A DNA stretch of 64,000 nt. It comes from Paraphysomonas bandaiensis (Eukaryota; Protista; Chrysophyceae). Under the pieces are notes generated by a model. That model searched no databases, had not been told where the DNA came from, and saw only the letters and a program-made list of their open reading frames with translations. This document shows, one piece after another, positions 1 through 64,000 of the stretch. The stretch spans positions 62,001 to 126,000 of the forward strand of contig CBFFRP010000125.1 in the NCBI GenBank assembly GCA_965644295.1, in the 5' to 3' direction. The translations under genes were made by a program, and so were the position numbers. Within the stretch, counting starts at the first letter, position 1, and each line of letters begins with the position of its first letter.

Positions 1-1332
1 ATTTGTAGAGGCACCAGCTTCCTGCGCTCCAGTGATGCTCAGCGATCCAGATGCCTACAGTTCTCCGGTGGTGTCGCCGCGGCCCACCAGCTGTCCTATC
101 AGTAGCGATCGTGGTACGAAGGATAACGTTAATGAAGCTCCAGTAATGGAGCCGAAGAAAAGCCCCCCGAAGCAAGATATCGTGTGGCTGTTACATACTT
201 TGCGCCCTGACGGTGGTGCATCCAAAGATGAAAAGAGGACTGCCATATCAGAGCTAAAGAGACTTGCGAAGAGTGCATCAGATGAGTACTGGAGGAGGAA
301 CTGTGCACAGGTGTGATACAATGGCGTCTTTCTATTATGATCTTCTCTAGTTATAACACTGTTATTCTGTCCTATGTAGATTATGAGTGTATTGCTGGAG
401 GCTTTTAGTCCGTCAGCCATGGCTATGGTGACAAAGCAAGACGAGGAGTCTGCTAAGCTGTCGTCATCTGCTTCAGCAGGAGTTGCGACTTCGCCTTCGT
501 CGCGGGAGGGAGACTACTACTCATCGATGCCACACCTTCCACCGTCCATGCCCCTCACAGGATTAAGCCCCGCTCCAACGGGGACATATACCTCGAGAAA
601 GATGCAGTTTGGTGTTGGAGGTGAAGAAAACTGGACTTCTAGTGAAATTAACTCTGCTGCCGAAGAGAATGGTGCGGTAAATGGTGCAGCACATGCCCAG
701 AGGATGGAAGCAATGCATGTTGCGTGTAAGGGCGTCCTTATATTAGTAAAGGTCTTAGGAGGGGAACACATAAAGGTATCACGATTCGTATTTTGTTTGT
801 GGTTTTATGATATCGGCAGGTTTTCATGGAGCTCATAGTAAGTCGGCTCTGTGAGGCTGCCGCATTTGCCCCTGTGGCTGTGTCTCTTCATTTTGAGCAA
901 ATTCTGTCCATTGTCTCGGCTCTAGCGCCGTCACGGTTTGTGCGGCTGCTTTTACCGTACATCACGGTCGACCCTACAACTGAGAATGAAAGTACTACAG
1001 GCGATGAACAAGAGAAAGATGCATACAAACAGCATACCCGTCTCATGTCCCTACATGCCATGACGGCTGGAGTAAAATACTTGTCTTCTTCAGAGCTAAT
1101 TGAACTGCTGCCTATCCTGGCACCAGCCGTTTTGCCACACTTCACCAGTCCTCTTGTCGACATTCGAAAATCTGTCGTTTTTGTATTAGTTGAGATCTAT
1201 ATGATTGTAGGGGATGCGTTACACCCGTATGTTAAGACTTTGGCTCCGTCGCAGAGGAAATTACTTACTGTATACATAGAACGTCAGATGAGCAGACACA
1301 CAGTCCCTGCTTGTTCAACTGCTGACGTTTAG
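1..1332 (+). CDS. CLASP: CLASP (CLIP-associated protein) C-terminal part, TOG-like/CLIP-binding domain; 5' end outside window
   Basis: ORFs 32-316, 383-838 and 826-1332 join in frame over GT-AG introns 311-379 and 776-819. The C-terminus 'LLPILAPAVLPHFTSPLVDIRKSVVFVLVEIYMIVGDALHPYVKTLAPSQRKLLTVYIER' matches the typical CLASP terminal helix pattern. Confidence 0.8.
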
Positions 1333-2438
1333 CAGTAGCTGTGTAGGTAGTATCAGTGGAGCTTCTATCGTTAGACTATTTGATGGATAAAACAGTGTCA
1401 ATCACGACAACATGTTGTAGATTGCATTATAGATTGTAAACTATAGGTATCTGGAAATCGTGGTGAAAAATCTAAATAACGGTATATATAATATCTGATA
1501 GATTGAAAAGAAATTTATTTGGTTCGACAATAGTTTTGATAAAAATACAGTGTAGTTCGGCGTTGGTGGAGATAAGGTACTGCACTAGCAAATCTGTTAC
1601 AACTGAGAGTCCATAGTCGTTCTAGCTTCTCTTTACACCAAAATTCTCTCGACTGTGAACATGGAAATTACCTGATATGTAATCAATGTTGCTTTAATTA
1701 AATCGAGACTATCGAATTGTGTTCTTACTCACACCTCACATTCGATTGTAATATCAACAATCCTTTAACTACGTTTGTAAATATCTTCCTACTTGCGACC
1801 ACTAACATATAAAGAACGTTCGATCAGCATGTGTATGTTAGTTAGTTGACAGTAGAAATATAAAGAATCAACGTGTTTGCTAAATCGTACTTAATTAAGC
1901 ATGTGGACAGCAGTTTAATACAGCGAAATTAATTCATGTGAGCAGTCCACAACAGGTGGCTGATATATATGCCAAGAAGGCATTGTGTGATCCAATATTT
2001 ATTGCACAGAGGGAGCGAAATATTGGGGGGATAATTTAAGACTACTAAACAAATTATAGCAGAGGTACCCAATGTAAAGAGAGCTCGTCGTAACTAGTTT
2101 GGAGTGAATGTATAGTGGAGCTAGCTATACAAGCGGAGTCATACGTCACACCAGGGTTCTATGAGGTTCGGTGGTTGTGTATCCGATAATTCGATTGTAT
2201 TGTGTTCAACAAAAGCTAGATTAAGGTTTATGTATAGAGCAAAGTCAGCTTCAGTGATATAACCTATTCTAACATAATATATAATTTAGTGGCCAATGTA
2301 CTGATGCTCAGACGGATTCAATGTGCATCGTGTATGACTTACGTATCACCTCCGGAAAATGAGCATACAGTTTAATGATTCTATCATTAGTTTGAAAGCT
2401 ACTTCAAAGCTGTACATTGAAATTATTCTAAATATGTA

Positions 2439-5400
2439 TCATAGACCATACTCACTATAGTCAATAGCGGAGTTGCCTGGACTATTCAACCGATCATTCA
2501 CATCACTAACACTATGAGGTCGTGCAACAATACTATCAACTGAACATCTGGTATCTTCCACTACTGATCGTCCAGACAACTGTAGCATACTCATTGAACT
2601 CTTCATATCATTTAAAAATCCGCCCCCCTGTTTTTCCAAGCTGTCAAGTTGACAAACATCTTGTCCTCCCCTGCTTCCACCTATTAAGTGTCTGGTATCG
2701 ACTCGAAGTGGTTGCTCCCTCGATGGGCTGCATAAATACGATTAGCTTTACCAATAACTAGTTGTGTAATTACACACCTACTACCACCACGAGTTGTAGG
2801 CCGACTACTCGAAACACTTCCCAACCCTCCCATGAGCAGTTCTAACTCCTCTCGCCCTATACATATACTAGCATAACAGTCACACTACAAACTATCACAC
2901 TCCCCGCACCTGCGCCTGATTCTCCTCCAAGAGCCATTCCTTCAAGCAGCTCCCATTTCCTCCTGTGCAACATAGTATATCAGCAAGTAACAGCTATTTC
3001 ACGTGTTATCACACATAATGCGAGAAGATCACCTGTTTCTTCTGAACGCTCGGTCCACGTCAAACTCAAGTGTATTTCCCGACAAAGCATCGTTGTTGCG
3101 ACATTTACGACCAGGCGTGCCGGAAATAGCAATAGCTGTTGAAGATGGGCCCGAAATACTGTGCTTGATGGGGTGTGGTTTCCTGTCGCGATGTTGAGAA
3201 AGTACTCTATCAGTTCCTACACCCGTCACGTCATTTTCATCCAATGAACGCAGTGTAGATGATAAGTCTGGATTATTGTGTGCTCGTTCGCTTGTACAAA
3301 GGTCACTATTGTGAGATGTTTGTAGAATTGACATGTCGCTGCTCCTTGGACGCCGGCCGCAACGAGGAGATGGTGCGACTGGAGTGTGCTCCTTGATCAT
3401 ATCATTCGCAAGGCGGTGTTGATCAGTTCCCTCTTGTCGAGCAGAGAGCACCCTCTGTTTACGAGAATGATGATTTTGTTGCACCGGAAGAGGAGGAACT
3501 TTTAAAACGCCGGGATTACTTCTACCCTCTTTCTTAATGTTGGCTCCCAAATCTTGTGGCAAAAATGAGGCACCGTTAGGGTAAACGAATCGACTGTCCA
3601 ATTCAGAATTAGACTTTGTAAAGAAATGACTTGTCATCATTTGCAAATACCTATTTGATTCCAACGTTCTATCGAGTGCATCCAGCTCACCATCAAAGTC
3701 ATTTCTGGCTATTTCATCAGTAGTTGTGAATGGTGTGTGAATGGAGTTCGATACTAACGATGCTTCCATTCGAGAGTCCTGAGGATATATCAGTACACAA
3801 ACATAAAGAAAACGACATATAAACACCTCATTTTTGACAGGCTCGTTACGCTGGGCCCCTTTCTTCTTTCCGTCGGACACAAGTTTACGCAACTGAGCTA
3901 ACTCTAGAGCACATTGATTAATAACTGTGCATCCACAAAATGCAGAATAGACCTTCTCGTGCCCGCTTCGCTTCTTCTTTTGCAATCGCAGTCTCTTCTT
4001 GAAGTGTCTTGATAATGGGATGATCGACCCGTAAGTGATCCTCTGATGTGCGATTCACAGCTGCCGTACAGTACAATCAACATACAGCGAATACACATTT
4101 CACATTCCGAATACCTCCGCGTCTATTTGAGCCACTGCTGTTTGAAGCACCTCGCTGTGGTAAACTTTTTCTCTCAACTCGACTATTTGAAGGTGGAGAT
4201 GAGTCCTGTGAGTATTCATCTGGTGTGCGATTCATTGCTGCCATAGAGAACAATTAACATACAAAAAGATATGTATGAAATTCCGATTACCTCCGCGTCG
4301 ACTGGAGCCACTGCTGTGTTCAAGATTTCTCTCAGCTCGAGCAGCCGGAAGAGGAGGAGATTCCTGTCTGGGTACAGGAGGCTTAGCTGGTGACGGCGGA
4401 GAAAACAGTTTATTTCTCCCCTTCGCAATATACCCATTTGGTGACTTTATCTCCTCAGGGGCGTGTGAATGCACTTCAATGATTGGTGACGGAGGACGGA
4501 ATACATTAGCTCTGGAATGGTCTGGTATAGATGACGTCGGCGAACCAAATCTAGGTGGAGGGTCAGACGACGAATTAGGAATTCCACGCTCGCGACGAAT
4601 TTCCTCTTCTTGTCGCTTGCGGAGCTCTTCTTGTTCTCTGGCTATTCTTTCGTTTTCTTTGCGTTCAATCTCTCTGCGGTCACAGTCAAAAGGTAGCAAC
4701 TAACATGATATCACATGTAAACCTCTGCGCTGCTTCCTCTGCTTCTTTTTGTATTTTCTTTTGCTCTATCTGTATCCTAAGGGCCTCCTTGCGCTCCTCT
4801 TCGGCTTTCGCCTGATGGTAACTATTGTCAAAGGCATGCATCAGTAGTGGTGCATCACACCTTTAACTTCTGCTGTTCTATCTCGTACGCTGCTTGAATT
4901 TCTTGTCGCTCTTTTTCCAATTTTTGCATTTGTCGCATTTCTTCCTCCTCTTCTTTCTTTTTATCTTCCAAGTCTTTCGCCTGAACAAAACTTAGTAATC
5001 ACATGTGTATCCGCAATATCATACCTTTTTCGCTCGAATTTGGTCTTCAAGGGCTTTAGCATGCTGCATCTGTAGTAGTGTTAGTCTCCAAACATAAGAT
5101 TCGCTGCAAGGCACCTTCTGTATTTGATGTTGCCTATTTCTATCATCGTCGACATTTTCTATTCCTAATCCATTAGCCGGTACCCGAATGCCTATTTAAT
5201 AACTATAGTTATAGAAGCAAGACATGCTACACGATACAAACGATACCATCTCCGTAGCCCTGCATCGCAGCTGGATAGTGAGGATTCTGCTGAAACAGAT
5301 TTGGATTTTGAGGGGCAGCGCCGTATGTGTCGTGTCGAGCATCAACGACAGACTCTGGGGGCCATCGGCGAGGAGAAGCCGGGCCCCATGGACCTTGAGC

Positions 5401-7074
5401 CGCCAGCTTCTGAGGAGATTGAACCTGGGAAACGTAAGCCTTCTGAACCCCCCTGTTACCAACTGCTAGTGTTGCACGAACAGGAACACCTAGCGGTCCC
5501 ATAACCCAACCATCACCATACTGAGACTGCTGATTTTGCAGCGCAGATCGATGATCGTTGTTAGATTTCTGATGCATCTGAGATTCCAACTGCCTAGCAT
5601 ACTCTGCCTGCTTAGCTCGCTTAGCCATCTTGTCGTCCATAGGATCCGATGGACCTCTCCCAAACATTCCCTGGTCATTGCTTGCACCGCGGTTATTACC
5701 AACTGGTTGTTGGTGCATCTGTGATTCCAACTGCCTAGCATACTCTGCCTGCTTAGCTCGCTTAGCCATCTTGTCGTCCATAGGATCCGATGGACCTCCC
5801 CCAAAAATTCCCTGATCATTGCTTGCACCACGGTTATTGCCAACTGGTTGTTGGTGCATCTGTGATTCCAACTGCCTAGCATACTCTGCCTGCTTAGCTC
5901 GCTTAGCCATCTTGTCGTCCATAGGATCCGATGGACCTCTCCCAAACATTCCCTGGTCATTGCTTGCACCGCGGTTATTACCAACTGGTTGTTGGTGCAT
6001 CTGTGATTCCAACTGCCTAGCATACTCTGCCTGCTTAGCTCGCTTAGCCATCTTGTCGTCCATAGGATCCGATGGACCTCCCCCAAAAATTCCCTGATCA
6101 TTGCTTGCACCACGGTTATTGCCAACTGGTTGTTGGTGCATCTGTGATTCCAACTGCCTAGCATACTCTGCCTGCTTAGCTCGCTTAGCCATCTTGTCGT
6201 CCATAGGATCCGATGGACCTCTCCCAAACATTCCCTGGTCATTGCTTGCACCGCGGTTATTACCAACTGGTTGTTGGTGCATCTGTGATTCCAACTGCCT
6301 AGCATACTCTGCCTGCTTAGCTCGCTTAGCCATCTTGTCGTCCATAGGATCCGATGGACCTCCCCCAAACATTCCCTGGTCATTGCTTGCACCGCGGTTA
6401 TTACCAACTGGTTGTTGGTGCATCTGTGATTCCAACTGCCTAGCATACTCTGCCTGCTTAGCTCGCTTAGCCATCTTGTCGTCCATAGGATCCGATGGAC
6501 CTCTCCCAAACATTCCCTGATCATTGCTTGCACCACGGTTATTACCAACTGGTTGTTGGTGCATCTGTGATTCCAACTGCCTAGCATACTCTGCCTGCTT
6601 AGCTCGCTTAGCCATCTTGTCGTCCATCGGTTCAGAGGTGTCCATATTGCTCAATCCTTCCGAACCATTGTTGTATCTACTATTAACATTTCTAGACTGG
6701 TCGTCTGAGCGATCATTTGTATGTGATGGATCAGCATCTTGTCTCGTATGACGGACCTGCTCTTTCACGTCTAGTTTGGAGTTTTGTGTGTCATTCTCCA
6801 CAACTTGCTGTCTCTGGACTGTATCTACACCAGAACGGCGATTACTTTCTTTGGAATTGGCAGAAACAGTATCATTTCCTCTTTGTTTCTCCAAGAACTG
6901 TCGCCTTCTTTCCTCTAACATTTTTTCCCTTTTGCTCATAGTAACTTCACGAGGTGGTTTACTCTCACTTTTTACAGTTGTTTTTTCATCCTTCGATGCA
7001 GCTGACTGACGCTGCTGTGCAAGAACAGCCATATACGCTTCCTTAGCACGTTTTCTCTCTTCTGCACTGCTCAT
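2439..7074 (-). CDS. Multi-exon coiled-coil protein, CCDC66/CSPP1-like (centrosome/cilium-associated), with an internal 47-aa tandem repeat
   Basis: First exon is ORF 5227-7074. Short E/K/R/Q-rich exons follow at ~4720-5190 ('QHAKALEDQIRAKK...EKERQEIQAAYEIEQQK'), then exons in ORFs 4232-4699 and 3029-3985, ending in the frame of ORF 2439-2639. Introns 4238-4290 and 4061-4114 and the last three junctions were checked and keep the frame. 'KQAEYARQLESQM' resembles CCDC66/CSPP1 motifs. Confidence 0.6.
4031..4330 (-). repeat. Diverged ~177-bp tandem duplication covering exon end, intron and exon start
   Basis: 'tgtgcgattca..gctgcc.ta.ag.acaat.aacataca...attccga.tacctccgcgtc.a.t.gagccactgctgt.t' occurs at ~4047-4142 and again at ~4224-4320. 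Confidence 0.85.
5570..6627 (-). repeat. Coding tandem repeat, 141-bp unit x ~7.5, near-identical copies
   Basis: The unit MDDKMAKRAKQAEYARQLESQMHQQPVGNNRGASNDQG(M/I)FG(R/G)GPSDP occurs 7 times plus a partial eighth copy. Only a few nucleotide positions differ between copies. Confidence 0.97.
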
Positions 7075-8764
7075 AATCTCTAATTAACTGATTTAATAAC
7101 TACCAACAAGACTATCAGAAATATACAGCTATAAAACTCGATTCATATCAATTCCTGTGATCGAAACACAACTGAGAGATCAGTGAGATTAAAGAATATT
7201 GTACAGAATGTGAATAAACTGATACAGACTTTACTATGAGGATATACTTACAATATTAATTGAATAGCTCTGAGTTATATATATATATATGAGGAGTTAC
7301 ACTAGACACACTCTTATTATATAGAAGATTCACGTAGAACTTTGATATTCTGATCTCATAGAGTCGAAATATCCCTAATTTTATTTATAAGAGAAGAATG
7401 TTTATTATAAACCCTGCTTTCTGGTATCTGACTTTGAAATTAATATAATTTTACTATGTATCCTGATGCAAAAATTCACTAAAAATCAAAATATGGGGAT
7501 TTCAAGCTTGATAAAACTCACATACTCTACAAAATCAACTCATTGTATCCACAATCAATCAACAGGCAGAGTCATCACATTAAATCACAGCTAGTTACAA
7601 TTCATAATATCAATTAATCTCACCATTAAGATTAGCAAAACATCAGTTTGTTATACTTGTTTTCTTCGAACTCGACTAGATGTATACAATCTGCTATCAA
7701 TGAGTCAATAGGCTTACCATATACGCAGATATCAGTTACCAGATATCGCGTAATATACATATGCTTCTAAGCGGAGATACTGTGAAGTGTTCTCTCTTCT
7801 ACTGTATTGATTATCATGTTTGATTATAGTTCAACAGAGGGCGTAGCATCTCTATATGGGGATTATGTCTTGTAGTATATATTACTGTACTTTAATATAG
7901 ATAGTAAGAGATTTGTTGTTGTATATATCTTAGGCCTTGATTCACTGAAGTAATATGCTGACCTCAAATAATAAGTAAACGATACACAAATTTATAATAC
8001 CTTGGAAGTTTCATTTAGTGACTTCCAATTAAATTTCAGTTTTGTGGATAAAGCAACTATCCTATAGTTATTAGTCAGGCATCGGCAATAGCATTATTGA
8101 GTTAGGGTTAGTTAAACGAGAAGCACTCAAAAGGACGTTGTGTTATTGTGTTGCACATCCGACTAGACGACACTTCCCCGCTCCTATCAATATTTCAATA
8201 GTATTACAGGAAAGTTCTAATGCCATATCTGATACTTTATAGGTTATTAGGAGAAATGGCATCCAGCCCTTCAGGGTCGTGCTCTTCAAGATGGTGTGTG
8301 TCATATCACACACACAATATTTTATTTAGTTTCACTAACAGAGGTTAAGCGTATTGTACATTAATGTGATAATGATGCCAATGACAACAAGAAATCTCGT
8401 GCGATTACTATTTTTCACATCACTATCACACTATGTACGGATTTCAATACCTCGCAGTTGCCATTTCCTCAGTATCCTTCTGTGGTAGGGGTATATTTGT
8501 TGTAGTACTGAAAGTTGGGAATATTTTGGCTTAAGTTAGTCATAGTCCAAATATCGCTTCCTTATGTAGCAGCCATTGATTAGAAACAATTTTTTGTTGT
8601 TTTCCAAATGTTAATCAGGAAACGTCTATTCTTCTTACAGCAAGCAAGCTACAATAGTTATACATTATAGATATAAAAAATTCAACATAATAAGGATAAG
8701 TTACAATTTTACATACGGATAAGAAGTATCGTCCCTTGTCTAAATCGTGGTCACACCTAAAATA

Positions 8765-8925
8765 GTGTAAAAACCTAGTCAATGTATTGAAAATCTAGTT
8801 ACTAAATAATACTAGTCATATTTCAGTTTACAATACTAGGTTGACTAGGTGTTTATGGTATTCTTCTAGCGATTTTAGTGAATGCAGATATTAAAATTAC
8901 ATATTACTTTGACTAGGTTTTACAC
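8765..8925. repeat. Inverted repeat pair (17-18 bp) enclosing ~160 bp; possible MITE remnant
   Basis: gtgtaaaaacctagtcaa (8765-8782) pairs with ttgactaggttttacac (8909-8925). An extra internal 'ttgactaggtgttta' lies at ~8841. Confidence 0.55.
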
Positions 8926-9246
8926 CCTTTTATTCCTAATATACTCTAAGCGCAGTTTTCGAACACTATGCCACGCTACAATTGGTGAGGAACACCATAA
9001 CAGGGTAGAAACAGCGGATTTTAGAACAAAGTCGGGAACATATTCCTCAGGAGCTCATGATATACATCAAAACTTAATAATAGTTAAGTACACAGGCATT
9101 ATCTAAGACTAAAATCTTCGTTTACATCGGTGTGAGATACTGCATATTTACAATATATAGTGCATATAGCGCATGGAGAAACACATATAGCGTAGTCCGC
9201 GCCAGCAGTAATATGGACACAAATATGGCTACATATCTACAATGTG

Positions 9247-10914
9247 TTAACAGCTGTCGGTGTGTGGTATTACGGTATGTGTCGTTCTTGGTGTCGACCA
9301 GCTCGGAGATATACTCGATGCTTGAGTTTTCTGACGAGAACATAGACTCCATTTATTTCGAAGACTCTCTCCAAGTCGTCCCACGATATGCAGCTCCCCT
9401 AGAGAATCTCCCCATCCCTAAAGTCAAAAATGAGCGGCAATATAGATTCTTGCAGAGTAACAGACCTTGTAGAATACTATCCACAAACTACAAAATAAAA
9501 TACACAGCGATAGTGCTATGAAGAGTGCTGTACCGTGCTGCATTTTCATCATCTTCACAATGATTGATCCCTTGGTGAAATTCATTCCAAAGACGCCAGA
9601 AACAAACGTAAGGGGGAAGAATAATGCCGCCACCATAGACAACGCTACAGATATTTGTGCATCTCTTTTGCTAGATAAGTCAGTAATTTTCGTACCCAGT
9701 TTATTCAGCTCCTTGTCCAGAGATTGGACGATATTCAGAGTGTAGTCGTAGTCCTGTATGATTTGTGTATGATATTCACAAGGTATAGCAACTTTTATCA
9801 CGTCGTTGCTGCTATTGAGGCATAGTACCATCCTCTCCGTTAGATTGAATAGCAAGCTGAAACCGGAACGAATAAGCTCAATTTTGTCCAACAGTGCGTT
9901 GTCTTCTCCAATATTATTTTCCGACGTCCGGTTGATCAGAATTAAATCATTCAATTCCTTTTGACGAGCTGAATAGAAATTAATGACAGGGACTGAAATA
10001 GTAAGCATAGCTTGAATTGCCTCGTGCAGAAAAAAGGAGGGCCCTCGCTCCATCAAAAGTTTCCTGCTTTCCGCATCACTGTTCAAACGAGATTTCATTA
10101 TTCGAAAAACTTCATTTTCTTTGGTTACGCTCTCCAAAAAGCACTGTTCCTTCTCTTTGTTAGTTCCGCTCGTGTGTACACCATCTAGAGCAATATCAAA
10201 CTCAAAAGGGTTATCTCCACTCTCAAGTTTAGACAAAAGCCGCCCGGCAGATCGGTGAGATATAGACGTCGCTGCTGAGGACGAACGTCTCGCAGCTCTA
10301 TAATTTACCACAGGTCCACTCTTCTTCGAAGCAGTACTCTCAATATCCTCTAAATGTGCAGAGGTTACACATTCATATGTTATGACAAATTCCGCCGATA
10401 TATACATATAGAGTCGATTTAATTTAATAGATCCCGATCTATGGAGAAAAAGAGACACAAGACTAACCGCTAAGGATCCGTCCCTCTGAGAAACAATACT
10501 GCATTTAGGAGAGACAGACATCAGTACATTCAAAGCGTTTTGGTAGTTACACTTTTTCTTGAGTACCAAGTGAAAGGTCGTCCGTGTAGTGCAATGAAAC
10601 CACTGCAGCCCGCTTCGAAGCATTTTGACACTGTCCATTAATTTAACAATCTCTCGACCTCTGAGCAGCTCCTGCTCACACCCATCAAGCACTATGCGTG
10701 TCAATATGCTCGTGCTCTTATCAAATTCATACGTACGGTCCGAATATGCTCCCGAGGACCACGTATCATGAAAATTACGATACAATAGGACGTTATTTAA
10801 GAGATTTCCAGAGGAAAGTGTGTCCTCCTCTTCATCCGCTTCAAATGTATAAACGCCGCTAAAATAGTCCGAGTTCGACTTCGCGTATATTCGGGATATT
10901 CTCCGTCGTATCAT
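9247..10914 (-). CDS. CorA/Mrs2/Alr1-superfamily Mg2+ (divalent cation) transporter
   Basis: ORF 9424-10914 has the long stalk helix, then TM1 'ALSMVAALFFPLTFVSGVFGMNF' with the GMN signature, and TM2. A predicted intron 9418-9465 gives the typical '...FYK|GW' tail and a stop at 9247-9249. Confidence 0.88.
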
Positions 10915-12877
10915 GGTTTGGATGGTAGTATCAATTATCTGGCAGGTATGTATGGATAGTGTACTTATCCCTGTTTCTTCTACTGAACATACGATGAAAC
11001 CTCGTATCCATATAGTACAGCGTACATTGAGTAATAAGAGGCTTCGTTACACAGTGAAAAGTGGGCTATCACTTATAAGGCTCTCATTGTATTCCTGTTA
11101 TTGATATTAGCCCAATGGAGAGGTGACTACAGACACAGTCATTCACCTATAGACACAGTCGCTTCGTAGACTGATAATACATACACAACAATCAATAGTT
11201 CACGAACCCATCGCTACAATACAATGAGGGGAGTAGACCACAACGAATCCACTCGCTCTCTTGAATTGTGCGTTTCGACTGTTATTGTGAAGCTCTTCAT
11301 CTGATGATGATGATGATGATATACAGTATATATCTTAGATATTGTACTTTCATTAGCTAGAAAGTGAGGAAAACTGTGGAAAATACTCACTTTTTTACCA
11401 AAAAGTGAGGTTTCTTCAGTTGAGATGGAATCGCGATATATCGCGAGTCTGCTGGAATGAAGAAGATCATACTCTACGCATCAGCATCCTGTGTTTATTT
11501 TTGTTCAAAGATGCCACTAATATTGAGACAACAATTATATGTATTCCAGCCGTAGTTGTATTGCCGTAATATAGAGTATATTTGCATCAATTTATTCCCG
11601 AAAAATAAGATGCTAACTGCCGATACATACGTGTATATGTATACTCCATATGCCATATATCTATATATGCTCCGGGCTATATATGCATATACTAGATATG
11701 GATATACTAGACTCTCCTTATTCAGAATCCAATGATGCGAATGAATCTAAAGATCTGCTAGAGAAAGGTAGATGTTGATGATTGCAAGTCAATCACTTCA
11801 AGATAAGTAAAAGTTCTACTTGATAACTTTAAGAACTGTCTCGATACTCAATAAGGAAGACATGAAGCACTTTGAAGAGGGACTGTTGATAGCTGTTAGG
11901 AATGCTATTTAGTTGATGAAACTACAGTATGTATTGTTCAATCCATTCACTGAAGTGATCAGATAGATCGACAGTATTAATGATGTGAATGCGGACACAA
12001 CACTCTGGCTAATCAAACAGCGTTATTGGCATGGCTGTTAGTTGCTCCTGAATAGCAAGCTGACGAGCGGGTGCAGTTAAAGGCCGCCTGGTTGAAAGCA
12101 ATGCTTTAGTGGCGGTATGTCTCTAAATGAAATACTAAGCTGAAAGAAAACTTTGCAATATGAAGCTTACTGTATAAACACTATTAGGTTGCAAACGATC
12201 TTTGGCATGTTATTACTTACTCTTATGTGCTGATGTTTACGTGTATACTGAGCCCCTTATTCTATTACACAATTGTGATTAATAATGATAAACTCTAGAT
12301 ATGTTAATAGTATTCCGAATTTATGAACCAACATTCCAAAAGAACGTTCAATTGACTTTCCAGGGTACAATTTCTTCATGTTGCACACAAACCTCTTCAT
12401 TCTAAACTGCCTCTCAACATATCATCCGAATGCACATACATTATTCACAGTTATCTCTCAACAATGTCTCATTTCAATCTACATCTAAGACGATAGTGCT
12501 TCCATGAACAACATATGCATAGCGATGGACAGAATCAGAATATAGATATGGACATAATGGACATACACATAGAGCCAATCTGTACACTGTCTGGAAAAAA
12601 GTGTTAACAGCCCATAAATGCTGCAAAATTCTAGTGAATTCAGCCCTAACTTACGATATTACTCTAAATACTTGTATTATTATAAACTAAAGCAACATAA
12701 TAATATCTGTGCAAATTCAAGTTGATCTAATCAACTCAATCGAGCACACACAGAAATTGCATCACTTGGCAGGCCTTTTCAGCGGATCAACTTAACGATC
12801 TGCATCACTGCACTAAAAAACTACTTACACTAAAAGGAACTCTACAGAATCAGAAAAGTGGTCTAAACTAAATTTAA

Positions 12878-14299
12878 CTACAATGACACTTGTATGCCGC
12901 GAGAACGTAATGTGTTTATGCTTCTTTCCGTTATACCCTCACAGCCTGTTGCCTGCACCGTCTGCAGCGATGGTAGGGCGGATAGTGCGCAAATTGAGGT
13001 GTCAGTCACCTGCGGGCACCACACAACGCAAAGAGATTTGAGTTGTGTGCACTTTCCGTATCTATCAGGTGTTAACTGGAGGATACCATCATCTGAAATA
13101 TCATGACACCAGGATATGTTTAGGTGTCTCAGAGCCGGACATTCTCTCCCAATAGCCTGAAGCGAACTATCCGTGATACCGCGACAAGACTTTAGATTCA
13201 TGTCACTAAGTTGAAGACAGTGCCGCACAAGTACCCGAATGCCGTCGTCAGTAATGGCATCGCACCACTGTAAACATATCTCTTTCAGAGTCGATCCAAA
13301 GCAAGCAAGGCGATACAGACTCTTATCAGTTATACTACTCATCCCCAAAGAAATGCGCTCCAACGCACTCCTTTCACGCCCAAGGAAGAGACTAGCGGGA
13401 GAATTGGAAAATGTATCCGGAAGGCCCCCACCAGTAGGATATTGAAGTGGATGGGCTGTAACAGATGGTAAGACAAGGAAAGATTCGTCACTGATAACAT
13501 CAGTGAAAGCTAAATTTAGTGATCGAAGCTGATTGTGGTTGAAGATGTCCTGAATAGCTGGAGCGGCTATGTGCTTACACTAAACGGACACATATACGAG
13601 TTAGGAACTACCAAACACTAAGGAAAACACTGTTATAATACCTGTGAAAGGTTGAGGTATCGCAGCCGTCGGCATTGCTTTATTAGAAGAGTCGCCAAGT
13701 TACCAGTGATCTGATTACAGCCCTATATCAAAGCAGTATTAATAAACACAATAACAACCGAATATGTAGTAAATCACCTGCAGACTGATATTCTCCAATG
13801 AGAAACATCCCTGCATTATATCAAACGGACTCATGGCCGCATCAAAGGCAGAGTCGGTCACCCGAACACAACGGTTTAGATGGACCTCCCTCAGTCGGGG
13901 GCACCCGTGTAGAATACTTCGAACCACCGCATTTGATACCTGGATGCAATCACTAAGATTCAAATGCACCTGAGAGAGAATATTAGGGAGAGTAAAATGT
14001 GAATCACGCCAACTAACCAAGTTCGGGCAGTTAAACCCAATCATCTTCAGTGTTGAATTTCTCACATTGGCAACTTTTGCAATATCAAGAACAAGACGAT
14101 CAGGAACAAGAAATGCGATAAGAGCTACATCCGTAACAGCCCGATGTGATAACAAATACTCCAAAATTGGATCTAAGAGATGCTGGCAGTTGGACAATAG
14201 TTTACACAGTTCGTTAATAGCCTGTGGATGGAAGTTAGTCTCCTCCAGAGTGACCATTAGTCTGCGTATGCATAATTCCTGTAGAGTTGGAACACTCAT
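12878..14299 (-). CDS. Cys-containing LRR (RNI-like/FBXL-type) protein with an N-terminal BC-box-like motif
   Basis: Introns 13970-14017, 13723-13777 and 13580-13641 join ORFs 13739-14299 and 12878-13363 in frame. Repeats follow the pattern LxxLNLSxCxxITD. The N-terminus is 'MSVPTLQELCIRRL'. Confidence 0.85.
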
Positions 14300-14985
14300 A
14301 TCTTATTGTTGATTGATTTGTCCACTATTTGTAATGGTGTTATGTATAAAGAGTCGTATAGAGTGTATGTTACTGTGTGGTATGTATAGAACACTAGAGG
14401 AGATATAGGGGGTAATTATACTGCCATTAGGAGTCAGTTAGCTCATTGAATAGTAGGGATGATAAGAGGGTGTATTCACATTGGTGTTATATCATACTTG
14501 GGCTATGGAAATATAGAGCAAGAAGAATGAATGGGTCTGCAAGTACGTATAGCAGTGCTAGCTATAATCTACTGGAAACACCATACCATATACAGTATAT
14601 ACATATATATATATACCAGTCAGTATACGGAACCACAATCCATTTTCTTCTACCATATGTGTCATATGTCATATGGTTACTACTGATGTATATAATTCAC
14701 GGAAGATGAACCGGTCAGCTGCCCGTAACATAGTAACCTGTAGATATCCTTCACAACACTTCTCATATTCGACTTCGATTATCCTAAACGAATCATTTCT
14801 ATATATTTCTATTTCCAAGAAAATCATTTGATAGAAGTGTTATAAAAGAAGAACTCAACATGATCCAGCCAGTCTTCTTCTAACTCACTCATACCATCTC
14901 CATATATAGACACAACTCCATACATCATCATACCACTTTATAACGATAGAAATCAATCGATTTCACAGTATAGTGATTAAAAGAA

Positions 14986-16026
14986 ATGAAAGGATATCAT
15001 TCTCTCATGCCCCCTAGAAACCATACATCTAATCGACCTATAGCGACCTCATATAACAATTCTTTTGGACTTATCTATTATTTAAAAGGTGGTCTAGCTG
15101 GTGGAATCTGTTGTGGTATCACTCATGGGGCAATGACGCCTGTAGATGTCGTTAAAACTAAGATACAACTCGATCCGACCACTTATAACAGAGGTCTTCT
15201 AGGGGGAATACGGCAAGTTATTACTAAAGAAGGATATAGAGGACTAGCTACTGGATTAAGCCCAACTGTTGTGGGGTATTTTGTTCAAGGTTGTTTAAAT
15301 TACTCCTTTACTTCAAGAAATATAACTATATTTACAGGATGGTTTAAGTTCGGCGGTGTGGAGTACTTTAAAATCCATATTGCCAATAGAGTCGGTGAGC
15401 AAGCTGCTTGGAATAATCGTACCATGATCTATTTAGCATCTGCCGCTATGGCTGAGTTTATTGCTGATTTATTTCTTTGTCCTCTGGAGGCCACTCGCAT
15501 TCGCTTGGTGTCGGATCCCTCCTTCGCAAACGGGCTAACAGATGGTGCTGCAAAGCTACTGAAGACAGAGGGATTTATGAAAGGTTTCTATTCAGGGTTT
15601 GGGCCTATACTCTTTAAACAGATTCCGTACACTATGGCCAAATTTTCTGTACAAGGGCGGTCCGAGGAGGCCATATGTGCTTGTATTGGAACGCGAGCAG
15701 CGGAGCTGAAAGGTCTTACTAAGTCCATGGTTGCCATAACTTCTGGTATGATATCCGGTGCGGCAGTGGCAGTTATATCGCACCCAGCTGACACGCTGTT
15801 GTCTAAAGTAAACAAGGCAGGGGCTGGGGGGGATGGTTCTATTGTAACTCGACTGATGCGTATTAGTTCGGAGATTGGATTCTTAAAGCTGTGCACAGTA
15901 GGTCTAGGACCACGATGTGCAATAATCGCTACTCTTACTGCTGGTCAGTTTTTAATATTTGATATGGTTATGGATATCACAGGTGCAAGAAAATTCCACT
16001 TTCACGACCCTAGTGATAAAGGATAA
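14986..16026 (+). CDS. SLC25A3: Mitochondrial phosphate carrier (PiC/Mir1 type)
   Basis: Motifs 'GGICCGITHGAMTPVDVVKTKIQ', 'AEFIADLFLCPLEATRIRLV', 'KQIPYTMAKF' and 'SHPADTLLSK'. Removing the in-frame 48-bp intron 15290-15337 restores 'GYFVQGWFKFGGVE'. Confidence 0.93.
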   Translation: MKGYHSLMPPRNHTSNRPIATSYNNSFGLIYYLKGGLAGGICCGITHGAMTPVDVVKTKIQLDPTTYNRGLLGGIRQVITKEGYRGLATGLSPTVVGYFVQGCLNYSFTSRNITIFTGWFKFGGVEYFKIHIANRVGEQAAWNNRTMIYLASAAMAEFIADLFLCPLEATRIRLVSDPSFANGLTDGAAKLLKTEGFMKGFYSGFGPILFKQIPYTMAKFSVQGRSEEAICACIGTRAAELKGLTKSMVAITSGMISGAAVAVISHPADTLLSKVNKAGAGGDGSIVTRLMRISSEIGFLKLCTVGLGPRCAIIATLTAGQFLIFDMVMDITGARKFHFHDPSDKG

Positions 16027-16493
16027 AAAGTTATGATTGGTGTTACTGCTCTTGTCGCACTCACAAAGTATATTCCATTGAATAGAAGACTGATGTTTTT
16101 AGTAGTATTAAATAATAAGGTTATAAGTATTAAGTATGCGTATCGTGCGCACGATATCCACACAGAGAATGTAATTACTACTGTTATAGAAACGTTTAAT
16201 CTTACGCGACTTGTGTGCAGATACTTGTAGCGCTAGTTGTAGCTATTCATTACCTACGGTTATGATGACCTGTACACAAGTGTACGGTTGTGTCAAATGT
16301 TGATTCGCCATGATTTTTCAAAGACACCGCAGGGGCTCGCCCCCTCCTCTAGTTATTTATATCTAGGTGTAAATATTACTATGTATTAATCCTTAACTAG
16401 CTAATTACTATAGAAAAGTATCGAACTTATCAACCAACTCCTATAATGATTCGTCTACATCATAAACTTCGCGTAAAAATAGACACGCCGAAT

Positions 16494-17740
16494 CTACTTC
16501 TCGTTCGTCGAGCTTCGACTCTCCGGCCCCCTAAAAGGGGTTTTAAGTCTACATACAACATCCTCCAGGGCACTCAGACTTTCTCTTTGCTCTTTCACTT
16601 CATTCGATACCGCTGCTCGAAGCGAGGCAATCGACTCCAATAAATCGTTCATAGCTTCATCTTCCTTTGCAACACGAGGGAGACACATAGCTCTGCCAAT
16701 CGGAAAGTACGCTGTTGACTGATTCAATATTTGTTTTTGCATCCACCTCTCAATACCAGTGAGGTCGGTAGACTTCTTACTCTGTAAATACATCGAATAG
16801 AACAGATAATTCCATGTGAAATGATGCTCCTCAGTATGGTCTCTAAACTTCACCCTGTTTCTTTCAAATATCTCTCGTCCTTGTGAACATATAAAGCATC
16901 GATTCGATATATCATCCTCAATTGCATTTCTCTCACTTCTCAAATCGGCAAATGTATCAATAATAATACCAGTTATAATAGCTACCATAATGACAACAAT
17001 GAATATTTGATAGGTTATATCAAACACATACTTTTGTGCAGTATAATCTCCATAACTATTGAATAACGGCGATCCATTTAGCCCAAAATCTAAGTGCTGC
17101 CAAAACTTTGACGACAGAGTCAATGGAAATTCGTAATCAGTATCAGGGAAATTAGGAAACGTATATGTGTCGAAGCCAAACCCATATATACCAAGGACAG
17201 TATAAATCCAGCTTATTATGATACCCAACAACAAAGTTGTCAACACCTGATTCCCATTCACGACCACGGATTTCAAAACATACCCGAGCAGTTTTATGCG
17301 AACTGCAACATCCAGTACGTGGAAGCTGAAAAACGCCACAGAATATATATTTCCAAGAACAGAAGTTAAAAGGAAAGTGGCATAGTAAATAGTTTGAAAA
17401 TCCATAATCAAAAATATAATCGCCCAAACTTCATTCGGCAAAATTATGTCGCACAACTCATAAATAGATTCGACAGTTCTCGTAACATTCAAAACAATAG
17501 CCCCTGATCTTATATTCCGTTTCCAGCTCAACCCACGATTAACTGTAACCATGGCAGAACCCAGAGAAAAGTTGATTATTAGTAAGCATGACATCGCCAA
17601 GTGAAGCTTCATGAAAGGTTGTAAGTGACTGATATTAGAAACGCTAAGAAACTGGTTATCTCGACCATTTGATTGTTTTGATTCAAGGAGAATGGTTCCA
17701 TTGATATAAAACGTAAGACACATTGTTATCAAAACCCACC
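16494..17740 (-). other. IP3R/RyR-type 6-TM ion-transport domain, C2H2 zinc motif and C-terminal coiled coil of the giant channel
   Basis: TM1 'WWVLITMCLTFYINGTILL', TM4 'FFSFHVLDVAVR', TM5 'VLTTLLLGIIISWIYTVLGIYGF', TM6 'VFDITYQIFIVVIMVAIITGIIIDTF', then CFIC...HxxxxH. Confidence 0.92.
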
Positions 17741-20700
17741 AATGTTCTCTAGTCGTGATGAATTTGCAGATATGTTTGGTCCATAAATCTTCCAATATCC
17801 AGTCTTGAAAAATAATAACATCCCTAACTTGAATAGACTTATCGAGGAAATCGTCTAATCTCTCTTCAGGACTATCACGCGATACAGTCTCAATTGTCCA
17901 ATCCATTTCCTTCTTGACTAAAGGGTTATGTATTTGACGGTGACACGAAGCAGGAACAGGAAAATAAACGCGAGTGAGGTTGCCATTCTGTAATAAAATC
18001 TCAATAGAGGCGAAATACCGACGATATGAAGCTCCTTCCTTGTCACTTACAAGCGAAGTTGGCGATCGTTCAGTCCATGCCAAACTTTTCTCGACCCAAG
18101 CATTGTCGTGTTGCCTTAATTTATTTGCATCACTCAGGGATAACTCTGAGTTGGCTGCTACTTCTGCTAACGATACTGAACACACACTCTCCAAAAATTG
18201 GTAATATGCGAAAGCTGCTTGCAAGTTGTGCTGAGGAGTAAGTTCATCTTGAATTGCCCAGGCAAGTAGAAATAATTTTTTCGTATCCTCATCAATAGGT
18301 AGTTGCTCTGGAATAAACGAACTGTGGGCTGTAAATATAGACTCCAGCTTCGCGAGAAAAGGATTCGACACAGTCTTTTTACGTGGTATCGGTTTATCTG
18401 ATTTTTCGTGATGGTGTTCGGGGCCTGCACTGGGATCAAAATAATTCCCCGTGCTAGTGTGAATAATTGAATGAGGTACAGTTGAAAAATGACTAAACTT
18501 TCGGACCAAATCAGGATGGGTGGGCTCATACTTATTCGCCAGAAATTTCCTGATATGTCGATGGGGCTTCAGCACACTCCCTGCCCAGCAAAACTTAAAT
18601 CGAAACACCAGTAAATCCACAGGAATCTGCTGCAAAATTGTATCCGTTTCCAGTGGCAAATCTGTGTTGAAGATCGAAAACAGAACTCCCAACGAATTCG
18701 CTTCAATCTCACATAAGCGCTGATACATCTGCCATCGCGGATTCAAACCTATATCTTTTACTTTCACTGACAATTTGCCGAACCAGCGTGCATACTCCTC
18801 CAATTTTGGGAGTTTCGAGTCTCTGATCAGATCACTGAGAAGCTCAACAGACATGGGTGTTATAATTCTAAGCCAGTTGCATATAACTTGAACAATATTA
18901 TCATGCACAAGCTCACGTTGATTTCCAACATTTGGTCCCTGCTCATTATGTCATCGTAATTGTGTTTATTCGCATAAAATACCTGAGTCATATCTGTGAG
19001 TGTATTCAGTGCTTGTGCTGCAACATCAAGTATATAAAGTACTGATTCATCTATAAAGCTATCACAGCTAGGTATGTCCTCGAGCAATACACGAAGAAGC
19101 TTCACGGTATCCAACACAGCATTGAATTCTTCTTCGCTCCCGTCAGCGGCTACTTCCCGGAAATAATCTTGGGCCCTGCTGTATTGGCCATCTACATATA
19201 ATAATACGTAAAACAGAGGATACAAATACCCATATACAAAAACATACCACATGCCCTTTGAAGAAACAACAGGGTTTGGCCCGCAATGTATAATTCATTA
19301 AGTTGCTCCGTGCCACGATACGCAGAAATGTCACGACATAGAGCATGAACACGAATACCAATAGCTCGAGCCACATTTACGGGAGTTTTTCCCTCTTCGG
19401 CACCTTCAGCCTTCATAACATCAAGAAACATCTTCTGGACATTATACTCATCTCCACTCTCTTGTTGAGTAATTACACTTAGAAGAAGGAAATTGGCAAG
19501 GTGAAGCGTCTCTCTCTGTAGAGCAAGAGCGCAAGTAGTGTTTGCAAGCAAATGGCAACACAGCTTCACAGCCCCCAATTCTGCCAGTGATGCTTGCACA
19601 ATCAATAGAGTTGTGGATGCAACCTGACCCTTATACTCTTCTTCATCATCATCAAAAATCTCCTGTGCTGTCATTTCATTACTCATACTAAGAGTATCAG
19701 AATAATCCTTTGGAACTGAGAGTGCCAATGACCTCAACAGCTTCACGACTTGAATGACAAACCCAGGAATCTCACTGATGGCTTCTGGGCTCATTGCAGC
19801 TTCGATCAGCGCTTCTAAAGGTATGCGACCGTCAACTCCCTTCATAAGTATATCTTTCTGCAACGGATTGGCGGTGGGGTAAACTCTCCCTGACTTCCTC
19901 CTATTTATACTTTTCTTTCTGCGGCCAAGAGTGGACACTGCACTTGCACTGCTACTATTCCGTGCGGCCCACTTGTGTACCATGTTGTGCCAGCATTGTA
20001 CAATTGTTTTGTCATGGAATAACTCTGCTGTGCTAAGGTCTTGGAGCTGCTGCATAAGATCAGATGGAAGATGGCTGGGGGGTTTTCGCAGCCATGGTAC
20101 ACGCCGACAGGGTGTCTCCTGATCTTCTAGCTGAAGCGACCTGGCTTCAACCTTTGGAGAAATATCACCCTGTTTTTTGTCAGTTATACTATTTTCCACG
20201 TCCACTTCTTCAATTGGGTCATAGTATCCAACACCAAGATGCTTTAACCGTTCCAAACACATTTTTTTCAAACATATTCTTGTAGCGGCAATAGTTTGAC
20301 GATCCGTTATGGTGGAATCGTCATTGGAATCAGCGTATTGATCCGAGAAAAAGTCCATGTGTGAAATGAGACTTCTTGGTTCGCTGTTTACTAAAGTTAC
20401 ACGATAGTTCTGAGGTAAAGCCACCCCAAGAACAAAATAGCCATCCCGTGGCAATGCTAAATCCTTGTAAAACTCCCCATCGTTTAGGCAAAATACAACG
20501 AATCCACTGTCAAAATTACACGCACATGAAATTTTATCTCCAATTCGTAGCGCTCGGCAGCTATCCACCACTTCACCATTCGCAACTAAGTTAACCGGCT
20601 TAACATCGACGGTGCTAGAACAATAGAAACCCCACGTATGATTATATGATCGTTTATATGCATGTTGGTTAACATAGTCTAAATTAGCAACGATGAAACT

Positions 20701-23700
20701 GATATCAATACTTTCTCCAAAGGTTGCAGGGTGATCAGGACTATCCTCAATTAAAACTGTGGCCAAGCAAGTACTGCTGAGCAAAGAAAAAGCCACAGGA
20801 AACGTCTCTTTGTCAATAGGGTAGTATGCAGTCTTCAAGTCAGATGTGAATTCGATACGAGCATCAGATATAGATGGTTCCCATTCGGTAACTATTGATA
20901 TATTTTTATTGATTTCACAACTATTGCAGCGTGTCTTCCGCCTCTTTTCCAGCTCTACATACTTTGCAATTCTATCCTTAACCTCTTTCGACTCAATCAA
21001 TGCCTGCATAGGATGATTGTCCCTGTCATTATTTCCACCCCCAAGCACATGCACAAACCGGGATATGCCCCCTTTGGTATCTTCACCAAGAAATCCAATA
21101 TCCGCAAAGCGGTCTTCTTTGATATAACGCTCCAAGAAACGCTGGATATCATAACCATACGCCTGGCCCTCTATACAGAACATATCTTCTAGGACACCAC
21201 ACTGGTGAGTTACGGCATCCCACGAACATGTATCTGAATTCCATAACTGTGCCATCCCAGATGCTTCCTGGCTAAATTGATTCAGGACGCCCATACCATT
21301 GAATGCACTGGTAGTGAATGAAACTTGTCCCACATTTACTGCCACAGATTGACCCGGGGTGAATGAAAAAGCAGGACACAAGCCCCCACGACCTACCCAT
21401 GATATATCCAGAGTCTTAGTAAAAGCAGGACCCCTACTTTGGCCATCCATGAAATACTCAATCTTTCCTGTCCCCACATCCAATACGATTCCAACCACGG
21501 ACCCTTCCTTGAACTCCATTTTTTCAAAGGGTCTATTAGACATCATACCCTTACATAACTTGAAAGTGTTTATGGTTGAATCTACAACACCACTTAGAGC
21601 ATAAGAACCTAGCACGCTACCTATTCCCAAGCACACAGGAGATTCATTGCTCATATTAACTGCTTCGCTATGTTCAATATGTAATTCGTCGTCAGCAACA
21701 ATGCAACCAACTTGACTGTGAGATGCTGTGGTCGACTGTGATCCAAAAACGAACTCACAATATGCTTTCCCAAACAAAATTGGCATATCAATTCGAATTG
21801 ACTGAACCAAACTGGTGCGATTCTCGAAAAAGAAAAAAGTATCTTTCCCTATTGCCTCAGCTCGAATCTTTTTCTGGAGTTCTTCCTCGGGAGACGAAGC
21901 TGTAGCACAATCATAATCTTCCAGTTCAGCCAAACTCTGATCAAATACTATGGCCCTCCATCCCCACCCATTCTCTTTTGAAGCACACGAAAAACGAAAG
22001 AAAAAATGATCAGAAGACACACGAAGAGGTGGCATATCTCCGACACCTGGAAAATTCTTTCTTGATCCCAAGTTGTTACCAGAAAATCTCGACAAATTAT
22101 GATCTGGTCCTCCCTTCCACACAGCATCCGAAGATTGATTCACTCGAAACTCAATATAATTGTTGGTACCAGTTATAGCCGTCGACTTGTCAAAAATTAC
22201 CAACAAGCCATAAGCCCCAGGAATGGAGACCTCTTGACAATAGTTTGATGACTCTGTCAGTGGGTGGGTGCTTTCCAAAATAGTGTATTTCGACCGATCT
22301 CGAGAAAATACTTGAAATGGATCTTTCGGTGCAGCCGCAGATATAGCTGCAATTTTGTAGCCCCATACAAAGGGATGGTGTGTGCAATATTTTACATAAA
22401 CTGTCGACTTGGGAATTTTCAATGGCGAATCATGAGTAGGATAGACCATTGCGTTGCGCGATGTGAAAACGCACGAAGAAGAATCACATGAAGCATGTGT
22501 AAAAATACTAACAACACCAAATTTTCCTAATGGAGCATTGATACTGTTCATGACAGGATCAAATGCTACATGTAATCCACTTCCGTCAATATGTAAGGCA
22601 TTTACCTCTTCTATTTCGTCCGAAAAAAGCAGTCTTGTTGCTGGAATCCACATACTCTCATCACCTGTACTCTCAAGAACAGCACGTGCAGGGGCCTTCG
22701 AACCAATCATTGAACTTAAATCATTCGGCTCAATAGAAATATCTTGCCCTGGCGACAATGTTGCACCAGCGACGAAATCAGAACCGGAATTTTCAGGAAG
22801 CGTGAACCGACGTCGATAAACTTCTTTTAAGAATGTATAAATCACAACTATATCTACCCACCCTTCCGATATGTCACACTGCAACACCAATTTGTCTTGT
22901 CCACGGAGAGATGGAAGTCGTTGTCCAACAAGTTTGCCGCACTGGAAAGTTGCCAACGACAGGGAAGAAGTTCCGTGCGCATCCACTACAACTCCCCATG
23001 AGTTAGAAACCTTCCCAAACAGTTTCGACTTTGACTTTTGAAAAGTTGAGGACGCCATTCCAAAAGAAAACCCAGCAGTAGTGGGTAATGTAGACAGAGT
23101 GATCGCGAGTTGCCATTTCACTGTATCAACATTGCACAAACATGCAGGATTGCTCGTTCCTAATGACGATAGTCGTCGTGCAACTGTGTCCATTTCATAA
23201 AACTCCAGGCCTCGACTAGATATTTCTGGATTCCAAGTTCGCACATCAAGTGGGAAATAAGGATTAACATCGGCACTGGGCAGTAGTTTACAAAAAATGT
23301 TACCATCAATAGACTTCACTCCTACAGTGTTAACAATATACCCAATGGGCACAATATAATTCGAAGCTTCCGCAGTGCCGTTGTCGCTGACAGTATAAAC
23401 TATTTCAGTCTGAACAAGTCTAAAAGTATAATCGATATCAGCTTCATTAAGCAAATCTTCTTCGCCAAAATGACGAGATTGCACTACATTTTCCGACTTG
23501 AAACACATTTTATCAAACCCGACCAAAGGACTTCTCGCTGGACGTACAGCGAAGCGAAAGCAGAAGTCTCGTCCAGGCTCAAAATGATAATAATAGTAAA
23601 AAGACTTGGCAGGAATAAATAGGGGTTCATTTTTTCCTGTACCAGGCCAGTTACCGTCATCCCCTCGACCGGTGTACATTGCTTGTCCCCAAATATCACT

Positions 23701-26700
23701 GCGGCTATTATCCCTATAAAAAGTAATGTAAGATCCTCGACTTAACCTTGTCCCTTCCTCAAATACAACTTCTAACCCATCACACTCGATGCCCTCATCA
23801 TAAGCAACTTCTTCAAAAATATCACCACAAGAATTTTCAGCAACATGAAGGCTTTCATATACTCTCACATTCTCTCGATCTGAAAGAGACAATGAATCTT
23901 TGTATAAGGTGCTTGGGAACTTTCCTTTATTTGCAGAAAATTCTTCCTTCGACAACCCTTTCGCCATCATTTTCCAGCCCCACTTTGAAAAATGACCAAT
24001 GCTATGAAAATGAGCAATGAATTGATTCGATGGAACAAGCAATTCGTCACGAAACGAAGGAAAGCTCGACCCAATAAATTCCTTGGGGGTAAAAGTTGAA
24101 ATATCTTTTCTTCCACACTCGTCGCAGCGAAATATATTGTGATGAAACAGAGGGATCAGTAAATCTTTGTACTGAGAAGGCTCTGCAATTTCTCCAATAT
24201 AATTTCCATTTCCGTGGGGTTTGAAATCAATCCATTCTATTGATACCACGCGAAGTAGAGTTCCCACAGGAATAATATTGTCATTGCTCTCATTGCAACG
24301 AAAAAGCAGAAATTCCAAGTGTTCAATTTGTTTATCATTCATACTGCCTTTTCTTTTTCCGAGAATGTTTTTAGTTATGGCTTTCAGGCCCGCAGATCCT
24401 GAAACACAAAAATAATAGTCCTGTGAAGTCGATAGAGCAGGCAATAGGCGCACATAATCTACATCGTTGTTTACACTGTAGTCAGATAATTCCGTGTTCG
24501 ATGAAAACCACACCTTTACATGGTTATAATCTTCAATTTCCACCCGGAAAAAGAGATCTTGAGCGATGGGATCATACTTATGAGCGCTTTCGACAACATG
24601 TACACCATCGACAACACCATCCCCAGAGCAAAAAAATTTACGGACATCTTCAGCCAGTAAAGAGAAAAAGTCTTTCTGTATATCAGGTCGCAGTTGAACA
24701 TAATCAATGAACGTGGTAGCAAATTTGAGCCATGGCCGAAGTGTTTTCGCGCGTCCTTTATAGCCAAATGAATTTTCAGAAATTTTCAAAAAGAGTTCAA
24801 ACAGCCACTCAAACTCTTTAACATCGTTGCTGAAGTTGAATACGTATTTAGCATTGTCATCAAGGCACTTTGAAATCACATCAACGATTGCGACCGTAAA
24901 AGGAGACATTGCCTCTTTAAGTAATTCACTTGAGCATTGATCAGAGAGATTTAGTAGCAGTGGCATCACACTTTTGACATGAGTACAGAGGGCTTGTAGG
25001 GTAATGCTTTGTGTGAAGAGTAAATTTCGCCTCTGTAATTCGTTCAAATAATATTTAGTGGGGTACAATGGTAGCATATTGCTAATAATTTGTAATGAAG
25101 ATATAGCATCCCTAAAATTTTCATTAGCAACACACTTCTGAACGTCTTCTATGAGCTTATGCAAGAGTTTCGGGGCAACTGAATCATACATATTTTCCGA
25201 TGAAGCCGCATTAAGTAAATCACGAACGCCATATCGTTTTCCTAAGTGTCCTGCTAAAGTATATGTACAGTTGGAAGACGCAAGTTGCCTTCTATTTTCA
25301 TTGTTGTCCTTGCACCACGATGACAGCAACATACAACACGCTTCAAAAATACTGGCGAAAGAATCCACATGAGCAATCTCACTATGCTCCCACGCTTCTT
25401 CTTGCTGCAGAACATGTAGCACACTTTCAAGTAAACCCCAATTCGAAGACACTTGTTGTCGACGCCGTTGAGTGCGCAATATTGTCCATGGTAATGCCAA
25501 CTCAAACACATGATTGGAACCGAAGACAAATGACTGCTCAATGGCTGATCCTCTTGCGCATGCAGTAATTTGATACCCAGACCCATTATCACTTTTTTTT
25601 GCCCTGACGACACGATATAAGGCTCCACTGTTCTCTGACTCAGACCTCCAGTCAGGACCAACAGATAAAAACATATTCACTTCCGGTACAACACCTTCAG
25701 TGCGCCCATCAATTGCAAACCGAATCCTATGGATAGTTCGTTCTAGTTTTTGCTTCAATTGGGAGTTCGACATCAAATTTTCATCCAACACAACACTTCG
25801 AACTTCTTTCAAATCTCTCTGCAACAATCTGTAAAATGACTCATCGAAGTCGTCCTCAACAACACTTTGTACGTCAATTGAGGCATTTAATCTCTCCAGT
25901 GAGGTGTGCATCCGCACAAAGCACTTCATTGACGACTCAATCAAAGCAGGCACACCAGATACAGCCATTTGAATAGCAAGCCGACTAGGTGCGTAACCGT
26001 GATCCAGTATATGACTACCATTAAGCACGGACTGAAGTCTTGGAAATTGGACAGCGTATATGTCGTCGGACGATATTTCAACAGCGCAAACGTCAACTGC
26101 AACATCGCTATCGGATACTTCACGACTCACACTTTCGCGATAGTCGCTAAACATAGAGTCATCCCAAATTATCTCCACCTTATTACCATTTACAGCTTTT
26201 ACAAAGCCCTCACGGGCTCTCCTATCCGCTGACGGGTTCGTAAAGTGTAAAGTGCACTTCCTAGTGCACACACGAGTGCCTTCAGTAACAGCATATTCAG
26301 AAAGTGGAACATTGAATGAAATGCACCGAAAAACTTTATCAGGCATAGTCAAAGTCGAATTTTCGCGAAAGCTATATGATATCGCATCTCGGTGTATTGG
26401 TTCTTTAATTTTGCTGCCATCGTTGGAAACAACTTTCCGCACAGCAATCTTCATGCGCTCATATTCGCGCAATTGAATTTTGAGGTCTAAATCTATACAG
26501 AGCTCAAGTATCTCAACTACTTTTGTTCTCAACCGCACAATGCGTGATCTGCTGTGTGATATTCGTTCACTTTTCAATGCTGATCGCAAGCTAAACTTAC
26601 TAGAATACCGGCGTTCAAAAGATTTGGATGAATTTGCAGATCCCACAGACACGTTCGAGATAGATTTTAGCAGTGAATCGCGTAAATACTTGAAATTCGA

Positions 26701-29700
26701 AGCATCGTCATAATAGCCAGTTAAAATCATCCCCTTCAATAAATCTAAGAGTGAAAATGCCCTTGACACCTCCGGAGCCATATCATCATCGTAGTGTAAA
26801 ATATCATGAAGTGTATCGATACGCTCATATCCAGCTAAGTCGTCGCACAAAGACAGCCGGCGACCACTTCCAACAAACTCATTCATAAAGAGCAATAATT
26901 TGTCTTTATCAGTCGGGCCCAACGAACGTGCACCATTGTATGCATGTTCGACAGATATAGTTTCGTCACAAGAAATCATATCAATATTACATACATACAT
27001 ATGAAGCATTAAATCACAAAAAACTTGACTGTAATTTTTAATGTTGGCACAATCACTTCGATGAGGCCATAGCATACATGAGTACAACAGATCGAATGGC
27101 AGATACTCAGAAAATAGTTCACAGGCTTCGATATTTTTGTTTACGACAAGCCAATCCCACAGTCGAAACGAACTGTCCAAAAAGTTTCGAACATTAGTTC
27201 TCAACTCATAGCGATAAAATAACTCTAAACTCAACCACACATGCCCTTGTGTTCCTGTTGTTGCCGATATTTCTAAGCTGTCATTGACAAACCTGAACGA
27301 CAATAATCCGTTCCCTTTTGATTCTACATCACGCTCCCTTCTCTTCGCGTGATTTTGCGAAGACGCATTTCTAAAAAATATTTGTTTTATGATAAACATT
27401 TGGTCTTCTTCCCCACTGCATGACCTAAGGACGTGATTTTCTCGAATATAATCCAGTATGAGATTACTACCGTCAGCCACAGGAATAGAGAGCAGAGTCG
27501 TGACAGCGGGAATAAGGCAACAGTTTTTATATTCCAAAGCATTTCGCATAAAAAAATTATGTATGGACTTAGCATCCGACTGTGTCAATGCCCTCAGACT
27601 ACCGAAAATATAACTCCCTAAACTTTTCCAGCAAGAGCCTGCTAGAGACATCAATGAACGAATAACTGAAAAGTTTAATTCCGTGGAGCTATTCAGAAGC
27701 CGCAAACACACATCGACAAACTTGCGGCTAACTGGAGGTAAAAGAGAAGATATTGCATCATTCTTTGCCCAAAGGCTAATTATAGAGCACACTACAAAAA
27801 AAATCCTTTCCCAAATCGACTGATGTTGGAGAACTAACCATTTGATTTCATTGCTATCATTAAGTTTCATCGCAATGCACTCGAGAGTTTCTCTGACAAG
27901 CAAAACTGAGTCCATGAATCTTTCATCAATGGATTTCACATCTGAACGATTAACGTGAGTTTCAGCTTCCTGTACCATCAGTAACATCGCTTCCGAAATA
28001 CGATTCTGCAAAGCTTTAATGATATTGTGGTCATCGCCTTTCGACGAGGTAACAAGCTTGCAAAGAACCATAGCTGCTCCTTGTTGTAGTGCAATATTAT
28101 CACGTTCTTCATCTGTGATAAGATGACGACAAGTGGGAACTTTAGTTGTCGCAGTATCCACTAAAAACTTCAGTCCAGTTTGCACCAGTTGCTTCCGATT
28201 CGAAGGGTTTCGAGCCAAACTAAACAACGCAGCAGCAGCGTAGAACTTGATGAGTCGGTCAGAAGTACCGAGGCACATAATTAGTGGCTCAAAAACACCA
28301 TCTGAAGCCATTTTTTCCAAATTCTCAGAGTCAAAACATAGTTGCTGAATTATCCATGTACAGTGTCGACACGTGTCAATGTCAATTAGTTTCGACGAAT
28401 TATAAGTCAACTCGCAAACTTTCAACATGCTTTTCCACCATCCATCAGCAACCATGATAGCGGACGCACCTTTGCACTGTACAAACCTCGCCAAGGCAAG
28501 ACAACCCTGCCTTCGAATCGAAGCAGTTGTATTGCTGGCAAGTAAGCACGCCTCGCTAAGCCCAGCGCCTTGTCTATATAAAATATCGGTAGGCGCCGCT
28601 CCATCATTGGTGACAACAACAGTGCTATCCTGATTTATGTCCCTATGCGCGGATTTATTAAGTCTATCGGCATATAATTCAAAAGGCTTAGTGACTGATG
28701 CGATTTGTGCATACGCAATGGCGGCCCAACTCAATACGCTTTCATCTTCACTGTGAAGCATTGATAACAAGTGGTGGAGCCCCCCAGATTTTCGCGAATG
28801 ATTTAACTGAGGTAGCAAATACTGTATGTTACGCATTGTAAAGTCCTCAGAACCTAGAGTCCGAAAGAGTGGTCTAGCATGAAACTTGACTTCAGATTCC
28901 AGCGATGGTGAATCTAAAGAAACCATACCAGGGGACCCTGCGTGGTAACTATACCACACTCTGTCGCCTGGAATAGTTAAACGAGTTTCGGTAACTTTTC
29001 CGCGATGCTCAAAAGCCACATCATAGCCCTTGCAATCTGGACGCTCCTTATAAAAGGTTAGGACCTTTCCACTGTCGATATAGCAATGGGTATCGAAAAT
29101 TATTTCGATCTCGGTAGCCATATAAAAAAATATTCTTTTCATTTCAATATTCTGAGAGCATTGCGGAGAAATAACACTTTCAAACAGAGGATACTCGGCA
29201 ACCAAAGTTACCGAAAATCCTGGAGCGTCGATTGGTGCTTCTTCTGCAACGGCGGCAGGAGAAGCATATACTCTTGACATTGATTCAAACTTAAAATCAA
29301 TTGACAATTTATCCGTGTGATCAAACACAAATGTTCTATTTTTCTTCACAGCATCATCAATATCAGACTGGTGTATTCTGGTATTTGAAGGGTTAATAAT
29401 TATGACATCTTTTATTTCTTGACTGGACTCTTTTTCATGTGTATTAATTCTGCTGCAGACATGAAATGACATAGATATTCCAATAGCATGAGCAAACATT
29501 GCTTCGAAATGCATAGTATTCCCATTATTTGCAATCGCATAGTTCCCATTTGGAAAATTCTCTTCGTCAGTACACTTTACAATCGTGTTAATTAGCACTG
29601 GTTGGTAGTCTTTCATGTTGAAAGATGGCCTATGCCGTGAATAAACAAGACGAAACATCCAGGCAGCAATAAACGATTGAATAATAGAAGTGTCATCTGA

Positions 29701-32700
29701 ATCGAATGTTCGGTCGTGCATCCCAGTTATTAAATCAATAAGAGATCGCATATCAGGAATAATACTTTCGATTGCCACCCATGCCGCCGCACTTACCATT
29801 CCTGAAGTGCTGTCATTCGTTGCCCTGATAAGATCAACTATTGGGGGGCCGTTAATAATACGATCCCGGTAGCCCGAAGGACTCATATAAGTTGTACACT
29901 CAGGAGTATACCGAGCCAATTTTCCTACTGCAGATATTGCAGCAACTTTCGTACGTATATCAGTCGCCACAAGAAGTCGAAGCAATGCGGTGAACGAGTC
30001 GTTTTCGTAAGACGAGGTTTCCTCTGATGCAGAATCAGCCAATGGGAAAACATACAGGAGCAAACTGGTCCGCAACAACTGTTCAGATGATCGACCATTG
30101 AGTTCAACGTAAATGTTGTTTGTATGACCGGAGTAAATTTCACCTTGAAATATGCTTTTATCATTGGCTTCTAGCATAAATTTCGAAGTGCTTTCTGAAT
30201 CTTTTACATGGAGAGAAACATCATCATGCAAGGCGGATTTCTTATCCACCAAAACAGACACACCACAAGAATTATGAAACGACAATATATTATCGTATTT
30301 GTCGCGAACTACGCGGATTGAAGTATTGGGCAGCTCCAACTTTTCGGTACAACCAGTAGCACAATTGCGGGGGCCCCATTCCACAATTAAGTCCGAGGAA
30401 CTGACATGTATAATAACTCCACTGTGCCATTTGGAGGTATCCACAAATTTCATCATGTAATCATTGGTCTTAGTCACAATCATTCCAGTTTCATAGGGTC
30501 CCTCGTAATTTGGTAATGATGCAGCAAAGTCGGTACAAGTAATTCTTTCCAAATCACTTGTTGAATACAACATGGGGAAACTGTCACAGTCCTCAAATAT
30601 CACTTCAAAGCAAGAACCTGCTTTCGCCCATTCGTAATCATCACTAGCTATTTCATCCAACGCTATGGCTACCGCTCTACTGCAAATGACATCGTCAGCA
30701 CGAAGAAGCTGTAATAATGATCGCATTTTCCCACGAGCTACGAGCTCTGCACGAAATTTTTTTTCCATTGATAGAAGCCCAAGCAACTTTAACGTTTCGC
30801 TATCCAATGGAACCCTCTCAACGGTAAGAAGCCCCCGAGAGTCAGATTCGACCACCCAACCTCTATATTCATATGGAGATATCACTCGTAACTTTCGATA
30901 TTTATTGTTTGTCATAATACTTCTATCTACGATAATAATTTCCCCTTGGGGAATCGTTGTTTCTGGCTGTCCTTCGCACCCGTCAAGAGGAATCACGGAA
31001 AGTCCATTAGGCTGTATGACTTTATAACGCGAACTGCACATTAAATCGATAAGAGATTCTGCAGACCCAAAACCACTGCTGAATTCCCTCATAACTTTCT
31101 TGTTGCTCAATATCTGGCGCAAAGCTTTACATGCTGAAATCCTACTTCTTTCACTGCCACTTGATGCCAAAACTATGGAAAAATTGTCAGACAAGACGAA
31201 AAAAAGGGCAATAAAAACCTAAGAGTGGATCAACCCCATTGTCTTCCAAAATATCAATGCAGATTTGATCAGTGTCACCCAGCCCATCAGCTTCTCCGAT
31301 AACAGTTGCAGCGTATCCCCAATCCTCAACTCTCTCATCTGATGTAAATTTCCAATACAACCCACTCCCTTCAAAACGAATCGTGGGCCAATAACCAACG
31401 CCACATCCATGAAATTTCAACTGTCCTTCAGGACCGCATATCGGTATCTTATGATCCTTGTCCACAAAAAACTATAGCAGTATGTAAAAAAATAAATCTC
31501 AATTCTAGTTATGAACACCTCTAAGAAATCTCTATTCAATTGAGTGCTGCATCTCTCGTCAAAGACTATGGTGATTCTGGTAAAATGATCACCAAAAATA
31601 ATTTCACCAGACTCATCTGAAAATACATTACAAACTAACTTGTTAACATCAATGACATACCTGTGTTGGGTGCATAGTAGTGAGGCGATTGAATAAACTT
31701 GGACTCCGTGCAGGTGCGAATATTGTCCAAAGAAAACAAGTTAAAACATTTCACAATCCACAACGACAGATTAGGCAAATTCCTCTTCGGGACACTTAAT
31801 ACATCTGGTCTACTCTGCATAATGGCGACAAACCTTTGAGCAATTTCGACAAATGTATAAGGATCATTAGCCATCGTCTGTAGAATAAAATTACACGCAA
31901 CGTCAAACACACTACTTTATTATCATACCCAAACGGCAAGGGGGAGCTTTTCCCAGGACTGTGGATATTCCGGAATTGGAGAAAAAGGTTGAACCGGGTG
32001 CTTGAAAAACAACATCTCTTCATTACTCACTATTACAAGATCACTGTGTTCTTTCACAAAACTACCCCGAAGAAATTCAGAATCGATAATCTCAGCAGGA
32101 ATATGAAGATTCGCGATGCATGTCTCCGCCCAAAAAAATGCTGGGCCCAGATCTAATCCATCGGACGAAGTTGGCATCAACGCAAGTAAGCGAAACATAA
32201 CATCTAAATGAACCATCACTAATCGACCAACATTTGTGGCAGAAATAGTGGCCAAAGTTTCCAAGTGAGAGACAAATTCCTCGTCTGGAGGCTTCAGATC
32301 ACCATACGCTTCAATTTCATCCATAATGCGCTCCACTATCCTGGCAACACCGTCCACTTTTAGTACAGATTTCAACAGACTCCCACCATTTTCATGAACT
32401 TGAGCAACGGAAAAGAGTATGTTCAAGGTCATATTCTGCATGACTTTGTCAGTACTGTCAGCGTAGCGCCGCAATGAGTCAAAGATGTCGCTCACTTTCA
32501 TCAGACTGCTTCCAACAACAGATAACGCCTTGAGATGAAATGGTCTGCGTATCAAAAACTGTTGAATGTCCTCACTGGAAACAATCTCTTTAGACCAAAT
32601 TAAGTCGGCAATCCAATAATGCGAGTCTGGGTATTTCGATGCACCAAAAGTGCAAGGCATAACTCCTATACCAACTGGGCTGCTGTTACTCACAATTATA

Positions 32701-35700
32701 TCATCCACTGAAACAGCTTTGTCATGAACTCCGTTGATGACATAAGTCACAGTGTTTCTTGGAACATCAACCGTAACGACACAATGCGTCCATCGTTTCG
32801 CCATCAAGCATGCGTTGGAACATATTTTTTTTACTATAATTTCGCCGTTGCTCTTTTTAATTGGAACATCGATGCATAATCGCATCGACGGTTGCAGTGC
32901 ACAAAAAAATCCAGATTCCCCATTAATGGGCAGGAATTCATTTTTACCGTAATTCACATGTGACCATTCTTTTGTGTTCATGTTGTAATACTTCAGACTA
33001 TATGCTAATGATCCATCCATGGTACCATCAGCAAATATTTTGTCCACTGCTGTACATGCTGCTGCATAACCTACAGGAATTGATTGAAATGGTTTCTGAC
33101 CAAGATTTAATACCACAGTTTGCCCGGCACCAATTGTTATAGCGGGGTAAAAACCGCTGTCCCTATACCATGCATTACAATATTATTTCACATAAATTAG
33201 TACCTTACCAACTTGGGCCGTATCTGCCTTCTTTCATTCCTTCGTCGGGATCTGGTCGGTTTCCATGAGCTATCTCAGTAAAAGCCGTGCCCAGAGGAGA
33301 ACCATTCAGTGTAAAAGACATAACTCCACTTTCGAAGTCCAGCAAGGCACCAACAACATCGCTGGCCTTGATCGGGGTTGTCAAGTTTCCATAAGGTTGC
33401 GATCCGTCACCACAAAACAACGAGAACTTCTTCTGGCATCTGCAACTCAGGAGTGAACACAGCTAGTATTGCACATACACGCAACTTACTTGGAAGGAAA
33501 GTAAGAATAACTGCAGTCATCACAACCTACAAATATACTAGTTGATTCATCAACTAAAGATATTTCAGGGAATGATTTCGAAGCCCAACCAATCTGCAAT
33601 TACAGAACTCCCCATCAAACTTACTCAACTACAATCAATCGACACTTACCATGCAGTCGCTTCCATCGGATTCAAAAGTGACTTCATAATAAACTTTTCC
33701 ATTTCTCAGTAAATGGTCATTCAAGTATGTCCTGCTATGTCTTTTGGAATGTAATCTTCCCTCGAAAGGGCCTTTGAAGAAGACGGGAAGTCCATCCCGA
33801 TTAATGTAGCCATTCGGCAATGCCCAAAATGAAACACTAAACGACTCCACAACAGGTTCTTGCTCCTTCAGTCTCTTGCGCTGAGATTTCATACGACTCA
33901 TAGCTGCCTGAGAGAGGCCTCTTGAGCTCATGTTTACTCGCTTCAAAGGGGGGGTCGGTGTGCACGGTGTTGTCGGATAAGCATCGCTGTTGGGCTGTAG
34001 ATGATCATATGATGATGAAACATCCAACCACAGAGCTGGCATACAACCAGTCACTTCCAACGATTTATTGTACAAACTCATAGCACGACCATCAGCAATC
34101 ACTGAGTACGCAACATCGGAAATATCGCATCGAGCTTTTTCGCACAATTTCTGAAGTAAAGTCAGCGCACCTCTCGCTTCGTCTTCACTTTCATTTATCA
34201 TGGAAAACAAACGATTCATACAAGAGTCGTCTGATGATATCGTCCCATAAAAGTCATCAAACGCTTGAGGAATGTCTAAAAAGTCTGTTATTCCGTTTTC
34301 AGTATCGAGAAGTGTATCCAATGAGTGCACAACTTGCAAAGCAGCCTGTTTTAATATTCCAGTCGTCATACTTCTTTTCAGTATCGGTATAGCATCGTCA
34401 ATGAATCTCGCACGCGCATTTTCCTCATGATCTCGAACAGATTCCCGGACAGTCTCAGAATCCAACAGAGACGGAATCAGCTCCAGTACAAGCATGGCTG
34501 AATCAGCGTCATCTGATTGAAGAAAGCACGCCAAAACATCCTCAATTCTACCATTTTCTATTCCCAAATGCGCCCGTAAAAATAACAGTGCAAAGTCCTG
34601 AATTTCTGGGTTGGGATTCGTAAGAAGTCTTATAAAAATAGTTACACATCCATTCTCTTTAATAAATTTGAGAGAAGTTTTACTCGGAGAATTGTTATCA
34701 GTTGAAGATAGAAGCATGTTCAAGGTTGTAATAACTACATCATCTGAGCCTGTTAGTAACAAACTTTCAAACCATTTCAAACCATACTTCTCGACAACAT
34801 CATTTCTTAGCTTAGATGAGCGTGCCACATTGGCCAATACCAAGCCAGCTGCAGAGCATGTTTTGCTTTGAACTAAACTTGTACAAGAGTTAAATAACGC
34901 AGGCGTTGACACCAACTCTCTAACAATATCGTGGGACATAGAGTTTACATTCTTGAAATGCGGTTTTACTTTCATTAAGAAACCCCAATACTTCTTCTTC
35001 ACTTCCTCGGAAGAAAACTTAACATAAACCCTATCCTGGGGAACGGTAACATCGTTCCAGTTTCCGGGGTCTGTATACTTACCACTAAACATTGCCGGCA
35101 TAGGCTTTCGGTGCAACTCACTTTCATACATGACGTACTCTTCGTCCCGCATTTGCTGCGTCAAAAACAGGTGTAAGAGATCGCTGTCACGTTCCGTTTC
35201 ACATCTACTATCAAACGTTATCGATAGTGATTCAGCATGTGGGAATGAAATCGATGCTTCAAGTGTATACTCTTCGCAATAACTACCGTCGACTCGCTCA
35301 GTCTCTAAAACTCTAACAATAGCTTTTCTAGGATCATTGTCACGTGTTAAAATGTATAATAATTCAGCAAAATTTTCACGCAAAGTAGACTGATGCTTTG
35401 ACATTGTAATACTGTCGAGTCCTTCTCGAAAAACACTTCTTCCAATTGTCCGGCACACCCCAACATCATTCATGTCGTGTACAGGCCTCACACCGACTCG
35501 AAATCCCCAATCTTCAGAAGATAGGTCTGTACGAAAGAGTAATATGCATGAGTTAAGATCAAATACAACAGGGCAATCCACATAAGGGAAATTGCTTTCC
35601 TCGCACGACCCAGTAAAACTAATCAGTGAGTAACTCATGCGAGATGTAGTAATGACGTCAAGGAAAGCAGATCCATGTCCTAAACTGGACCTCCTATCAA

Positions 35701-38700
35701 ACGCGAGTTCAATGGCAACAGCTCCCGGAAAGTCGACTTGATATATCTTTTTGGCTAGTTTTCCGTATGGGTGCGTACTCTCATATATTTCTCCACAGTC
35801 GCCGATCCATTCAACAAGATCATCAGTAAATGGAGCAACTACAAGTTTAAAACGCCCTTCATTCAAAGCATCAACAGGATGATCGATATCTAGCCACATG
35901 TTGGGTTTGGATAAAATCACTGGGGGGTATCCATCTATTCCGGGAAAATGCCGCCTTCCGGCAGTACAAGAATAAGCACCTACAAGACGATCATCATCTT
36001 CAGAGCTGGCATATCGCTTGTTGGGCAGCCCGCTATACACCTTGACAACATAAGAAGGATCTTCATTGTCACATCCAGTTTCCTCTTCATGAAAGCAAAG
36101 TTGAAGCATTTGAGTGCCACGAAACCTTACCCTTATACGTCCGTCTTTTCCAGGAAAATCAGTTGAAGAAGACAGAATCTTTGCTCCCTCAATAGATGCC
36201 AGTCGATCAAAGATGGAGCGTCTTTGAAATCCACGTATATTGAGGGGATACGCAACGAAACGCCAACCCCATAAGGAGTCTATATCATTGAATTCAGTGA
36301 TAAACAAATAATAAAATTCGTCAGCAGGAATAATTAATGGGTCATTTATATTAGTCGGAAAATTCGCAGGAGAAATACCTCCTGCACCCTGTTGACCACC
36401 ACCATACCTCCATGTACCGTTCACGACCAACTTTGACATCGACGGAATATCATTGATTGAAGGGTGCCTTTCTCCAGAGAAGGTCGGGCCCATTTCTTCG
36501 TTCCCGTGATCATATCGCATAACGTAGTCTTCATATTTGTCGTGAGACTTCAAGAACAACACTGCATCCTGAAAATCTCGACGATTATTGCCCGTTTCCG
36601 GATACATTCGCGTTTCTGACCTGGGATCGAATACAACAGCGATGGCCGAAGCTCCAGGGAAACTAATCTTATTCATCATGGAGAAAGTTTTTTCGCCACG
36701 ATTTAGTTGACATGGATGTGAAGTTTCAATGACAACATGATCCTTACTTGCGGATATCACGTCGTGCAATGGATCTGGGGGTGGATCTACAGGGAAAACG
36801 GAAAATTCGAAACCCCATTGAGGAGTAGCATTCGCAATTGCAATGTTGTACCATAACGATCTGCGACGTGCTTTGGAAATAAAATCCAACTTCCTATCGT
36901 TCAAACATATCAGTAAAGGGTCCACACCGTTTACCCCAGGGATATTGTCAGGATGTCCAATAGAATAAGATACGGGCGTCTTGTTACGGTTTTGTGACAA
37001 GCTAGGATTATCCAAATAAAACACCAAACGAGACCCCTCTGGAAATCGTGTCTTGGGGTTGAAAGCAACGCAACAGTACTCTGTTGGAGCATCCATAATA
37101 ACTTCATGAACTTCATCTATACCTACACGACATGGGTGTATGCTACCTTTGATCTTTGCGCCTTCCATATTCATATACTCGCCGTATTTTGTAAATGAGG
37201 TATCGACGATTCCATATGCAATCAGTCGATAGCCCCAAAACGTAATATCTTCATCGGCAGTAAATTCAATCCACACTCTGTTGTATGGAAAAATCAAGGG
37301 CGATGAAAATCCGGGACATGATTCTGAATACATTCCACTCAATTTATCAGAAATTTGTGCAGCCAACTTGCCCTTTTCGTCCAGTAGTGCCGGGTTTTGG
37401 GAGTAAAATACCACATAGTCGAAGCATTCCTCCGTAATTGTGGATGGGTCAAATTCAATATGAATACCGCTGTAACCCGGGAAATGTATTTCATGAACGT
37501 TTTCGGTACCCCCCTTATACGGATGACTTGATTCCAACAATATATATTTCTTATCATCATCCACATCAAAACCAGCCTGATTGACAAAATATTGATACAT
37601 GAAATCCATAATTGTTTTTCGATCTGAAAAACTTGTACATAAGCCATCATATAATTCAGGCTTTTCTTTACATTTTTCGAAAAGAAGTGCCATGACATGA
37701 CAATCTTCGAATACTGTCATGTGAAAATCGCCATTTTCAATAACTTTTAAAAGTGTTTTTGATGCCCATCGACTGGTGTCAGGATCTGCGCTATGCAGTA
37801 GATTCATACAAACTTTTACGTGTTCGAGCTTACGAGGACACGCACCATACAGCCCCCTAGCAACTTGTCGCTTATGGTTCACTAAAACACGGGTCCTTGA
37901 CGCCTGAAACTCTCTCTTAGATATAAATAAACCGTCAGAGTCAACAACAGGTCGATACCCATCTGCACTGCTACCGCCATAAACTTTCCAACATATCCGT
38001 TGCCAAGCACTTAAACGACCCAAATGCACAGGCTTTGATTCATGGCGTATTACTTCTAGAAACGAAACCACCCGAAAAGTAGGTGGCGTGTAAAGAAAAT
38101 CCTTCTGTCCAAAGTTAAAACGGAGAGGGTTAGTTGTTTCGCGTCCAATATACACCGCTGGTTGAAACCCACATGCCCACAAATCTGACTCGCCATGTCT
38201 TCTTCCTTCAAAACAGGGACCCTTCATCACGGAATGACCATTGACATATATGTGTATTCGAAAATGAATGAGATCTAAGTGAAAACCAACTACGTCACCC
38301 GGTTTTAGAGGAGGTATTTTTAATTGTACCGTTGATGTGTACCATTTCAACTCTCGCTTACCAAGGTCAAAAATAAAATCGAATTGTGAAACCTCTTCAC
38401 CAAAATGTGACTTTCCCGTCATGCTTGGAGCCAAATAATCCGACTTTAACCTTGTACTTTGAGGAATCGTCAAACCAATGCATACATTGGAAACTGATTC
38501 GCAAACGACCTCAAAAAATAGAGCACTTCGATATTGCGGTGACGGAATGGCAATTGGAATGGCAACAAGGTCAGCACACACACTCTTCGATTCAGTGGAA
38601 GTGTTGCACACATCGAAGAGAGAAAATGGTGTCGCAGATTCGCTTTGCAAAATTTCCAATAATTTTGGAAGACCACGACTAATAAGTTCTTCGCGAATCT

Positions 38701-41700
38701 GTCCTTCTTTAGTGAACATAAGATTGGCCAGTGCACGAGATGCATATAGTTCTGTCATTTCATCCGACGATTGTAGCCCGTTCAAAACTAAATCCAAACA
38801 TGGAGTACCGACAACATTGGCAAGATCAATTACGCTGTGACGAAACAAATCACCGAAACTTGGCATGACATCAAATATATATCCGCAATTTATATCCTTG
38901 ATATCTTCGTTGTTTTGATAAGAACTTGTGTTTAAATCAACTGTCAGTCTACCACCTTTAAGAGAAAAAGATTCCCAAAGTGTTCCCTTTGAAAACACTC
39001 TAGTCGCAGAGGGATCCAAAGGGTCGCCTTGTAGAGTTAGCTCAGTAGATTCAGGTAATGACGAGCCTCCTTGAAATTTTACATTCAGTTCTATTGCCAA
39101 AGGAAAATGCAATTCCCTTCTGTACGAATTGGTTATGAGTGGTAAAGGTGAGATATCCGTGTAGAACACCTCCTTCATCCAACGAGGCTGCGAGGTAAGC
39201 AATGACACCACCGCAATCAGCCACCGCTTTGTTGTAGCAGTTTCACCGCCGTAATGAGCTACATTGGATATAATCTGCTTCAGAATATCCATATTTTTCA
39301 CGATGGAGTAAAGAATCTTATTGGCCGAATGTGTAACCTCACCATCCGACTTCAATGTATCAATCACCTTCAAAAACAGCTGCAACTCCTCACAATTCTC
39401 ACCAATTAAAGAACAAATGAAACTGTAATCATGAGTTGAATACGAAAAAACATGACTGAGTACCGAGAGTAATAGACGAATAAGGCTGACATGTCTATCA
39501 ACTTGAACCTTTGTAGGACGAGATATAACAACTTCATAGCCAGCATTTTGTCCAGACACATCGGAGTGAAAAACTACAACGCACGATTCTGCTGGGATTA
39601 TCAAAGGAGATGCAACGGAAGGTAACTCGTGGGCAGCACTCGTCCCACTATACCTCTTCCGACCCCAAAAATCCCTTCGCATAGAATTTTTGAAAAAGGT
39701 AATATAATCGCCCTCTTTGTTGATTGAGGAATGGGGGTGAAAAACGACCTCAAGGGCATCAGACCCAGGTATTTCTACAATTTCTTGAGTATTCACATTC
39801 GGTGCATACATTGCATTGGGAAACCCATCTGAGGACAAAACCACAGCTTCAGGGCGCGACTTTCGCTCATCGTACGGATTATCTGTAGCTGTTGCATAGC
39901 AGCGCCATCCCCAATTCGACCGCTTACTTGTCGGAGTAAACTTAATCCAGACTCTATCACCAATAACGACCAATGGATTGTCATACGTCGGCCAGCTATT
40001 CTTCCCATAAAACGGACCACTATACGACGCCAGACAAATACTTTCATCTTCATCTTCAAAAAAGCTAAGAACGTCGCTTTTTTCTTCCGTCTGAGTCCGC
40101 CGGTCAAACCATATCTTCATAGCTCTATCCATGTCAATGTGTTCGTTATGTTCGGATTTGACAATACTATGCGAGGCAACAGAAGGTGGCCCGCTACGTT
40201 TGCCATCAATGAAAGAATGCGCTGTTGACCTGGATTCACCGAATGCGGATTTATTATCATCTAGCCATTCTTCCGCCACTTCACTATGTAGATTATCTCC
40301 TGTGCGGGGGAGTATAAATAACTTTTTATACGAAGGACCATAAGAATAAGGATGTTCACTCTCCATAACAGTTTCATATGAAGTTTCTCCAAATGATGAT
40401 TGGGTGCGCAGCAAACTATTGTCATCGTATTGTGATAGCGATATCCTGTCTAGGCATCGTGACACAACATGGCGCAAGTACACTGGCATCATCAATCCAT
40501 TATCCAGTTTTCCTTCTTTCAGCTCTGATGAGGCCTTGCTATCAGAACATAGGAAATTGAGCGCAGACAACATGTCATACGCGTATTCAAAAGAGCGGGT
40601 ACTCTCATCATCTCCATCATCTATATTATCCGTGGGAAGGGTAAGCATAAGGTCAATATCAATCTTGCTAAATTCGGCCATGAGTGCTTGTACTACAGCT
40701 ACGCCGCTCTGGTAGCATAAAGTCGATCCAATAAGTTGCAATGGAAGCTTTTCTGATGCGCGCTCCATGCTCTCAACAGAAAGGGGTCGGTCATAGAATA
40801 CGAGGTGCTCAACCTCACCAGTCATGGTATCTTCCAGCCCAGGGACAATGACATCTACTCTACCCAAGTACCAAGGGCAGGAGAGAGCACCGAGAAGATA
40901 GTTAAAGCCTTTCCAGGTCGACTCGGTGTAATCCTTCCAGAACGACTCTGTGTGATTCCGGTCGTCGATATGAATACTGACTCGCCCTCCATCTTCACTC
41001 GAGAACCGAATAGCGATAAAATTCCAATGACCGCATTCAATTTTCCCTTTGCTTCGCACACTGTACTTGTTCGAACGTTGAGCCTTTCCTATAGAGCCCG
41101 TAGCTTCTTTTAAACTAACCTCCACTTGCAGTTTTTTCGTTATTCTAACACTCAAATGGGGTTTATCCCTATCTCCTCCGAAAAATAGAAGGGTACCACT
41201 ATCCGATGTGCTAGGATTCAGATCACTACTCACACGGCGTTGTATTGAAGCCCAAAACGTAATCGTCAGTCCACCGTTAAAACAACTACTTATATCGGGG
41301 TGAACCAACCCCTTTACAACATTCATTTTATCAAATAAGTCAACATTTCCTAAACAGTACTGTTGGCGAATGGCACCATCAAGCTGAACAAGGTCACTCT
41401 CCCAGCTTGGAAGTGGAATACCTGCTTCTTTATATTCCATTTCTTTTGTTGATAACTCTGCACAGTCAATTTTGCAACTGTCCGCGCTATACTTCATCCT
41501 AATTTTCTCTGCCAATTCGCATTGCTTCTCCAGGTACATTAACTGTTTCTTTCCATTCATGGATTCCTTATTTTCTTCAAGAAGAATACCAATAAACTGC
41601 AACACTAAACACCTTACACCATGCCGTGGATGTTTCAGTAATCGAAACACATCGCCCAAATCTTCCGGAAGAATATTTAAACCCACTAGATTATCAGGAT

Positions 41701-44700
41701 TACTGACAATATGAATAATAATTCTCAGAACTGGTTCATGGGTGTTATCGTAGTCAAAGTTTAGAAGTTGGATAATATTAAGCAAATGCTGAGGTTTGAC
41801 ATTGCAGTCTTTCGCATCTAACGTCGATACAGTTGATATGGCAGCAAACTTCTCCAATGTGGACACCAATTGATGAACAAGAGATTGCAAAACATCTGCC
41901 CGTAGTTGTGAGTAGACACTTCGACTGATATCGAGTAAGTTATACGTCTTACTAACAAGCCGTACCAATGTGTGCGACTTTTGCAGTGAAGGAGACTGCT
42001 GGCCACTCGAGGGAAAAGATCGAGAACCTTGATCATGAAACTTTAAAGCTTCAAGCAAAACTAAAACAATTATATCATCAGTTCCAGGGCCTTCAGATTC
42101 TACTAACTTGAGTTGGGTCGACCTCTCCCCTAAAGTCACTTGCACGTGCGCTGGAGATACCGCCATGCAAGTTAAAAGAAGAGTTTTAATATCGTTGTTT
42201 AAGGCGATTCTTGTCTCGTCCGCACTTTTCCCCCACAGAGAAACCATATGTGCAATAATTCCGCTTTGAAGTACTTTACTAACTTCAGAACTCTCGTTAT
42301 TTATGCAGATATTGTGAAGCAATCGGACACCTAGGAGATGCACCCATGTCTTATCTTGAACAGAAAATAGGGACTCAACACTATCCCGAAATTGGTCCCA
42401 TTGCATTGTTTGCAGTAGCAGTGAACGTCCATTCGTTGTCGTGAAGTTACACACTATACCTGCCGCAAATTTTGATGTCCGATAGTCGTGACTTTTCATT
42501 AGCATGATTAAGAGTGTCATATACGACGAGACAAATTCCTCCACATTATCTTTCCCGAAGTCCTGCGTTGTTGTATCTGCAGGAGCAGAAGCCACCCAAT
42601 CATCGACGAGATTACCACTCGGAACGGCAACAAGCTTAAAACCCCACGGCAACAAATTTCTGTCCAAAGGATAACGATCAGGGTCACAATCAACGCTGTA
42701 TTGAACCCAAAAAGTTTTCGAAGGGACTGGGATATTTATACTCTGCGAATGCCCAATTCCCGGTAATAATTTCCCGTACATTTTATCTCCAAATCGTTTC
42801 AATGCTTTTCCGTCTCCATGTCCACCTGATACTTCTGATCCATTCACTAAAATCTCTAAGTAAGGAGGTTTATCCAAATCCGTCTGTGACAAACTACTGT
42901 CGTAATCCATATCAGACGAAGGATGAAAATAAATATCCACAGACTCTTCAGCTGATGGCACAGAAACCTCTATAATTTGGTTGCGTCCACGGGGCAATGG
43001 ATGTCTAGACTCGGCTACAACCGCATAAGGCGTAGCGGTTAGAGCATCAAATGCCGGTATCACAGCCTGATAACTAAATCTCCAGCCCCTAAACCTCTGC
43101 AAGGAATCTGCTTGCCAAGTGTATGTAAATTCGCTTCCTTCAACATACAATGGCTTCACACCACCAACTCCAGGAAATCTAGAGCCACTATACGGACCAC
43201 CCAACAGGATAGTCGCATCTCTATCCAAGAAAAATGTGATCATATCGCACTGTTCTTCCGTCCGAGATTTCTCATCAAATTTGATCATAATGCCTTTAGC
43301 ATGGCGAATTTCGAGAGTTTTCTTTTCACTGGTACTGTCTTCGGTAATAGACTCAGTGAACACGTGATCTGTAGCAATCGGAGGTGAGGGCCGTATTTCA
43401 TCGAAATATTTTCCATGAATATGAATTATGTAACCATTGGATACTTTATCTCTACTGATTGCACTCTTAATTTTAACTACAACTTCGTCACAAGGAAGTA
43501 AAAAGCTGGAGTTTCGATGTCGATACTTTCTTGAAGCTGAGTCACTGATGGAATACGTCACCGGATTACCTCTGTAGTCATTATATTCAAACAACAGAAG
43601 GTCTTTCCCTCTACCAATATCCATCTGCTCAATGTCTATTAACAAAGCCGCTGCTCCAGGGATTTCAATCCTACGCTCTACATGTACATCCATTTTCAAT
43701 GGGTGAACACTTTCCTCTGTAAACGAACTCGGAAGGCACTGCAGCTCATGAGTCTTGTTATCCGATCCCTGTTCAATAAGACGAAGAGTTGAAGCATATA
43801 ACAAACCAGTGATGATTTGAAGTTTACTATTTGTACCAATATCTTCCACATTTTCCACATCGGTAAGAAAATCTTCGTCTACATCAAAGAGTATCGTGTG
43901 ACTATCTGAATCACTCAGTCCAAAGGCATATTTCATCATTGCCGTTTTGTCCATTGCTAGATAACGGAGAGCTGTCCATGCATTTACAGAAACTTCGGCG
44001 CCTGTCACTTCGCAATATCCTAACATGTGTAGGATTTCTAAAAATCCATTGAAAATCATAGCGCTTCTACAGCGTATTAACAATGCGTTAGTGCCACACG
44101 CAAGATGCATTTTATATCGTACCTGTTTTCTGGCTCTGATGCAATTCGAGCAATGCAACTTGATGCATACAACTTGCACCGATCATTCCCAAGTGTGCAC
44201 ATATTCTGTAAACAGCTGAATACTTGTCGTCGAACATCAGACTTGTCGGCTAGCAAGTCTACACGATTATATCCGTCACTCATCACGTTATCCAGGCACA
44301 AAGCCGCAGCACTTTGGGAGTGAGCATCATCTGGAAAACGCAGAAAAAAATCTATTCCAAACAAGTGAAGAAACTGCGCCGTTACATGAGACGAAATAGT
44401 AATGTTTGCCAATGAGAAGGCGGCAAATCGCTTTGTGAAATCATCCTCGCTACTCAGGTATCGTGTGAGAAGTTTAACTCCCTCCCCGTCCCGATAGTTC
44501 ACAATACGAAGGCGCCGAAAGTTTACTTCATCATCAACTTGCTCAGAACTGTGAAGTGATTGGGACGTAAATTTCGCAACTACTGAAAATTTCCATCCGT
44601 AGAAAGAGTCCACAGGCTCGGCACCTACTCGAAAGCTGAAGAAAAGACGATCGCATGCATTAAATTCCAAATCATCGAATTGTGTACCAGATAAAGCGAA

Positions 44701-45508
44701 CTTAGGAGACTCTTGAGTGTACTCATCCAGATAAAAGCAGAGACGGTCCACATTGGGAGCTGTACAACTTGAATCGTCGAACCGCACATATATCTTAGAG
44801 GCACCAGGTATAACAATTTTTTCATTGGGTATAGAACAAGACTTGCGATAAGGGTGCCGCGTTTCAAAAGTGAAAAGTGCATGGCTGGAACTGCAGTCTG
44901 TGGGCGACAAAGTAGACCGGAATATAGTCAGTGTTACCCATCTAGCTATTATATGATCAACTGGAGAGGGCATTGCATACGCGTAACCTGAAATAAATAC
45001 ATAATGCCAAGAAGTTACTGTCACTAGCTCAACAAAACTTACGAATCAATTCATGAATATTTTCAGATATGCTGTCTAATGCTTGATCGCAGAAATCATG
45101 TGTTGGTTCTTTAGCCCACATAGCATTGATAAGGCGGATCAGTAGACGTTGCCCGGTTGGTTTCAAAAATAACGTTTCTCTGTTCTTAGCGACAACCTCC
45201 ATGTTTTTAGCCATCGACTCATCTTTGGTAATGTCAGATAAAGAGTGCGAAGGAGTAACTATTGCACTACGGAGAGCCTCTGCATACAATGATTGGGCAC
45301 TTTTTGCACCCGCATATGCTAGAGACGATAGTCTGCGAAGAGTTTTTTCACTACTCGATATGTCAAAGCTGTGCTCTGCAGTGAGGCCAAGACATTGAAA
45401 TATGTTTTTCCTGTACTCTTGAATATGGTCACTCCTGCTTTTATCAATAAGGCCACGAATGAGTTCAGCAAATGTTTCGTCATCTCTATCGACGCCACTA
45501 TTAGGCAT
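16494..45508 (-). CDS. Giant (~9,487 aa) IP3-receptor/ryanodine-receptor-family channel with CUB-like, SPRY, LamG-like, SH3-like and ARM modules
   Basis: Eleven GT-AG introns (44988-45042, 44067-44122, 33594-33649, 33440-33489, 33163-33208, 31878-31928, 31617-31660, 31472-31518, 31173-31218, 19192-19247, 18939-18982; 551 bp total) join all ORFs in frame: 29015-551 = 28464 nt = 9488 codons. The C-terminus has the RIH-associated motifs 'FLQRACDGQYSRAQDYFRE' and 'LTDMTQGPNVGNQ', six TM segments, and 'GIIIDTFADLR...CFIC...HTEEHHFTWNYLFYSMYL'. Confidence 0.9.
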
Positions 45509-46160
45509 TGTGATAATATTCTTTGAATAGTGATATAAGTGAGCACTACAGTCCGTATAGAGACACTCTTTGAAATGTGTTTACTAGCACATCATATCAT
45601 ATAGTTGAGAGTTAACATTACAAGCAATTAGAGGGAAATATGATGAATTAAGATAGAGTTCATGTTATATTAATAGTCTACCAACTTATCACAGGCACTC
45701 TGTACATACATACACATATAGCAGCAGGCTATATCCACCTTCCTCCACTACCTCTCAGATACATACCAGTGAAGTAAGATTTTTTTTTATTTTTGTGAAG
45801 TGTATTAAATTGTCGTAACGTCCAGAGAAGGGCCACAGTGTATTACGATCTCATTGGCTATAAACCATCTACTTTCATATAGAAACTACAGTAAATACAG
45901 ACTATGAAATACAGACAATGAAATTTCTTTGAATATCCGACTAGTATACAGCAGAAATACAACTGTATTTGGCACCTGTAGTTGTAATTGGGGCATTCTA
46001 TACATAAACTCCCTCATAGTCTAACAGTCACAACTTGGCATTATTTGGCAATACTCTTTTGCATTGAAGTCTCTCATATTGACACTTAATCACTCCACTA
46101 TTTTTAATGAATTGAAGATTTGTGATCAATTGTTAGCTAGTGAATAATATTTGAACTCAT
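45509..46160. promoter_or_regulatory. Putative bidirectional promoter region between the giant channel gene and the IQ-ARM gene
   Basis: Short AT-rich gap between two divergently oriented genes. No specific motif was identified. Confidence 0.35.
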
Positions 46161-46572
46161 TTTAATGAAGCAGTTAATGTATATACCGCAACCTACTAGA
46201 CCGGTCGATACATCGGGCTCTTTTAGGGGTCCACGGAGTCAAAGGACTTACTCTCAGCTGTCAAATCGTACATTAGAAAAGTAAGTGTATCACTATTGTT
46301 TCACATTAATTCAACGAGCCCTTATGCAGGGATGTCTCAGACTTCCAGTCCACAGTCATATTCGATGAAACTGTTACAATAAGTAACATGTAATGATGCG
46401 ATATATTTAACCTTCAATTGATAATAACTGGTGTTAGGGTATGCCAGTGTCGAGTTACGAGGATGCCAAAAGAGATACGAATCCTAATCGTGGATATTGT
46501 AATCCCGACCACATCTCAGAAGTGGAATGTGATAATATCAGTGGATGAGGTAACACCAATGGTAACTTTATA

Positions 46573-49500
46573 TTGTGCCATAATCTGTGCCTCTGTCAGG
46601 AGCTTATGAGTATGATGTTGCTCTGGGAAGTTGCACCCAGGTTTGAGGATAGGAATCAGCTTGGTAATTGGATTGTAAAATCTATCAGAATGGATATTCG
46701 GAACGAAGTCATTGTTCGAAGTGATGTAGATATCACTGTTCTGCACCGCTACTGCAGTGCAGAAATATGCGCAGTACGCAGTCTGATGGCTGTGAAGATT
46801 CAGGCTTCAGTGCGCAGATACCTGGTGAAATTGAGAATGGAGGCGCTGGGTGAACAAAGTGATGCGCAGAGAATAAAATCCTTTCTCACATCTATTTTCG
46901 ATACAGACAGTACTGCATACATCCCTTGCACTACTAGAAACAATGCGAGCTCTGAGTTACCCCCGCGACTCCACGGAATGAAAACAACCAAACCTCGTCC
47001 TCCACGTGTGGCCCGGCCTCACTTTGGGTCTAGTGCTATCCTCCGAAAGCACCTAGAGGGCGTGGAACATTCCTATGGACCTATTACGAAGCCAGTTAAA
47101 AGCACCGCCGCGACCCGGAGAAGCCTAACTCACTTGAAAATGTTCTGTGAACGTTCCATTATGTCTGTAGAACCAAGTCGGTACGGGGCAGATGCAGGGA
47201 GTGTCATGCATGGGGAGTCTCGTTTTGAGGATGATGACTTATCTGGCTGTTCCCTTTTACGTTTAGAAAACTCTAGAACTCTTTCTATAGTCGATAGGAC
47301 GCAGTGCGAGCCATCTCTGTGTGGCAGTATGTTTCTCTCTAAAACTTTGCGGTCGAAGCAGTTGCCTCTTGAGCCAGGGGATGGAGATACCCCTGAAAAC
47401 AGCATTACTCTTGATTCAACATCGTTTTCCTTATCGTCGACGAAGACTCTATATGAAAAACTCTTACCTGTATGGTTATCGCAGTACAGTGAGAAAACTG
47501 GAGAGTGGAGTTCTAGTCAACCAAAAAGTGAGAATGTCGGTGATATAACTAGTGCACTCGCATCTGCAACAAGAAATGGTCAGGATGAAAGTGTTTTGGA
47601 TAGTCTACGGGTATTGGATTCCAGTTTTTCGATCGTTAATAGGCCCATTGCGCTGACCCCGTCGTTGCTTGATGTTTTGATTAGTACCATGACTTCTTTC
47701 CTGAGCAATCGCTCAATTCAAATGAGTGGGCTAAGTGTGCTGCAACAACTCCCCTACAGCTTGGAAGACTTAGAGAAGGTAGGGGAGGTTGGTGGGTGCG
47801 AATTGCTGTATTTGATCATTCTGCGCCACGCGATTGACCCGGAAATATGTGCATCGTGTCTAGCGGTTGGCTGCATTTTTTCTAAACGCAGTATGGAAAA
47901 TTCCCGGCTTCTAATTCAGAACAAAAATTGCGAGGTGATTGTGAACCTGTTGAAGAAGCACCGAGAGTCTTGCATTGTGACGTGTGGAGCATGTAAGTTT
48001 ATTGTTTGCTTATGTGAGAATCTCGAGGAGAGTCGGGATAAGTTTAGTACATTTGGCATATGCGACGAGCTGGCGGCTGTCATGAACACACATATTGAAA
48101 ACGAAGATGTAGTGCATCACTGTTCGCATGCTATCCGGGCGTTATGCTTGGATGACCATGCTATTAACAAGACTGCGCTATGTCGACCACGTTACTTCCA
48201 AATTTTCTACAAGACATGCTTAAATGGGCACCCGAAGTTTTCTGTGTGGAAGAATATCTCGTTAATTTTGCTTGTTATCACGGATGGTGTGAGTTTGAGT
48301 ACACTTGAAGAGTTAACGCAAGGTCCTCTCGCAACGGACTTTGTCATGCTGATGGATTACAGTTCCTTCTCTGGCACAATTCCAGCGCAGATAGTGCTTT
48401 CTTTGTTAAAGCTGACAGCTCATTTTGCTTTCAACATTTCCATATTCAACGACAAGCTGGTTGATGCAGGAATTCTTGATGCGCTACATCGGTTGTCTGA
48501 CAGCGATGTCTGGTCGCCTGATATCGCACACATTGCGTCATCAGTGGCTAAACATCTGGAGTTGAATTCCACGGTTAAAACCCATGATATTGATCACTGG
48601 CTTGAAGTTCTTGTGCAAAGTTCGAGATCTGATGACAGTGAAAACGCTTTGTCAGCTCTCGATGGCATTAATGACAATCTTGAAGGGACTACAACTGTCA
48701 CAAGCGATGAAGATGCATTGATAAGAGCAATACAGCCAGTTATCACTGCAATGACGAAGTTCATTGCTGTTACTTCTATTCAGAAGAGTGGCTTGAGTAT
48801 ACTGAAACGGCTTCCATACACACCCAATAGGGTGGAGAAAGTGTCTGTAGAGAGTGAGTGTAGTTTGCTCTGCTTGGTATTAGCAACGCATATTTCTGAT
48901 AGTGTACTATGTGTGTCTTGTCTCGATTATTTTTATCAATTGATATCGACGAACTCACCGAATTTCCTGGCAGTGTACAATATCGACACTGCGCTTCTCG
49001 GAGTTATGCATGCATATAGGGATAATGGAGAGATGGTCGGAATCTGTGTAAATATATTGTATCAGTGTGTCGAGAAAAATTGTATAAGTGTGTTTCAAGG
49101 ACGCGTTATGAAATATCATGTTCCCTCAATTTTATTGTCTTATTTGGAAAAGCAAATGAGTAATGCGTGTACTGTTGAAAAGTGTTGTCATCTGTTACTG
49201 AGGATATGCACTAATGGACATGAGGAAATAGTCGCTTCATTTGTCACGGATGATGCAATATCAGTGTTTGAAAAAGCTCTTTACGAATTCGGATCGCAGA
49301 ATCAGAATATTTGGGCGAATGTATCTAAGTTGTTAGTTGGAATAATTGCTGAGGGTGGTAATTGTATGTGCGCGAAGTTGGTGGGTTCAGGTTATCTCTT
49401 TCATACGCACAATATTCTTAGCGAATTGTTGGCGGAAGTCAATGTCGACTACGATGTCGTGCGCGAAACTTTAACTTTAGTCAGAGTGTGTATCGAAGAG

Positions 49501-52500
49501 ACAGAATCTGCTTTGCCGTTACCCGTTGAGCTGGTGATATTATTTGAAAATATGTCTCGCAGAGATCTACCCAGCGATGTAGCTATACAGGTCGCGGAAA
49601 TACAAATGCGGGCGTCAGAGTCTGATTATGAAATCACACAACTGAATCCTGGCGTTTCGATTTTAAATGATAATGTGCTCAAAATGAATCGAATGGACGA
49701 CGAACAGGCTGCGCCCATTATATGTAGGAATCTTTTGGTTAGATTTCGGAATATTAAACTCTCTGAGGTAAAGAAATCTATACCGTCAATGAACGCTACT
49801 GTCGAGAAGTCATCGTTTCCTGCTCATATAGTTTCATGCATTCAGGCTGCAACTGCGAGCGGTAATATAGAATTAGCTGTTAAAACATCTAAACGTGTCA
49901 ATCAGACCATGGAAAATACTTCTCGTAGATATCGTTTATCTGTGGCCCGAATCTTGCTCATAAACCCAAGAATACTTCTTGATATGATGCTGGCTTTTCT
50001 AAGCATTCGAGAGGTTCAACTCAATGGGATCAACTTTCTTCAACAAAATACTTATGGGGCCGCCGATGTTGAGAGGATTGGTGAAGCTGGTGGCTGTTCG
50101 GTTTTACATTGCATCATGAAGCGTCATTACGCAGACGAAGATGTAGTGACTGCAAGCATTGTGTACAGCACACACATGACGTCGTATAGCGTAGCTAATA
50201 GACTAAAAATGTTACGACAACCGGGTATTTTGATGACAACGATGAAACTATATCATTCCAATGCTTCCATGGTGGCCAAATTTTGTCGATTGGTGTGTAA
50301 TCTTTGCTTAGATTCCCGTCACGACCAAGAAGCTTTGGGAAATGCCGGAGTATGTGACTTAATAATATCATTTCTGAAAGCTCACCCCAAGAACGAGAGT
50401 GTTATTGGAATGTGTTCTCGGGCAGTTCAAAGCCTTTGTTCCCATAATAGCATGGTCTTGTATGAAATGCTCATTTCTCCATTTAACCTGGACTTGTATG
50501 TTCAGATACTATGTGGCAATATTGGAGACGTCAAAATTATGCCTCATATTTCTTTACTATTTAGAAGTTTGTTTAAGCATGAGCGATATGTGTCAACTAC
50601 AACTTTACGCAACAGTTCCTTGGCTTGTCGACTAGCTACGATGCTGAAGTCTTTTCATTCGGGCGAAACGCTAGAGTTCTTGGTGGGGCTGATTCATCAT
50701 TTTGTAATTAATATTCCGTCGTCCCGACCAAGTTTTGTATCGGCAGGAGTTATTGACACACTTCAGTCCATGCGACTGGATGGTATGGATATGCCGACAA
50801 AGGAAAAGGTTAAAAGCTGCCATGAAATTTTGACTGCCAGAAATTCTTCTGTTCTCTCTGTTGGTGAACTTGTAAAGGCGCCTGGATCTGGGCGATCTCG
50901 AATGTATCAGAAACGGAAAAGCATTTTGAAGAATGATAATGCGATTCCTCGAAAAATGTCCGTCGAAATTGCGAGTAACCGAATTAGCCGACGATTAAGT
51001 GTTTATGCTGCTCGCAAGCGAAGTGTGGTTGGCCAGGCCACTGTTCGGCACAAGGTTCGACATCTTTTGGTGTCAGTTCCGGATTCTGACGACCGTGATC
51101 ATTTGATAGCTGCTCTTCAAACTGCAATAGAGTTGGGAAGCGTTCCACTTGGAATTCGCACTATGCAGCGCGTTCAAGCACTAGTTGAAGCATCGCTAAA
51201 CGAGAAACAGGAGCATCCGATTGTTTCTAGTTTTCTTCGCTGCCCTAATATTATTCTGGATGTAATAGCTTCGTTTTTGAGCATTCGTCCTATCCAAATC
51301 TGTGGGCTCAGTGTGTTACGGCAGCTACCATACAGCTTGGAAGATATAGAGAGAGTAGGGGAGGGTGGAGGGTGCGATTTACTTTACCTAGTCATTCTTC
51401 GTCATGCATCAGATATTGAAGTGTGTATGTCATGCCTAACGTTTTGTATGATGCTTTTGCCGCCAGATACCAATAATGTAAACAGGATGGGAAAGAGGAA
51501 GGGGTTTGAGGCAATAGTTCAACTCATGAATCAGCATTTCGAATATTCAGACATCATGAATATATGCCTGAAGCTTGTATGCACACTGTGTCGAGATCAC
51601 ACGGAGAATCAAAATAAGTTGAATGAATCGGGTATTTGCGGGGTTCTAATGCGCTGGTTGATGTCTAATTTGACAGAAGAGTCATGTGTGTCAATGTCTT
51701 CGCGGGCTATTCAGAACCTTTGTGCCAACAACAATGAAGCTAACATAAAAGTTCTGGCGTCTAGAAAGCATCTGAGTGTATATATGCATATTATGAAAGT
51801 TAACCGAGAAAGTGTTAAGATATGGCGTTCCATTCTGGCTCTCTATGTGCGGATCTGTAATGGTGAAAGCGAGTATGTAAGTACTGAACTCGTCCAGAGC
51901 AGTGTGCCTTCAGAACTGGTTTCTCTGCTTGCCACAGCCGTGGATGCGCAACAGATGGAACGAGAAAATACCGCTGGCCTTTTAATTTTGACAAAACATT
52001 TCTTAGAGAATATTCCAGCACTACACCAGTCCTTTATCTCTGCAGGTATGATGTTTCAACTGGAAGCCATAATTTCCAACAGAAAAGAAGTGTTATTAAA
52101 GCAAACAGCACGTGACTGTCTGCAACTACTCTTGATAAACTCTTACCCTGAAAAATTGTCCAATGATATTCTCAATGTTCCCAAGGACAAAAATTGGTCG
52201 AATGAATATGGAGAAGTAAGTATTTCTTCGATGCCAACTGATAAGTCAGAACAACCACCGTGTGAAGAAAAAATGAATGTTGATACATCACTGAGCGAAG
52301 TGAAAGAGTACAGTGAGTCTAATGTTTCCCCGAATGCTTCTCCACTGAAGCTTTGTGGCGAATATAGAACCACCTCAAAAGAAACACACAGTGTTGGAGA
52401 AGGTGCGACTGCGAAGGAAGATGCGACCCCATCATCTTCTGCCTAATATATTCGCTCTCTAGCAACCAAGCCAGAGAGTGATAGTGGGTTTTGTGTTGAC

Positions 52501-53742
52501 ACCATGAATAAGGCTTCGTCATGTATAAGTCGAAAAATTAGTGCCTATGTTCATCGCCAGCGCAGTAGTCATTCTTTGGAAGAACTTCAGGTGACTTCAG
52601 ATACTACCAAAATCATAAGTACGCTACAAGCTTCTATTCAAGTTAATAGCATTCAAGTGGCTATTACTGCAATGACAATAATAGGTGACATATTTAATAA
52701 CTCGGACACTGACAATGAAGTACGCACTGAAATCAGGAATAACGTTGCGGCGCATCCAGCCACTCTGTTAGAAGTTATGCTATATTTCCTCGAAGATCGT
52801 GCTCTGCAATTGAAAGGAATAGAAATATATAACAACTCCCTCAGGGTCGAAATGACATCTATAGGATTGTATCCGGGAGTTGCGATGTATATGGTGGCTA
52901 CGAAACACACTTTAGATACTGAAGTGTGTACATCTGTATTGAGGTATAGTTCTTCGCTAACTTCCAGCAACGTATCTATGAGGCACCAGATGTCAATGAC
53001 AAAAGGATTGGAAATAATTGTAAAAGTAATGGGTTGTCACCGATCATCCTCACGAGTAATGATGGGGTGTTGTCAATTAGTGTTCAATCTGTGTGAGCCA
53101 TCTACAGTTGCTCAGTCTGCCTTAGGCGAGGCAGGGGTGTGCGATAAGTTGCTTAAATGGCTCATGGCTAACCCAGGCGAAGAAGTTGTTGTAGCGACCA
53201 TGTCTCGAGCCATGATTTGTCTCATTGCTGGTAAAAATACCCGCAACTGTACATATCAATCATCCGTAGATAATCTAAATTTAGATTTGCGAATCCTTCA
53301 GACTAATCTTACGAACTCTGTTGTATGGCGATTTGTATACACTCTGTTGATTGAATTAGCTAAATGTGGGGGTGATTCTGTTGCAGAAAGGCTTTTGAAT
53401 GGTGATTTTGTCCCAGTTCTTAATTTTGTCAATATGACTGTTTCAAGTGAAATATCGGACGAAAAGGTTATTGCTGCATTTTTCGCGATGATTATGTATT
53501 TCATACGAAATATACAATCCGTTAGAAGTACAATGATTGATATGGGGCTCATATGCAGATTAGAGGCATTAAAGAGTCGGAATTCGAACACTTATATTGG
53601 TGGTGCAGTGTCAAAGCTTCTTGATCGAACATGTGTGTCGCACGAAAGAATTAACCGAGATGAAGGCCGCATCAGTTATTGGAAGGAATTGGAGAATACT
53701 GCGGACAAAATACAGCGAGCGCAACATGCTGGCGGTATATAA
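46573..53742 (+). CDS. Large ARM-repeat protein with an N-terminal IQ motif and five ~340-aa ARM super-repeats; true 5' exons probably lie at ~46165-46550
   Basis: ORFs 46573-52446 and 52504-53742 are in the same frame, separated by one TAA that falls inside a plausible 60-bp intron (52403-52462). The IQ-like motif is 'AVKIQASVRRYLVK'. Blocks of 'LLD.M..FL....IQ..GL..L..LPY....E.VGE.GGC..L...L..H' recur. Confidence 0.8.
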
Positions 53743-55282
53743 TATGGCTGTACACAGCTCAGAGTAAAAATGGATGTGCTTCAGACTCTATTATAGTATG
53801 CAGCTTATATAAAAATTGAGTATACTGCAGATGTTAAATTTTAGATTCGATTTCTGCCACATTGCGATACGAAGTATGGCTTATATACCTGAGCGAGGTA
53901 AATCCGATATTTCCATCATTGGGTTGGCACTCTTGCACTGATGAAGCAGACATGTCGTAAGCGGCCCAGGGGCCGAGAAAAAGCTCGATAAGTTACTGCC
54001 AAGTACTTAAGGCAACCAATGGACTAAATGTGTCACATTTGCTCATGTGGAGTTGAGAAGGACCAGGGATTTATACACACGATATATTCGAAGTTGCATG
54101 TACATATGAATAATATTTTACCCTAGCTTCGACTTTGAATTTTTTGCTGTTTACGATGTTATATTACTGGGTAAATTTTTGGTGTTGTATAGGATGTGGG
54201 TCTCTGTTTACGTAAATATAATACTTGATATTATCATTCAATCGTGTGTGTTTGAATAGTATTGTATTGATCGATGATGTTTTTTGTTAGTGTTTCATCA
54301 CTATATTCTACCTAGTACTAAAATATATTAGCATACATAGTATTACTAGAAGTCGACTCATAGCAGAGTTTCAAGTCAATTATTGGCGTAAGTGGCGGTT
54401 GTGGTAGATCGATCATAAAAGTAAGGTACACGCTTCTGATAAGGAAATAGTGGGCGCATCGCGCAAAAGAGATGAAATGTACAGACAATGGGAGGGCTTA
54501 CATTGCTTTTATATTACAATCTCAGTATATTTACAAGGCATATCCCTAAGGAATTTCTCCTCTTTCTCTACCATTTTCCACTCCATGTAACGCCCACTGT
54601 AAACAGCCTGTTTCCCTCTACAGAGTCGGACTCACACCTTCAAAGTAACAGTGCCAATTCAAAACTTTCATCACCGTAACTATTAAAAAGAAACGGTGAA
54701 TATATATTATATATTATACCGCATATAATATACTATACAAGATCAACTTTACACACAACGTAAGCTCAATTCAACTTCATATTTATTAAGCTACTGAAAT
54801 AAATCAGCTATCCCTTAACAACATTATAATACCATATGATATATAAAGAGAATTCGAAAGCAAGAAGATTTGAAGGAAAATATCAATATGATGTATAGCA
54901 ATCGTTGTGTAAGAATTAAAGACATAGAAATTAGGCGGACAGATCATTGCGTTGCACAGCCAAGTGTCTATATGTGCGTAATAGCAGTAAATCCTGCATT
55001 CTTCAATATCGTCATCTGTTCATCATTTTCGATGAAGCTGCTTTCATAATTACCAGTATTTTCATTCGAAGCTAGTTGAAATGAGAATAAATCCGTACAC
55101 AGTTGTTGGCAAGATTTCAGAAATCACATAACAAAAAGAGTCTCAAGATACCTACGATTACACAACGCTGAAATAATGCATAGCTCACATAAACACTGTT
55201 TGATATGTACACATTTATATAGCTTTTTCCCCCACCTTTCCTTTCATCAATTACTATTACCATATACAGTAAACTATTAAAT

Positions 55283-56287
55283 TTACTGTAGCTGCAATAC
55301 AGCAACAACAGCCATGTGATCAGACGCTGGGGGCCACCCACCCCTAGAATTATTCACAAATGCAGCGACCACACGGAAACGCTCCCACCTATTACTTACT
55401 TCTATTTCATCTGAAAGGTTTGTACACAATTTACTATCCCTAACACTCTGTATATGGGCCAGTAGAGGAGCATTAGTTGTTATGTAGTCAATTGTTCGAC
55501 TTGGCTATCGAGCATTACCATCAGTTACTCGATGTGCTATAAATACAACAGGGGCTTACCCGATTCTCTTCTTCTATACTAGATGGACGAATCGGATGTG
55601 TTACTGGAGGCATTAGATGAAGACTCTCGAACACATCATGCAGCGCCAAGGTGGGTAAACTGTGGGTCGCCGTACCTGTCATGAGAGGCGAACGATTTCC
55701 CAATCTCAACACGCGCAAGGGATGGAAATCTTCATTGAAGTCACCAGCAAACACAACAGGCTCAAGCGGATTCTCCATTATGCTACTCAAGTACTCTAAT
55801 ACTCTTCGAGCACATTCGATTCTGGGATTAATGCCAGTTGTGATTTCTGTCTCAGTTCCACACCACGGAAAGTGTGCTGTGCTATAGCATTGATATTCAG
55901 CTACCAGTCACTCATATATAACAAATAAGACCTGACAATGAACGAAATATCTGGTCTTGAACGAAGTCTAAATCTAGCCCAGAATAATCCCCTTCTGGGA
56001 TAGTCAGCGATATGCAACGACTGAAATCCATGCTCTATTTTATCGATGATTCTCTCATCCCACAGTATATTACTCTCTAACTCCCATGAATTAATATGTG
56101 TATGATATGGTAATGCATCACATATAATCTTTAAGTTATCAGGTGTGACTTCCTGGAACACTGCTATATCTGGTGCAATGGTGCTTACTGTATTCCGCAA
56201 TACGGGAATTCTTTCAGGAAAGAAATTGTTTCCCCATATATTGAATGTCATTACAGACACACGACAAGGAAGTGTGGGCCCTTCCAT
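55283..56287 (-). CDS. Endonuclease/exonuclease/phosphatase (EEP, DNase I-like) family protein, multi-exon
   Basis: The full motif set appears in order across exons: 'VMTFNIW', 'DIAVFQEV', 'TAHFPW', 'VFAGDFNE', 'RTIDYI', 'ASDHMAVVA'. Stop at 55283-55285. Confidence 0.88.
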
Positions 56288-56306
56288 ACGATAGAGTAGC
56301 TATGAA

Positions 56307-56327
56307 TATATATATATATATATATAT
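56307..56327. repeat. (TA)n microsatellite
   Basis: A run of about ten TA units just upstream of the EEP gene start. Confidence 0.8.
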
Positions 56328-56738
56328 GCAGTCAGTGACTTCATACACTTCATTTCACTGTACACAGCTGCTGTGTTGATAAGATCCCATATACCAGTAT
56401 ACAGTATGCTTGATAGGGTATAGAAATTCCTACAGAAAATACATAGAAATACCGACTGAGTTTTCGTCCAATCAGATTGATTCTTTTCTCTAATTTTAAC
56501 CAACAAATAACAGAGTCGATATCACGAATCGATGTATTTTATTGGATGATTCAGATATATTGTTTGCATCCATTGCTAAAAAGCAAGCCATATGTTTTAA
56601 CGATACACGTCCATGAAATTGATACAATCTGTATGGCTAGTCATTTCAACTTTTCCCTTGAGGAAACAATGGTACTTTGCTTTCAACATTGTTGCGTCAT
56701 GTCTATGAAATCATAGTAAATTGCAGCATATATCTTAC

Positions 56739-57671
56739 ATGGCATCCGTTACAGTTCAACAAGAACCACAAGAAAATTGGATATCATGGAATAGCTTGGA
56801 TACAGCATCGTACACTGGCTATCTCTCTGGAATATCACTTTTTAGTGGGATACTTACTTATCCATTTTACGTATTGACCACTCGGCAACAGGCAGGCACG
56901 AAAGTGACAGGGGATGTTCCCACGAGATACGGAGTTGGAATTAGACAAGCAGTCCAAAAGATAGGATGGCGGGGACTCTATCGAGGAGTTGTCATAAGCA
57001 ACGTCGTTTATATGCCCAGTAGTGTGGCGTATTTAGCAATTACAGAAATCTCGAGAGAGCATATTAACTCTTCACTACGTACTTTACTCCCTACGACCAG
57101 ACGAGAGTACACCGATCTCATACAAGTGATATGGAGCGGAATATTAGCAAATGGTGTAGCAATACTAATATCAAATCCTGTAAATTGCATAGTATCTAAA
57201 GTAATTGTTCAGAAGAAAGGAGAGAATCTCAACTTTATAGAGATGACCAGGTATACGTATCGATTATTTGGAATTAAAGGCTTCATGCATGGGTTTGGAT
57301 GTAACTTCGTTCATGGAACTGTTGGAAGTGCGGTTTGGTGGTGGAGTTACGTTACCAGTAGGCGCCATACGACCCACTATATGCACGAAAAACACAATCT
57401 TTCGAATCCATTCTATGTAGATGCATTTTCTGGCTGTGTTGCCGGATTTCTGTCAACTGTAATGGTTCACCCTATCGATACTATAGCCTCTAAAGTCATG
57501 ACAGGAGCAACAAAAAGTACAACTTTAGTCAGTGCAATTGTAGAGGTTACACATAGAGACGGTTTTCGTGCACTATGGAAGGGAATAGTGCCAAGTATGG
57601 CTGGTACAGCAGCTACATCTTGTGTGTTTGCTCTATCGTACGAATTCATTAAGCAATCTTCTTTAATCTAG
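56739..57671 (+). CDS. Mitochondrial carrier family protein, SLC25A44-like
   Basis: Three carrier repeats (YPFYVLTTRQQ; NPVNCIVSK; HPIDTIASK) with 'GWRGLYRG', 'GIKGFMHG' and 'GFRALWKG'. The N-terminal 'ISWNSLD' and the 'SAVWW' motif resemble SLC25A44. First ATG at 56739. Confidence 0.85.
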   Translation: MASVTVQQEPQENWISWNSLDTASYTGYLSGISLFSGILTYPFYVLTTRQQAGTKVTGDVPTRYGVGIRQAVQKIGWRGLYRGVVISNVVYMPSSVAYLAITEISREHINSSLRTLLPTTRREYTDLIQVIWSGILANGVAILISNPVNCIVSKVIVQKKGENLNFIEMTRYTYRLFGIKGFMHGFGCNFVHGTVGSAVWWWSYVTSRRHTTHYMHEKHNLSNPFYVDAFSGCVAGFLSTVMVHPIDTIASKVMTGATKSTTLVSAIVEVTHRDGFRALWKGIVPSMAGTAATSCVFALSYEFIKQSSLI

Positions 57672-57943
57672 CTTATAATATTTTAATATGTGATAGAAAC
57701 CTTAATATTTTGTTATCAGACATTAATAATTGCTTCTATATTGTAGTCAAGTAGTATGGAATTAATTCGCTGAAGAAAAAGCTCTGTATGGAATTAACAC
57801 TAGCTCTACTAACAATTTAAATATTTTGCTTCGCAAATACTATGACAATCGCAATCGGCAAGCTACATTTTCGTACTTTTAGATACAGATAATATCAATC
57901 CACGTGACGTTTTCAAAATATACTCCAGCGTAATGATTTGTAC

Positions 57944-58158
57944 CAGAGATAGGGAACAATACATTGTACTACAATACATTGTGCAATATATTGTATATTG
58001 ATTGGTGGACTGGTCAAATATTCCATCAATATTGTTTCTGTTAAAGTAGCTCACAATATATTGCAATAGTATTGTAGGGCCGGTTTAAAAACTCCATCAA
58101 TACTATTGATGGAACGCTATCTAACAATAGTATTGCAATATATTTTTCCCTATCCCTG
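57944..58158. mobile_element. 215-bp non-autonomous DNA transposon (MITE), hAT-like
   Basis: Left end CAGAGATAGGGAACAATACATTG matches the reverse complement of the right end, CAGGGATAGGGAAAAATATATTG. Flanks are an 8-bp direct repeat, ATTTGTAC (57936-57943) / ATTAGTAC (58159-58166). CAATA(T/C)ATTG motifs are reiterated internally. Confidence 0.8.
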
Positions 58159-58221
58159 ATTAGTACTAAATATGGAATCTAAACAAGTGTTAAATTGCTG
58201 AATAACGATACTACTGTATTC

Positions 58222-58323
58222 TGTATTGCAATAGTATTATTGGGTCGGTTTAAAAACTCCATTAATATTCTTCGTGAGACGCTATCTAACAATAGTGTTG
58301 TAATATATTGTTTCCTACCCCTG
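58222..58323. mobile_element. Diverged partial (right-half) copy of the same MITE family
   Basis: 'attgcaatagtatt....gg.cggtttaaaaactccat.aata...acgctatctaacaatagt.ttg.aatatatt.tt.ccta.ccctg' is shared with 58060-58158. Confidence 0.75.
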
Positions 58324-58604
58324 GAGTGTGCCATAGTGAACAATATCAAGAGAAACACACACGTAGCTCTCCAACGTCCTGTGTGTGTAAACATCATGCC
58401 AGGCTATAGTTGCCAATAGTGAGCATTGTAGTACTCACTGATCTTTCAATCATTTTATGATTTGCCTATAACTACACTACAGACTCAGAAGTAAAATGAC
58501 GGCCTTTTTCACAGCTATATATTTTAAATTATGTTTGAATACACCACGAACAAAGACGTTACTAATAGTAATCTAAACAACTTAACTCAAATACAAGGAT
58601 CGAT

Positions 58605-61600
58605 TTACTCTTCATCCGGAATTAATTCTTCCAGAAGCTCACGAACGAAATCTGCACGACTGGGGACTTTTTCCAATTCTTCCTCTTGCGTTCTCGTAAG
58701 TGTGAATACTTTACTCAAATCGCTGTTATCCATTGAGAGTGCTCGAAGCTGCACTCCAAACTCCAGCTGGATTAACTGTGTTAGATAGTGTTGTCCATGT
58801 ATGAGCATCCCAGATCGGTGCAGCGTCGTTTTTTGAATACTGTCCACTGCTTTCGTCAAACCGGCGCTAACAATTTCTCTTGTTGCATCAGCAGCCACGT
58901 CCTGAGGCGATGTTGGGCGACGCTTAGGTGCAGCAGAGTCCACTGACACAATCCTTTTTGGCACAGGCCTTTGTACAGACACTTTAGGTGTTTCTTCTTT
59001 AGGTTCTTCTTGTGGAAGCTCTTCTTTTGTCTCTAAAATTGGGTCGGGAGCAGGCGACAATCTCTTTGTCTCTGTCTTCGCTTCCGGTCTTTTATCTTTA
59101 GATTTCAATTGCTTAGTTGTCGTAGACTGCGGTGAATCATGCGGGCTGAGTGATCTCGTCTTAGGGGTGCCACTTCCTTTAGGGCTATTGGGATATGATG
59201 ACTTTGGCGTCATTGTCGCACTACCAGTTGCAGACAGCAAACCTCCACGGTTTTTCTTGCCTACTCTACTCTGAGGGGAGTTTGATAAAGCATTTTTGGA
59301 CGAGTGCTGGCGCTTGGAGGTCAACGGGTTAAGGGGGGTTGTTTTCGGCACCCCTTTCTTCTGCTTCAGCGTAGATGCTGCAATTCCAGCATTAGCCACC
59401 TCCTCGGTCGACTCCGCATTGGCTGCATCCATAGATTGTACCATTCCCAGGGTCTCTCGCAAGAACTCTGCATGCTTCTTTGCCGACTCGTCTCCGGTGT
59501 CGGACAAGCCGGTCACATGGGTTGATGATGAGGCTTGAGAAGCTATACTCTTTTCCGCCAAACTGTTACCACGCGAGAAACTCCGACTGACCTGTCTGGA
59601 GAGTGACTTCTGGCGAATGAGCTTTACCTCTTTTGTGTGCGCCGCCTGTGTCTTGCCAATATACTTCATTTGCTCCTTATATACCCCAAATTTGTCATAA
59701 TGATTATCTCCCTGTCTGCCATACGTGGACGATCCAAAGAGACTATCTGACTTTTGGGAGGCCTTCGAGGTAAGAACACCACTAGCCTCATCCGCCATGG
59801 AGAGCTTCTGTTGCGAAGTAATAAGGTGCATGAGTGGGTGCTGATCGCGTAGTTGAGGGTTCTTTGCAATTTCTTTAAAGAATATTCTCTCCCGTTCAGC
59901 CACCATGCGGCGGATATCCTCCTGTGAGTAACTCTGATTCACTGCACTCGCACTTGCAGATACAGAATGAAGCTGAGGGGCTGAAGCAGATCGGTCAACA
60001 GTGGACACTGAGTGCAGGCCAGTATCCTTTTTCCTAAACAGTTCCATGGAGTCAGATTCATTGCGTATAGATCGAGGAACAGTCGGCTGTTCTCGAGCAT
60101 CAGTACTGCGAAGACCAATGGCATTCTCCTTCGCTGTGAGGTGATTCTCACTGGGATCCATGTGACTCGACCACGCCACTGATGGCTGTCTGCCTGCCTT
60201 GCTCTTTGTTCGTGTGTGAATAGAGCTCATCGCCCGCCAATCAGCGCTACTTGGTCGGGCCACTGACTGGGATGACTGAAGACTGCGCTGGTATACCGAA
60301 CCATCTGTAGTGGCAAAAAGTTTGGTGAGATCTTGCCCCACACGTAACAACATCGTCGTGAACTCGGCATACACCAGATAACAGTTTTCACACAGCGTTA
60401 CTGTCTTGTACAAAAAAAGAGGGTCTTTTTTGCACTGCTGAAAACTCTTAGCAGATAATTTAGGATGAATGTACCTCAATATGGGGGGAATACGCAGCTC
60501 ATCTGACTCAAGAGGTTTCGTTAGATCCATCTTCCTAGACTTACCTAGGTAGTCGTCCGCGGAAGCCATATGCAGACAACCAAACCCAACTCCTCCAGCT
60601 GCCTCAATGATCTCATCCTTAGGTGGCCATCGAAGCTGAACACCTGGGTCCGACATCTCAACTATAAGATGCAATACATGTTCATAGTGCTTAATAATAG
60701 TTTTGTAATGCATCGGGTGTCGTAGGTCCTCTAGACATTTGTTTCCGCAGCTCACACACCGCACCTCCTTCTTGGTTTTTAGTTTATCGTAAGATCTATT
60801 GGGGTTCAAATGCACTGTGGGAGGCAGACCAAGGACGCTGTCGATATTTACCAATGATGAATTCGGAACTGATTCTTGACCAAAGGAAGTTGGAGGTGTG
60901 CAGCAGCGGATGGATGTTGTGTACAACAGCCACACCTTATCTCGGGAGTCTACTTTTAAGTTCAGAACTAATCGCGATACTTGACTCTGCGCAAACGTGA
61001 CCTCCGATATATGGGACACCACAGCTTCACATATGCGTTGCACTTGTCCGGCTAGTACAGGCCCTCTCAGTGGAGCAGATACACTGTAGAACTCCGGCCC
61101 TTCGTATGTCACACAGCGCTCATAGAGGCCGTAACGCTGGTCATGTAAATGGTGAATATTTTCCGCGCGTTCCAAAAGGCAAACTTTTGGTGACCATATT
61201 GCTCGAATCGTTTCATTTTTGGTACCTTTGGGCTCGATGAATCTCTGCAATATACCGTTGTTCGATTCCCACCTATCATATAAAAATGCCTGAAATGCTT
61301 TGCGATCCATATACTCAATGGTATTAGACGCTGCCTTCTTATCCACCTTTTCACCTGGAGGAGCAGTAGCAAATGACACAAATGTTGCAATGACGTCGTA
61401 TCCCAACACATGTTTCGTGAATGCATCTTCGATCCGAGCATTCAGAAGGTTATTCCTGTTCTTTTTCTTAATTTTCCCATTCGATGATGTGAAATACCAT
61501 GTTACAGGCTGACCATACTTGAAAATGACTGTATCTGGAATATTGATGGATGGGCCAAAATTCAGCTCATCCTTCATCCACAATAAGTTAAAAAACTCCT

Positions 61601-61652
61601 CGCTAATTCCATCCGTCTCAATTGTGGTTTTGGCAGCATTTCCGTCTGCCAT
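58605..61652 (-). CDS. Uncharacterised 1015-aa protein: ordered N-terminal domain (possibly ATP-grasp-like), two CxxC motifs, low-complexity C-terminal half
   Basis: Uninterrupted ORF from an ATG. Motifs 'IPDTVIFKYG', 'NGILQRFIEPKG', 'IRAIWSP', 'LYERCVTYEGPE', 'CVSC' and 'LCENCY'; S/P/K-rich tail. Confidence 0.8.
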   Translation of the reverse strand: MADGNAAKTTIETDGISEEFFNLLWMKDELNFGPSINIPDTVIFKYGQPVTWYFTSSNGKIKKKNRNNLLNARIEDAFTKHVLGYDVIATFVSFATAPPGEKVDKKAASNTIEYMDRKAFQAFLYDRWESNNGILQRFIEPKGTKNETIRAIWSPKVCLLERAENIHHLHDQRYGLYERCVTYEGPEFYSVSAPLRGPVLAGQVQRICEAVVSHISEVTFAQSQVSRLVLNLKVDSRDKVWLLYTTSIRCCTPPTSFGQESVPNSSLVNIDSVLGLPPTVHLNPNRSYDKLKTKKEVRCVSCGNKCLEDLRHPMHYKTIIKHYEHVLHLIVEMSDPGVQLRWPPKDEIIEAAGGVGFGCLHMASADDYLGKSRKMDLTKPLESDELRIPPILRYIHPKLSAKSFQQCKKDPLFLYKTVTLCENCYLVYAEFTTMLLRVGQDLTKLFATTDGSVYQRSLQSSQSVARPSSADWRAMSSIHTRTKSKAGRQPSVAWSSHMDPSENHLTAKENAIGLRSTDAREQPTVPRSIRNESDSMELFRKKDTGLHSVSTVDRSASAPQLHSVSASASAVNQSYSQEDIRRMVAERERIFFKEIAKNPQLRDQHPLMHLITSQQKLSMADEASGVLTSKASQKSDSLFGSSTYGRQGDNHYDKFGVYKEQMKYIGKTQAAHTKEVKLIRQKSLSRQVSRSFSRGNSLAEKSIASQASSSTHVTGLSDTGDESAKKHAEFLRETLGMVQSMDAANAESTEEVANAGIAASTLKQKKGVPKTTPLNPLTSKRQHSSKNALSNSPQSRVGKKNRGGLLSATGSATMTPKSSYPNSPKGSGTPKTRSLSPHDSPQSTTTKQLKSKDKRPEAKTETKRLSPAPDPILETKEELPQEEPKEETPKVSVQRPVPKRIVSVDSAAPKRRPTSPQDVAADATREIVSAGLTKAVDSIQKTTLHRSGMLIHGQHYLTQLIQLEFGVQLRALSMDNSDLSKVFTLTRTQEEELEKVPSRADFVRELLEELIPDEE

Positions 61653-62172
61653 ACCACTTATTCAAGCACTGACAAAAGCTACCAGTAAAATAAACGCAAT
61701 AATTGCGTAGAGAATATTATAACTAAATGTAAGTATGGATATATACGTAATGAGCCAGATGGTAAATGGCAATTAAGTTAAACAGGCAGGCATTAACTGC
61801 AAGGGAGTGTGTGTATATATAGACCTCTACGATCATGCATCCGTTTCATATCCCTCTTGAACTGTTGTACTACTGCTGTAGTTGATGCTGTATACTGTGG
61901 GGGTATAGAGACTGTATTTGTGAATATACTGCTTGGTATATTATGGTATAGAGAACTTGTGTTGCTCGAATCATATCCGTCAGATTGGATTATCTTGGAT
62001 TCCATTGGAAGCTATGGGAAGAATTCTAGAGTATTTCACTGTATTCTGCCCCACCCTATCTATGTATATACGCCAATATATTGTAAGTCTACGTACTTCT
62101 AGTCTCTGAATATATCATACAATCTTCTCGGCTACATCTAGACTCCACCAACACCAGTCGCTTACTGGGAAA

Positions 62173-62852
62173 ATGCTGTCGATACACAGTGTTTTATTTA
62201 GATGTTTTCTATTGATTTCTATATTATCATCAGTAGTTTCGAAGAAAAACAGTGCTGTAGATGTCCCATCACTCACCTCAGCCAATGCTGATGAATTTCT
62301 TTCTAAAAAACTTGTTTTGATTGAATTTTATGCTCCATGGTATGTACATATATGTGAAGACTCTATATGTTGTTAGCTACTGTCAGGTGTGGTGCATGTC
62401 AGAATTTTGAGAGGACTTATACCTTGATTGCAAAAGCACTTCAGCCTGATGGCTTCGTCGTTGTTAAAGTGAATATTGACGAAAATCAAGCACTTGCTTC
62501 ACGGTTTGCTCTACGTCACATCCCGGCGGTGTACCTTATTCGCGAGGGTAGCACTTACAGTTATGATGGACCAACCACTTTCGACGCGGTTGTCAACTTT
62601 GCCAGGTCAGAGTATCGTGAATCGCAGCCTATATCATACCTGGTGAGTCCCATGGGGCCCATAGGAATAGCGAAAGGGATGCTGGTTCGGATTGGAATTG
62701 CTATGGTGAACATACAACCGTATATCATGGAGAAATTGGGATTGTCTCAATTTGCTTCGTATGCTATCACAGCGCTCACTTTTGGCTTCGTTCTTTTTTT
62801 GATCATATTTGTTGCAGTGTACATACACCTTTCACACGAGAAAATTGATTAA
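62173..62852 (+). CDS. Thioredoxin-related transmembrane protein (TMX-like PDI family)
   Basis: Signal-peptide-like N-terminus. Intron 62340-62386 joins 'EFYAPW' to 'CGAC'. cis-Pro motif 'RHIPAV', C-terminal TM helix and tail 'HEKID'. Confidence 0.9.
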
Positions 62853-63316
62853 ATGTATGGAGTATTAGTTACAGTTCAAGTTCGCTCTGGTTGTAATATA
62901 CATATGTTTGTGCAAAATAGAAAGTGTAGCCCTATTGTAACAGAACGAATGTATTGATAGTTGTACTTGAGTTGGCTTGGCATAGCTGAGCATTTTGTAC
63001 CAGCGTACTTGTGTTGAAATACCTTCCTACTGTGCGGACATATCATAACACGACTACTATGAATGGTTTAGGTTCATGTATGTGGTTTGAGTACTCTAGA
63101 AAGTACAACAGAGATATAAGCTACACACTGATGTCCTCATGTCGTATCCACCTATAATGCCTACAATAGTAATACCCGTCTTTAACCCATGCAGCCTAAT
63201 GCCTAATAGCCCGAATTTATTGACTTGCGTTATACATTCTACTATTGAGTAGCTACAAACACAATTCATATTTCTAGTGGGTTACGAAGGATAAGCGATA
63301 CAGAGAATTGACAACA

Positions 63317-64000
63317 TTAGTTGTTTCGACGCTTTATCGTGCTTTTGCGCATTAGAGTGTCTTTTCCTTGCCATAACTGATCACTCGCACTCATCAATCT
63401 AACACCTTTGTGATACGTAACAAACATCCAACGTGCCAAGTATACATGTAGACATATATACACACAGAGCAATATCCAAAATATCTTTGCATCAACTGAT
63501 CTCAAAGTGTTGTCATTTTCGAAAAGTCGGGGCACTACAGTAACTTCGATACCCAACAAAAACATTCCAAACAGCATAATTAACACGTATTTGTCCAGAA
63601 AAGTTAAATACGATATTGGGGGGAGCCCCTGGGAAGCCACAAACTTGAAAGCTACGGCAGTCAATATCATTGTCATCACAATCGCTAAACGGTCATTGAT
63701 TTCTTCTGGAGGAAGAGCAAAGCATGTTAAGGTAAGGCCACTGATTAAACTGAACGGTATCATGATATTCCAAATGTAGAATCCCGCCTTCCGGCGCACA
63801 GGCAGGGTCAGTGTGTAAGTCGGGTGCTGTGATGCTGTAAACGTATTGTTGGCCTCTGCTAAATCAAAGGGGTAATGCACTTCCCACTCAGGCATCATGT
63901 CCCCCACTCTCTGACTGATAGTGTTGCGATACTTCCATCCTCCAGCATCCTGAAGCGCGAAGTTCACAGAACGGAATGGTGCACAGCCATGCTCTTGCTC
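63317..64000 (-). CDS. Pentameric ligand-gated ion channel (pLGIC) subunit, transmembrane half; 5' part outside window
   Basis: Pre-M1/M1 'VRRKAGFYIWNIMIP', M2 'DRLAIVMTMILTAVAF', M2-M3 loop 'LPPISYLTFLDKY', a short M3-M4 loop, then M4. Confidence 0.9.
   Translation of the reverse strand, partial: EQEHGCAPFRSVNFALQDAGGWKYRNTISQRVGDMMPEWEVHYPFDLAEANNTFTASQHPTYTLTLPVRRKAGFYIWNIMIPFSLISGLTLTCFALPPEEINDRLAIVMTMILTAVAFKFVASQGLPPISYLTFLDKYVLIMLFGMFLLGIEVTVVPRLFENDNTLRSVDAKIFWILLCVYICLHVYLARWMFVTYHKGVRLMSASDQLWQGKDTLMRKSTIKRRNN

What the first reader, a model, noticed from the sequence alone, without database searches (positions are those of the whole stretch)
17030..17200. Non-canonical selectivity filter: 'FWQHLDFGLNGSPLF' in place of GLRxGGG(I/V)GD
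Seen: between TM5 and TM6 the pore helix ends '...TLSSKFWQHLDFGLNGSPLFNSYGDY', while TM6, the gate region 'GIIIDTFADLR' and the C2H2 motif are well conserved. Known: GGGIGD/GGGVGD forms the RyR/IP3R filter, and its Asp affects Ca2+ selectivity and conductance. The luminal Cys pair typical of IP3R is also absent here. Inference: altered ion selectivity or conductance, possibly not a Ca2+-preferring channel.
Basis: partly seen in the sequence, partly recalled or inferred. Interest (0 to 1): 0.8.

Follow-up and report, generated by a model that had tools for sequence, protein, structure and literature searches.

The report
Giant RyR-like channel, alternative pore filter
A marine protist encodes a roughly 9,500-residue relative of the ryanodine/IP3 receptor calcium-release channels whose ion-selecting pore loop is built from a different, strongly conserved motif, and that motif marks a deep, apparently undescribed branch of the family whose ion selectivity has never been measured.

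Summary
On the minus strand, codons at 17061-17105 read FWQHLDFGLNGSPLF. AlphaFold2 and alignments to solved RyR/IP3R chains place it at the pore helix and filter, where those channels carry GGG(I/V)GD. TM6, the GIIIDTFADLR gate and the C2H2 zinc finger are conserved, and the luminal loop has no cysteine.

It is not an assembly error. Independent DNA and spliced RNA contigs from several studies carry the same sequence.

It is not decaying. Eleven related sequences (31-59% identical) keep LD[FY]GL-x-G[SP]P[LIV][FW], and the filter is better conserved (0.75) than the protein overall (0.51).

A library-wide search shows about a third of the nearest channel domains share a D[YF]G-x-R-x-[PA]P-x-[WF] loop. 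With the pore-loop columns removed, they still form one side of a branch (SH-aLRT 99.4) against canonical RyR/IP3R types. Named members come from dinoflagellates, a ciliate, Rhizaria, a euglenid, Diphylleia, Rhodelphis and a choanoflagellate.

The gene runs from 45508 to 16494 with 11 short introns and encodes about 9,487 residues.

Altered permeation is plausible but untested. The conserved acidic cytosolic vestibule and the apparently retained Ca2+-activation triad favour a working, Ca2+-gated cation channel.

The parts
16494..45508 (-). Whole gene as modelled: ATG at 45508 to TAG at 16494, 12 exons, 11 GT-AG introns of 44-56 nt, one ORF of 9,487 aa. The N-terminus and 9 of the introns are predicted, not verified.
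   Evidence: One search gives a single stop-free ORF. One search shows coding conservation across all frame breaks, and orthologue ORFs P0002 and P0003 are continuous over model residues 3953-8673. P0290, a single 7,139-aa ORF, is colinear with model residues 2170-9332; the spliced X8 contig is 26,594 nt long.
16494..18938 (-). Last exon: end of the core solenoid, S1-S6 channel domain, C-terminal domain and coiled tail.
18939..18982 (-). Intron of 44 nt, verified.
   Evidence: Skipped in the X11 and X8 contigs and in L016, present in the DNA contig X5.
19192..19247 (-). Intron of 56 nt, verified. It splits the codons of the ACDGQ motif, which aligns with RyR1 Glu3893.
17178..17255 (-). S5 helix (residues 552-577 of the 804-aa ORF).
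   Evidence: AF2 helix 552-577 and the alignment to RyR.
17118..17177 (-). Luminal S5-P loop GFDTYTFPNFPDTDYEFPLT. It is acidic and has no cysteine.
   Evidence: D591 is kept in all 12 family rows.
17076..17117 (-). Pore helix LSSKFWQHLDFGLN. D607 (17088..17090) is the clade's hallmark Asp, two residues before the conserved Gly.
   Evidence: AF2 helix 598-611. D607 is kept in 11 of 12 family rows and in most members of the wider clade.
17052..17075 (-). Putative selectivity filter GSPLFNSY (residues 612-619), in place of GGG(I/V)GD(E).
   Evidence: G612, P614 and Y619 are kept in all 12 family rows. Mean identity is 0.75 over residues 611-619, against 0.51 for the whole ORF.
16902..17039 (-). 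S6 and gate (AQKYVFDITYQ...ITGIIIDTFADLRSERN...), with G647, I650, D651 and D655.
   Evidence: (identity 0.86).
16821..16898 (-). C2H2 zinc finger CFIC...H....H (C671, C674, H691, H696).
   Evidence: Alignment to RyR and IP3R and the invariant-column list.
16767..16769 (-). T714, aligned with RyR1 Thr5001 of the cytosolic Ca2+-activation site.
   Evidence: Alignments. The site is defined in PMC5715910.
18873..19290 (-). RIH-associated domain (approximate bounds, spanning both verified introns). It contains ACDGQ and LTDMTQGP, which align with RyR1 Glu3893 and Glu3967/Gln3970.
   Evidence: Pfam PF08454 scores 50.6 bits against a cut-off of 28.5 on the spliced protein P0009. Alignment to RyR2.
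21325..21576 (-). SPRY domain.
   Evidence: Pfam PF00622 scores 33.8 bits against a cut-off of 26.3.
25093..25479 (-). Weak RIH-domain match.
   Evidence: Pfam PF01365 scores 20.2 bits, below the cut-off of 22.3.

Best explanation
Positions 17052-17117 encode the pore helix and selectivity filter of an expressed, selectively maintained channel of the RyR/IP3R superfamily.

The channel belongs to a deep second branch of that superfamily. In this branch the glycine-rich GGG(I/V)GD filter is replaced by a proline- and aromatic-containing loop: consensus D[YF]G-x-R-x-[PA]P-x-[WF], here LDFGL-N-GSPLF. The loop from the pore helix to S6 is about 6-7 residues shorter. The acidic residue that follows the canonical filter (RyR1 D4899) is not conserved. 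A nearly invariant Asp (D607) sits instead at the C-terminal end of the pore helix.

Inferred mechanism: four subunits form a cation-conducting pore. The S6 gate and the acidic cytosolic vestibule work as in RyR/IP3R. Opening is probably controlled by cytosolic Ca2+ through a site retained as Asp/Asp/Thr. The narrow part has a different geometry and charge pattern, so conductance and divalent-versus-monovalent preference probably differ from RyR/IP3R. My working guess is that Ca2+ still permeates.

Shown: the sequence is real, it is transcribed and spliced, it is conserved, it sits in this clade, the fold is RyR/IP3R-like, and the gene is very large (the exact structure is a model). Inferred: tetramer formation, conduction, Ca2+ gating and any change in selectivity.
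For: Family and fold:
- RyR and IP3R3 at E 1e-36 to 1e-42, with S5, S6, the gate and the zinc finger aligned.
- All top Foldseek hits are RyR1/2/3 and IP3R3.
- RIH_assoc scores above Pfam's cut-off.
- AF2 places the pore helix at residues 598-611, coil at 612-623 and S6 from 624.

The sequence is real and expressed:
- It appears in an independent DNA contig and in spliced RNA contigs from several studies, including marine poly(A) metatranscriptomes.
- Between strains there are 10 synonymous and 1 non-synonymous difference in 4,203 coding bases. None changes the channel domain.

Constraint:
- The motif is kept in the 11 related sequences aligned (31-59% identical).
- G612, P614 and Y619 are kept in all 12 family rows.
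- Filter identity is 0.75, against 0.32 for the loop just after it and 0.51 overall.

Clade:
- Of the 120 best cluster representatives that carry a pore, about 43 have this loop type and 62 a canonical-like one.
- With the pore-loop columns removed, 37 rows form one side of a branch at SH-aLRT 99.4.
- Named members span many eukaryotic groups.

Cation pore and Ca2+ site:
- D651 and D655 align with RyR1 D4938 and E4942.
- D, D, Q and T714 align with RyR1 Glu3893, Glu3967, Gln3970 and Thr5001 (residue roles from PMC5715910).
Against: - No functional data exist for any member of the clade, so conduction, selectivity and gating are inferred only from homology.
- The filter stretch has pLDDT below 50 in the monomer model.
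- The residue-to-residue correspondence with GGGIGD is ambiguous. HMMER places a 5-residue gap, MAFFT a 1-residue gap, and anchoring on the clade's GLR gives no gap.
- The tree was made with a quick search and is unrooted. 'One side of a branch' is a clade only if the root lies on the other side.
- Only the best 150 of 3,939 hits were seen, so the clade's size and its boundary with 'other' filter types are rough.
- In this genome every one of the 12 detected paralogues departs from the textbook GGG(I/V)GD. Filter drift is therefore common in this lineage and need not signal a special function.
Confidence: 0.7

Rival explanations
1. One reading: the altered filter has abolished Ca2+ preference or permeability. 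The protein would then be a monovalent-cation (K+/Na+) channel or another kind of channel, not a Ca2+-release channel.
For: - The GGG backbone-carbonyl filter is gone, and the position aligned with RyR1 D4899 is not conserved as acidic (S, E, Q, D and others).
- RyR1 D4899 and E4900 are critical for permeation and selectivity (PMC5715910).
- A bulky Phe/Trp and an invariant Pro lie within the loop.
Against: - The alignment in this stretch is ambiguous.
- A conserved Asp (D607) and several acidic luminal residues (D589, D591, E593) could supply the negative charge.
- RyR selectivity is attributed to charge density rather than to a tight binding site (PMC5715910).
- A retained Ca2+-activation triad fits, but does not prove, a role in Ca2+ signalling.
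- There are no measurements.
Confidence: 0.22
2. The pore no longer conducts. The protein is a giant scaffold or sensor that keeps a channel-like fold.
For: The canonical filter is lost. The cytosolic part is enormous (about 8,900 residues), with SPRY, Arm and Laminin_G-like modules.
Against: S6 (identity 0.86), the gate residues, the pore helix and the filter are the best-conserved parts of the aligned C-terminal exon. The loop motif persists across very distant lineages. That pattern is hard to explain without a selected function of the pore itself.
Confidence: 0.06
3. The loop is an assembly or sequencing artefact, or the gene is a decaying pseudogene.
For: None found.
Against: - The coding sequence is identical in an independent DNA contig and in RNA contigs from separate studies.
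- The mRNA is spliced.
- The strain differences are 10 synonymous and 1 non-synonymous.
- The modelled ORF of 28.4 kb has no stop codon.
- The motif is conserved in relatives.
Confidence: 0.01

Closest known systems
Ryanodine receptors (RyR1-3)
   Same: - Channel-domain sequence and fold (E 1e-36 to 1e-42; Foldseek E 1e-13).
- S6 gate G-x-I-I-D-x-F and the C2H2 zinc finger.
- RIH_assoc and SPRY domains.
- Residues aligned with the Glu3893/Glu3967/Thr5001 Ca2+ site are kept as D/D/T.
- A very large cytosolic assembly.
   Different: - No GGGIGD filter, and no conserved acidic pair after the filter.
- No luminal cysteine pair.
- The P-loop-to-S6 linker is about 6 residues shorter.
- No Pfam match to the RyR repeat, RR_TM4-6, MIR or the N-terminal domain.
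- Almost twice the length (about 9,487 aa against about 5,000 aa).
- It falls on the other side of the main split in the channel-domain tree.
IP3 receptors (ITPR1-3) and protist IP3R homologues
   Same: The S6/gate sequence is IP3R-like (IIDTFADLRSE), and the CTD zinc finger and RIH_assoc are present. Oomycete and parasite homologues are likewise large tetrameric-channel candidates (PMC7399828, PMC3194816).
   Different: No IP3-binding core or MIR domains were detected. The filter is not GGGVGD, nor the GGGLG(G/S) variant described for oomycetes.
Paramecium Ca2+-release channels (CRC groups III, V, VI)
   Same: Published precedent that protist RyR/IP3R-like channels can depart from GGG(V/I)GD. 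CRC-VI shows 'practically no similarity' in this region, and in CRC-V the distance from pore to TMD6 is shortened. The authors left their permeation properties open (PMC3213138). A ciliate (Protocruzia) has a member of the clade described here.
   Different: I could not compare sequences, because no Paramecium CRC sequence was in hand. That paper does not describe a conserved P-P-[WF] loop shared across eukaryotic groups. Paramecium CRCs are also not reported at this size.
CNG-type filters (T-I-G-E-T-P-P-P); an analogy from memory, not tested
   Same: A P-loop in which the short filter is followed by prolines, and where an acidic residue near the end of the pore helix governs cation and Ca2+ interaction in a non-selective cation channel.
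   Different: It is a different channel family with no detectable sequence relationship in the loop. The resemblance is offered only as a guide to how such a filter could work.

Membership tests
RyR/IP3R superfamily (channel domain) | Six-TM channel domain with S5-P-S6 homologous to RyR/IP3R. | tested here: met
   phmmer against PDB chains gives E 1e-36 to 1e-42 over about 250 residues. The top 50 Foldseek hits listed are all RyR or IP3R.
RyR/IP3R superfamily (channel domain) | S6 gate motif (G-x-I-I-D-x-F-x-x-L-R) and a cytosolic acidic vestibule. | tested here: met
   GIIIDTFADLR is present. G647, I649, I650, D651, T652, F653, L656 and R657 are invariant in 13 sequences.
RyR/IP3R superfamily (channel domain) | C-terminal C2H2 zinc finger. 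| tested here: met
   CFIC...H....H aligns with the RyR and IP3R zinc fingers. C671, C674 and H691 are invariant and H696 nearly so.
RyR/IP3R superfamily (channel domain) | RIH-associated domain. | tested here: met
   PF08454 scores 50.6 bits against a cut-off of 28.5 on the spliced protein.
RyR/IP3R superfamily (channel domain) | RIH domain(s). | tested here: inconclusive
   PF01365 scores 20.2 bits, below the cut-off of 22.3.
RyR/IP3R superfamily (channel domain) | GGG(I/V)GD selectivity filter. | tested here: not met
   GSPLFN(S) occupies that place.
Ryanodine receptor sensu stricto | RyR repeat domains, RR_TM4-6, and N-terminal Ins145_P3_rec/MIR domains. | tested here: not met
   No Pfam match even at E up to 5 on the two large ORFs, and none at E up to 0.01 on the spliced C-terminal part. 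SPRY is present. Strong divergence could hide such domains.
IP3 receptor sensu stricto | IP3-binding core (Ins145_P3_rec plus MIR). | tested here: not met
   No Pfam match. Remote homology was not tested by structure.
Unnamed 'D[YF]G-x-R-x-[PA]P-x-[WF]' branch of the superfamily (defined here) | Asp two residues before the conserved Gly at the end of the pore helix, Pro at filter position 3, an aromatic residue at position 5, and a short P-to-S6 linker. | tested here: met
   D607, P614 and F616 are present. There are 20 residues from G609 to F629, against 26-27 in RyR1 and IP3R. The window gene has N611 where most members have Arg.
Unnamed 'D[YF]G-x-R-x-[PA]P-x-[WF]' branch of the superfamily (defined here) | Placement with that group in a channel-domain tree built without the pore-loop columns. 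| tested here: met
   37 rows against 72, SH-aLRT 99.4. The window gene sits in a starred 9-row sub-branch. The tree is a quick search and is unrooted.

The most novel reading that the evidence does not exclude
The RyR/IP3R superfamily has a second, very old branch, possibly dating to near the last eukaryotic common ancestor. It has its own filter architecture (Pro- and aromatic-containing loop, acidic residue moved to the pore helix, shortened luminal linker) and a distinct ion selectivity or conductance. One of its lineages evolved subunits of about 9,500 residues, which would make a tetramer of about 4 MDa. By my recollection that is larger than any ion-channel subunit described so far.
Probability: 0.45. 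Interest if true: 0.8.

Novelty: new variant of a known kind. Interest (0 to 1): 0.66.

Why it matters
The GGG(I/V)GD loop is treated as the signature of intracellular Ca2+-release channels, and surveys of protist genomes use it to decide whether a homologue is likely to conduct Ca2+ (PMC3194816, PMC7399828).

A second, constrained filter type shared by many eukaryotic groups has two consequences. A sizeable part of the superfamily has unknown permeation properties. It also provides a natural experiment on how this pore selects ions. The question is directly testable by expressing the C-terminal channel portion and swapping or mutating the loop.

The size of the gene (about 9,500 codons, with SPRY-, Arm- and lectin-like modules ahead of the channel) raises the question of what such a cytosolic assembly senses. 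It also shows that ORF-based gene calls split these channels into pieces that surveys can miss.

Tried and rejected
- **Assembly error:** rejected. DNA contig X5 and RNA contigs X11, X8 and X12 agree.
- **Decay:** rejected.
- **A 13-nt 'insertion' in transcript contig L016 relative to the window:** it is a run of N from scaffolding, not biology.
- **Greedy intron builder and fewest-introns search:** both mis-placed the two introns already known from RNA. The final model uses homology-guided boundaries. Nine of its introns remain predictions.
- **Direct test of an upstream splice junction:** a 24-mer spanning the predicted junction 33650|33593, and a 26-mer from the exon beside it, were both absent from metagenome contigs.
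- **Naming the organism:** failed. Named relatives of the neighbouring mitochondrial phosphate carrier reach only about 65-67% identity (a cryptophyte, a chrysophyte, an ochromonad). Atlas neighbours of the pore domain are haptophyte, oomycete and perkinsozoan clusters. Run names were coded. Diatoms are unlikely because they are reported to lack IP3R-type channels (PMC11085791).
- **Literature:** no description found of a P-P-[WF] type filter. The library is incomplete, so this is not proof.
- **Neighbouring + strand gene (46573..53742):** a weak RIH match, but it is an Arm-like repeat protein without a pore.
- **Complex prediction:** not run. A homotetramer verdict would not bear on selectivity, and no coordinates are returned.
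Full report
**1. The observation**

ORF 16494..18908 on the minus strand (804 aa) contains ...EFPLTLSSKFWQHLDFGLNGSPLFNSYGDYTAQKYVFDITYQIFIVVIMVAIITGIIIDTFADLRSERNAIEDDISNRCFICSQGREIFERNRVKFRDHTEEHH....

phmmer against all solved chains gives RyR1/2/3 and IP3R1/2/3 at E 1e-28 to 1e-36, and 1e-42 with the spliced 1,400-aa form. S5, S6, the gate and the zinc finger align. The only disruption is where RyR has VGVRAGGGIGDE.

An AlphaFold2 model built on 13 aligned sequences has mean pLDDT 67. It shows:
- S5 at residues 552-577
- a helix at 598-611 (LSSKFWQHLDFGLN), which is the pore helix
- twelve coil residues at 612-623 (GSPLFNSYGDYT)
- S6 from residue 624

The top 50 Foldseek matches listed are all RyR or IP3R chains, with E about 1e-13. 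The motif therefore sits where the filter should be. The S5-P loop has no cysteine.

**2. The sequence is real and expressed**

Twenty public runs from twelve studies hold the stretch, eight of them recorded as RNA. I laid four runs on 16494-19300:
- An independent 46-kb DNA contig (X5) covers the whole stretch with both introns present.
- Contigs of X11 and X8 skip 18939-18982 (44 nt) and 19192-19247 (56 nt), so they derive from RNA.
- A marine poly(A) metatranscriptome (X12) covers most of the exon.

A JGI transcript contig (L016) is spliced the same way and encodes a 1,400-aa product, P0009.

Between this strain and the window there are 11 differences in 4,203 coding bases. Ten are synonymous. 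The one replacement, S170P, lies in a disordered stretch.

**3. Constraint**

The word-index search with the 804-aa exon found 14 relatives besides the window's own transcript. Thirteen are 43-59% identical unnamed environmental or JGI sequences. The fourteenth, P0023, is a more distant canonical IP3R-like protein. A more distant relative (P0004) and two loci (L013, L015) were added.

Every relative whose sequence reaches the pore keeps the motif:
- HLDFGL-NGSPL[FW]N.Y
- HLDFGL-SGPPLFNQY
- HLDFGL-RGPPIFNEY
- QLDYGL-RGPPVFDEY
- FLTFGI-GGSPIFVEY

The outgroup P0023 has GLRNGGGIGD.

Mean identity to the window residue, over the window ORF and the 11 relatives aligned with it (31-59% identical, outgroup excluded):

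| Region | Identity |
|---|---|
| Filter (611-619) | 0.75 |
| S6 | 0.86 |
| Loop just after the filter | 0.32 |
| C-terminal tail | 0.24 |
| Whole ORF | 0.51 |

G612, P614 and Y619 are kept in all 12 of these rows. G612 is invariant even with the outgroup included. The second refutation condition (an unconstrained, degenerating loop) is not met.

**4. The motif marks a deep branch, not just this gene**

I ran the library-wide HMMER search because the question was how far this filter type extends. It gave 3,939 hits at E up to 1e-3. Of the best 150 cluster representatives, 120 include the pore:
- 62 have a canonical-like G-G-G-[IVL]-[GA]-[DE] loop, including vertebrate RyRs.
- About 43 have D[YF]G-x-R-x-[PA]P-x-[WF], for example HLDYGFRSAPVW, HLDYGLRGPPVF and HIDFGMRAGPIW.
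- About 15 have other loops.

I built a maximum-likelihood tree of 109 channel domains. It separates the loop types with 8 changes, against a shuffled mean of 41. When the 68 alignment columns covering the pore helix, filter and linker are removed, 35 rows of this type plus 2 nested derivatives form one side of a branch. That branch has SH-aLRT 99.4 against the 72 others. The tree is a quick search and is unrooted.

Named members:
- Polarella glacialis and Oxyrrhis marina (dinoflagellates)
- Protocruzia adherens (ciliate)
- Paulinella chromatophora and Muranothrix gubernata (Rhizaria)
- Platysulcus tardus (stramenopile)
- Ploeotia vitrea (euglenid)
- Diphylleia rotans
- Rhodelphis marinus
- Salpingoeca kvevrii (choanoflagellate)

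Their only annotation is automatic: 'RyR/IP3R Homology associated domain-containing protein'.

The window gene lies in a starred 9-row sub-branch. All of its members come from unnamed assemblies. In this sub-branch the Arg of GLR is often replaced (N, S, G) and the two luminal cysteines, present in many other members, are lost.

**5. How the loop compares with GGGIGD**

The tools disagree on the gap. HMMER places five residues and MAFFT one. Anchoring on the clade's conserved G-L-R gives an ungapped match:

| This gene | RyR1 |
|---|---|
| G609-L610-N611 | G-V-R4892 |
| G612 | A4893 |
| S613-P614-L615 | G4894-G4896 |
| F616 | I4897 |
| N617 | G4898 |
| S618 | D4899 |

Under any of these alignments three things hold:
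- The glycine triplet is gone.
- The position matching D4899 varies across the clade (S, E, Q, D, T and others).
- The distance from the Gly of GLR to the [FY]D of S6 is 19-20 residues, instead of 26-27.

RyR1 D4899 and E4900 on the luminal side, and D4938 and D4945 on the cytosolic side, are reported as critical for permeation and selectivity, with PCa/PK about 7-8 (PMC5715910). In this gene D651 (matching D4938) and D655 (matching E4942) are kept, and S658 is as in IP3R. On the luminal side the clade has a nearly invariant Asp, D607, two residues before the Gly at the end of the pore helix. Canonical channels have Asn or Tyr there.

My inference is that this Asp supplies the negative ring, and that the Pro/aromatic loop gives a differently shaped and probably shorter filter. 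From memory, this recalls the CNG-type G-E-T-P-P-P loop. That is an analogy only.

**6. Gating**

In the alignment to RyR2, mapped onto RyR1 numbering (PMC5715910):

| RyR1 Ca2+-activation site | This gene |
|---|---|
| Glu3893 | Asp in FLQRAC-D-GQ |
| His3895 | Gln |
| Glu3967 | Asp in TLT-D-MTQGP |
| Gln3970 | Gln |
| Thr5001 | T714 |

Relatives keep an acidic residue at the Glu3967-aligned position, in P0002, L015 and P0004. Activation by cytosolic Ca2+ is therefore plausible, but it is an inference. No IP3-binding core, MIR domain or RyR repeat was detected by Pfam.

**7.

The 804-aa exon follows a 70-codon exon and a 4,000-codon ORF (19192..31194). That ORF carries SPRY, Arm and a weak RIH match.

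Upstream, translated-sequence (tblastx) matches to the orthologous loci run on without interruption through 31,200-34,000. The frame breaks there coincide with short GT...AG segments. In orthologues P0002 and P0003 the same region is one uninterrupted ORF.

With 11 introns of 44-56 nt, mostly GTAAGT...CAG or TAG, the stretch from the ATG at 45508 to the stop at 16494 becomes a single ORF of 9,487 codons.

Independent support:
- The spliced X8 contig is 26,594 nt long and would reach about position 43,550.
- P0290 is a single 7,139-aa ORF from a 403-kb environmental contig. It is colinear with model residues 2170-9332, that is, from the upstream part through to S6.

Nine introns and the start codon are unverified. 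Two scans for a junction-spanning word and for an exon word found nothing, possibly because near-identical records are withheld.

**8. Context in this genome**

The 62.6-Mb assembly holds at least 12 genes with this channel domain. Their loops read PGGIGD (two genes), GGGIAD, NGTGD, EGLGQ, EGIGR, EGIAY, RSGDF (two genes), AGDVAE and NPPEW. None is the textbook motif. One of them, L010 (DYGLVNPPEW, with S6 ...AIISGLIIDTF), looks like a second member of the branch described here.

Filter diversification is thus common in this organism. That tempers the surprise of any single departure from the canonical motif.

The organism could not be named. It is a marine planktonic protist with 41% G+C and very short introns.

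**9. Comparison with what is known**

Published surveys treat GGGXGD as the family's filter (PMC3194816) and list GGGIGD or GGGLG(G/S) for oomycetes (PMC7399828).

The clearest precedent is Paramecium. Most of its CRCs keep only a core or a variant of the motif, CRC-VI shows 'practically no similarity', and CRC-V has a shortened pore-to-TMD6 distance. The authors left the permeation properties open (PMC3213138).

I found no paper describing a conserved P-P-[WF] loop shared across eukaryotic groups, or a subunit of this size. The paper library is incomplete, so this absence is weak evidence.

**10. Verdict**

The gene is a member of the RyR/IP3R superfamily by its channel domain, RIH_assoc and zinc finger. 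By the features tested it is neither a RyR nor an IP3R in the strict sense. It belongs to a deep, apparently undescribed branch with its own pore loop.

I rate it a new variant of a known kind, with interest 0.66.

Noticed in passing
window 16494-45508 (-): The channel domain is the C-terminal tenth of a modelled 9,487-aa protein (12 exons, introns of 44-56 nt). The gene had been read as several separate giant ORFs. A relative has a single 7,139-aa ORF that is colinear with it.
   Followed up: partly
G000 loci L002-L012 (contigs C152, C46, C238, C324, C288, C426, C409, C182, C395, C144, C363): At least 11 further RyR/IP3R-like channel genes occur in the same genome. None has the textbook GGG(I/V)GD loop (PGGIGD, GGGIAD, NGTGD, EGLGQ, EGIGR, EGIAY, RSGDF, AGDVAE, NPPEW). 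L010 looks like a second member of the P-P-[WF] branch. L012 lacks the CxxC of the zinc finger.
   Followed up: partly
window 46573-53742 (+): A large gene transcribed divergently from the giant channel gene, built of repeated Arm-like units of about 350 residues (...LSVLRQLPYSLEDIERVGEGGGCDLLYLVILRHA...). It has a sub-threshold RIH match (21.4 bits) and no pore domain.
   Followed up: partly
window 14986-16026 (+) and 56721-57671 (+); 9424-10914 (-): Two mitochondrial-carrier genes and a CorA-like Mg2+ transporter gene flank the channel gene. The first carrier is a phosphate carrier, whose named relatives reach about 65-67% identity (a cryptophyte, a chrysophyte, an ochromonad).
   Followed up: partly
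L013 1-6000, L015 1-6000, L014 1-3100: Orthologous loci from environmental assemblies show the same layout. A giant upstream coding region (3,700+ codons, with a weak Laminin_G_3 match in L015) runs into the channel gene with only very short interruptions. The giant architecture is therefore conserved in the sub-branch.
   Followed up: partly
L016 604-616: The JGI transcript contig contains a run of 10 N plus a 3-base duplication. This splits its gene call and is a scaffolding artefact, not a frameshift in the gene.
   Followed up: yes

What the first reader, a model, noticed from the sequence alone, without database searches (positions are those of the whole stretch)
16494..45508. A ~9,490-aa IP3R/RyR-family channel, far larger than canonical IP3R (~2,700 aa) or RyR (~5,000 aa)
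Seen: the large minus-strand ORFs splice together in frame through 11 canonical 44-56-bp introns, and several junctions restore recognisable motifs (SPRY 'DCM|IGWA', RIH-associated 'RAC|DGQ' and 'TQ|GPN'). Known: the C-terminal ~1,100 aa carry IP3R/RyR hallmarks, and these channels are tetramers. Inference: this is a ~1-MDa subunit (~4-MDa tetramer) release channel whose cytosolic part is a large multi-domain scaffold. I do not recognise this architecture from described family members. It is the best candidate for an undescribed system in the window.
Basis: partly seen in the sequence, partly recalled or inferred. Interest (0 to 1): 0.95.

Follow-up and report, generated by a model that had tools for sequence, protein, structure and literature searches.

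The report
Giant 9,487-residue IP3R/RyR-like channel
A marine flagellate makes one spliced ~28.5-kb message for a 1.07-MDa protein that ends in a ryanodine/IP3-receptor-type channel pore behind about 9,000 residues of cytosolic interaction domains, roughly twice the largest described ion-channel subunit; six other marine plankton contigs carry collinear parts of it.

Summary
Eleven GT-AG introns of 44-56 bp join the minus-strand ORFs between 45508 and 16494 into one 28,464-nt reading frame of 9,487 aa (1,069 kDa).

- **RNA support:** RNA-derived contigs skip exactly seven of the introns. One 26.6-kb contig runs from about residue 615 to within about 125 nt of the stop.
- **Homology support:** all 11 junctions are backed by collinear relatives in six other marine contigs at 22-42% identity.
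- **Channel end:** the last ~900 aa are a clear IP3R/RyR-superfamily module. It has RIH_assoc, six TM segments, S6 and the CxxC/H..H zinc finger, and scores E~1e-36 to both RyR and IP3R3.
- **Missing features:** the GGGxGD filter is replaced by a clade-conserved 'HLDFGL(N/R)G(S/P)P'. I found no IP3-binding/MIR domain and no RyR repeat.
- **Cytosolic mass:** it is mainly 11-17 CUB-like modules, three Pfam-level SPRY domains, ConA-like domains and ARM/HEAT solenoids.
- **Prior description:** no full-length model appeared in the protein library, and I found no description in the papers searched.
- **Host:** silicon-transporter similarity points to a Paraphysomonas-like chrysophyte, not the diatom named in earlier notes.

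Verdict: a real gene and a new giant variant of a known channel superfamily. The ion it conducts and how it is gated are inferred only. The scan had already noted this stretch (s1-445258).

The parts
16494..45508 (-). Whole gene: ATG at 45508, stop at 16494-16496; 12 exons; 28,464-nt CDS; 9,487 aa; 1,068.6 kDa
   Evidence: RNA contigs; collinear relatives
44988..45042 (-). Intron 1 (55 bp, GTAAGT..TTCAG)
   Evidence: relative L011 has exon 1 (residues 2-155) upstream and a gap at the same place; no RNA joint seen
44067..44122 (-). Intron 2 (56 bp)
   Evidence: junction spanned in one frame by L011; no RNA joint seen
33594..33649 (-). Intron 3 (56 bp), inside a SPRY domain (DCM|IGWA)
   Evidence: RNA joint
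33440..33489 (-). Intron 4 (50 bp)
   Evidence: RNA joint, (shown as a skip of 52 with 2 letters between)
33163..33208 (-). Intron 5 (46 bp)
   Evidence: RNA joint
31878..31928 (-). Intron 6 (51 bp)
   Evidence: RNA joint
31617..31660 (-). Intron 7 (44 bp)
   Evidence: RNA joint
31472..31518 (-). Intron 8 (47 bp)
   Evidence: RNA joint in four runs including a cDNA metatranscriptome
31173..31218 (-). Intron 9 (46 bp)
   Evidence: RNA joint
19192..19247 (-). Intron 10 (56 bp), inside RIH_assoc (RAC|DGQ)
   Evidence: relatives align across it
18939..18982 (-). Intron 11 (44 bp), inside RIH_assoc (TQ|GPN)
   Evidence: relatives align across it; GPxxGNQ aligned to RyR
44554..44904 (-). CUB-like module 1 (aa 184-300)
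   Evidence: independent HMM, 31.5 bits; fold
42602..43756 (-). CUB-like modules 2-4 (aa 548-932); the middle one is strong (59 bits), the two flanking ones weak
40445..40951 (-). ConA-like/Laminin_G_3 domain (aa ~1374-1542) inside an ARM-like solenoid; resembles the N-terminal region of BEACH proteins (a lead only)
   Evidence: Pfam E 3.6e-4, below the cut-off; Atlas score 0.97
39497..40171 (-). CUB-like modules 5-6 (aa 1743-1967)
   Evidence: 37 and 61 bits; weak Pfam CUB hit, E 0.0034
38105..38518 (-). SPRY domain a (aa 2294-2431)
   Evidence: Pfam SPRY, 26.2 bits
36233..37567 (-). CUB-like modules 7-9 (aa 2611-3055); module 7 is the one that was folded
   Evidence: AF2 pLDDT 87.7; Foldseek top hits all CUB
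34937..35800 (-). CUB-like modules 10-11 (aa 3200-3487)
   Evidence: 57 and 42 bits
33066..33760 (-). SPRY domain b (aa ~3880-4060), split by introns 3-5
   Evidence: sequence; internal similarity to SPRY a
32640..32837 (-). Laminin_G_3/ConA-like stretch (aa ~4137-4202)
   Evidence: Pfam E 5e-5, below the cut-off
31274..31730 (-). CUB-like module 12 (aa 4489-4610), split by introns 7 and 8
   Evidence: 44 bits
27766..28602 (-). Armadillo repeats (aa ~5486-5764)
   Evidence: Pfam Arm, 27.4 bits; Vac8/beta-catenin hits to the profile
24622..25479 (-). RIH-like alpha-solenoid (aa ~6527-6812)
   Evidence: Pfam RIH 20.2 bits against a cut-off of 22.3; best structural matches IP3R3 ARM2/ARM1, Z 19.6 against ~17 for generic ARM
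21919..24114 (-). CUB-like modules 14-17 (aa 6982-7713); 7054-7178 and 7584-7713 are strong
21328..21579 (-). SPRY domain c (aa 7827-7910)
   Evidence: Pfam SPRY, 37.2 bits, above the cut-off
18858..19305 (-). RIH_assoc region (aa ~8585-8700), spread over exons 10, 11 and 12
   Evidence: exon 11 alone E 0.0022; junction-spanning alignments
16938..17741 (-). Six-TM channel domain S1-S6 (aa 9073-9340); S5 at 17172-17249, S6 at 16938-17033
   Evidence: hydropathy; phmmer E~1e-36 to RyR and IP3R3
17058..17111 (-). Pore helix and non-canonical filter 'SKFWQHLDFGLNGSPLFN' in place of GxRxGGGIGD
16818..16901 (-). Zinc finger after S6: CFIC..(16)..H..EHH
   Evidence: C, C, H, H are nearly invariant columns

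Best explanation
Shown:
- This is one expressed gene of a marine, Paraphysomonas-like chrysophyte. It encodes a 9,487-aa protein.
- The last ~900 residues are an IP3R/RyR-superfamily channel module: RIH_assoc, six TM helices, pore helix, a conserved S6 gate helix and the zinc-finger C-terminal domain.
- The first ~9,070 residues have no convincing TM segment, so they should be cytosolic. They are built from 11-17 CUB-like beta-sandwich modules, at least three SPRY domains, two ConA-like domains and ARM/HEAT/RIH-like solenoids.

Inferred:
- Like all solved family members, it assembles as a homotetramer (~4.3 MDa) in an endomembrane and conducts cations, probably including Ca2+, through the S5-P-S6 pore.
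- It has no detectable IP3-binding core. It carries a large array of protein-binding modules of the kinds found in HERC2-type HECT ligases and in RyR. Gating is therefore more likely set by Ca2+ and by protein or mechanical coupling to partners bound on the cytosolic scaffold than by IP3.
- The short, clade-conserved filter lacks the acidic GGGIGD/E ring. Conductance and selectivity should therefore differ from RyR and IP3R.
For: Single gene:
- The spliced ORF has no internal stop.
- A 26.6-kb RNA contig skips seven introns exactly.
- Six other contigs carry collinear parts of it: L009, L010, L011, L014, L015 and the contig of P0002.

Channel module:
- phmmer scores E 1.1e-36 to both RyR and IP3R3, with S6 and the CxxC/H..H finger aligned.
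- There are 3,816 homologues, many 2,300-2,700 aa long with the match at their C-terminal end.
- RIH_assoc is found in exon 11 and in alignments across the junctions.
- RIH: weak Pfam hits here and in relatives at matching positions; IP3R3 ARM2/ARM1 are the top structural matches.
- The filter motif is conserved across relatives of 33-60% identity. That argues for constraint rather than decay.

Scaffold:
- CUB-like fold.
- An independent HMM built only from HECT-ligase modules finds 11 strong and 5-6 weak copies, and none in a shuffled control.
- SPRY; ARM; ConA-like.
- TM prediction is confined to aa 9073-9340.
Against: - No functional data exist: ion, gating ligand, membrane and oligomeric state are all inferred.
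- The GGGxGD filter is absent.
- No MIR/Ins145_P3_rec and no RyR repeat were detected.
- The RIH and RIH_assoc Pfam scores are below the gathering cut-offs.
- The tetramer test gave no verdict.
- Introns 1, 2, 10 and 11 rest on homology and contig-length arithmetic, not on observed RNA joints.
- An assembled RNA contig is not proof of a single molecule.
Confidence: 0.72

Rival explanations
1. The protein is a membrane-anchored mega-scaffold rather than a working channel. The IP3R/RyR-type transmembrane domain has lost ion conduction and serves only to tetramerise and anchor about 9,000 residues of interaction domains (CUB-like, SPRY, ConA-like, ARM) on an organelle surface.
For: - The canonical GGGxGD filter and its acidic ring are missing.
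- More than 95% of the mass is interaction domains shared with HECT ligases and resembling BEACH-type scaffolds.
Against: - The S5, pore helix, S6 gate helix and zinc-finger CTD are well conserved to RyR and IP3R.
- The replacement filter motif is itself conserved across distant relatives, and occurs in many normal-sized family members. This suggests an alternative functional pore rather than decay.
Confidence: 0.13
2. It is a conventional IP3-gated Ca2+ release channel. Its IP3-binding core is simply too diverged to detect, and the extra domains only add regulation.
For: - It belongs to the superfamily.
- Oomycete IP3R homologues also conserve the IP3-binding residues poorly, yet their authors consider that they still respond to IP3 (PMC9694693).
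Against: - No MIR or Ins145_P3_rec hit in any exon at permissive thresholds.
- The N-terminus begins with a CUB-like module region, not beta-trefoils.
- The same genome holds at least 10 normal-sized RIH_assoc-bearing ORFs, which could cover IP3 signalling.
Confidence: 0.08
3. It is two or more neighbouring genes, or a chimeric assembly, joined by over-optimistic splicing. One gene would be a scaffold protein and the other a separate ~4,800-aa channel.
For: - ORF callers split the locus in every assembly.
- Introns 1, 2, 10 and 11 lack direct RNA joints.
Against: - Seven joints between the two giant ORFs are seen in RNA contigs of four runs. One contig covers residues ~615 to ~9,450.
- A SPRY domain is split across the junction between the giant ORFs.
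- L011 reads residues 161-6857 in one frame, and P0002 is one ORF over 3983-8673.
- The stretch is held by runs from 15 studies.
Confidence: 0.02

Closest known systems
Ryanodine receptors (metazoan RyR1-3, ~5,000 aa)
   Same: - C-terminal S1-S6 pore domain, S6 gate helix and zinc-finger CTD (E~1e-35).
- RIH_assoc/central-domain motif GPxxGNQ.
- SPRY domains inserted in a huge solenoid-rich cytosolic shell (RyR1 domain map in PMC5715910).
   Different: - Nearly twice as long.
- No RyR repeats and no detectable N-terminal beta-trefoil/MIR domains.
- 11-17 CUB-like modules and ConA-like domains that RyR lacks.
- Filter is HLDFGLNGSP, not GGGIGD.
- Equally distant from IP3R3 by E-value, so not a RyR orthologue.
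IP3 receptors (~2,700 aa), including protist and oomycete homologues
   Same: - Pore domain and CTD (E 1e-36 to IP3R3).
- RIH-like solenoid whose best structural matches are IP3R3 ARM2 and ARM1.
- RIH_assoc.
   Different: - 3.5 times longer.
- No IP3-binding core found.
- Non-canonical filter.
- SPRY and CUB-like arrays.
HERC2-like HECT E3 ubiquitin ligases of oomycetes (P0004, P0005, P0163; Phytophthora, Pythium, Globisporangium)
   Same: They share the ~130-aa 'ESxHPY...WG' CUB-like module (5 copies each) together with SPRY and Laminin_G_3 domains.
   Different: These proteins have a HECT catalytic domain and no membrane or pore domain. The window protein has no HECT domain. The similarity is only at the level of individual modules.
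BEACH-domain scaffold proteins (neurobeachin, LRBA, ALFY), N-terminal region
   Same: Residues ~937-1724 resemble their ARM plus ConA-like plus DUF4704 region by language-model features (score 0.97). There is also a weak Laminin_G_3 hit.
   Different: No BEACH, PH or WD40 domains were found. This is a lead only, not confirmed by alignment or by a fold.

Membership tests
IP3R/RyR channel superfamily | C-terminal six-TM domain with an S5-pore-S6 region homologous to RyR/IP3R | tested here: met
   phmmer E 1.1e-36 to RyR and to IP3R3, query aa 495-749 of the last exon. 3,816 homologues. Six hydrophobic segments.
IP3R/RyR channel superfamily | Zinc-finger C-terminal domain after S6 (CxxC ... H...H) | tested here: met
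   CFIC..H..EHH is aligned to RyR and IP3R. C130, C133, H150 and H155 are nearly invariant in A6.
IP3R/RyR channel superfamily | RIH_assoc domain before the TM region | tested here: met
   The domain is split over three exons. Exon 11 alone matches profile positions 20-76 (E 0.0022, 18.3 bits, under the 28.5 cut-off). The spliced sequence aligns across both junctions to many relatives, e.g. iE 1e-10 to a 2,361-aa protein. GPxxGNQ aligns to RyR.
IP3R/RyR channel superfamily | RIH (RYDR_ITPR) domains in the cytosolic solenoid | tested here: inconclusive
   One hit of 20.2 bits against a cut-off of 22.3. Found in 2 of 4 orthologues and at matching positions in P0020 and P0024. In the AF2 model the best VIA-align matches are IP3R3 ARM2/ARM1 at Z 19.6, only ~2 above generic ARM repeats. 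Foldseek was not specific.
IP3R/RyR channel superfamily | N-terminal beta-trefoil domains (MIR, Ins145_P3_rec) | tested here: not met
   No Pfam hit in any exon, even at E up to 5-10. Sensitivity is limited, and no fold test of the N-terminus was done.
IP3R/RyR channel superfamily | Selectivity filter G(V/I)R(A/S)GGG(I/V)GD | tested here: not met
   It is replaced by DFGLNGSP. About half of the 141 pore sequences compared share a short filter of this kind.
IP3R/RyR channel superfamily | Homotetrameric assembly | tested here: inconclusive
   Complex prediction with 4 copies of aa 9225-9440 gave 'no answer' (score 0.02). Assembly is inferred from homology only.
Ryanodine receptor proper | RyR repeat domains (PF02026) plus three SPRY domains | tested here: not met
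   SPRY domains are present (37.2, 26.2 and 19.7-33.8 bits). No RyR-repeat hit appeared in any scan.
IP3 receptor proper | IP3-binding core (beta-trefoil plus ARM, with conserved basic residues) | tested here: not met
   No Ins145_P3_rec or MIR hit. Binding itself cannot be tested with these tools.

The most novel reading that the evidence does not exclude
This would be the founding member of an undescribed family of 'mega-channels' of marine protists, and the largest ion-channel subunit known (1.07 MDa, ~4.3 MDa as a tetramer). Its array of CUB-like, SPRY and ConA-like modules, shared with HERC2-type ligases, would form a coupling lattice. That lattice would gate an endomembrane cation pore with a non-GGGIGD filter through physical links to other cell structures, rather than through IP3. 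This would be a RyR-like coupling design that arose independently of animals.
Probability: 0.3. Interest if true: 0.85.

Novelty: new variant of a known kind. Interest (0 to 1): 0.72.

Why it matters
RyRs (~5,000 aa, >2 MDa as tetramers) are generally regarded as the largest ion channels; I state this from general knowledge. A transcribed subunit of 9,487 aa, with collinear relatives in plankton metagenome contigs, nearly doubles that size.

It also shows that the strategy of a small pore carrying a huge cytosolic interaction shell was taken much further outside animals. The building blocks are different: CUB-like modules otherwise seen in stramenopile HECT ligases.

It gives a concrete target for asking three questions:
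- How do heterotrophic marine flagellates control store Ca2+?
- What does a short, non-acidic filter do to conduction in this superfamily?
- How do such shells gate a pore?

There is also a practical point. Every ORF-based gene call splits this gene into 4-6 'proteins', so surveys of channel repertoires will miss or misclassify it.

Tried and rejected
1. **My own interim reading, rejected.** I first read the N-terminal ~5,200 aa as an extension relative to ~4,000-aa relatives (P0020, P0024). P0024 is in fact preceded on its TARA scaffold by a 5,485-aa ORF collinear with model residues 2029-4853. P0020's contig is simply cut at its start.
2. **Profile against solved structures.** A profile of exon 10 and its orthologues found only ARM proteins and a marginal RyR1 SPRY hit.
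3. **Foldseek on the RIH-region model.** It gave generic alpha-solenoids, with RyR1 and IP3R1 only at E 0.01-0.03.
4. **Atlas search on the RIH region.** Uninformative: HECTD4 at score 0.82.
5. **Complex prediction, four copies of the pore/CTD.** No verdict. This is neither for nor against a tetramer.
6. I dropped those rows and sent them to no other remote tool.
7. **Neighbouring plus-strand ORFs (46549-53739).** No BLAST similarity to the channel set or to this protein.
8. **'Diatom' label in earlier notes.** Not upheld. The SIT silicon transporter is 89% identical to a cluster containing a Paraphysomonas MMETSP transcript and 66% to 'Ochromonas triangulata'. No named diatom SIT appears among the top hits.
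9. **Pore-only FastTree.** It groups the giants in a 13-tip clade, but with weak support (0.255).


Full report
**Observation.** The minus strand between 45580 and 16497 holds open frames of 183, 322, 3,515, 85, 419, 93, 107, 94, 4,008, 144 and 818 codons. Shuffles of the same 29 kb give at most 154 codons.

Between each neighbouring pair there is one short GT..AG intron of 44-56 bp that restores the frame. With ATG at 45508 and the stop at 16494-16496, the 12 exons give a 28,464-nt CDS. That is 9,487 aa and 1,068.6 kDa, with no internal stop. Ten of the 11 introns have lengths that are not a multiple of three and so shift the frame. Nine carry an in-frame stop, among them the one 51-bp intron.

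**Transcript evidence.** On window 29000-34999, contigs of three runs of a near-identical organism skip exactly introns 3-9, with CT..AC ends on the plus strand. These runs are labelled 'RNA?', and the intron-less contigs show that they are RNA. The organism differs by 10 substitutions in 6 kb. A cDNA metatranscriptome contig shows the 31471|31519 joint.

One contig is 26,594 nt long. From its coordinates it starts near window 43,554 (about residue 615). It ends at 16,520-16,620, which is 25-125 nt before the stop. Transcription therefore runs through the 'internal stops' at 33635, 31187 and 19192. Introns 1, 2, 10 and 11 were not seen as RNA joints.

**Relatives.** The gene is collinear in six other marine contigs:
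- L009, a Logan 27-kb contig. Model residues 1322-4544 lie in one frame, followed by 4440-8603 and 8586-9481.
- L010, a JGI contig.
- P0002, a single 4,522-aa ORF covering residues 3983-8673.
- L011, an ENA 193-kb contig at ~31% identity. Residues 2-155 lie upstream, then 161-6857 in one frame.
- L015, a TARA scaffold. A 5,485-aa ORF abuts the 4,005-aa P0024 and is collinear from residue 2029 to 9332.
- L014, which is cut at the contig start.

Together these span every junction. Many uninterrupted relatives align across junctions 10 and 11. A chimeric assembly or a false fusion of two genes is therefore very unlikely. The stretch is also held by runs from 15 studies.

**What the protein is: the C-terminus.** The last exon (814 aa) matches RyR and IP3R3 chains at E 1.1e-36. 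The alignment covers S5, S6, the post-S6 helix and the CFIC...H..EHH zinc finger. The exon has 3,816 homologues, many 2,300-2,700 aa long with the match at their C-terminal end. Hydropathy places six TM segments at aa 9073-9340 and none convincingly elsewhere.

Exon 11 matches RIH_assoc profile positions 20-76. The flanking parts of that domain lie in exons 10 and 12.

One RIH hit (20.2 bits, cut-off 22.3) lies at aa ~6527-6655. It recurs in relatives at matching positions. An AF2 model of aa 6380-7000 has pLDDT 71 overall and 80-90 in the helical part. Its best VIA-align matches are IP3R3 ARM2 and ARM1 (Z 19.6-19.2), slightly above generic ARM proteins (~17). I call that supportive but not conclusive.

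**Family features that are absent.** The GGGxGD filter is replaced by HLDFGLNGSP. The variant HLDFGL(R/N)G(P/S)P is conserved in the closest relatives, and short filters occur in about half of the 141 pore sequences compared. No MIR/Ins145_P3_rec, RyR-repeat or EF-hand hit was found. The E-values to RyR and to IP3R are equal. It is therefore a member of the superfamily, but of neither named branch.

**The cytosolic ~9,070 residues.**
- **A repeated ~130-aa module.** The motif is ESxHPY...F.xD...WG, and a self-built HMM finds it 17 times (those E-values are circular).
- **An independent count.** An HMM built only from the same module in oomycete HECT ligases finds 11 strong copies (29-74 bits) and 5-6 weak ones. 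It finds none in a shuffled control.
- **Its fold.** Folded with a 54-row alignment, the module gives pLDDT 87.7. All top Foldseek PDB hits are CUB domains such as C1s, C1r, neuropilin and MASP (E 1e-5, prob 1.0, TM ~0.6).
- **SPRY.** Pfam-level SPRY domains lie at aa 2294-2431 and 7827-7910. A third, at ~3880-4060, is split by introns 3-5.
- **Other domains.** ConA-like/Laminin_G_3 stretches lie at ~1374-1542 and ~4137-4202. Armadillo repeats lie at ~5486-5764.
- **A lead.** Residues 937-1724 resemble the ARM plus ConA-like region of BEACH proteins by language-model features (score 0.97). This is a lead only.

**Mechanism.** Shown: one transcript, one ORF, a conserved pore/gate/CTD module, and a very large domain array without TM segments.

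Inferred: a homotetrameric endomembrane cation channel whose gate is controlled by the cytosolic shell. There is no detectable IP3-binding core, and the shell consists of protein-binding modules. I therefore favour Ca2+ and partner or mechanical coupling over IP3 as the gating input. The filter lacks the acidic ring, so I expect altered conductance and selectivity. The tetramer test gave no verdict.

Rivals, with my probabilities:
- A non-conducting, membrane-anchored scaffold (0.13). The conserved S6 and the conserved replacement filter argue against it.
- A diverged IP3-gated channel (0.08).
- Separate genes or a mis-assembly (0.02).

**Organism.** The genome is 62.5 Mb in 669 contigs and is found in seawater and plankton runs. 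It has at least seven SIT silicon-transporter genes. One of them is 89% identical to a cluster that includes an MMETSP1103 transcript with taxid 36769, Paraphysomonas. It is 66% identical to 'Ochromonas triangulata' SIT. No named diatom SIT appears among the top hits.

I read the host as a Paraphysomonas-like chrysophyte. This rests on a single gene family, and it differs from the 'diatom' label in earlier scan notes. It therefore does not conflict with the report that diatoms lack IP3Rs (PMC11085791). The genome also holds at least 10 normal-sized RIH_assoc-bearing ORFs of 2,200-2,900 codons. None falls in the giant's pore clade (support is weak).

**Novelty.** In the representative library search, which has no length limit, no hit exceeded 4,005 aa. 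The closest hits were ORF fragments of 795-1,556 aa. The only true homologues of the two giant exons came from Logan, JGI and ENA contigs and carried no names.

An annotated but undescribed full-length model elsewhere is therefore not excluded. Paper searches found no giant SPRY- or CUB-rich IP3R/RyR-like channel.

I class it as a new variant of a known kind. The scan had already noted this stretch (s1-445258) and its filter (s1-445137).

Noticed in passing
window 46549-53739 (+): A gene lies head-to-head, about 1 kb from the giant's start codon. Its open frames are 1,965 and 431 codons, with a weak RIH hit (E 2e-4, 21.4 bits). It has no BLAST similarity to the giant or to the channel set, and its function is unknown.
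   Followed up: partly
G000 contigs C46, C152, C238, C182, C288, C395, C324, C409, C426, C144: The genome carries at least 10 other IP3R/RyR-type genes, with RIH_assoc above the cut-off in open frames of 2,200-2,900 codons. The four whose pore region I scanned all have a short, non-GGG filter.
   Followed up: partly
G000 C348:104740-105963, C406, C398, C150, C298, C149, C405 (L012, L013): There are at least seven SIT silicon-transporter genes. The closest named relatives are chrysophytes (Paraphysomonas cluster 89%, 'Ochromonas triangulata' 66%). The 'diatom' label used in earlier notes on this genome therefore looks wrong.
   Followed up: partly
P0004, P0005, P0163 (oomycete HECT E3 ligases): The same 'ESxHPY...WG' CUB-like module occurs five times in each of these ~5,300-aa HERC2-like ligases of Phytophthora and Globisporangium. 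Pfam does not recognise the module.
   Followed up: partly
window 14986-16026 (+), 56721-57671 (+), 9424-10914 (-): Two mitochondrial-carrier genes and a CorA-like Mg2+ transporter gene flank the locus. The first carrier gene converges on the giant's 3' end, about 470 bp away.
   Followed up: no
A6 alignment, P0039-P0150: Across the superfamily representatives the pore falls into two classes: GxRxGGG(I/V)G(D/E), and a shorter GxRxxP without the acidic ring. The short class is common and includes proteins of 2,400-3,000 aa.
   Followed up: partly

What the first reader, a model, noticed from the sequence alone, without database searches (positions are those of the whole stretch)
21930..44900. 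About 19 copies of a ~110-aa 'ESxHPY...(F/I)PGA...FD...TE...D...FPG...PL...WG(F/W/Y)' module in an ion channel
Seen: the module recurs singly and in arrays, e.g. FETRHPY (~44860), MESEHPY (~40350), a six-copy run from LESSHPY to ~34960 (34960-37540), and LESTHPL (~22270). My count by eye is ~19, including degenerate copies. Known: a similar CUB-like beta-sandwich occurs in giant ubiquitin-ligase-type scaffolds (ZZEF1/HECTD4-like and protist HECT proteins), often together with SPRY. Inference: a cytosolic E3-type scaffold toolkit was grafted onto a release channel and may serve as a multivalent ligand- or protein-sensing array.
Basis: partly seen in the sequence, partly recalled or inferred. 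Interest (0 to 1): 0.8.

Follow-up and report, generated by a model that had tools for sequence, protein, structure and literature searches.

The report
Cytosolic CUB-domain array in giant release channel
A marine protist encodes a roughly 9,500-residue relative of the ryanodine/IP3 receptor calcium-release channels that carries 18 (perhaps 19) diverged copies of a cytosolic CUB-type beta-sandwich otherwise typical of giant protist HECT ubiquitin ligases, a domain combination I found described nowhere.

Summary
An HMM built only from other organisms' proteins finds 18 copies of the ~110-aa module on the minus strand between 44892 and 21925. A 19th (39190-38852) is probable but degenerate. Shuffled controls give nothing significant.

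The fold is CUB: the AF2 model has pLDDT 90, all top-50 Foldseek PDB hits are CUB domains, and the family profile hits cubilin at 2.7e-10. The module lacks the CUB disulfides, and no clear hydrophobic segment precedes the C-terminal pore domain, so it is cytosolic by topology.

The host is one gene. A spliced 26.6-kb contig removes seven 44-56-nt introns and gives an 8,215-aa stop-free ORF. It continues into a weak RIH_assoc match and a pore domain matching RyR (3e-37) and IP3R3 (1e-36).

The module family is large (2,208 representative proteins). Many of the best-scoring carriers are giant HECT ligases of oomycetes, a chrysophyte, a pelagophyte and a dictyostelid, including one in this genome. 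Only a few unnamed kin are channels. At least 12 other RIH_assoc loci in this genome, and every solved RyR/IP3R, lack it.

Nearly all copies sit at the same positions in orthologues of 30-42% identity. The cbCUB acidic Ca2+ signature survives in only 1-2 window copies, against 75% of ligase-type copies. I read the array as a fixed docking or structural shell, not a Ca2+-sensor array. It is a new variant of a known kind.

The parts
16497..45508 (-). Whole giant gene, about 9,500 aa. Probable ATG at 45508, stop at 16497-16499. The 5' exon junctions (near 45040 and 44080-44182) and two 3' junctions (near 19192-19247 and 18863-18950) are inferred, not read-supported.
   Evidence: ORF map. Orthologue P0052 is collinear across pieces A and B. 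The spliced contig is long enough to reach about 16.5 kb.
19198..44182 (-). 8,215-aa stop-free ORF after removal of seven GT..AG introns: 33594-33649, 33440-33489, 33162-33207, 31878-31928, 31617-31660, 31472-31518, 31173-31218.
   Evidence: Joints in spliced contigs of runs X1 and X2. The 31877/31929 joint also appears in marine metatranscriptome X5. Run X8 is unspliced. Frame check.
44560..44892 (-). CUB-like copy 1 (FETRHPY)
   Evidence: Independent family HMM, E 2.1e-15
43400..43735 (-). CUB-like copy 2
   Evidence: E 1.5e-4; orthologous module in P0007
43049..43369 (-). CUB-like copy 3. Keeps the Asp/Glu/Asp/Asp positions but lacks the N-terminal ESxHPY strand.
   Evidence: E 7.4e-23; signature
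42611..43039 (-). CUB-like copy 4 (with insert)
   Evidence: E 1.3e-5
39872..40387 (-). CUB-like copy 5 (MESEHPY). The N-terminal strand is separated from the rest by an insert of about 45 aa.
   Evidence: E 1e-21 for the body, plus the N-terminal motif
39506..39859 (-). CUB-like copy 6
   Evidence: E 1.4e-25
38852..39190 (-). Probable degenerate 19th copy
   Evidence: Missed by the independent HMM. hhalign 59% probability, E 9e-5, in register. AF2 beta-sandwich with pLDDT 77 and weak CUB hits.
37196..37561 (-). CUB-like copy 7 (LESSHPY), first of the six-copy run. It is the only copy with the full Tyr/Asp/Glu/Asp/Asp signature, and it is the modelled copy.
   Evidence: E 1.3e-26; AF2 pLDDT 89.9; all top-50 PDB hits are CUB; signature
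36779..37174 (-). CUB-like copy 8
   Evidence: E 1.5e-6
36233..36754 (-). CUB-like copy 9, split by an insert
   Evidence: Two halves at E 3.9e-7 and 1.3e-7; split in orthologue P0007, contiguous in P0001
35819..36193 (-). CUB-like copy 10 (degenerate)
   Evidence: E 2.1e-4; leave-one-out E 0.046
35468..35803 (-). CUB-like copy 11
   Evidence: E 2.5e-22
34946..35323 (-). CUB-like copy 12, end of the six-copy run
   Evidence: E 2.6e-15
31283..31715 (-). CUB-like copy 13, interrupted by two introns and full length once spliced
   Evidence: E 1.9e-18 on the spliced protein; introns
28924..29187 (-). CUB-like copy 14 (partial)
   Evidence: E 1e-5
23941..24612 (-). CUB-like copy 15, split by an insert of about 80 aa
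   Evidence: Halves at E 1.1e-5 and 1.5e-9; split the same way in three orthologues
23527..23883 (-). CUB-like copy 16
   Evidence: E 1.4e-20
22324..22629 (-). CUB-like copy 17. It lacks the N-terminal strand, and a SPRY-like domain lies just upstream.
   Evidence: E 2.8e-5; SPRY-like stretch 23244-22687 by BLAST to a Pfam-SPRY region of P0004
21925..22302 (-). CUB-like copy 18 (LESTHPL)
   Evidence: E 1.2e-26
25093..25479 (-). RIH domain, in the same uninterrupted 4,008-aa ORF as copies 14-18
   Evidence: Pfam PF01365: 20.2-21.8 bits, just under the 22.3 cut-off; 25.0 bits, over the cut-off, in the genome search
18962..19201 (-). RIH_assoc-like segment
   Evidence: Pfam PF08454, E 8.5e-5, 22.8 bits, below the 28.5 cut-off
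16692..17456 (-). Pore domain, S6 and C-terminal Cys/His motif of RyR/IP3R type. The GGGIGD filter is replaced.
   Evidence: phmmer against PDB: RyR 3.1e-37, IP3R3 1.2e-36; alignment; Ion_trans E 1.2e-4

Best explanation
The region is the cytosolic part of one giant gene (about 9,500 aa) of the RyR/IP3R superfamily.

Shown:
- 18 firm copies and one probable copy of a CUB-fold beta-sandwich are spread along the polypeptide. They are interspersed with about five SPRY or SPRY-like stretches, two weak LamG-like matches, ARM/HEAT repeats and an RIH domain.
- The modules belong to a disulfide-free branch of the CUB superfamily whose best-scoring carriers are largely giant protist HECT ligases.
- In the channel lineage the array is old and fixed. 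Nearly every copy has a counterpart at the same position in orthologues of 30-42% identity.
- The copies are strongly diverged, at 12-31% identity to the reference copy.
- Most copies have lost the acidic Ca2+-site signature that the ligase-type copies keep.

Inferred mechanism: a tetrameric channel would display about 72 such modules. They would form a peripheral cytosolic shell that serves as fixed docking and structural surfaces, as the SPRY and repeat domains do in animal RyRs. Partner binding at the CUB loop face would mostly be Ca2+-independent. It would be passed to the pore through the ARM/RIH solenoid. At most two or three copies (37561-37196, 43369-43049, perhaps 35323-34946) could still hold a cation.
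For: Repeat reality and count.

CUB fold and homology:
- AF2 model with pLDDT 89.9.
- All 50 best PDB folds are CUB, TM about 0.7. ESM Atlas gives CUB clusters in 9 of 10 listed rows.
- The family profile hits cubilin at 2.7e-10, MASP-1/3 at 2e-6 and C1r at 1.5e-5.
- Pfam CUB scores on family members that align to window copies.

Cytosolic branch: no family column has more than 28% Cys, and only four borderline hydrophobic windows (19-21 aa, mean Kyte-Doolittle above 1.6) lie in the 8,215 aa upstream of the pore domain (at the stricter 1.8 cut-off one search found none in coding sequence).

One gene: seven spliced introns give an 8,215-aa ORF. Copies 14-18 and the RIH domain share one uninterrupted ORF.

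Channel identity.

Conservation: copies map almost one-to-one onto P0007, P0098, P0001, P0093 and P0171. In the N-terminal half, identity is higher inside modules than outside: 39% against 30%, and 48% against 37%.

Loss of the Ca2+ signature.

Specificity: the module is absent from at least 12 other RIH_assoc loci of this genome and from solved RyR/IP3R chains.
Against: - No binding partner, localisation or conductance has been tested. The docking role rests on analogy with CUB and SPRY domains elsewhere.
- In the C-terminal half the modules are no better conserved than their surroundings: 37% against 36%, and 44% against 46%. That fits a merely structural role.
- The selectivity filter is non-canonical, so the protein may not conduct Ca2+ like RyR or IP3R.
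- The equivalence of the module's conserved Glu with the canonical Ca2+-binding Glu rests on loop position, not on a superposition.
- The library type of the two fully spliced runs is only guessed. The one run on record as RNA covers a single joint.
Confidence: 0.55

Rival explanations
1. The array is a multivalent Ca2+ sensor. The modules would be Ca2+-binding CUB domains that load Ca2+ near the open pore. They would then bind basic side chains of partners, or of the channel itself, giving feedback on release.
For: The family consensus keeps residues that profile alignment places at the canonical Tyr and two Asp ligands of C1r, C1s and MASP CUBs. A conserved Glu sits in the same loop. 204 of 273 ligase-type instances keep all four. 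Copy 7 keeps all of them, copy 3 keeps the acids, and copy 12 has Glu in place of the last Asp.
Against: Only 1-2 of 18 window copies keep the triad. Even for copies 3 and 7 the orthologues substitute a ligand: Gln or Asn in copy 7, Lys in copy 3. No coordinates could be inspected and no Ca2+ binding was measured.
Confidence: 0.15
2. The copies are largely decayed relics. An ancestral scaffold was fused to the channel, and the modules now serve only as inert spacers that add bulk, with no specific ligands.
For: Window copies sit on long branches and score far below the genome's own ligase copies: best E 1e-26 against 1e-40 to 1e-48. Several are truncated or split by inserts. In the C-terminal half they are no more conserved than the flanks.
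Against: The open frame, the number and the order of copies are kept across orthologues at 30-42% identity. In the N-terminal half the modules are about 10 points more conserved than the linkers. The core fold motifs persist in most copies.
Confidence: 0.2
3. The finding is a gene-model artefact. The CUB-rich N-terminal half would be a separate scaffold gene lying next to a channel gene.
For: Automatic gene calls in related assemblies split the locus at the intron cluster, as in P0007 plus P0098. The RNA status of the two fully spliced runs is only a guess.
Against: Removing seven GT..AG introns of 44-56 nt joins both halves into one 8,215-aa frame without a stop. A run on record as a metatranscriptome shares one joint. 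Copies 14-18 lie in the same unbroken ORF as the RIH domain. Single predicted proteins of kin combine the modules with channel domains: P0005 (6,404 aa) has 13 module copies with RIH and RIH_assoc, and the C-terminal part of P0154 (7,139 aa) has RIH, RIH_assoc and Ion_trans.
Confidence: 0.03

Closest known systems
Extracellular Ca2+-binding CUB domains (cubilin, C1r/C1s, MASP-1/2/3, neuropilin, PCPE-1; Pfam PF00431)
   Same: They share the ~110-aa beta-sandwich fold (TM about 0.7) and significant profile similarity. The N-terminal Tyr motif, the 'DY' strand start, the 'SD' loop and the terminal Gly-aromatic all align.
   Different: The module has no conserved disulfide cysteines and sits on the cytosolic side of an intracellular-channel homologue. 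The Pfam CUB model does not reach the window's copies. Most window copies lack the acidic Ca2+ ligands.
Giant protist HECT ubiquitin ligases with 4-7 CUB-like modules (Lagenidium, Aphanomyces, Nothophytophthora, Chlorochromonas, Acytostelium, Aureoumbra; G000 contig C34:12626-27250 in this genome). Other named carriers of the module, HECT not confirmed here: Mallomonas, Blepharisma, Biecheleria, Symbiodinium
   Same: It is the same module family, at 23-44% identity and BLAST E down to 3e-14. The accompanying domain types are also shared: SPRY, LamG_3-like and ARM/HEAT, plus MIB_HERC2 in channel kin.
   Different: The window's gene has no HECT domain. It ends in a RyR/IP3R pore domain and has three times as many modules, which are much more diverged. 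No collinear multi-domain block is shared.
Ryanodine receptors and IP3 receptors (animal RyR1-3, ITPR1-3)
   Same: Pore domain, S6 and the C-terminal Cys/His motif are homologous (E 3e-37 and 1e-36). RIH is present, with a weak RIH_assoc match. SPRY or SPRY-like stretches and a huge cytosolic solenoid resemble RyR.
   Different: The protein is about twice the length of RyR and carries 18-19 CUB-like modules that no solved RyR or IP3R has. No Ins145_P3_rec, MIR or RyR-repeat domains were detected. The GGGIGD filter is replaced, with a five-residue gap.

Membership tests
CUB domain superfamily | ~110-aa beta-sandwich (jelly-roll) fold of CUB type | tested here: met
   AF2 model of copy 7 has pLDDT 89.9. 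The 50 best PDB folds are all CUB. ESM Atlas gives CUB clusters in 9 of 10 listed rows.
CUB domain superfamily | Significant sequence-profile similarity to canonical CUB domains | tested here: met
   Family profile A2 hits cubilin at 2.7e-10, MASP-1/3 at 2e-6, C1r at 1.5e-5, and only CUB proteins. The window-only profile A1 gives cubilin at 1.4e-3. Pfam PF00431 scores on family members but on no window copy, even at E<=0.5.
CUB domain superfamily | Four conserved cysteines forming two disulfides | tested here: not met
   No family column exceeds 28% Cys. This fits a cytosolic branch of the superfamily.
CUB domain superfamily | Extracellular or secreted location | tested here: not met
   No hydrophobic segment at a mean Kyte-Doolittle score above 1.8 in coding sequence, and only four borderline windows above 1.6, upstream of the C-terminal pore domain. 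The cytosolic location is inferred by homology with RyR/IP3R topology.
Ca2+-binding CUB subclass (cbCUB) | Tyr plus Glu/Asp/Asp ligand signature | tested here: not met
   Kept in 204 of 273 ligase-type instances, but in only 1-2 of 18 window copies, and not stably in orthologous copies. The Glu equivalence is inferred from loop position only.
RyR/IP3R channel superfamily | C-terminal pore domain with S6 and C-terminal domain homologous to RyR/IP3R | tested here: met
   RyR 3.1e-37, IP3R3 1.2e-36. S6 and the Cys/His motif align.
RyR/IP3R channel superfamily | RIH and RIH_assoc domains | tested here: inconclusive
   RIH scores 20.2-25.0 bits around the 22.3 cut-off. RIH_assoc scores 22.8 bits, below the 28.5 cut-off. 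Kin P0005 and P0154 show the same weak pattern.
RyR/IP3R channel superfamily | GGGIGD/GGGVGD selectivity filter | tested here: not met
   The alignment to RyR shows the filter replaced, with a five-residue gap.
IP3 receptor proper | N-terminal IP3-binding core (Ins145_P3_rec, MIR) | tested here: not met
   No Pfam match in any piece, even at E<=0.5 for the two large ORFs. A very diverged core cannot be excluded.
Ryanodine receptor proper | SPRY domains together with RyR repeats (PF02026) | tested here: inconclusive
   Three Pfam SPRY matches were found, two over the 26.3-bit cut-off, plus two SPRY-like stretches found only by BLAST to SPRY regions of P0004. No RyR repeat was detected.
HECT E3 ubiquitin ligase | C-terminal HECT catalytic domain | tested here: not met
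   No HECT match anywhere in the gene. The genome's own ligase on contig C34 has one at E 8e-65.

The most novel reading that the evidence does not exclude
A lineage of marine protists has built a distinct class of giant intracellular channel, about 9,500 aa per subunit and about 72 cytosolic CUB modules per tetramer. It would reuse the substrate-recognition module of giant HECT ligases. The channel and the ligase would then read the same cellular partners, coupling ion release, or a non-conducting scaffold role given the altered filter, to ubiquitin-pathway clients.
Probability: 0.1. Interest if true: 0.8.

Novelty: new variant of a known kind. Interest (0 to 1): 0.58.

Why it matters
RyR and IP3R are textbook examples of channels that grew by adding cytosolic domains, and the described additions are SPRY, RyR repeats, MIR and EF-hand domains. 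This gene shows a different route. The superfamily has taken in a cytosolic, disulfide-free CUB module 18-19 times, roughly doubling the size of an already giant protein.

The finding also defines a large cytosolic CUB family: 2,208 representative proteins, spanning stramenopiles, alveolates and Amoebozoa. I found no study of it, and its consensus keeps a Ca2+-site signature normally thought of as extracellular. The channel and a ligase in the same genome offer a natural pair for asking what the module binds.

Tried and rejected
- Pfam on the gene itself finds no CUB at E<=0.5. The link to CUB needed fold search and a family profile.
- The word-based homologue search gave only 3-4 hits per query and no named channel.
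- A tree of 63 modules was unresolved. Window copies are not one clade, but that is no different from shuffles, and long branches meet. I draw no conclusion on single or multiple acquisition, or on the donor.
- BLAST for collinear multi-domain blocks between the channel and HECT ligases found only single-module matches. Block transfer is not supported.
- A MIB_HERC2-like domain was found in channel kin but not in the window's protein.
- Literature searches found nothing relevant on CUB with RyR or IP3R, on CUB with HECT, or on ZZEF1 or HECTD4 with CUB. One apparent hit was a 'j.cub' DOI.
- The 19th copy stays undecided after hhalign and a second AF2 model.
- No complex prediction was run, since no specific binding claim is made.
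- The organism's name is coded. I established only that it is a marine eukaryote with a 62.6-Mb assembly.
Full report
**Gene and transcript**

The minus strand between about 45.5 and 16.5 kb holds a chain of very long open frames. Two of them run 3,515 and 4,008 codons.

I laid public runs on 30900-34100. A 26.6-kb contig of run X1 and a 17-kb contig of X2 skip seven short segments of 44-56 nt. Each begins with GT and ends with AG on the minus strand. A run on record as a marine metatranscriptome (X5) shares the 31877/31929 joint. Run X8 holds the unspliced form.

Removing the seven segments joins 44182..19198 into one frame of 8,215 codons without a stop. One joint needed a two-base shift, to 33440-33489, to give GT..AG and keep the frame.

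Upstream, pieces 45580-45032 and 45045-44080 are collinear with the N-terminus of orthologue P0052. Downstream, the frame continues after inferred introns into an RIH_assoc-like exon and an 818-codon exon ending at 16497. The length of the X1 contig fits a transcript that reaches about 16.5 kb. This is an inference.

The RNA status of X1 and X2 is only guessed by the tool. The argument for splicing rests on the intron signature, the restored frame and X5.

**Host protein**

The last exon matches solved RyR and IP3R pore domains equally well (3.1e-37 and 1.2e-36). S6 and the C-terminal Cys/His motif are well conserved, but the GGGIGD filter is replaced, with a five-residue gap.

Pfam adds the following:
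- RIH near its cut-off
- RIH_assoc below its cut-off
- Ion_trans
- three SPRY matches, two over the cut-off
- Arm/HEAT repeats
- two weak LamG_3-like matches

BLAST to SPRY regions of P0004 adds two SPRY-like stretches. No IP3-binding core, MIR or RyR repeats were found.

The host is therefore a diverged member of the RyR/IP3R superfamily, not specifically an IP3R. Upstream of the pore domain, the hydropathy scan finds no coding segment at a mean score above 1.8 and only four borderline windows at 1.6.

**The repeat**

- A four-seed HMM found non-seed copies at 1e-5 to 2e-13.
- Leave-one-out tests gave E<1e-3 for 16 of 18 copies.
- The cleanest test used an HMM built only from 90 module instances of other organisms' proteins. 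It finds 18 copies, from 44892 to 21925, at domain E of 1.3e-26 to 2.1e-4. Twenty shuffles and the reversed sequence gave at best 0.081.

Copy 13 becomes full length only after splicing. Copies 5, 9 and 15 carry inserts.

A 19th candidate (39190-38852) is conserved in orthologues and aligns in register by hhalign (59%, E 9e-5). It folds as a beta-sandwich with CUBs among weak hits. I call it probable.

No significant copy lies elsewhere in the window, including the neighbouring RIH-bearing gene.

**Fold and family**

Copy 7 folds confidently, with pLDDT 89.9. The 50 best PDB matches are all CUB domains: C1s, C1r, neuropilin, Kremen, TSG-6, MASP and PCPE-1. The ESM Atlas agrees.

A profile of the 18 window copies hits CUB proteins first, but weakly. 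A 98-sequence family profile hits cubilin at 2.7e-10, MASP-1/3 at 2e-6 and C1r at 1.5e-5, and no RyR or IP3R chain.

Pfam's CUB model scores on family members that align with window copies but not on the window copies themselves. The family has no conserved cysteines.

**Distribution**

An exhaustive HMM search found 2,208 representative proteins at E<=1e-3, and 133 at 1e-30. Among the best 150, at least 35 carry HECT and 53 carry MIB_HERC2.

Named carriers:
- oomycetes: Lagenidium, Aphanomyces, Nothophytophthora
- chrysophytes: Chlorochromonas, Mallomonas
- a pelagophyte: Aureoumbra
- dinoflagellates: Symbiodinium, Biecheleria
- a ciliate: Blepharisma
- a dictyostelid: Acytostelium

Only a handful are channel kin, and all are unnamed metagenome or run assemblies: P0005, P0006, P0007 plus P0098, P0045/P0154, P0064 and P0093. 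P0171 and P0172, found by the homologue search, are two more.

In the window's own 62.6-Mb genome the module also occurs in three other kinds of locus:
- a 4,875-aa ILEI-CUBx5-MIB_HERC2-LamG_3-HECT ligase on contig C34
- a 7,778-aa DUF3638/DUF3645 frame on contig C66
- a few smaller loci

The genome has at least 12 further RIH_assoc loci, most of IP3R size. None of their contigs appears among the module matches. The module is therefore not routine in IP3R homologues, even here.

**Age and constraint**

Orthologues at 30-42% identity are collinear over the whole 8,200 aa. Nearly every copy, including the split ones, has a module at the aligned position.

In the N-terminal half the modules are about 10 points more conserved than the rest. 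In the C-terminal half they are not.

A module tree is unresolved. Similarity to the ligases is limited to single modules. Recruitment of a ligase-type module family into the channel is plausible, but the direction and the number of events are not shown.

**Ca2+ site**

Profile alignments place the family's conserved Tyr and two Asp at the canonical Tyr and Asp ligands of C1r. A conserved Glu lies in the same loop as the canonical Glu. This last equivalence is my inference from loop position in the model.

All four are kept in 204 of 273 ligase-type instances. Only 1-2 of 18 window copies keep them, and orthologous copies substitute them freely. The sensor-array idea is therefore weak for this channel, although copies 3, 7 and 12 remain candidates.

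**Reading**

I take the array as a fixed cytosolic shell of docking and structural modules on a giant RyR/IP3R-type protein. This is a new variant of a known kind. The function is inferred, not shown.

Noticed in passing
window 46549-53739 (+): A divergently transcribed neighbour has an RIH domain over Pfam's cut-off (24.6 bits) and an ARM_LRRK2-like region. It has no CUB-like copy and no pore domain. A single in-frame stop at 52444-52446 separates a 1,965-codon frame from a 431-codon frame in the same phase.
   Followed up: partly
window 16929-17200 (-): The pore loop lacks the GGGIGD filter. The alignment to RyR shows a different sequence with a five-residue gap, while S6 and the C-terminal Cys/His motif are well conserved.
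   Followed up: partly
G000, contigs C46, C152, C238, C182, C288, C144, C409, C395, C426, C324, C363, C148: The genome holds at least 12 further RIH_assoc loci over Pfam's cut-off, most in open frames of 2,200-2,900 aa. This is a large expansion of IP3R-like channels.
   Followed up: no
G000:C34:12626-27250 (+): An uninterrupted 4,875-aa frame encodes a giant HECT ligase: ILEI, five near-consensus CUB-like modules plus a partial sixth, MIB_HERC2, LamG_3 and HECT.
   Followed up: partly
G000:C66:165604-188937 (-) and C66:105-132 kb: A 7,778-aa open frame with DUF3638/DUF3645 carries one CUB-like copy. Six similar module matches also lie in a row on the same contig, in frames of 531-1,282 aa.
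   Followed up: no
window 31173-33649: Seven introns of only 44-56 nt cluster in 2.5 kb, while the flanking 10.5-kb and 12-kb exons have none. Automatic gene calls in related assemblies break at this cluster.
   Followed up: yes
window 22324-24612 (-): Copy 15 is split by an insert of about 80 aa. Copy 17 lacks its N-terminal strand, and a SPRY-like domain lies between copies 16 and 17.
   Followed up: no
P0005, P0006, P0045, P0154 (channel kin): Channel kin from other assemblies carry MIB_HERC2-like domains, in P0005 and P0154 just upstream of RIH. None was detectable in the window's protein.
   Followed up: partly
window 9427-11046 (-), 56709-57668 (+), 12881-13579 (-): Ordinary neighbours: a CorA-like Mg2+ transporter, a mitochondrial carrier and an LRR protein.
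   Followed up: no

Follow-up and report, generated by a model that had tools for sequence, protein, structure and literature searches.

A predicted giant channel of the IP3R/RyR superfamily in Paraphysomonas bandaiensis in which N-terminal beta-trefoils were not found

In canonical IP3R and RyR, both beta-trefoils sit directly before ARM1, and this N-terminal pair rings the fourfold axis, coupling ligand binding to the pore. Ca2+-release mechanisms are poorly known in marine stramenopile-type protists. Among the Paramecium Ca2+-release channels (CRC), some groups lack the InsP3-binding domain (PMC3213138). Here, we describe a locus of P. bandaiensis (assembly GCA_965644295.1, contig CBFFRP010000125.1, positions 62,001-126,000 of the forward strand); this stretch of 64,000 nt is called the window, and its positions serve as coordinates for the channel gene, which lies on the minus strand (Table 1). 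We consider it probable that the locus encodes, in one gene, an IP3R/RyR-superfamily channel of ~9,500 residues in which the trefoils were not found and that this channel is a member of a protist subfamily both rare and conserved, non-IP3 gating being an inference. The recognisable channel forms the C-terminal third of the protein. The subfamily has 15 representatives among 1.84 billion, and no description of it was found in the searchable literature. Gene searches were run exon by exon, the exons never being joined into one protein.

Table 1. Predicted features of the channel gene, in window positions
Feature	Position	Strand	Basis or content
Whole gene	16494..45508	-	tentative 12-exon model, ~9,485 codons; mini-intron walk; no RNA evidence
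Exon 1	45043..45508	-	155 codons
Exon 2	44123..44987	-	first CUB-like module, then ARM block begins
Exon 3	33650..44066	-	3,472 codons; at least 10 CUB-like modules, BEACH-protein-like ARM + ConA/LamG unit, one SPRY, several ARM blocks
Exons 4 + 5	33593-33490 + 33439-33209	-	SPRY middle part
Exon 6	31929..33156	-	end of second SPRY + LamG/ConA-like domain
Exons 7-9	31219..31877	-	one intron-split CUB-like module; junctions uncertain
Exon 10, first 1,045 codons	28036..31172	-	module series up to ARM1
Beta-catenin-type ARM block	28848-28036	-	abuts ARM1
IP3R-type scaffold ARM1 (RIH1)-helical domain-ARM2 (RIH2)	24624..28035	-	model + profile alignments
FRLWDWLVVNKNIEACELFS	27168-27109	-	minus-strand translation
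LLYSCM	27090-27073	-	minus-strand translation
VFCDLMLHMYV	27024-26992	-	minus-strand translation
LKGMILTGYY	26739-26710	-	minus-strand translation
TKVVEILELCIDLDL	26526-26482	-	minus-strand translation
Degenerate MIB_HERC2/SH3-like barrel just before RIH2	25489..25707	-	family profile vs MIB1 8.6e-10
Pfam RIH (RYDR_ITPR), borderline	25092..25479	-	20.2 bits hmmscan; 25 bits six-frame search
QRRRQQVSSNWGLLESVLHVLQ	25470-25405	-	minus-strand translation
CMLLSSWCKDNNENRRQL	25335-25282	-	minus-strand translation
CUB-like modules + SPRY insertion between ARM2 and ARM3	21301..24159	-	~950 residues
ARM3 Ca2+-sensor motifs LQRAC-D-GQ... and LTDMTQGPNVGNQ	18900..19290	-	across exon 10/11/12 junctions
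S5-pore-S6-CTD channel domain	16692..17456	-	phmmer vs PDB
Stop TAG	16494-16496	-	gene 3' end in exon model

Channel scaffold, Ca2+ sensor and pore

A sequence-only reading of this DNA had quoted seven strings as parallels of IP3R segments, and the minus-strand translation contains all seven, exactly at or close to the places it gave. It had put the IP3R region at 25250-27700; similarity to IP3R holds there both at the profile level (hhalign) and at the structure level (AF2/Foldseek), but the start had to be moved to ~28035 and the region reaches at least 24624. In Foldseek, the 18 leading matches of an AF2 model of the tile 28173-24574 (pLDDT 76.9) were all IP3R1 or IP3R3 (E 4e-9 to 5e-7), above generic solenoids, and model residues 47-1184 align by structure onto IP3R3 434-1470. 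With hhalign, the family profile was compared with the canonical IP3R paralogs of the same genome: tile residues 205-508 correspond to paralog residues 634-1019 (E 2.8e-6, probability 88%), pairing two motifs of the earlier reading with their IP3R counterparts, and tile residues 739-1120 correspond to the second RIH region of the paralog (1289-1620; E 6.9e-4), collinear with the first alignment. Judged from these profiles and a predicted structure, the resemblance of the scaffold to IP3R is more than chance. Its similarity to metazoan IP3R is visible only by structure or via the own-genome paralogs; against PDB, exon 10 (3,974 aa) matched nothing but Vac8 ARM in plain phmmer, and the ARM1/HD profile (A3) gave chance matches only in hmmsearch; searching the genome itself with the scaffold tile brought up no paralog. 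The N-terminal half of ARM1 is matched by structure only and is invisible to hhalign and hmmsearch; against the paralogs, hhalign gave nothing past the C-terminal piece already aligned, and the IP3-contact residues R504, K508 and R511 therefore cannot be mapped.

The ARM1-HD-ARM2 arrangement is uninterrupted as in IP3R, its sole insert being a 70-residue MIB_HERC2-like barrel (strands at 835-886 of the scaffold model), at whose site Pfam MIB_HERC2 also matches in the relatives P0003, P0005 and P0012. RIH reaches 35 bits in the relative P0007 and is matched at the homologous place in six relatives. RIH domains within an ARM solenoid, a criterion of the superfamily, are present in the predicted scaffold. 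That this RIH match could be the first RIH, with trefoils just upstream, was rejected, the structure having two RIH-type ARM domains at IP3R spacing.

The ARM3-like region carries the family QGP..NQ motif, and its hhalign match to the paralog is weak (E 0.012, probability 3.7%), at the right place. Pfam RIH_assoc has no match in the giant gene and scores 26.7 and 19 bits in relatives, under the 28.5 cut-off, and hmmsearch of the ARM3 profile (A7) against PDB gave chance matches only. By motif comparison with a canonical paralog and P0012, both Ca2+-sensor glutamates read as Asp; the first of these ligands straddles a predicted splice junction, for which there is no transcript evidence, and both D-G-Q and D-x-x-Q-G-P also occur in the contiguous relative P0012. 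In human IP3R1, E-to-D at the Ca2+-sensor positions leaves channel function and weakens the response (PMC9522344). Asp for Glu predicts here an altered, probably lower, Ca2+ sensitivity, for which there is no gating measurement.

As predicted from its sequence, the protein meets membership of the IP3R/RyR Ca2+-release channel superfamily by its homologous pore and CTD. The IP3R-lineage channel proposed by the earlier reading stands as far as an IP3R-type scaffold and a pore are concerned, but IP3R as opposed to RyR lineage is not shown and remains unresolved, since phmmer of exon 12 against PDB scored RyR and IP3R3 identically (both 1.1e-36, 129.4 bits). We regard as unlikely, yet possible, that the channel is not of IP3R lineage at all and is instead either an RyR-related channel that has lost the NTD or a separate, deep branch. 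In that case, the uninterrupted ARM1-HD-ARM2 arrangement would be the ancestral state, as it may simply be, and the SPRYs would be either common to it and RyR or convergent. Besides the equal pore scores, the RyR match of which lies in a single 255-residue stretch, it is favoured by the RIH2 profile, whose best PDB matches are RyR1 470-605, and by the N-terminal SPRY profile, which matches RyR1 SPRY2 at ~1e-6, although the DDX1 SPRY outscores RyR SPRY2. The Foldseek top 50 for the scaffold model speak against it, with 27 IP3R entries and no RyR; however, RyR chains of >3,000 residues are not aligned by VIA, and this structural preference is partly technical. Moreover, unlike in RyR, the ARM1-ARM2 stretch has no SPRY in the scaffold model and no RyR repeat, and Pfam RyR-repeat had no match in any exon.

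The region before ARM1 and the IP3 site

The extension upstream of the IP3R-type scaffold comes to ~5,670 aa in the exon model; the sequence-only reading was right about a large foreign N-terminus but had set it at ~5,900 aa, and the ARM, SPRY, LamG-like and CUB-like modules that it listed there were all found by domain and profile searches. MIB_HERC2/SH3-like units, missing from that list, occur upstream as well. The position directly before ARM1 is taken not by trefoils but by a beta-catenin-type ARM block, and the ~5,400 residues before this block consist of CUB-like sandwiches, SPRY, ConA/LamG-like and MIB_HERC2/SH3-like units and more ARM blocks. Upstream ARM repeats score 1.7e-8 with Pfam Arm and 1e-12 with beta-catenin, and ~12 of the ~17 CUB-like modules of the whole protein lie upstream of the scaffold. 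Against ARM+Laminin_G_3 clusters of BEACH proteins, residues 450-1300 of exon 3 reach scores of 0.95-0.96, and exon 6 (Pfam Laminin_G_3, 4.9e-5) aligns with P0002, P0004 and P0006. Exon 10 opens with helices, an SH3-like unit, a MIB_HERC2-like unit with a small beta unit, and helices again, followed by a beta unit with a CUB-like module and then the beta-catenin-type ARM block. A second AF2 model, of the 1,100 aa just upstream of ARM1, likewise contains SH3/MIB_HERC2-like, CUB-like and beta-catenin-type ARM units.

Neither MIR nor Ins145_P3_rec could be found upstream of the scaffold, as the sequence-only reading had claimed, the Pfam, hhalign and PDB profile searches all being negative. In six-frame searches of the whole genome (E<=1), the Pfam profiles of these two domains gave 12 and 9 matches, all on other contigs and none here; ten own-genome paralogs score for these domains up to 4.7e-29. 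Neither domain appeared in an hmmscan of each exon (E<=5) or in the relatives P0004, P0006, P0017 and P0020. The upstream profiles gave nothing in hhalign against the canonical paralogs, exon 3 being without similarity to canonical IP3R, and against PDB they matched only ARM, SPRY and MIB_HERC2, no trefoil. The second model has no trefoil-sized unassigned beta unit; its small beta units (49-119, 290-385 and 520-660) were identified by sub-alignments and not by individual fold search, a wide VIA structure search of this model returned ARM repeats throughout and was uninformative on them, and the profile of one beta unit (b3) was blank against PDB.

Thus, the suppressor domain/NTD-A and IBC-beta/NTD-B were not found before ARM1, and a very divergent trefoil in the unfolded exons 1-9 is not excluded. 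Such trefoils, kept but too diverged to detect and thousands of residues away from ARM1, strike us as improbable. Only 2,300 of the ~9,485 residues were structure-modelled, exons 1-9 (~4,600 aa) being covered by sequence/profile methods and one language-model look-up; in RyR, SPRY and RY domains are inserted past the N-terminal solenoid, and divergence is extreme, the scaffold itself being unseen by plain hmmsearch against metazoan structures. Nevertheless, the profile methods that recover ARM1, HD and RIH2 against the own paralogs give nothing upstream, where most of the sequence is already assigned (~12 CUB-like modules, SPRY, LamG, ARM, MIB_HERC2). Exon 1 has no Pfam match and is shorter than even one beta-trefoil, exon 2 opens with a CUB-like module, and a divergent neighbour gene lies only ~1 kb from exon 1, so that the intergenic gap leaves no space for additional N-terminal domains. 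Finally, trefoils went undetected in four relatives too, and in all known members they adjoin ARM1, as the ARM block does here.

Without IBC-beta, the clam-shell IP3 site could not form and IP3 would hence not be an agonist. That something else gates the channel can reasonably be inferred from the undetected IBC-beta half of the binding site, but it is not a result, as there are no gating or binding data. Through the paralog alignment, the position of the IP3R1 ARM1 motif DYRKNQ reads GEEDQ, a charge reversal that is a lead only. The channel would most likely still open via its conserved Ca2+-sensor site, where ARM3 meets the CTD, and the giant N-terminal platform may bind ligands (protein or other) and bias the ARM scaffold, by analogy with partner proteins on the RyR cytosolic shell. 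Assembly, location, selectivity and gating as a Ca2+-release channel are likewise inferred, in the absence of functional data.

One gene or several

We tentatively read the locus as one gene, on an exon model without RNA evidence, because mini-introns cut through both a SPRY and a CUB-like module and because relatives have these domains in the same order within one protein, which reaches up to 7,139 aa. The second SPRY, whose first strands lie in exon 3, is interrupted by three introns of 50-56 nt, and its motifs stay in register over GTAAGT...CAG mini-introns; introns cutting domains measure 44-56 nt overall. The CUB-like halves of exons 7-9 match in neighbouring open segments at 31740 and 31471, the junctions of exons 7-9 and 10/11/12 remaining predictions without transcript evidence. 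Residues 25-297 of P0017, which shares a contig with P0002, align with exon 2 and run straight on into exon 3, P0004 and P0006 match exons 3, 6, 10 and 12 in collinear order, and P0020 is one protein of the order SPRY-CUB-LamG-MIB-ARM...MIB-RIH-SPRY-RIH_assoc-Ion_trans. That two or more adjacent genes were merged, a large ARM/CUB/SPRY scaffold protein and then a shorter channel, is very hard to sustain: RNA evidence is absent, the junctions at 31929-31172 are weakly predicted and P0012 is called as a 4,005-aa protein beginning just ahead of the ARM block, but the SPRY and the CUB-like module each span putative gene boundaries, P0020, a 90%-identity cluster mate of P0012, includes the N-terminal modules in its single protein, P0004 (6,404 aa) and P0006 cover the equivalents of exon 3 to exon 10 or 12, and the strand has no stop-and-restart with a promoter-sized gap. 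The possibility that P0012 is short by nature was rejected given the length of this cluster mate.

Comparison with known channels

A wider reading, to which we give even chances, is that of a third architectural class: "mega-channels" of 7,000-9,500 residues, conserved in several protist lineages, which would have lost the trefoil pair and fused to ARM1 a platform of ARM, CUB-like, SPRY, LamG and MIB_HERC2 modules, otherwise those of giant HECT ligases and BEACH scaffolds, and in which protein or glycan partners and a modified (Asp/Asp) Ca2+ sensor would control release. If true, control would be neither by IP3 nor by the N-terminal gating ring of RyR. A subfamily without the trefoil pair, yet with ARM1-HD-ARM2-ARM3 and a pore, would be a natural test of gating requirements. 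A tetramer of such ~9,500-residue subunits would come close to 4 MDa, and we know of no larger ion-channel subunit; it would show how many interaction modules the scaffold can carry.

With metazoan IP3R1-3 (PDB 8EAQ, 7T3R and 6DQJ), the predicted channel shares the uninterrupted ARM1(RIH1)-HD-ARM2(RIH2) of similar length, QGP..NQ in ARM3, S5-pore-S6-CTD and an acidic residue at both Ca2+-sensor positions. Unlike them, it has no detected suppressor domain or IBC-beta trefoil, ~5,670 extra N-terminal residues, a MIB_HERC2-like barrel ahead of RIH2, a ~950-residue CUB-like/SPRY insert between ARM2 and ARM3, Asp for Glu at the Ca2+ ligands and a total size ~3.5 times larger. RyR1-3 resemble it in giant size and in having SPRY domains on an ARM/RIH scaffold; its pore is as close to theirs as to that of IP3R, and gating that depends on Ca2+ and not on IP3 is presumably common to both. 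However, RyR keeps both N-terminal trefoils, none of which was found here, and has SPRY1-3 and RY1&2 inserted after the first solenoid and before the handle, a stretch that is uninterrupted in the giant channel, whose SPRYs lie elsewhere; RyR repeats, which RyR also has as RY3&4 in the bridging solenoid, were not detected. The Paramecium CRCs provide a precedent for losing the ligand-binding N-terminus, but they are of ordinary size, and a multi-thousand-residue CUB/SPRY/LamG/ARM extension is not reported in that study (PMC3213138). The canonical IP3R paralogs of the same genome (e.g., L009:1247-8737:-) are alignable in the C-terminal part of ARM1, HD, RIH2, the ARM3 motif and the pore; unlike the giant channel, they have strong Ins145_P3_rec and MIR, ~2,900 aa and a voltage-sensor-like insert. 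The extension itself uses the module vocabulary of HECT ligases with MIB_HERC2/SPRY and of BEACH proteins (neurobeachin/LRBA/Alfy), and CUB-like modules are common to it and the HECT protein P0018; the giant channel is without the HECT or BEACH catalytic/signature domain, and the likeness concerns interaction modules only.

The IP3R-type helical scaffold

The sequence-only reading had proposed that the predicted giant channel keeps the helical scaffold of IP3 receptors (IP3R), and all the strings that it quoted were found in place in the minus-strand translation. Among 1.84 billion representative proteins, only 15 relatives were retrieved for a tile of 1,200 aa (window 28173-24574, minus strand), and all 15 are collinear with it. 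Several of them give Pfam RIH matches at positions homologous to the tile, such as P0007, with a second-RIH match above the cut-off (35 bits), and P0005, with a match to the end of the first RIH (24.7 bits). The AlphaFold2 model of the tile, built on this 15-sequence alignment (A1), is mostly helical (mean pLDDT 76.9), and Foldseek placed IP3R1 and IP3R3 structures at ranks 1 to 18 (E 4e-9 to 5e-7), with karyopherins, BIRC6, and other solenoids below them. As a test independent of the structure model, hhalign against five canonical IP3R paralogs of the same genome (A2) matched residues 205-508 of the tile to residues 634-1019 of the paralogs (E 2.8e-6, probability 88%) and residues 739-1120 to the second RIH, at 1289-1620 (E 6.9e-4). 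In the first of these alignments, VFCDLMLHMYV falls on L..LYVDREPQ of the paralogs and LKGMILTGYY on KLV.FNFYG, in agreement with the IP3R parallels that the sequence-only reading had drawn for these two motifs. The scaffold claim was thus confirmed both by Foldseek on the tile model and by hhalign to the paralogs of the genome itself. The spacing of the scaffold is IP3R-like, its sole insert being a degenerate barrel just before RIH2 (see table).

A modular N-terminus without detected trefoils

The second part of the claim was that the IP3-binding beta-trefoil region (suppressor and MIR trefoils) appears to have given way to a foreign N-terminus made of ARM, SPRY, LamG-like, and CUB-like modules. 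These modules were borne out by hmmscan, PDB profiles, and an iterated HMM of the CUB-like ES.HP(Y/L)...FD...WG module, which counts ~17 copies, with no fewer than 12 lying before ARM1; in relatives, the Pfam CUB matches reach marginal significance. In exon 3, residues 450-1300 are similar to the unit of BEACH proteins that joins ARM to a ConA-like domain (scores of 0.95-0.96). The 1,100 residues that lead up to ARM1 were folded in a second AlphaFold2 model (pLDDT 69.4), which gave the succession of units listed in the table.

Features of the scaffold, of the second AlphaFold2 model, and of the window
Feature	Position	Strand	Remark
IP3R-type scaffold	~28035 to at least 24624	-	
Degenerate MIB_HERC2/SH3-like barrel	25707-25489		profile vs MIB1 8.6e-10; strands 835-886 in the tile model
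Helices, first unit	second model		
Small SH3-like unit	residues 49-119, second model		after the first helices
Beta region, helices either side	residues 188-378, second model		first part MIB_HERC2 (MIB1 2.7e-9)
Beta region, after helices	residues 525-768, second model		second half homologous to own CUB-like modules (E 3.2e-8, probability 95%)
CorA-like Mg2+ transporter gene	window 9424-10914	-	Pfam CorA, 4.9e-12

None of the searches made detected a trefoil upstream. Six-frame Pfam searches of the whole genome (E<=1) gave 12 Ins145_P3_rec and 9 MIR matches, none on the contig of the giant gene; all lie on other contigs, with canonical paralogs reaching 4.7e-29. With hmmscan of every exon (E<=5), no trefoil family was found, only SPRY, Arm/HEAT, Laminin_G_3, RIH, and Ion_trans. 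Neither exon 10 residues 1-1100 (A4) nor exon 3 (A5) showed similarity to the paralog alignment. Against PDB, the sole matches of A4 were ARM repeats of the beta-catenin type (1e-12; at ~770-1024 of the profile, adjoining ARM1), and those of A5 were ARM repeats and SPRY (DDX1 SPRY, 2.3e-7; RyR1 SPRY2, ~1e-6). The relatives P0004, P0006, P0017, and P0020 are likewise without a detected trefoil, and the 1,100-aa model contains other folds. A trefoil could still hide in the N-terminus, exons 1-9 (~4,600 residues) having been examined by sequence methods alone and three small beta units of the second model without a fold search of their own; we hold this to be very unlikely.

The ES.HPY CUB-like module of the channel extension also occurs in a ubiquitin ligase of the HECT type that carries MIB_HERC2 and SPRY (P0018 and P0023, JGI; 2,794 and 5,338 aa), from which the "foreign" modules may have come. 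The 2,329-aa relative P0013 carries a Jacalin-like lectin domain (residues 1336-1434) among CUB/SPRY inserts, no more than a hint of possible carbohydrate binding by the inserted platform of some members.

One predicted gene, its neighbor, and its paralogs

The source genome (62.5 Mb, 669 contigs) is eukaryotic and intron-poor, and very long open frames are chained on the minus strand from 45508 to 16494. When the best GT...AG mini-intron was used to bridge every in-frame stop, the prediction was 9,485 codons in 12 exons, separated by 11 introns of 44-56 nt; searches were run per exon, the exons being left unjoined. The least secure junctions lie within 31929-31172 and on either side of exon 11. 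Three mini-introns cut one SPRY between exon 3 and exon 6, its motifs staying in register, and one CUB-like module is divided between exons 8 and 9. Of the relatives, which come from other assemblies, P0004 (6,404 aa) aligns in order with exons 3, 6, 10, and 12, and P0006 (5,260 aa) with exons 3, 6, and 10. P0017, a single protein, takes in the equivalents of both exon 2 and exon 3 and shares its contigs with P0002, the exon 10 equivalent. P0020 is a single 7,139-aa protein (SPRY-HEAT-CUB-LamG-MIB_HERC2-ARM ... MIB_HERC2-RIH-SPRY-RIH_assoc-Ion_trans). Because of the split modules, the relatives collinear across junctions, and the single protein P0020, we conclude from prediction, without RNA evidence, that 45508-16494 is one gene.

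All introns of this gene (e.g., 45042-44988, 44122-44067, 33649-33594, 33489-33440, and 33208-33157) are 44-56 nt long, with GTAAGT-like donors and YAG acceptors, and several interrupt an individual folded domain, either SPRY or CUB-like. Exon 1, whose 155 codons are too few for even one beta-trefoil, is separated by ~1 kb from a divergent, head-to-head neighbor (46573-52446 and 52504-53742, plus strand). This ~2,370-aa protein has a borderline RIH as its sole Pfam signal (residues 1654-1776, 21.4 bits). By hhalign it matches RIH2 of the giant only weakly (E 0.0026), and no pore was detected in it; it may be a soluble RIH-containing protein adjoining the channel gene. Elsewhere, two pore-bearing paralogs of ~10 kb with weak Ins145_P3_rec/MIR matches (L010, G000:C395:120500-131334; L011, G000:C144:123191-133577) may be divergent family members of intermediate size. 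The canonical paralogs (L009:1247-8737:-, residues ~1050-1185; same place in L012-L015) share, between the helical domain and RIH2, a conserved voltage-sensor S1-S4-like stretch, in whose S4-like run every third residue is Arg.

Calcium-sensor motifs, proposed working, and comparison with known channels

Exon 12 (S5-pore-S6-CTD) matches RyR and IP3R3 PDB chains equally (1.1e-36), about ten other pore paralogs are present in the genome, and the tail of exon 10 weakly matches paralog 1936-2056 at the expected region (hhalign E 0.012). The pore of the superfamily and the IP3R-type ARM1-HD-ARM2 scaffold were demonstrated; the end resembles ARM3, by this weak match and by its sensor motifs. The giant's sensor motifs are LQRAC-D-GQYSRAQDYFRE and LTDMTQGPNVGNQ, and their counterparts in a canonical paralog MCEGHYTPNQD and LEVIQGPCAGNQ; both sensor Glu positions are Asp, and the adjoining His is Gln, in the giant and in the contiguous relative P0012. 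We take these positions to be those of RyR1 E3893 and E3967, the two Glu that bind activating Ca2+. In human IP3R1, the Glu ligands of activating Ca2+ are E1938 and E2002, and E-to-D substitutions kept conductance and gating mode with a reduced response (PMC9522344). We infer that, without the IBC-beta trefoil, the clam-shell IP3 site cannot exist; Ca2+ would gate the channel with shifted sensitivity, and the N-terminal platform of interaction modules would modulate this gating.

The evidence does not decide between an IP3R and a RyR lineage: the pore is no closer to one than to the other, and RyR chains were left out of the VIA structure alignment because of their length. The uninterrupted ARM1-HD-ARM2 scaffold may be ancestral. 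RyR has its own SPRYs, but at positions differing from the giant's, and Pfam searches of all exons found no RyR repeats, so that we read the giant's SPRYs as putative independent acquisitions. Loss of the InsP3-binding domain within the superfamily has a precedent in the Paramecium CRCs (PMC3213138). Our literature search found nothing on giant members bearing CUB, SPRY, and MIB_HERC2, and such forms are absent from the account in which brown algae have IP3Rs and diatoms lack them (PMC11085791). The present analysis contributes a structural map of the scaffold, searches for trefoils with negative outcome, and the Asp/Asp reading of the sensor.
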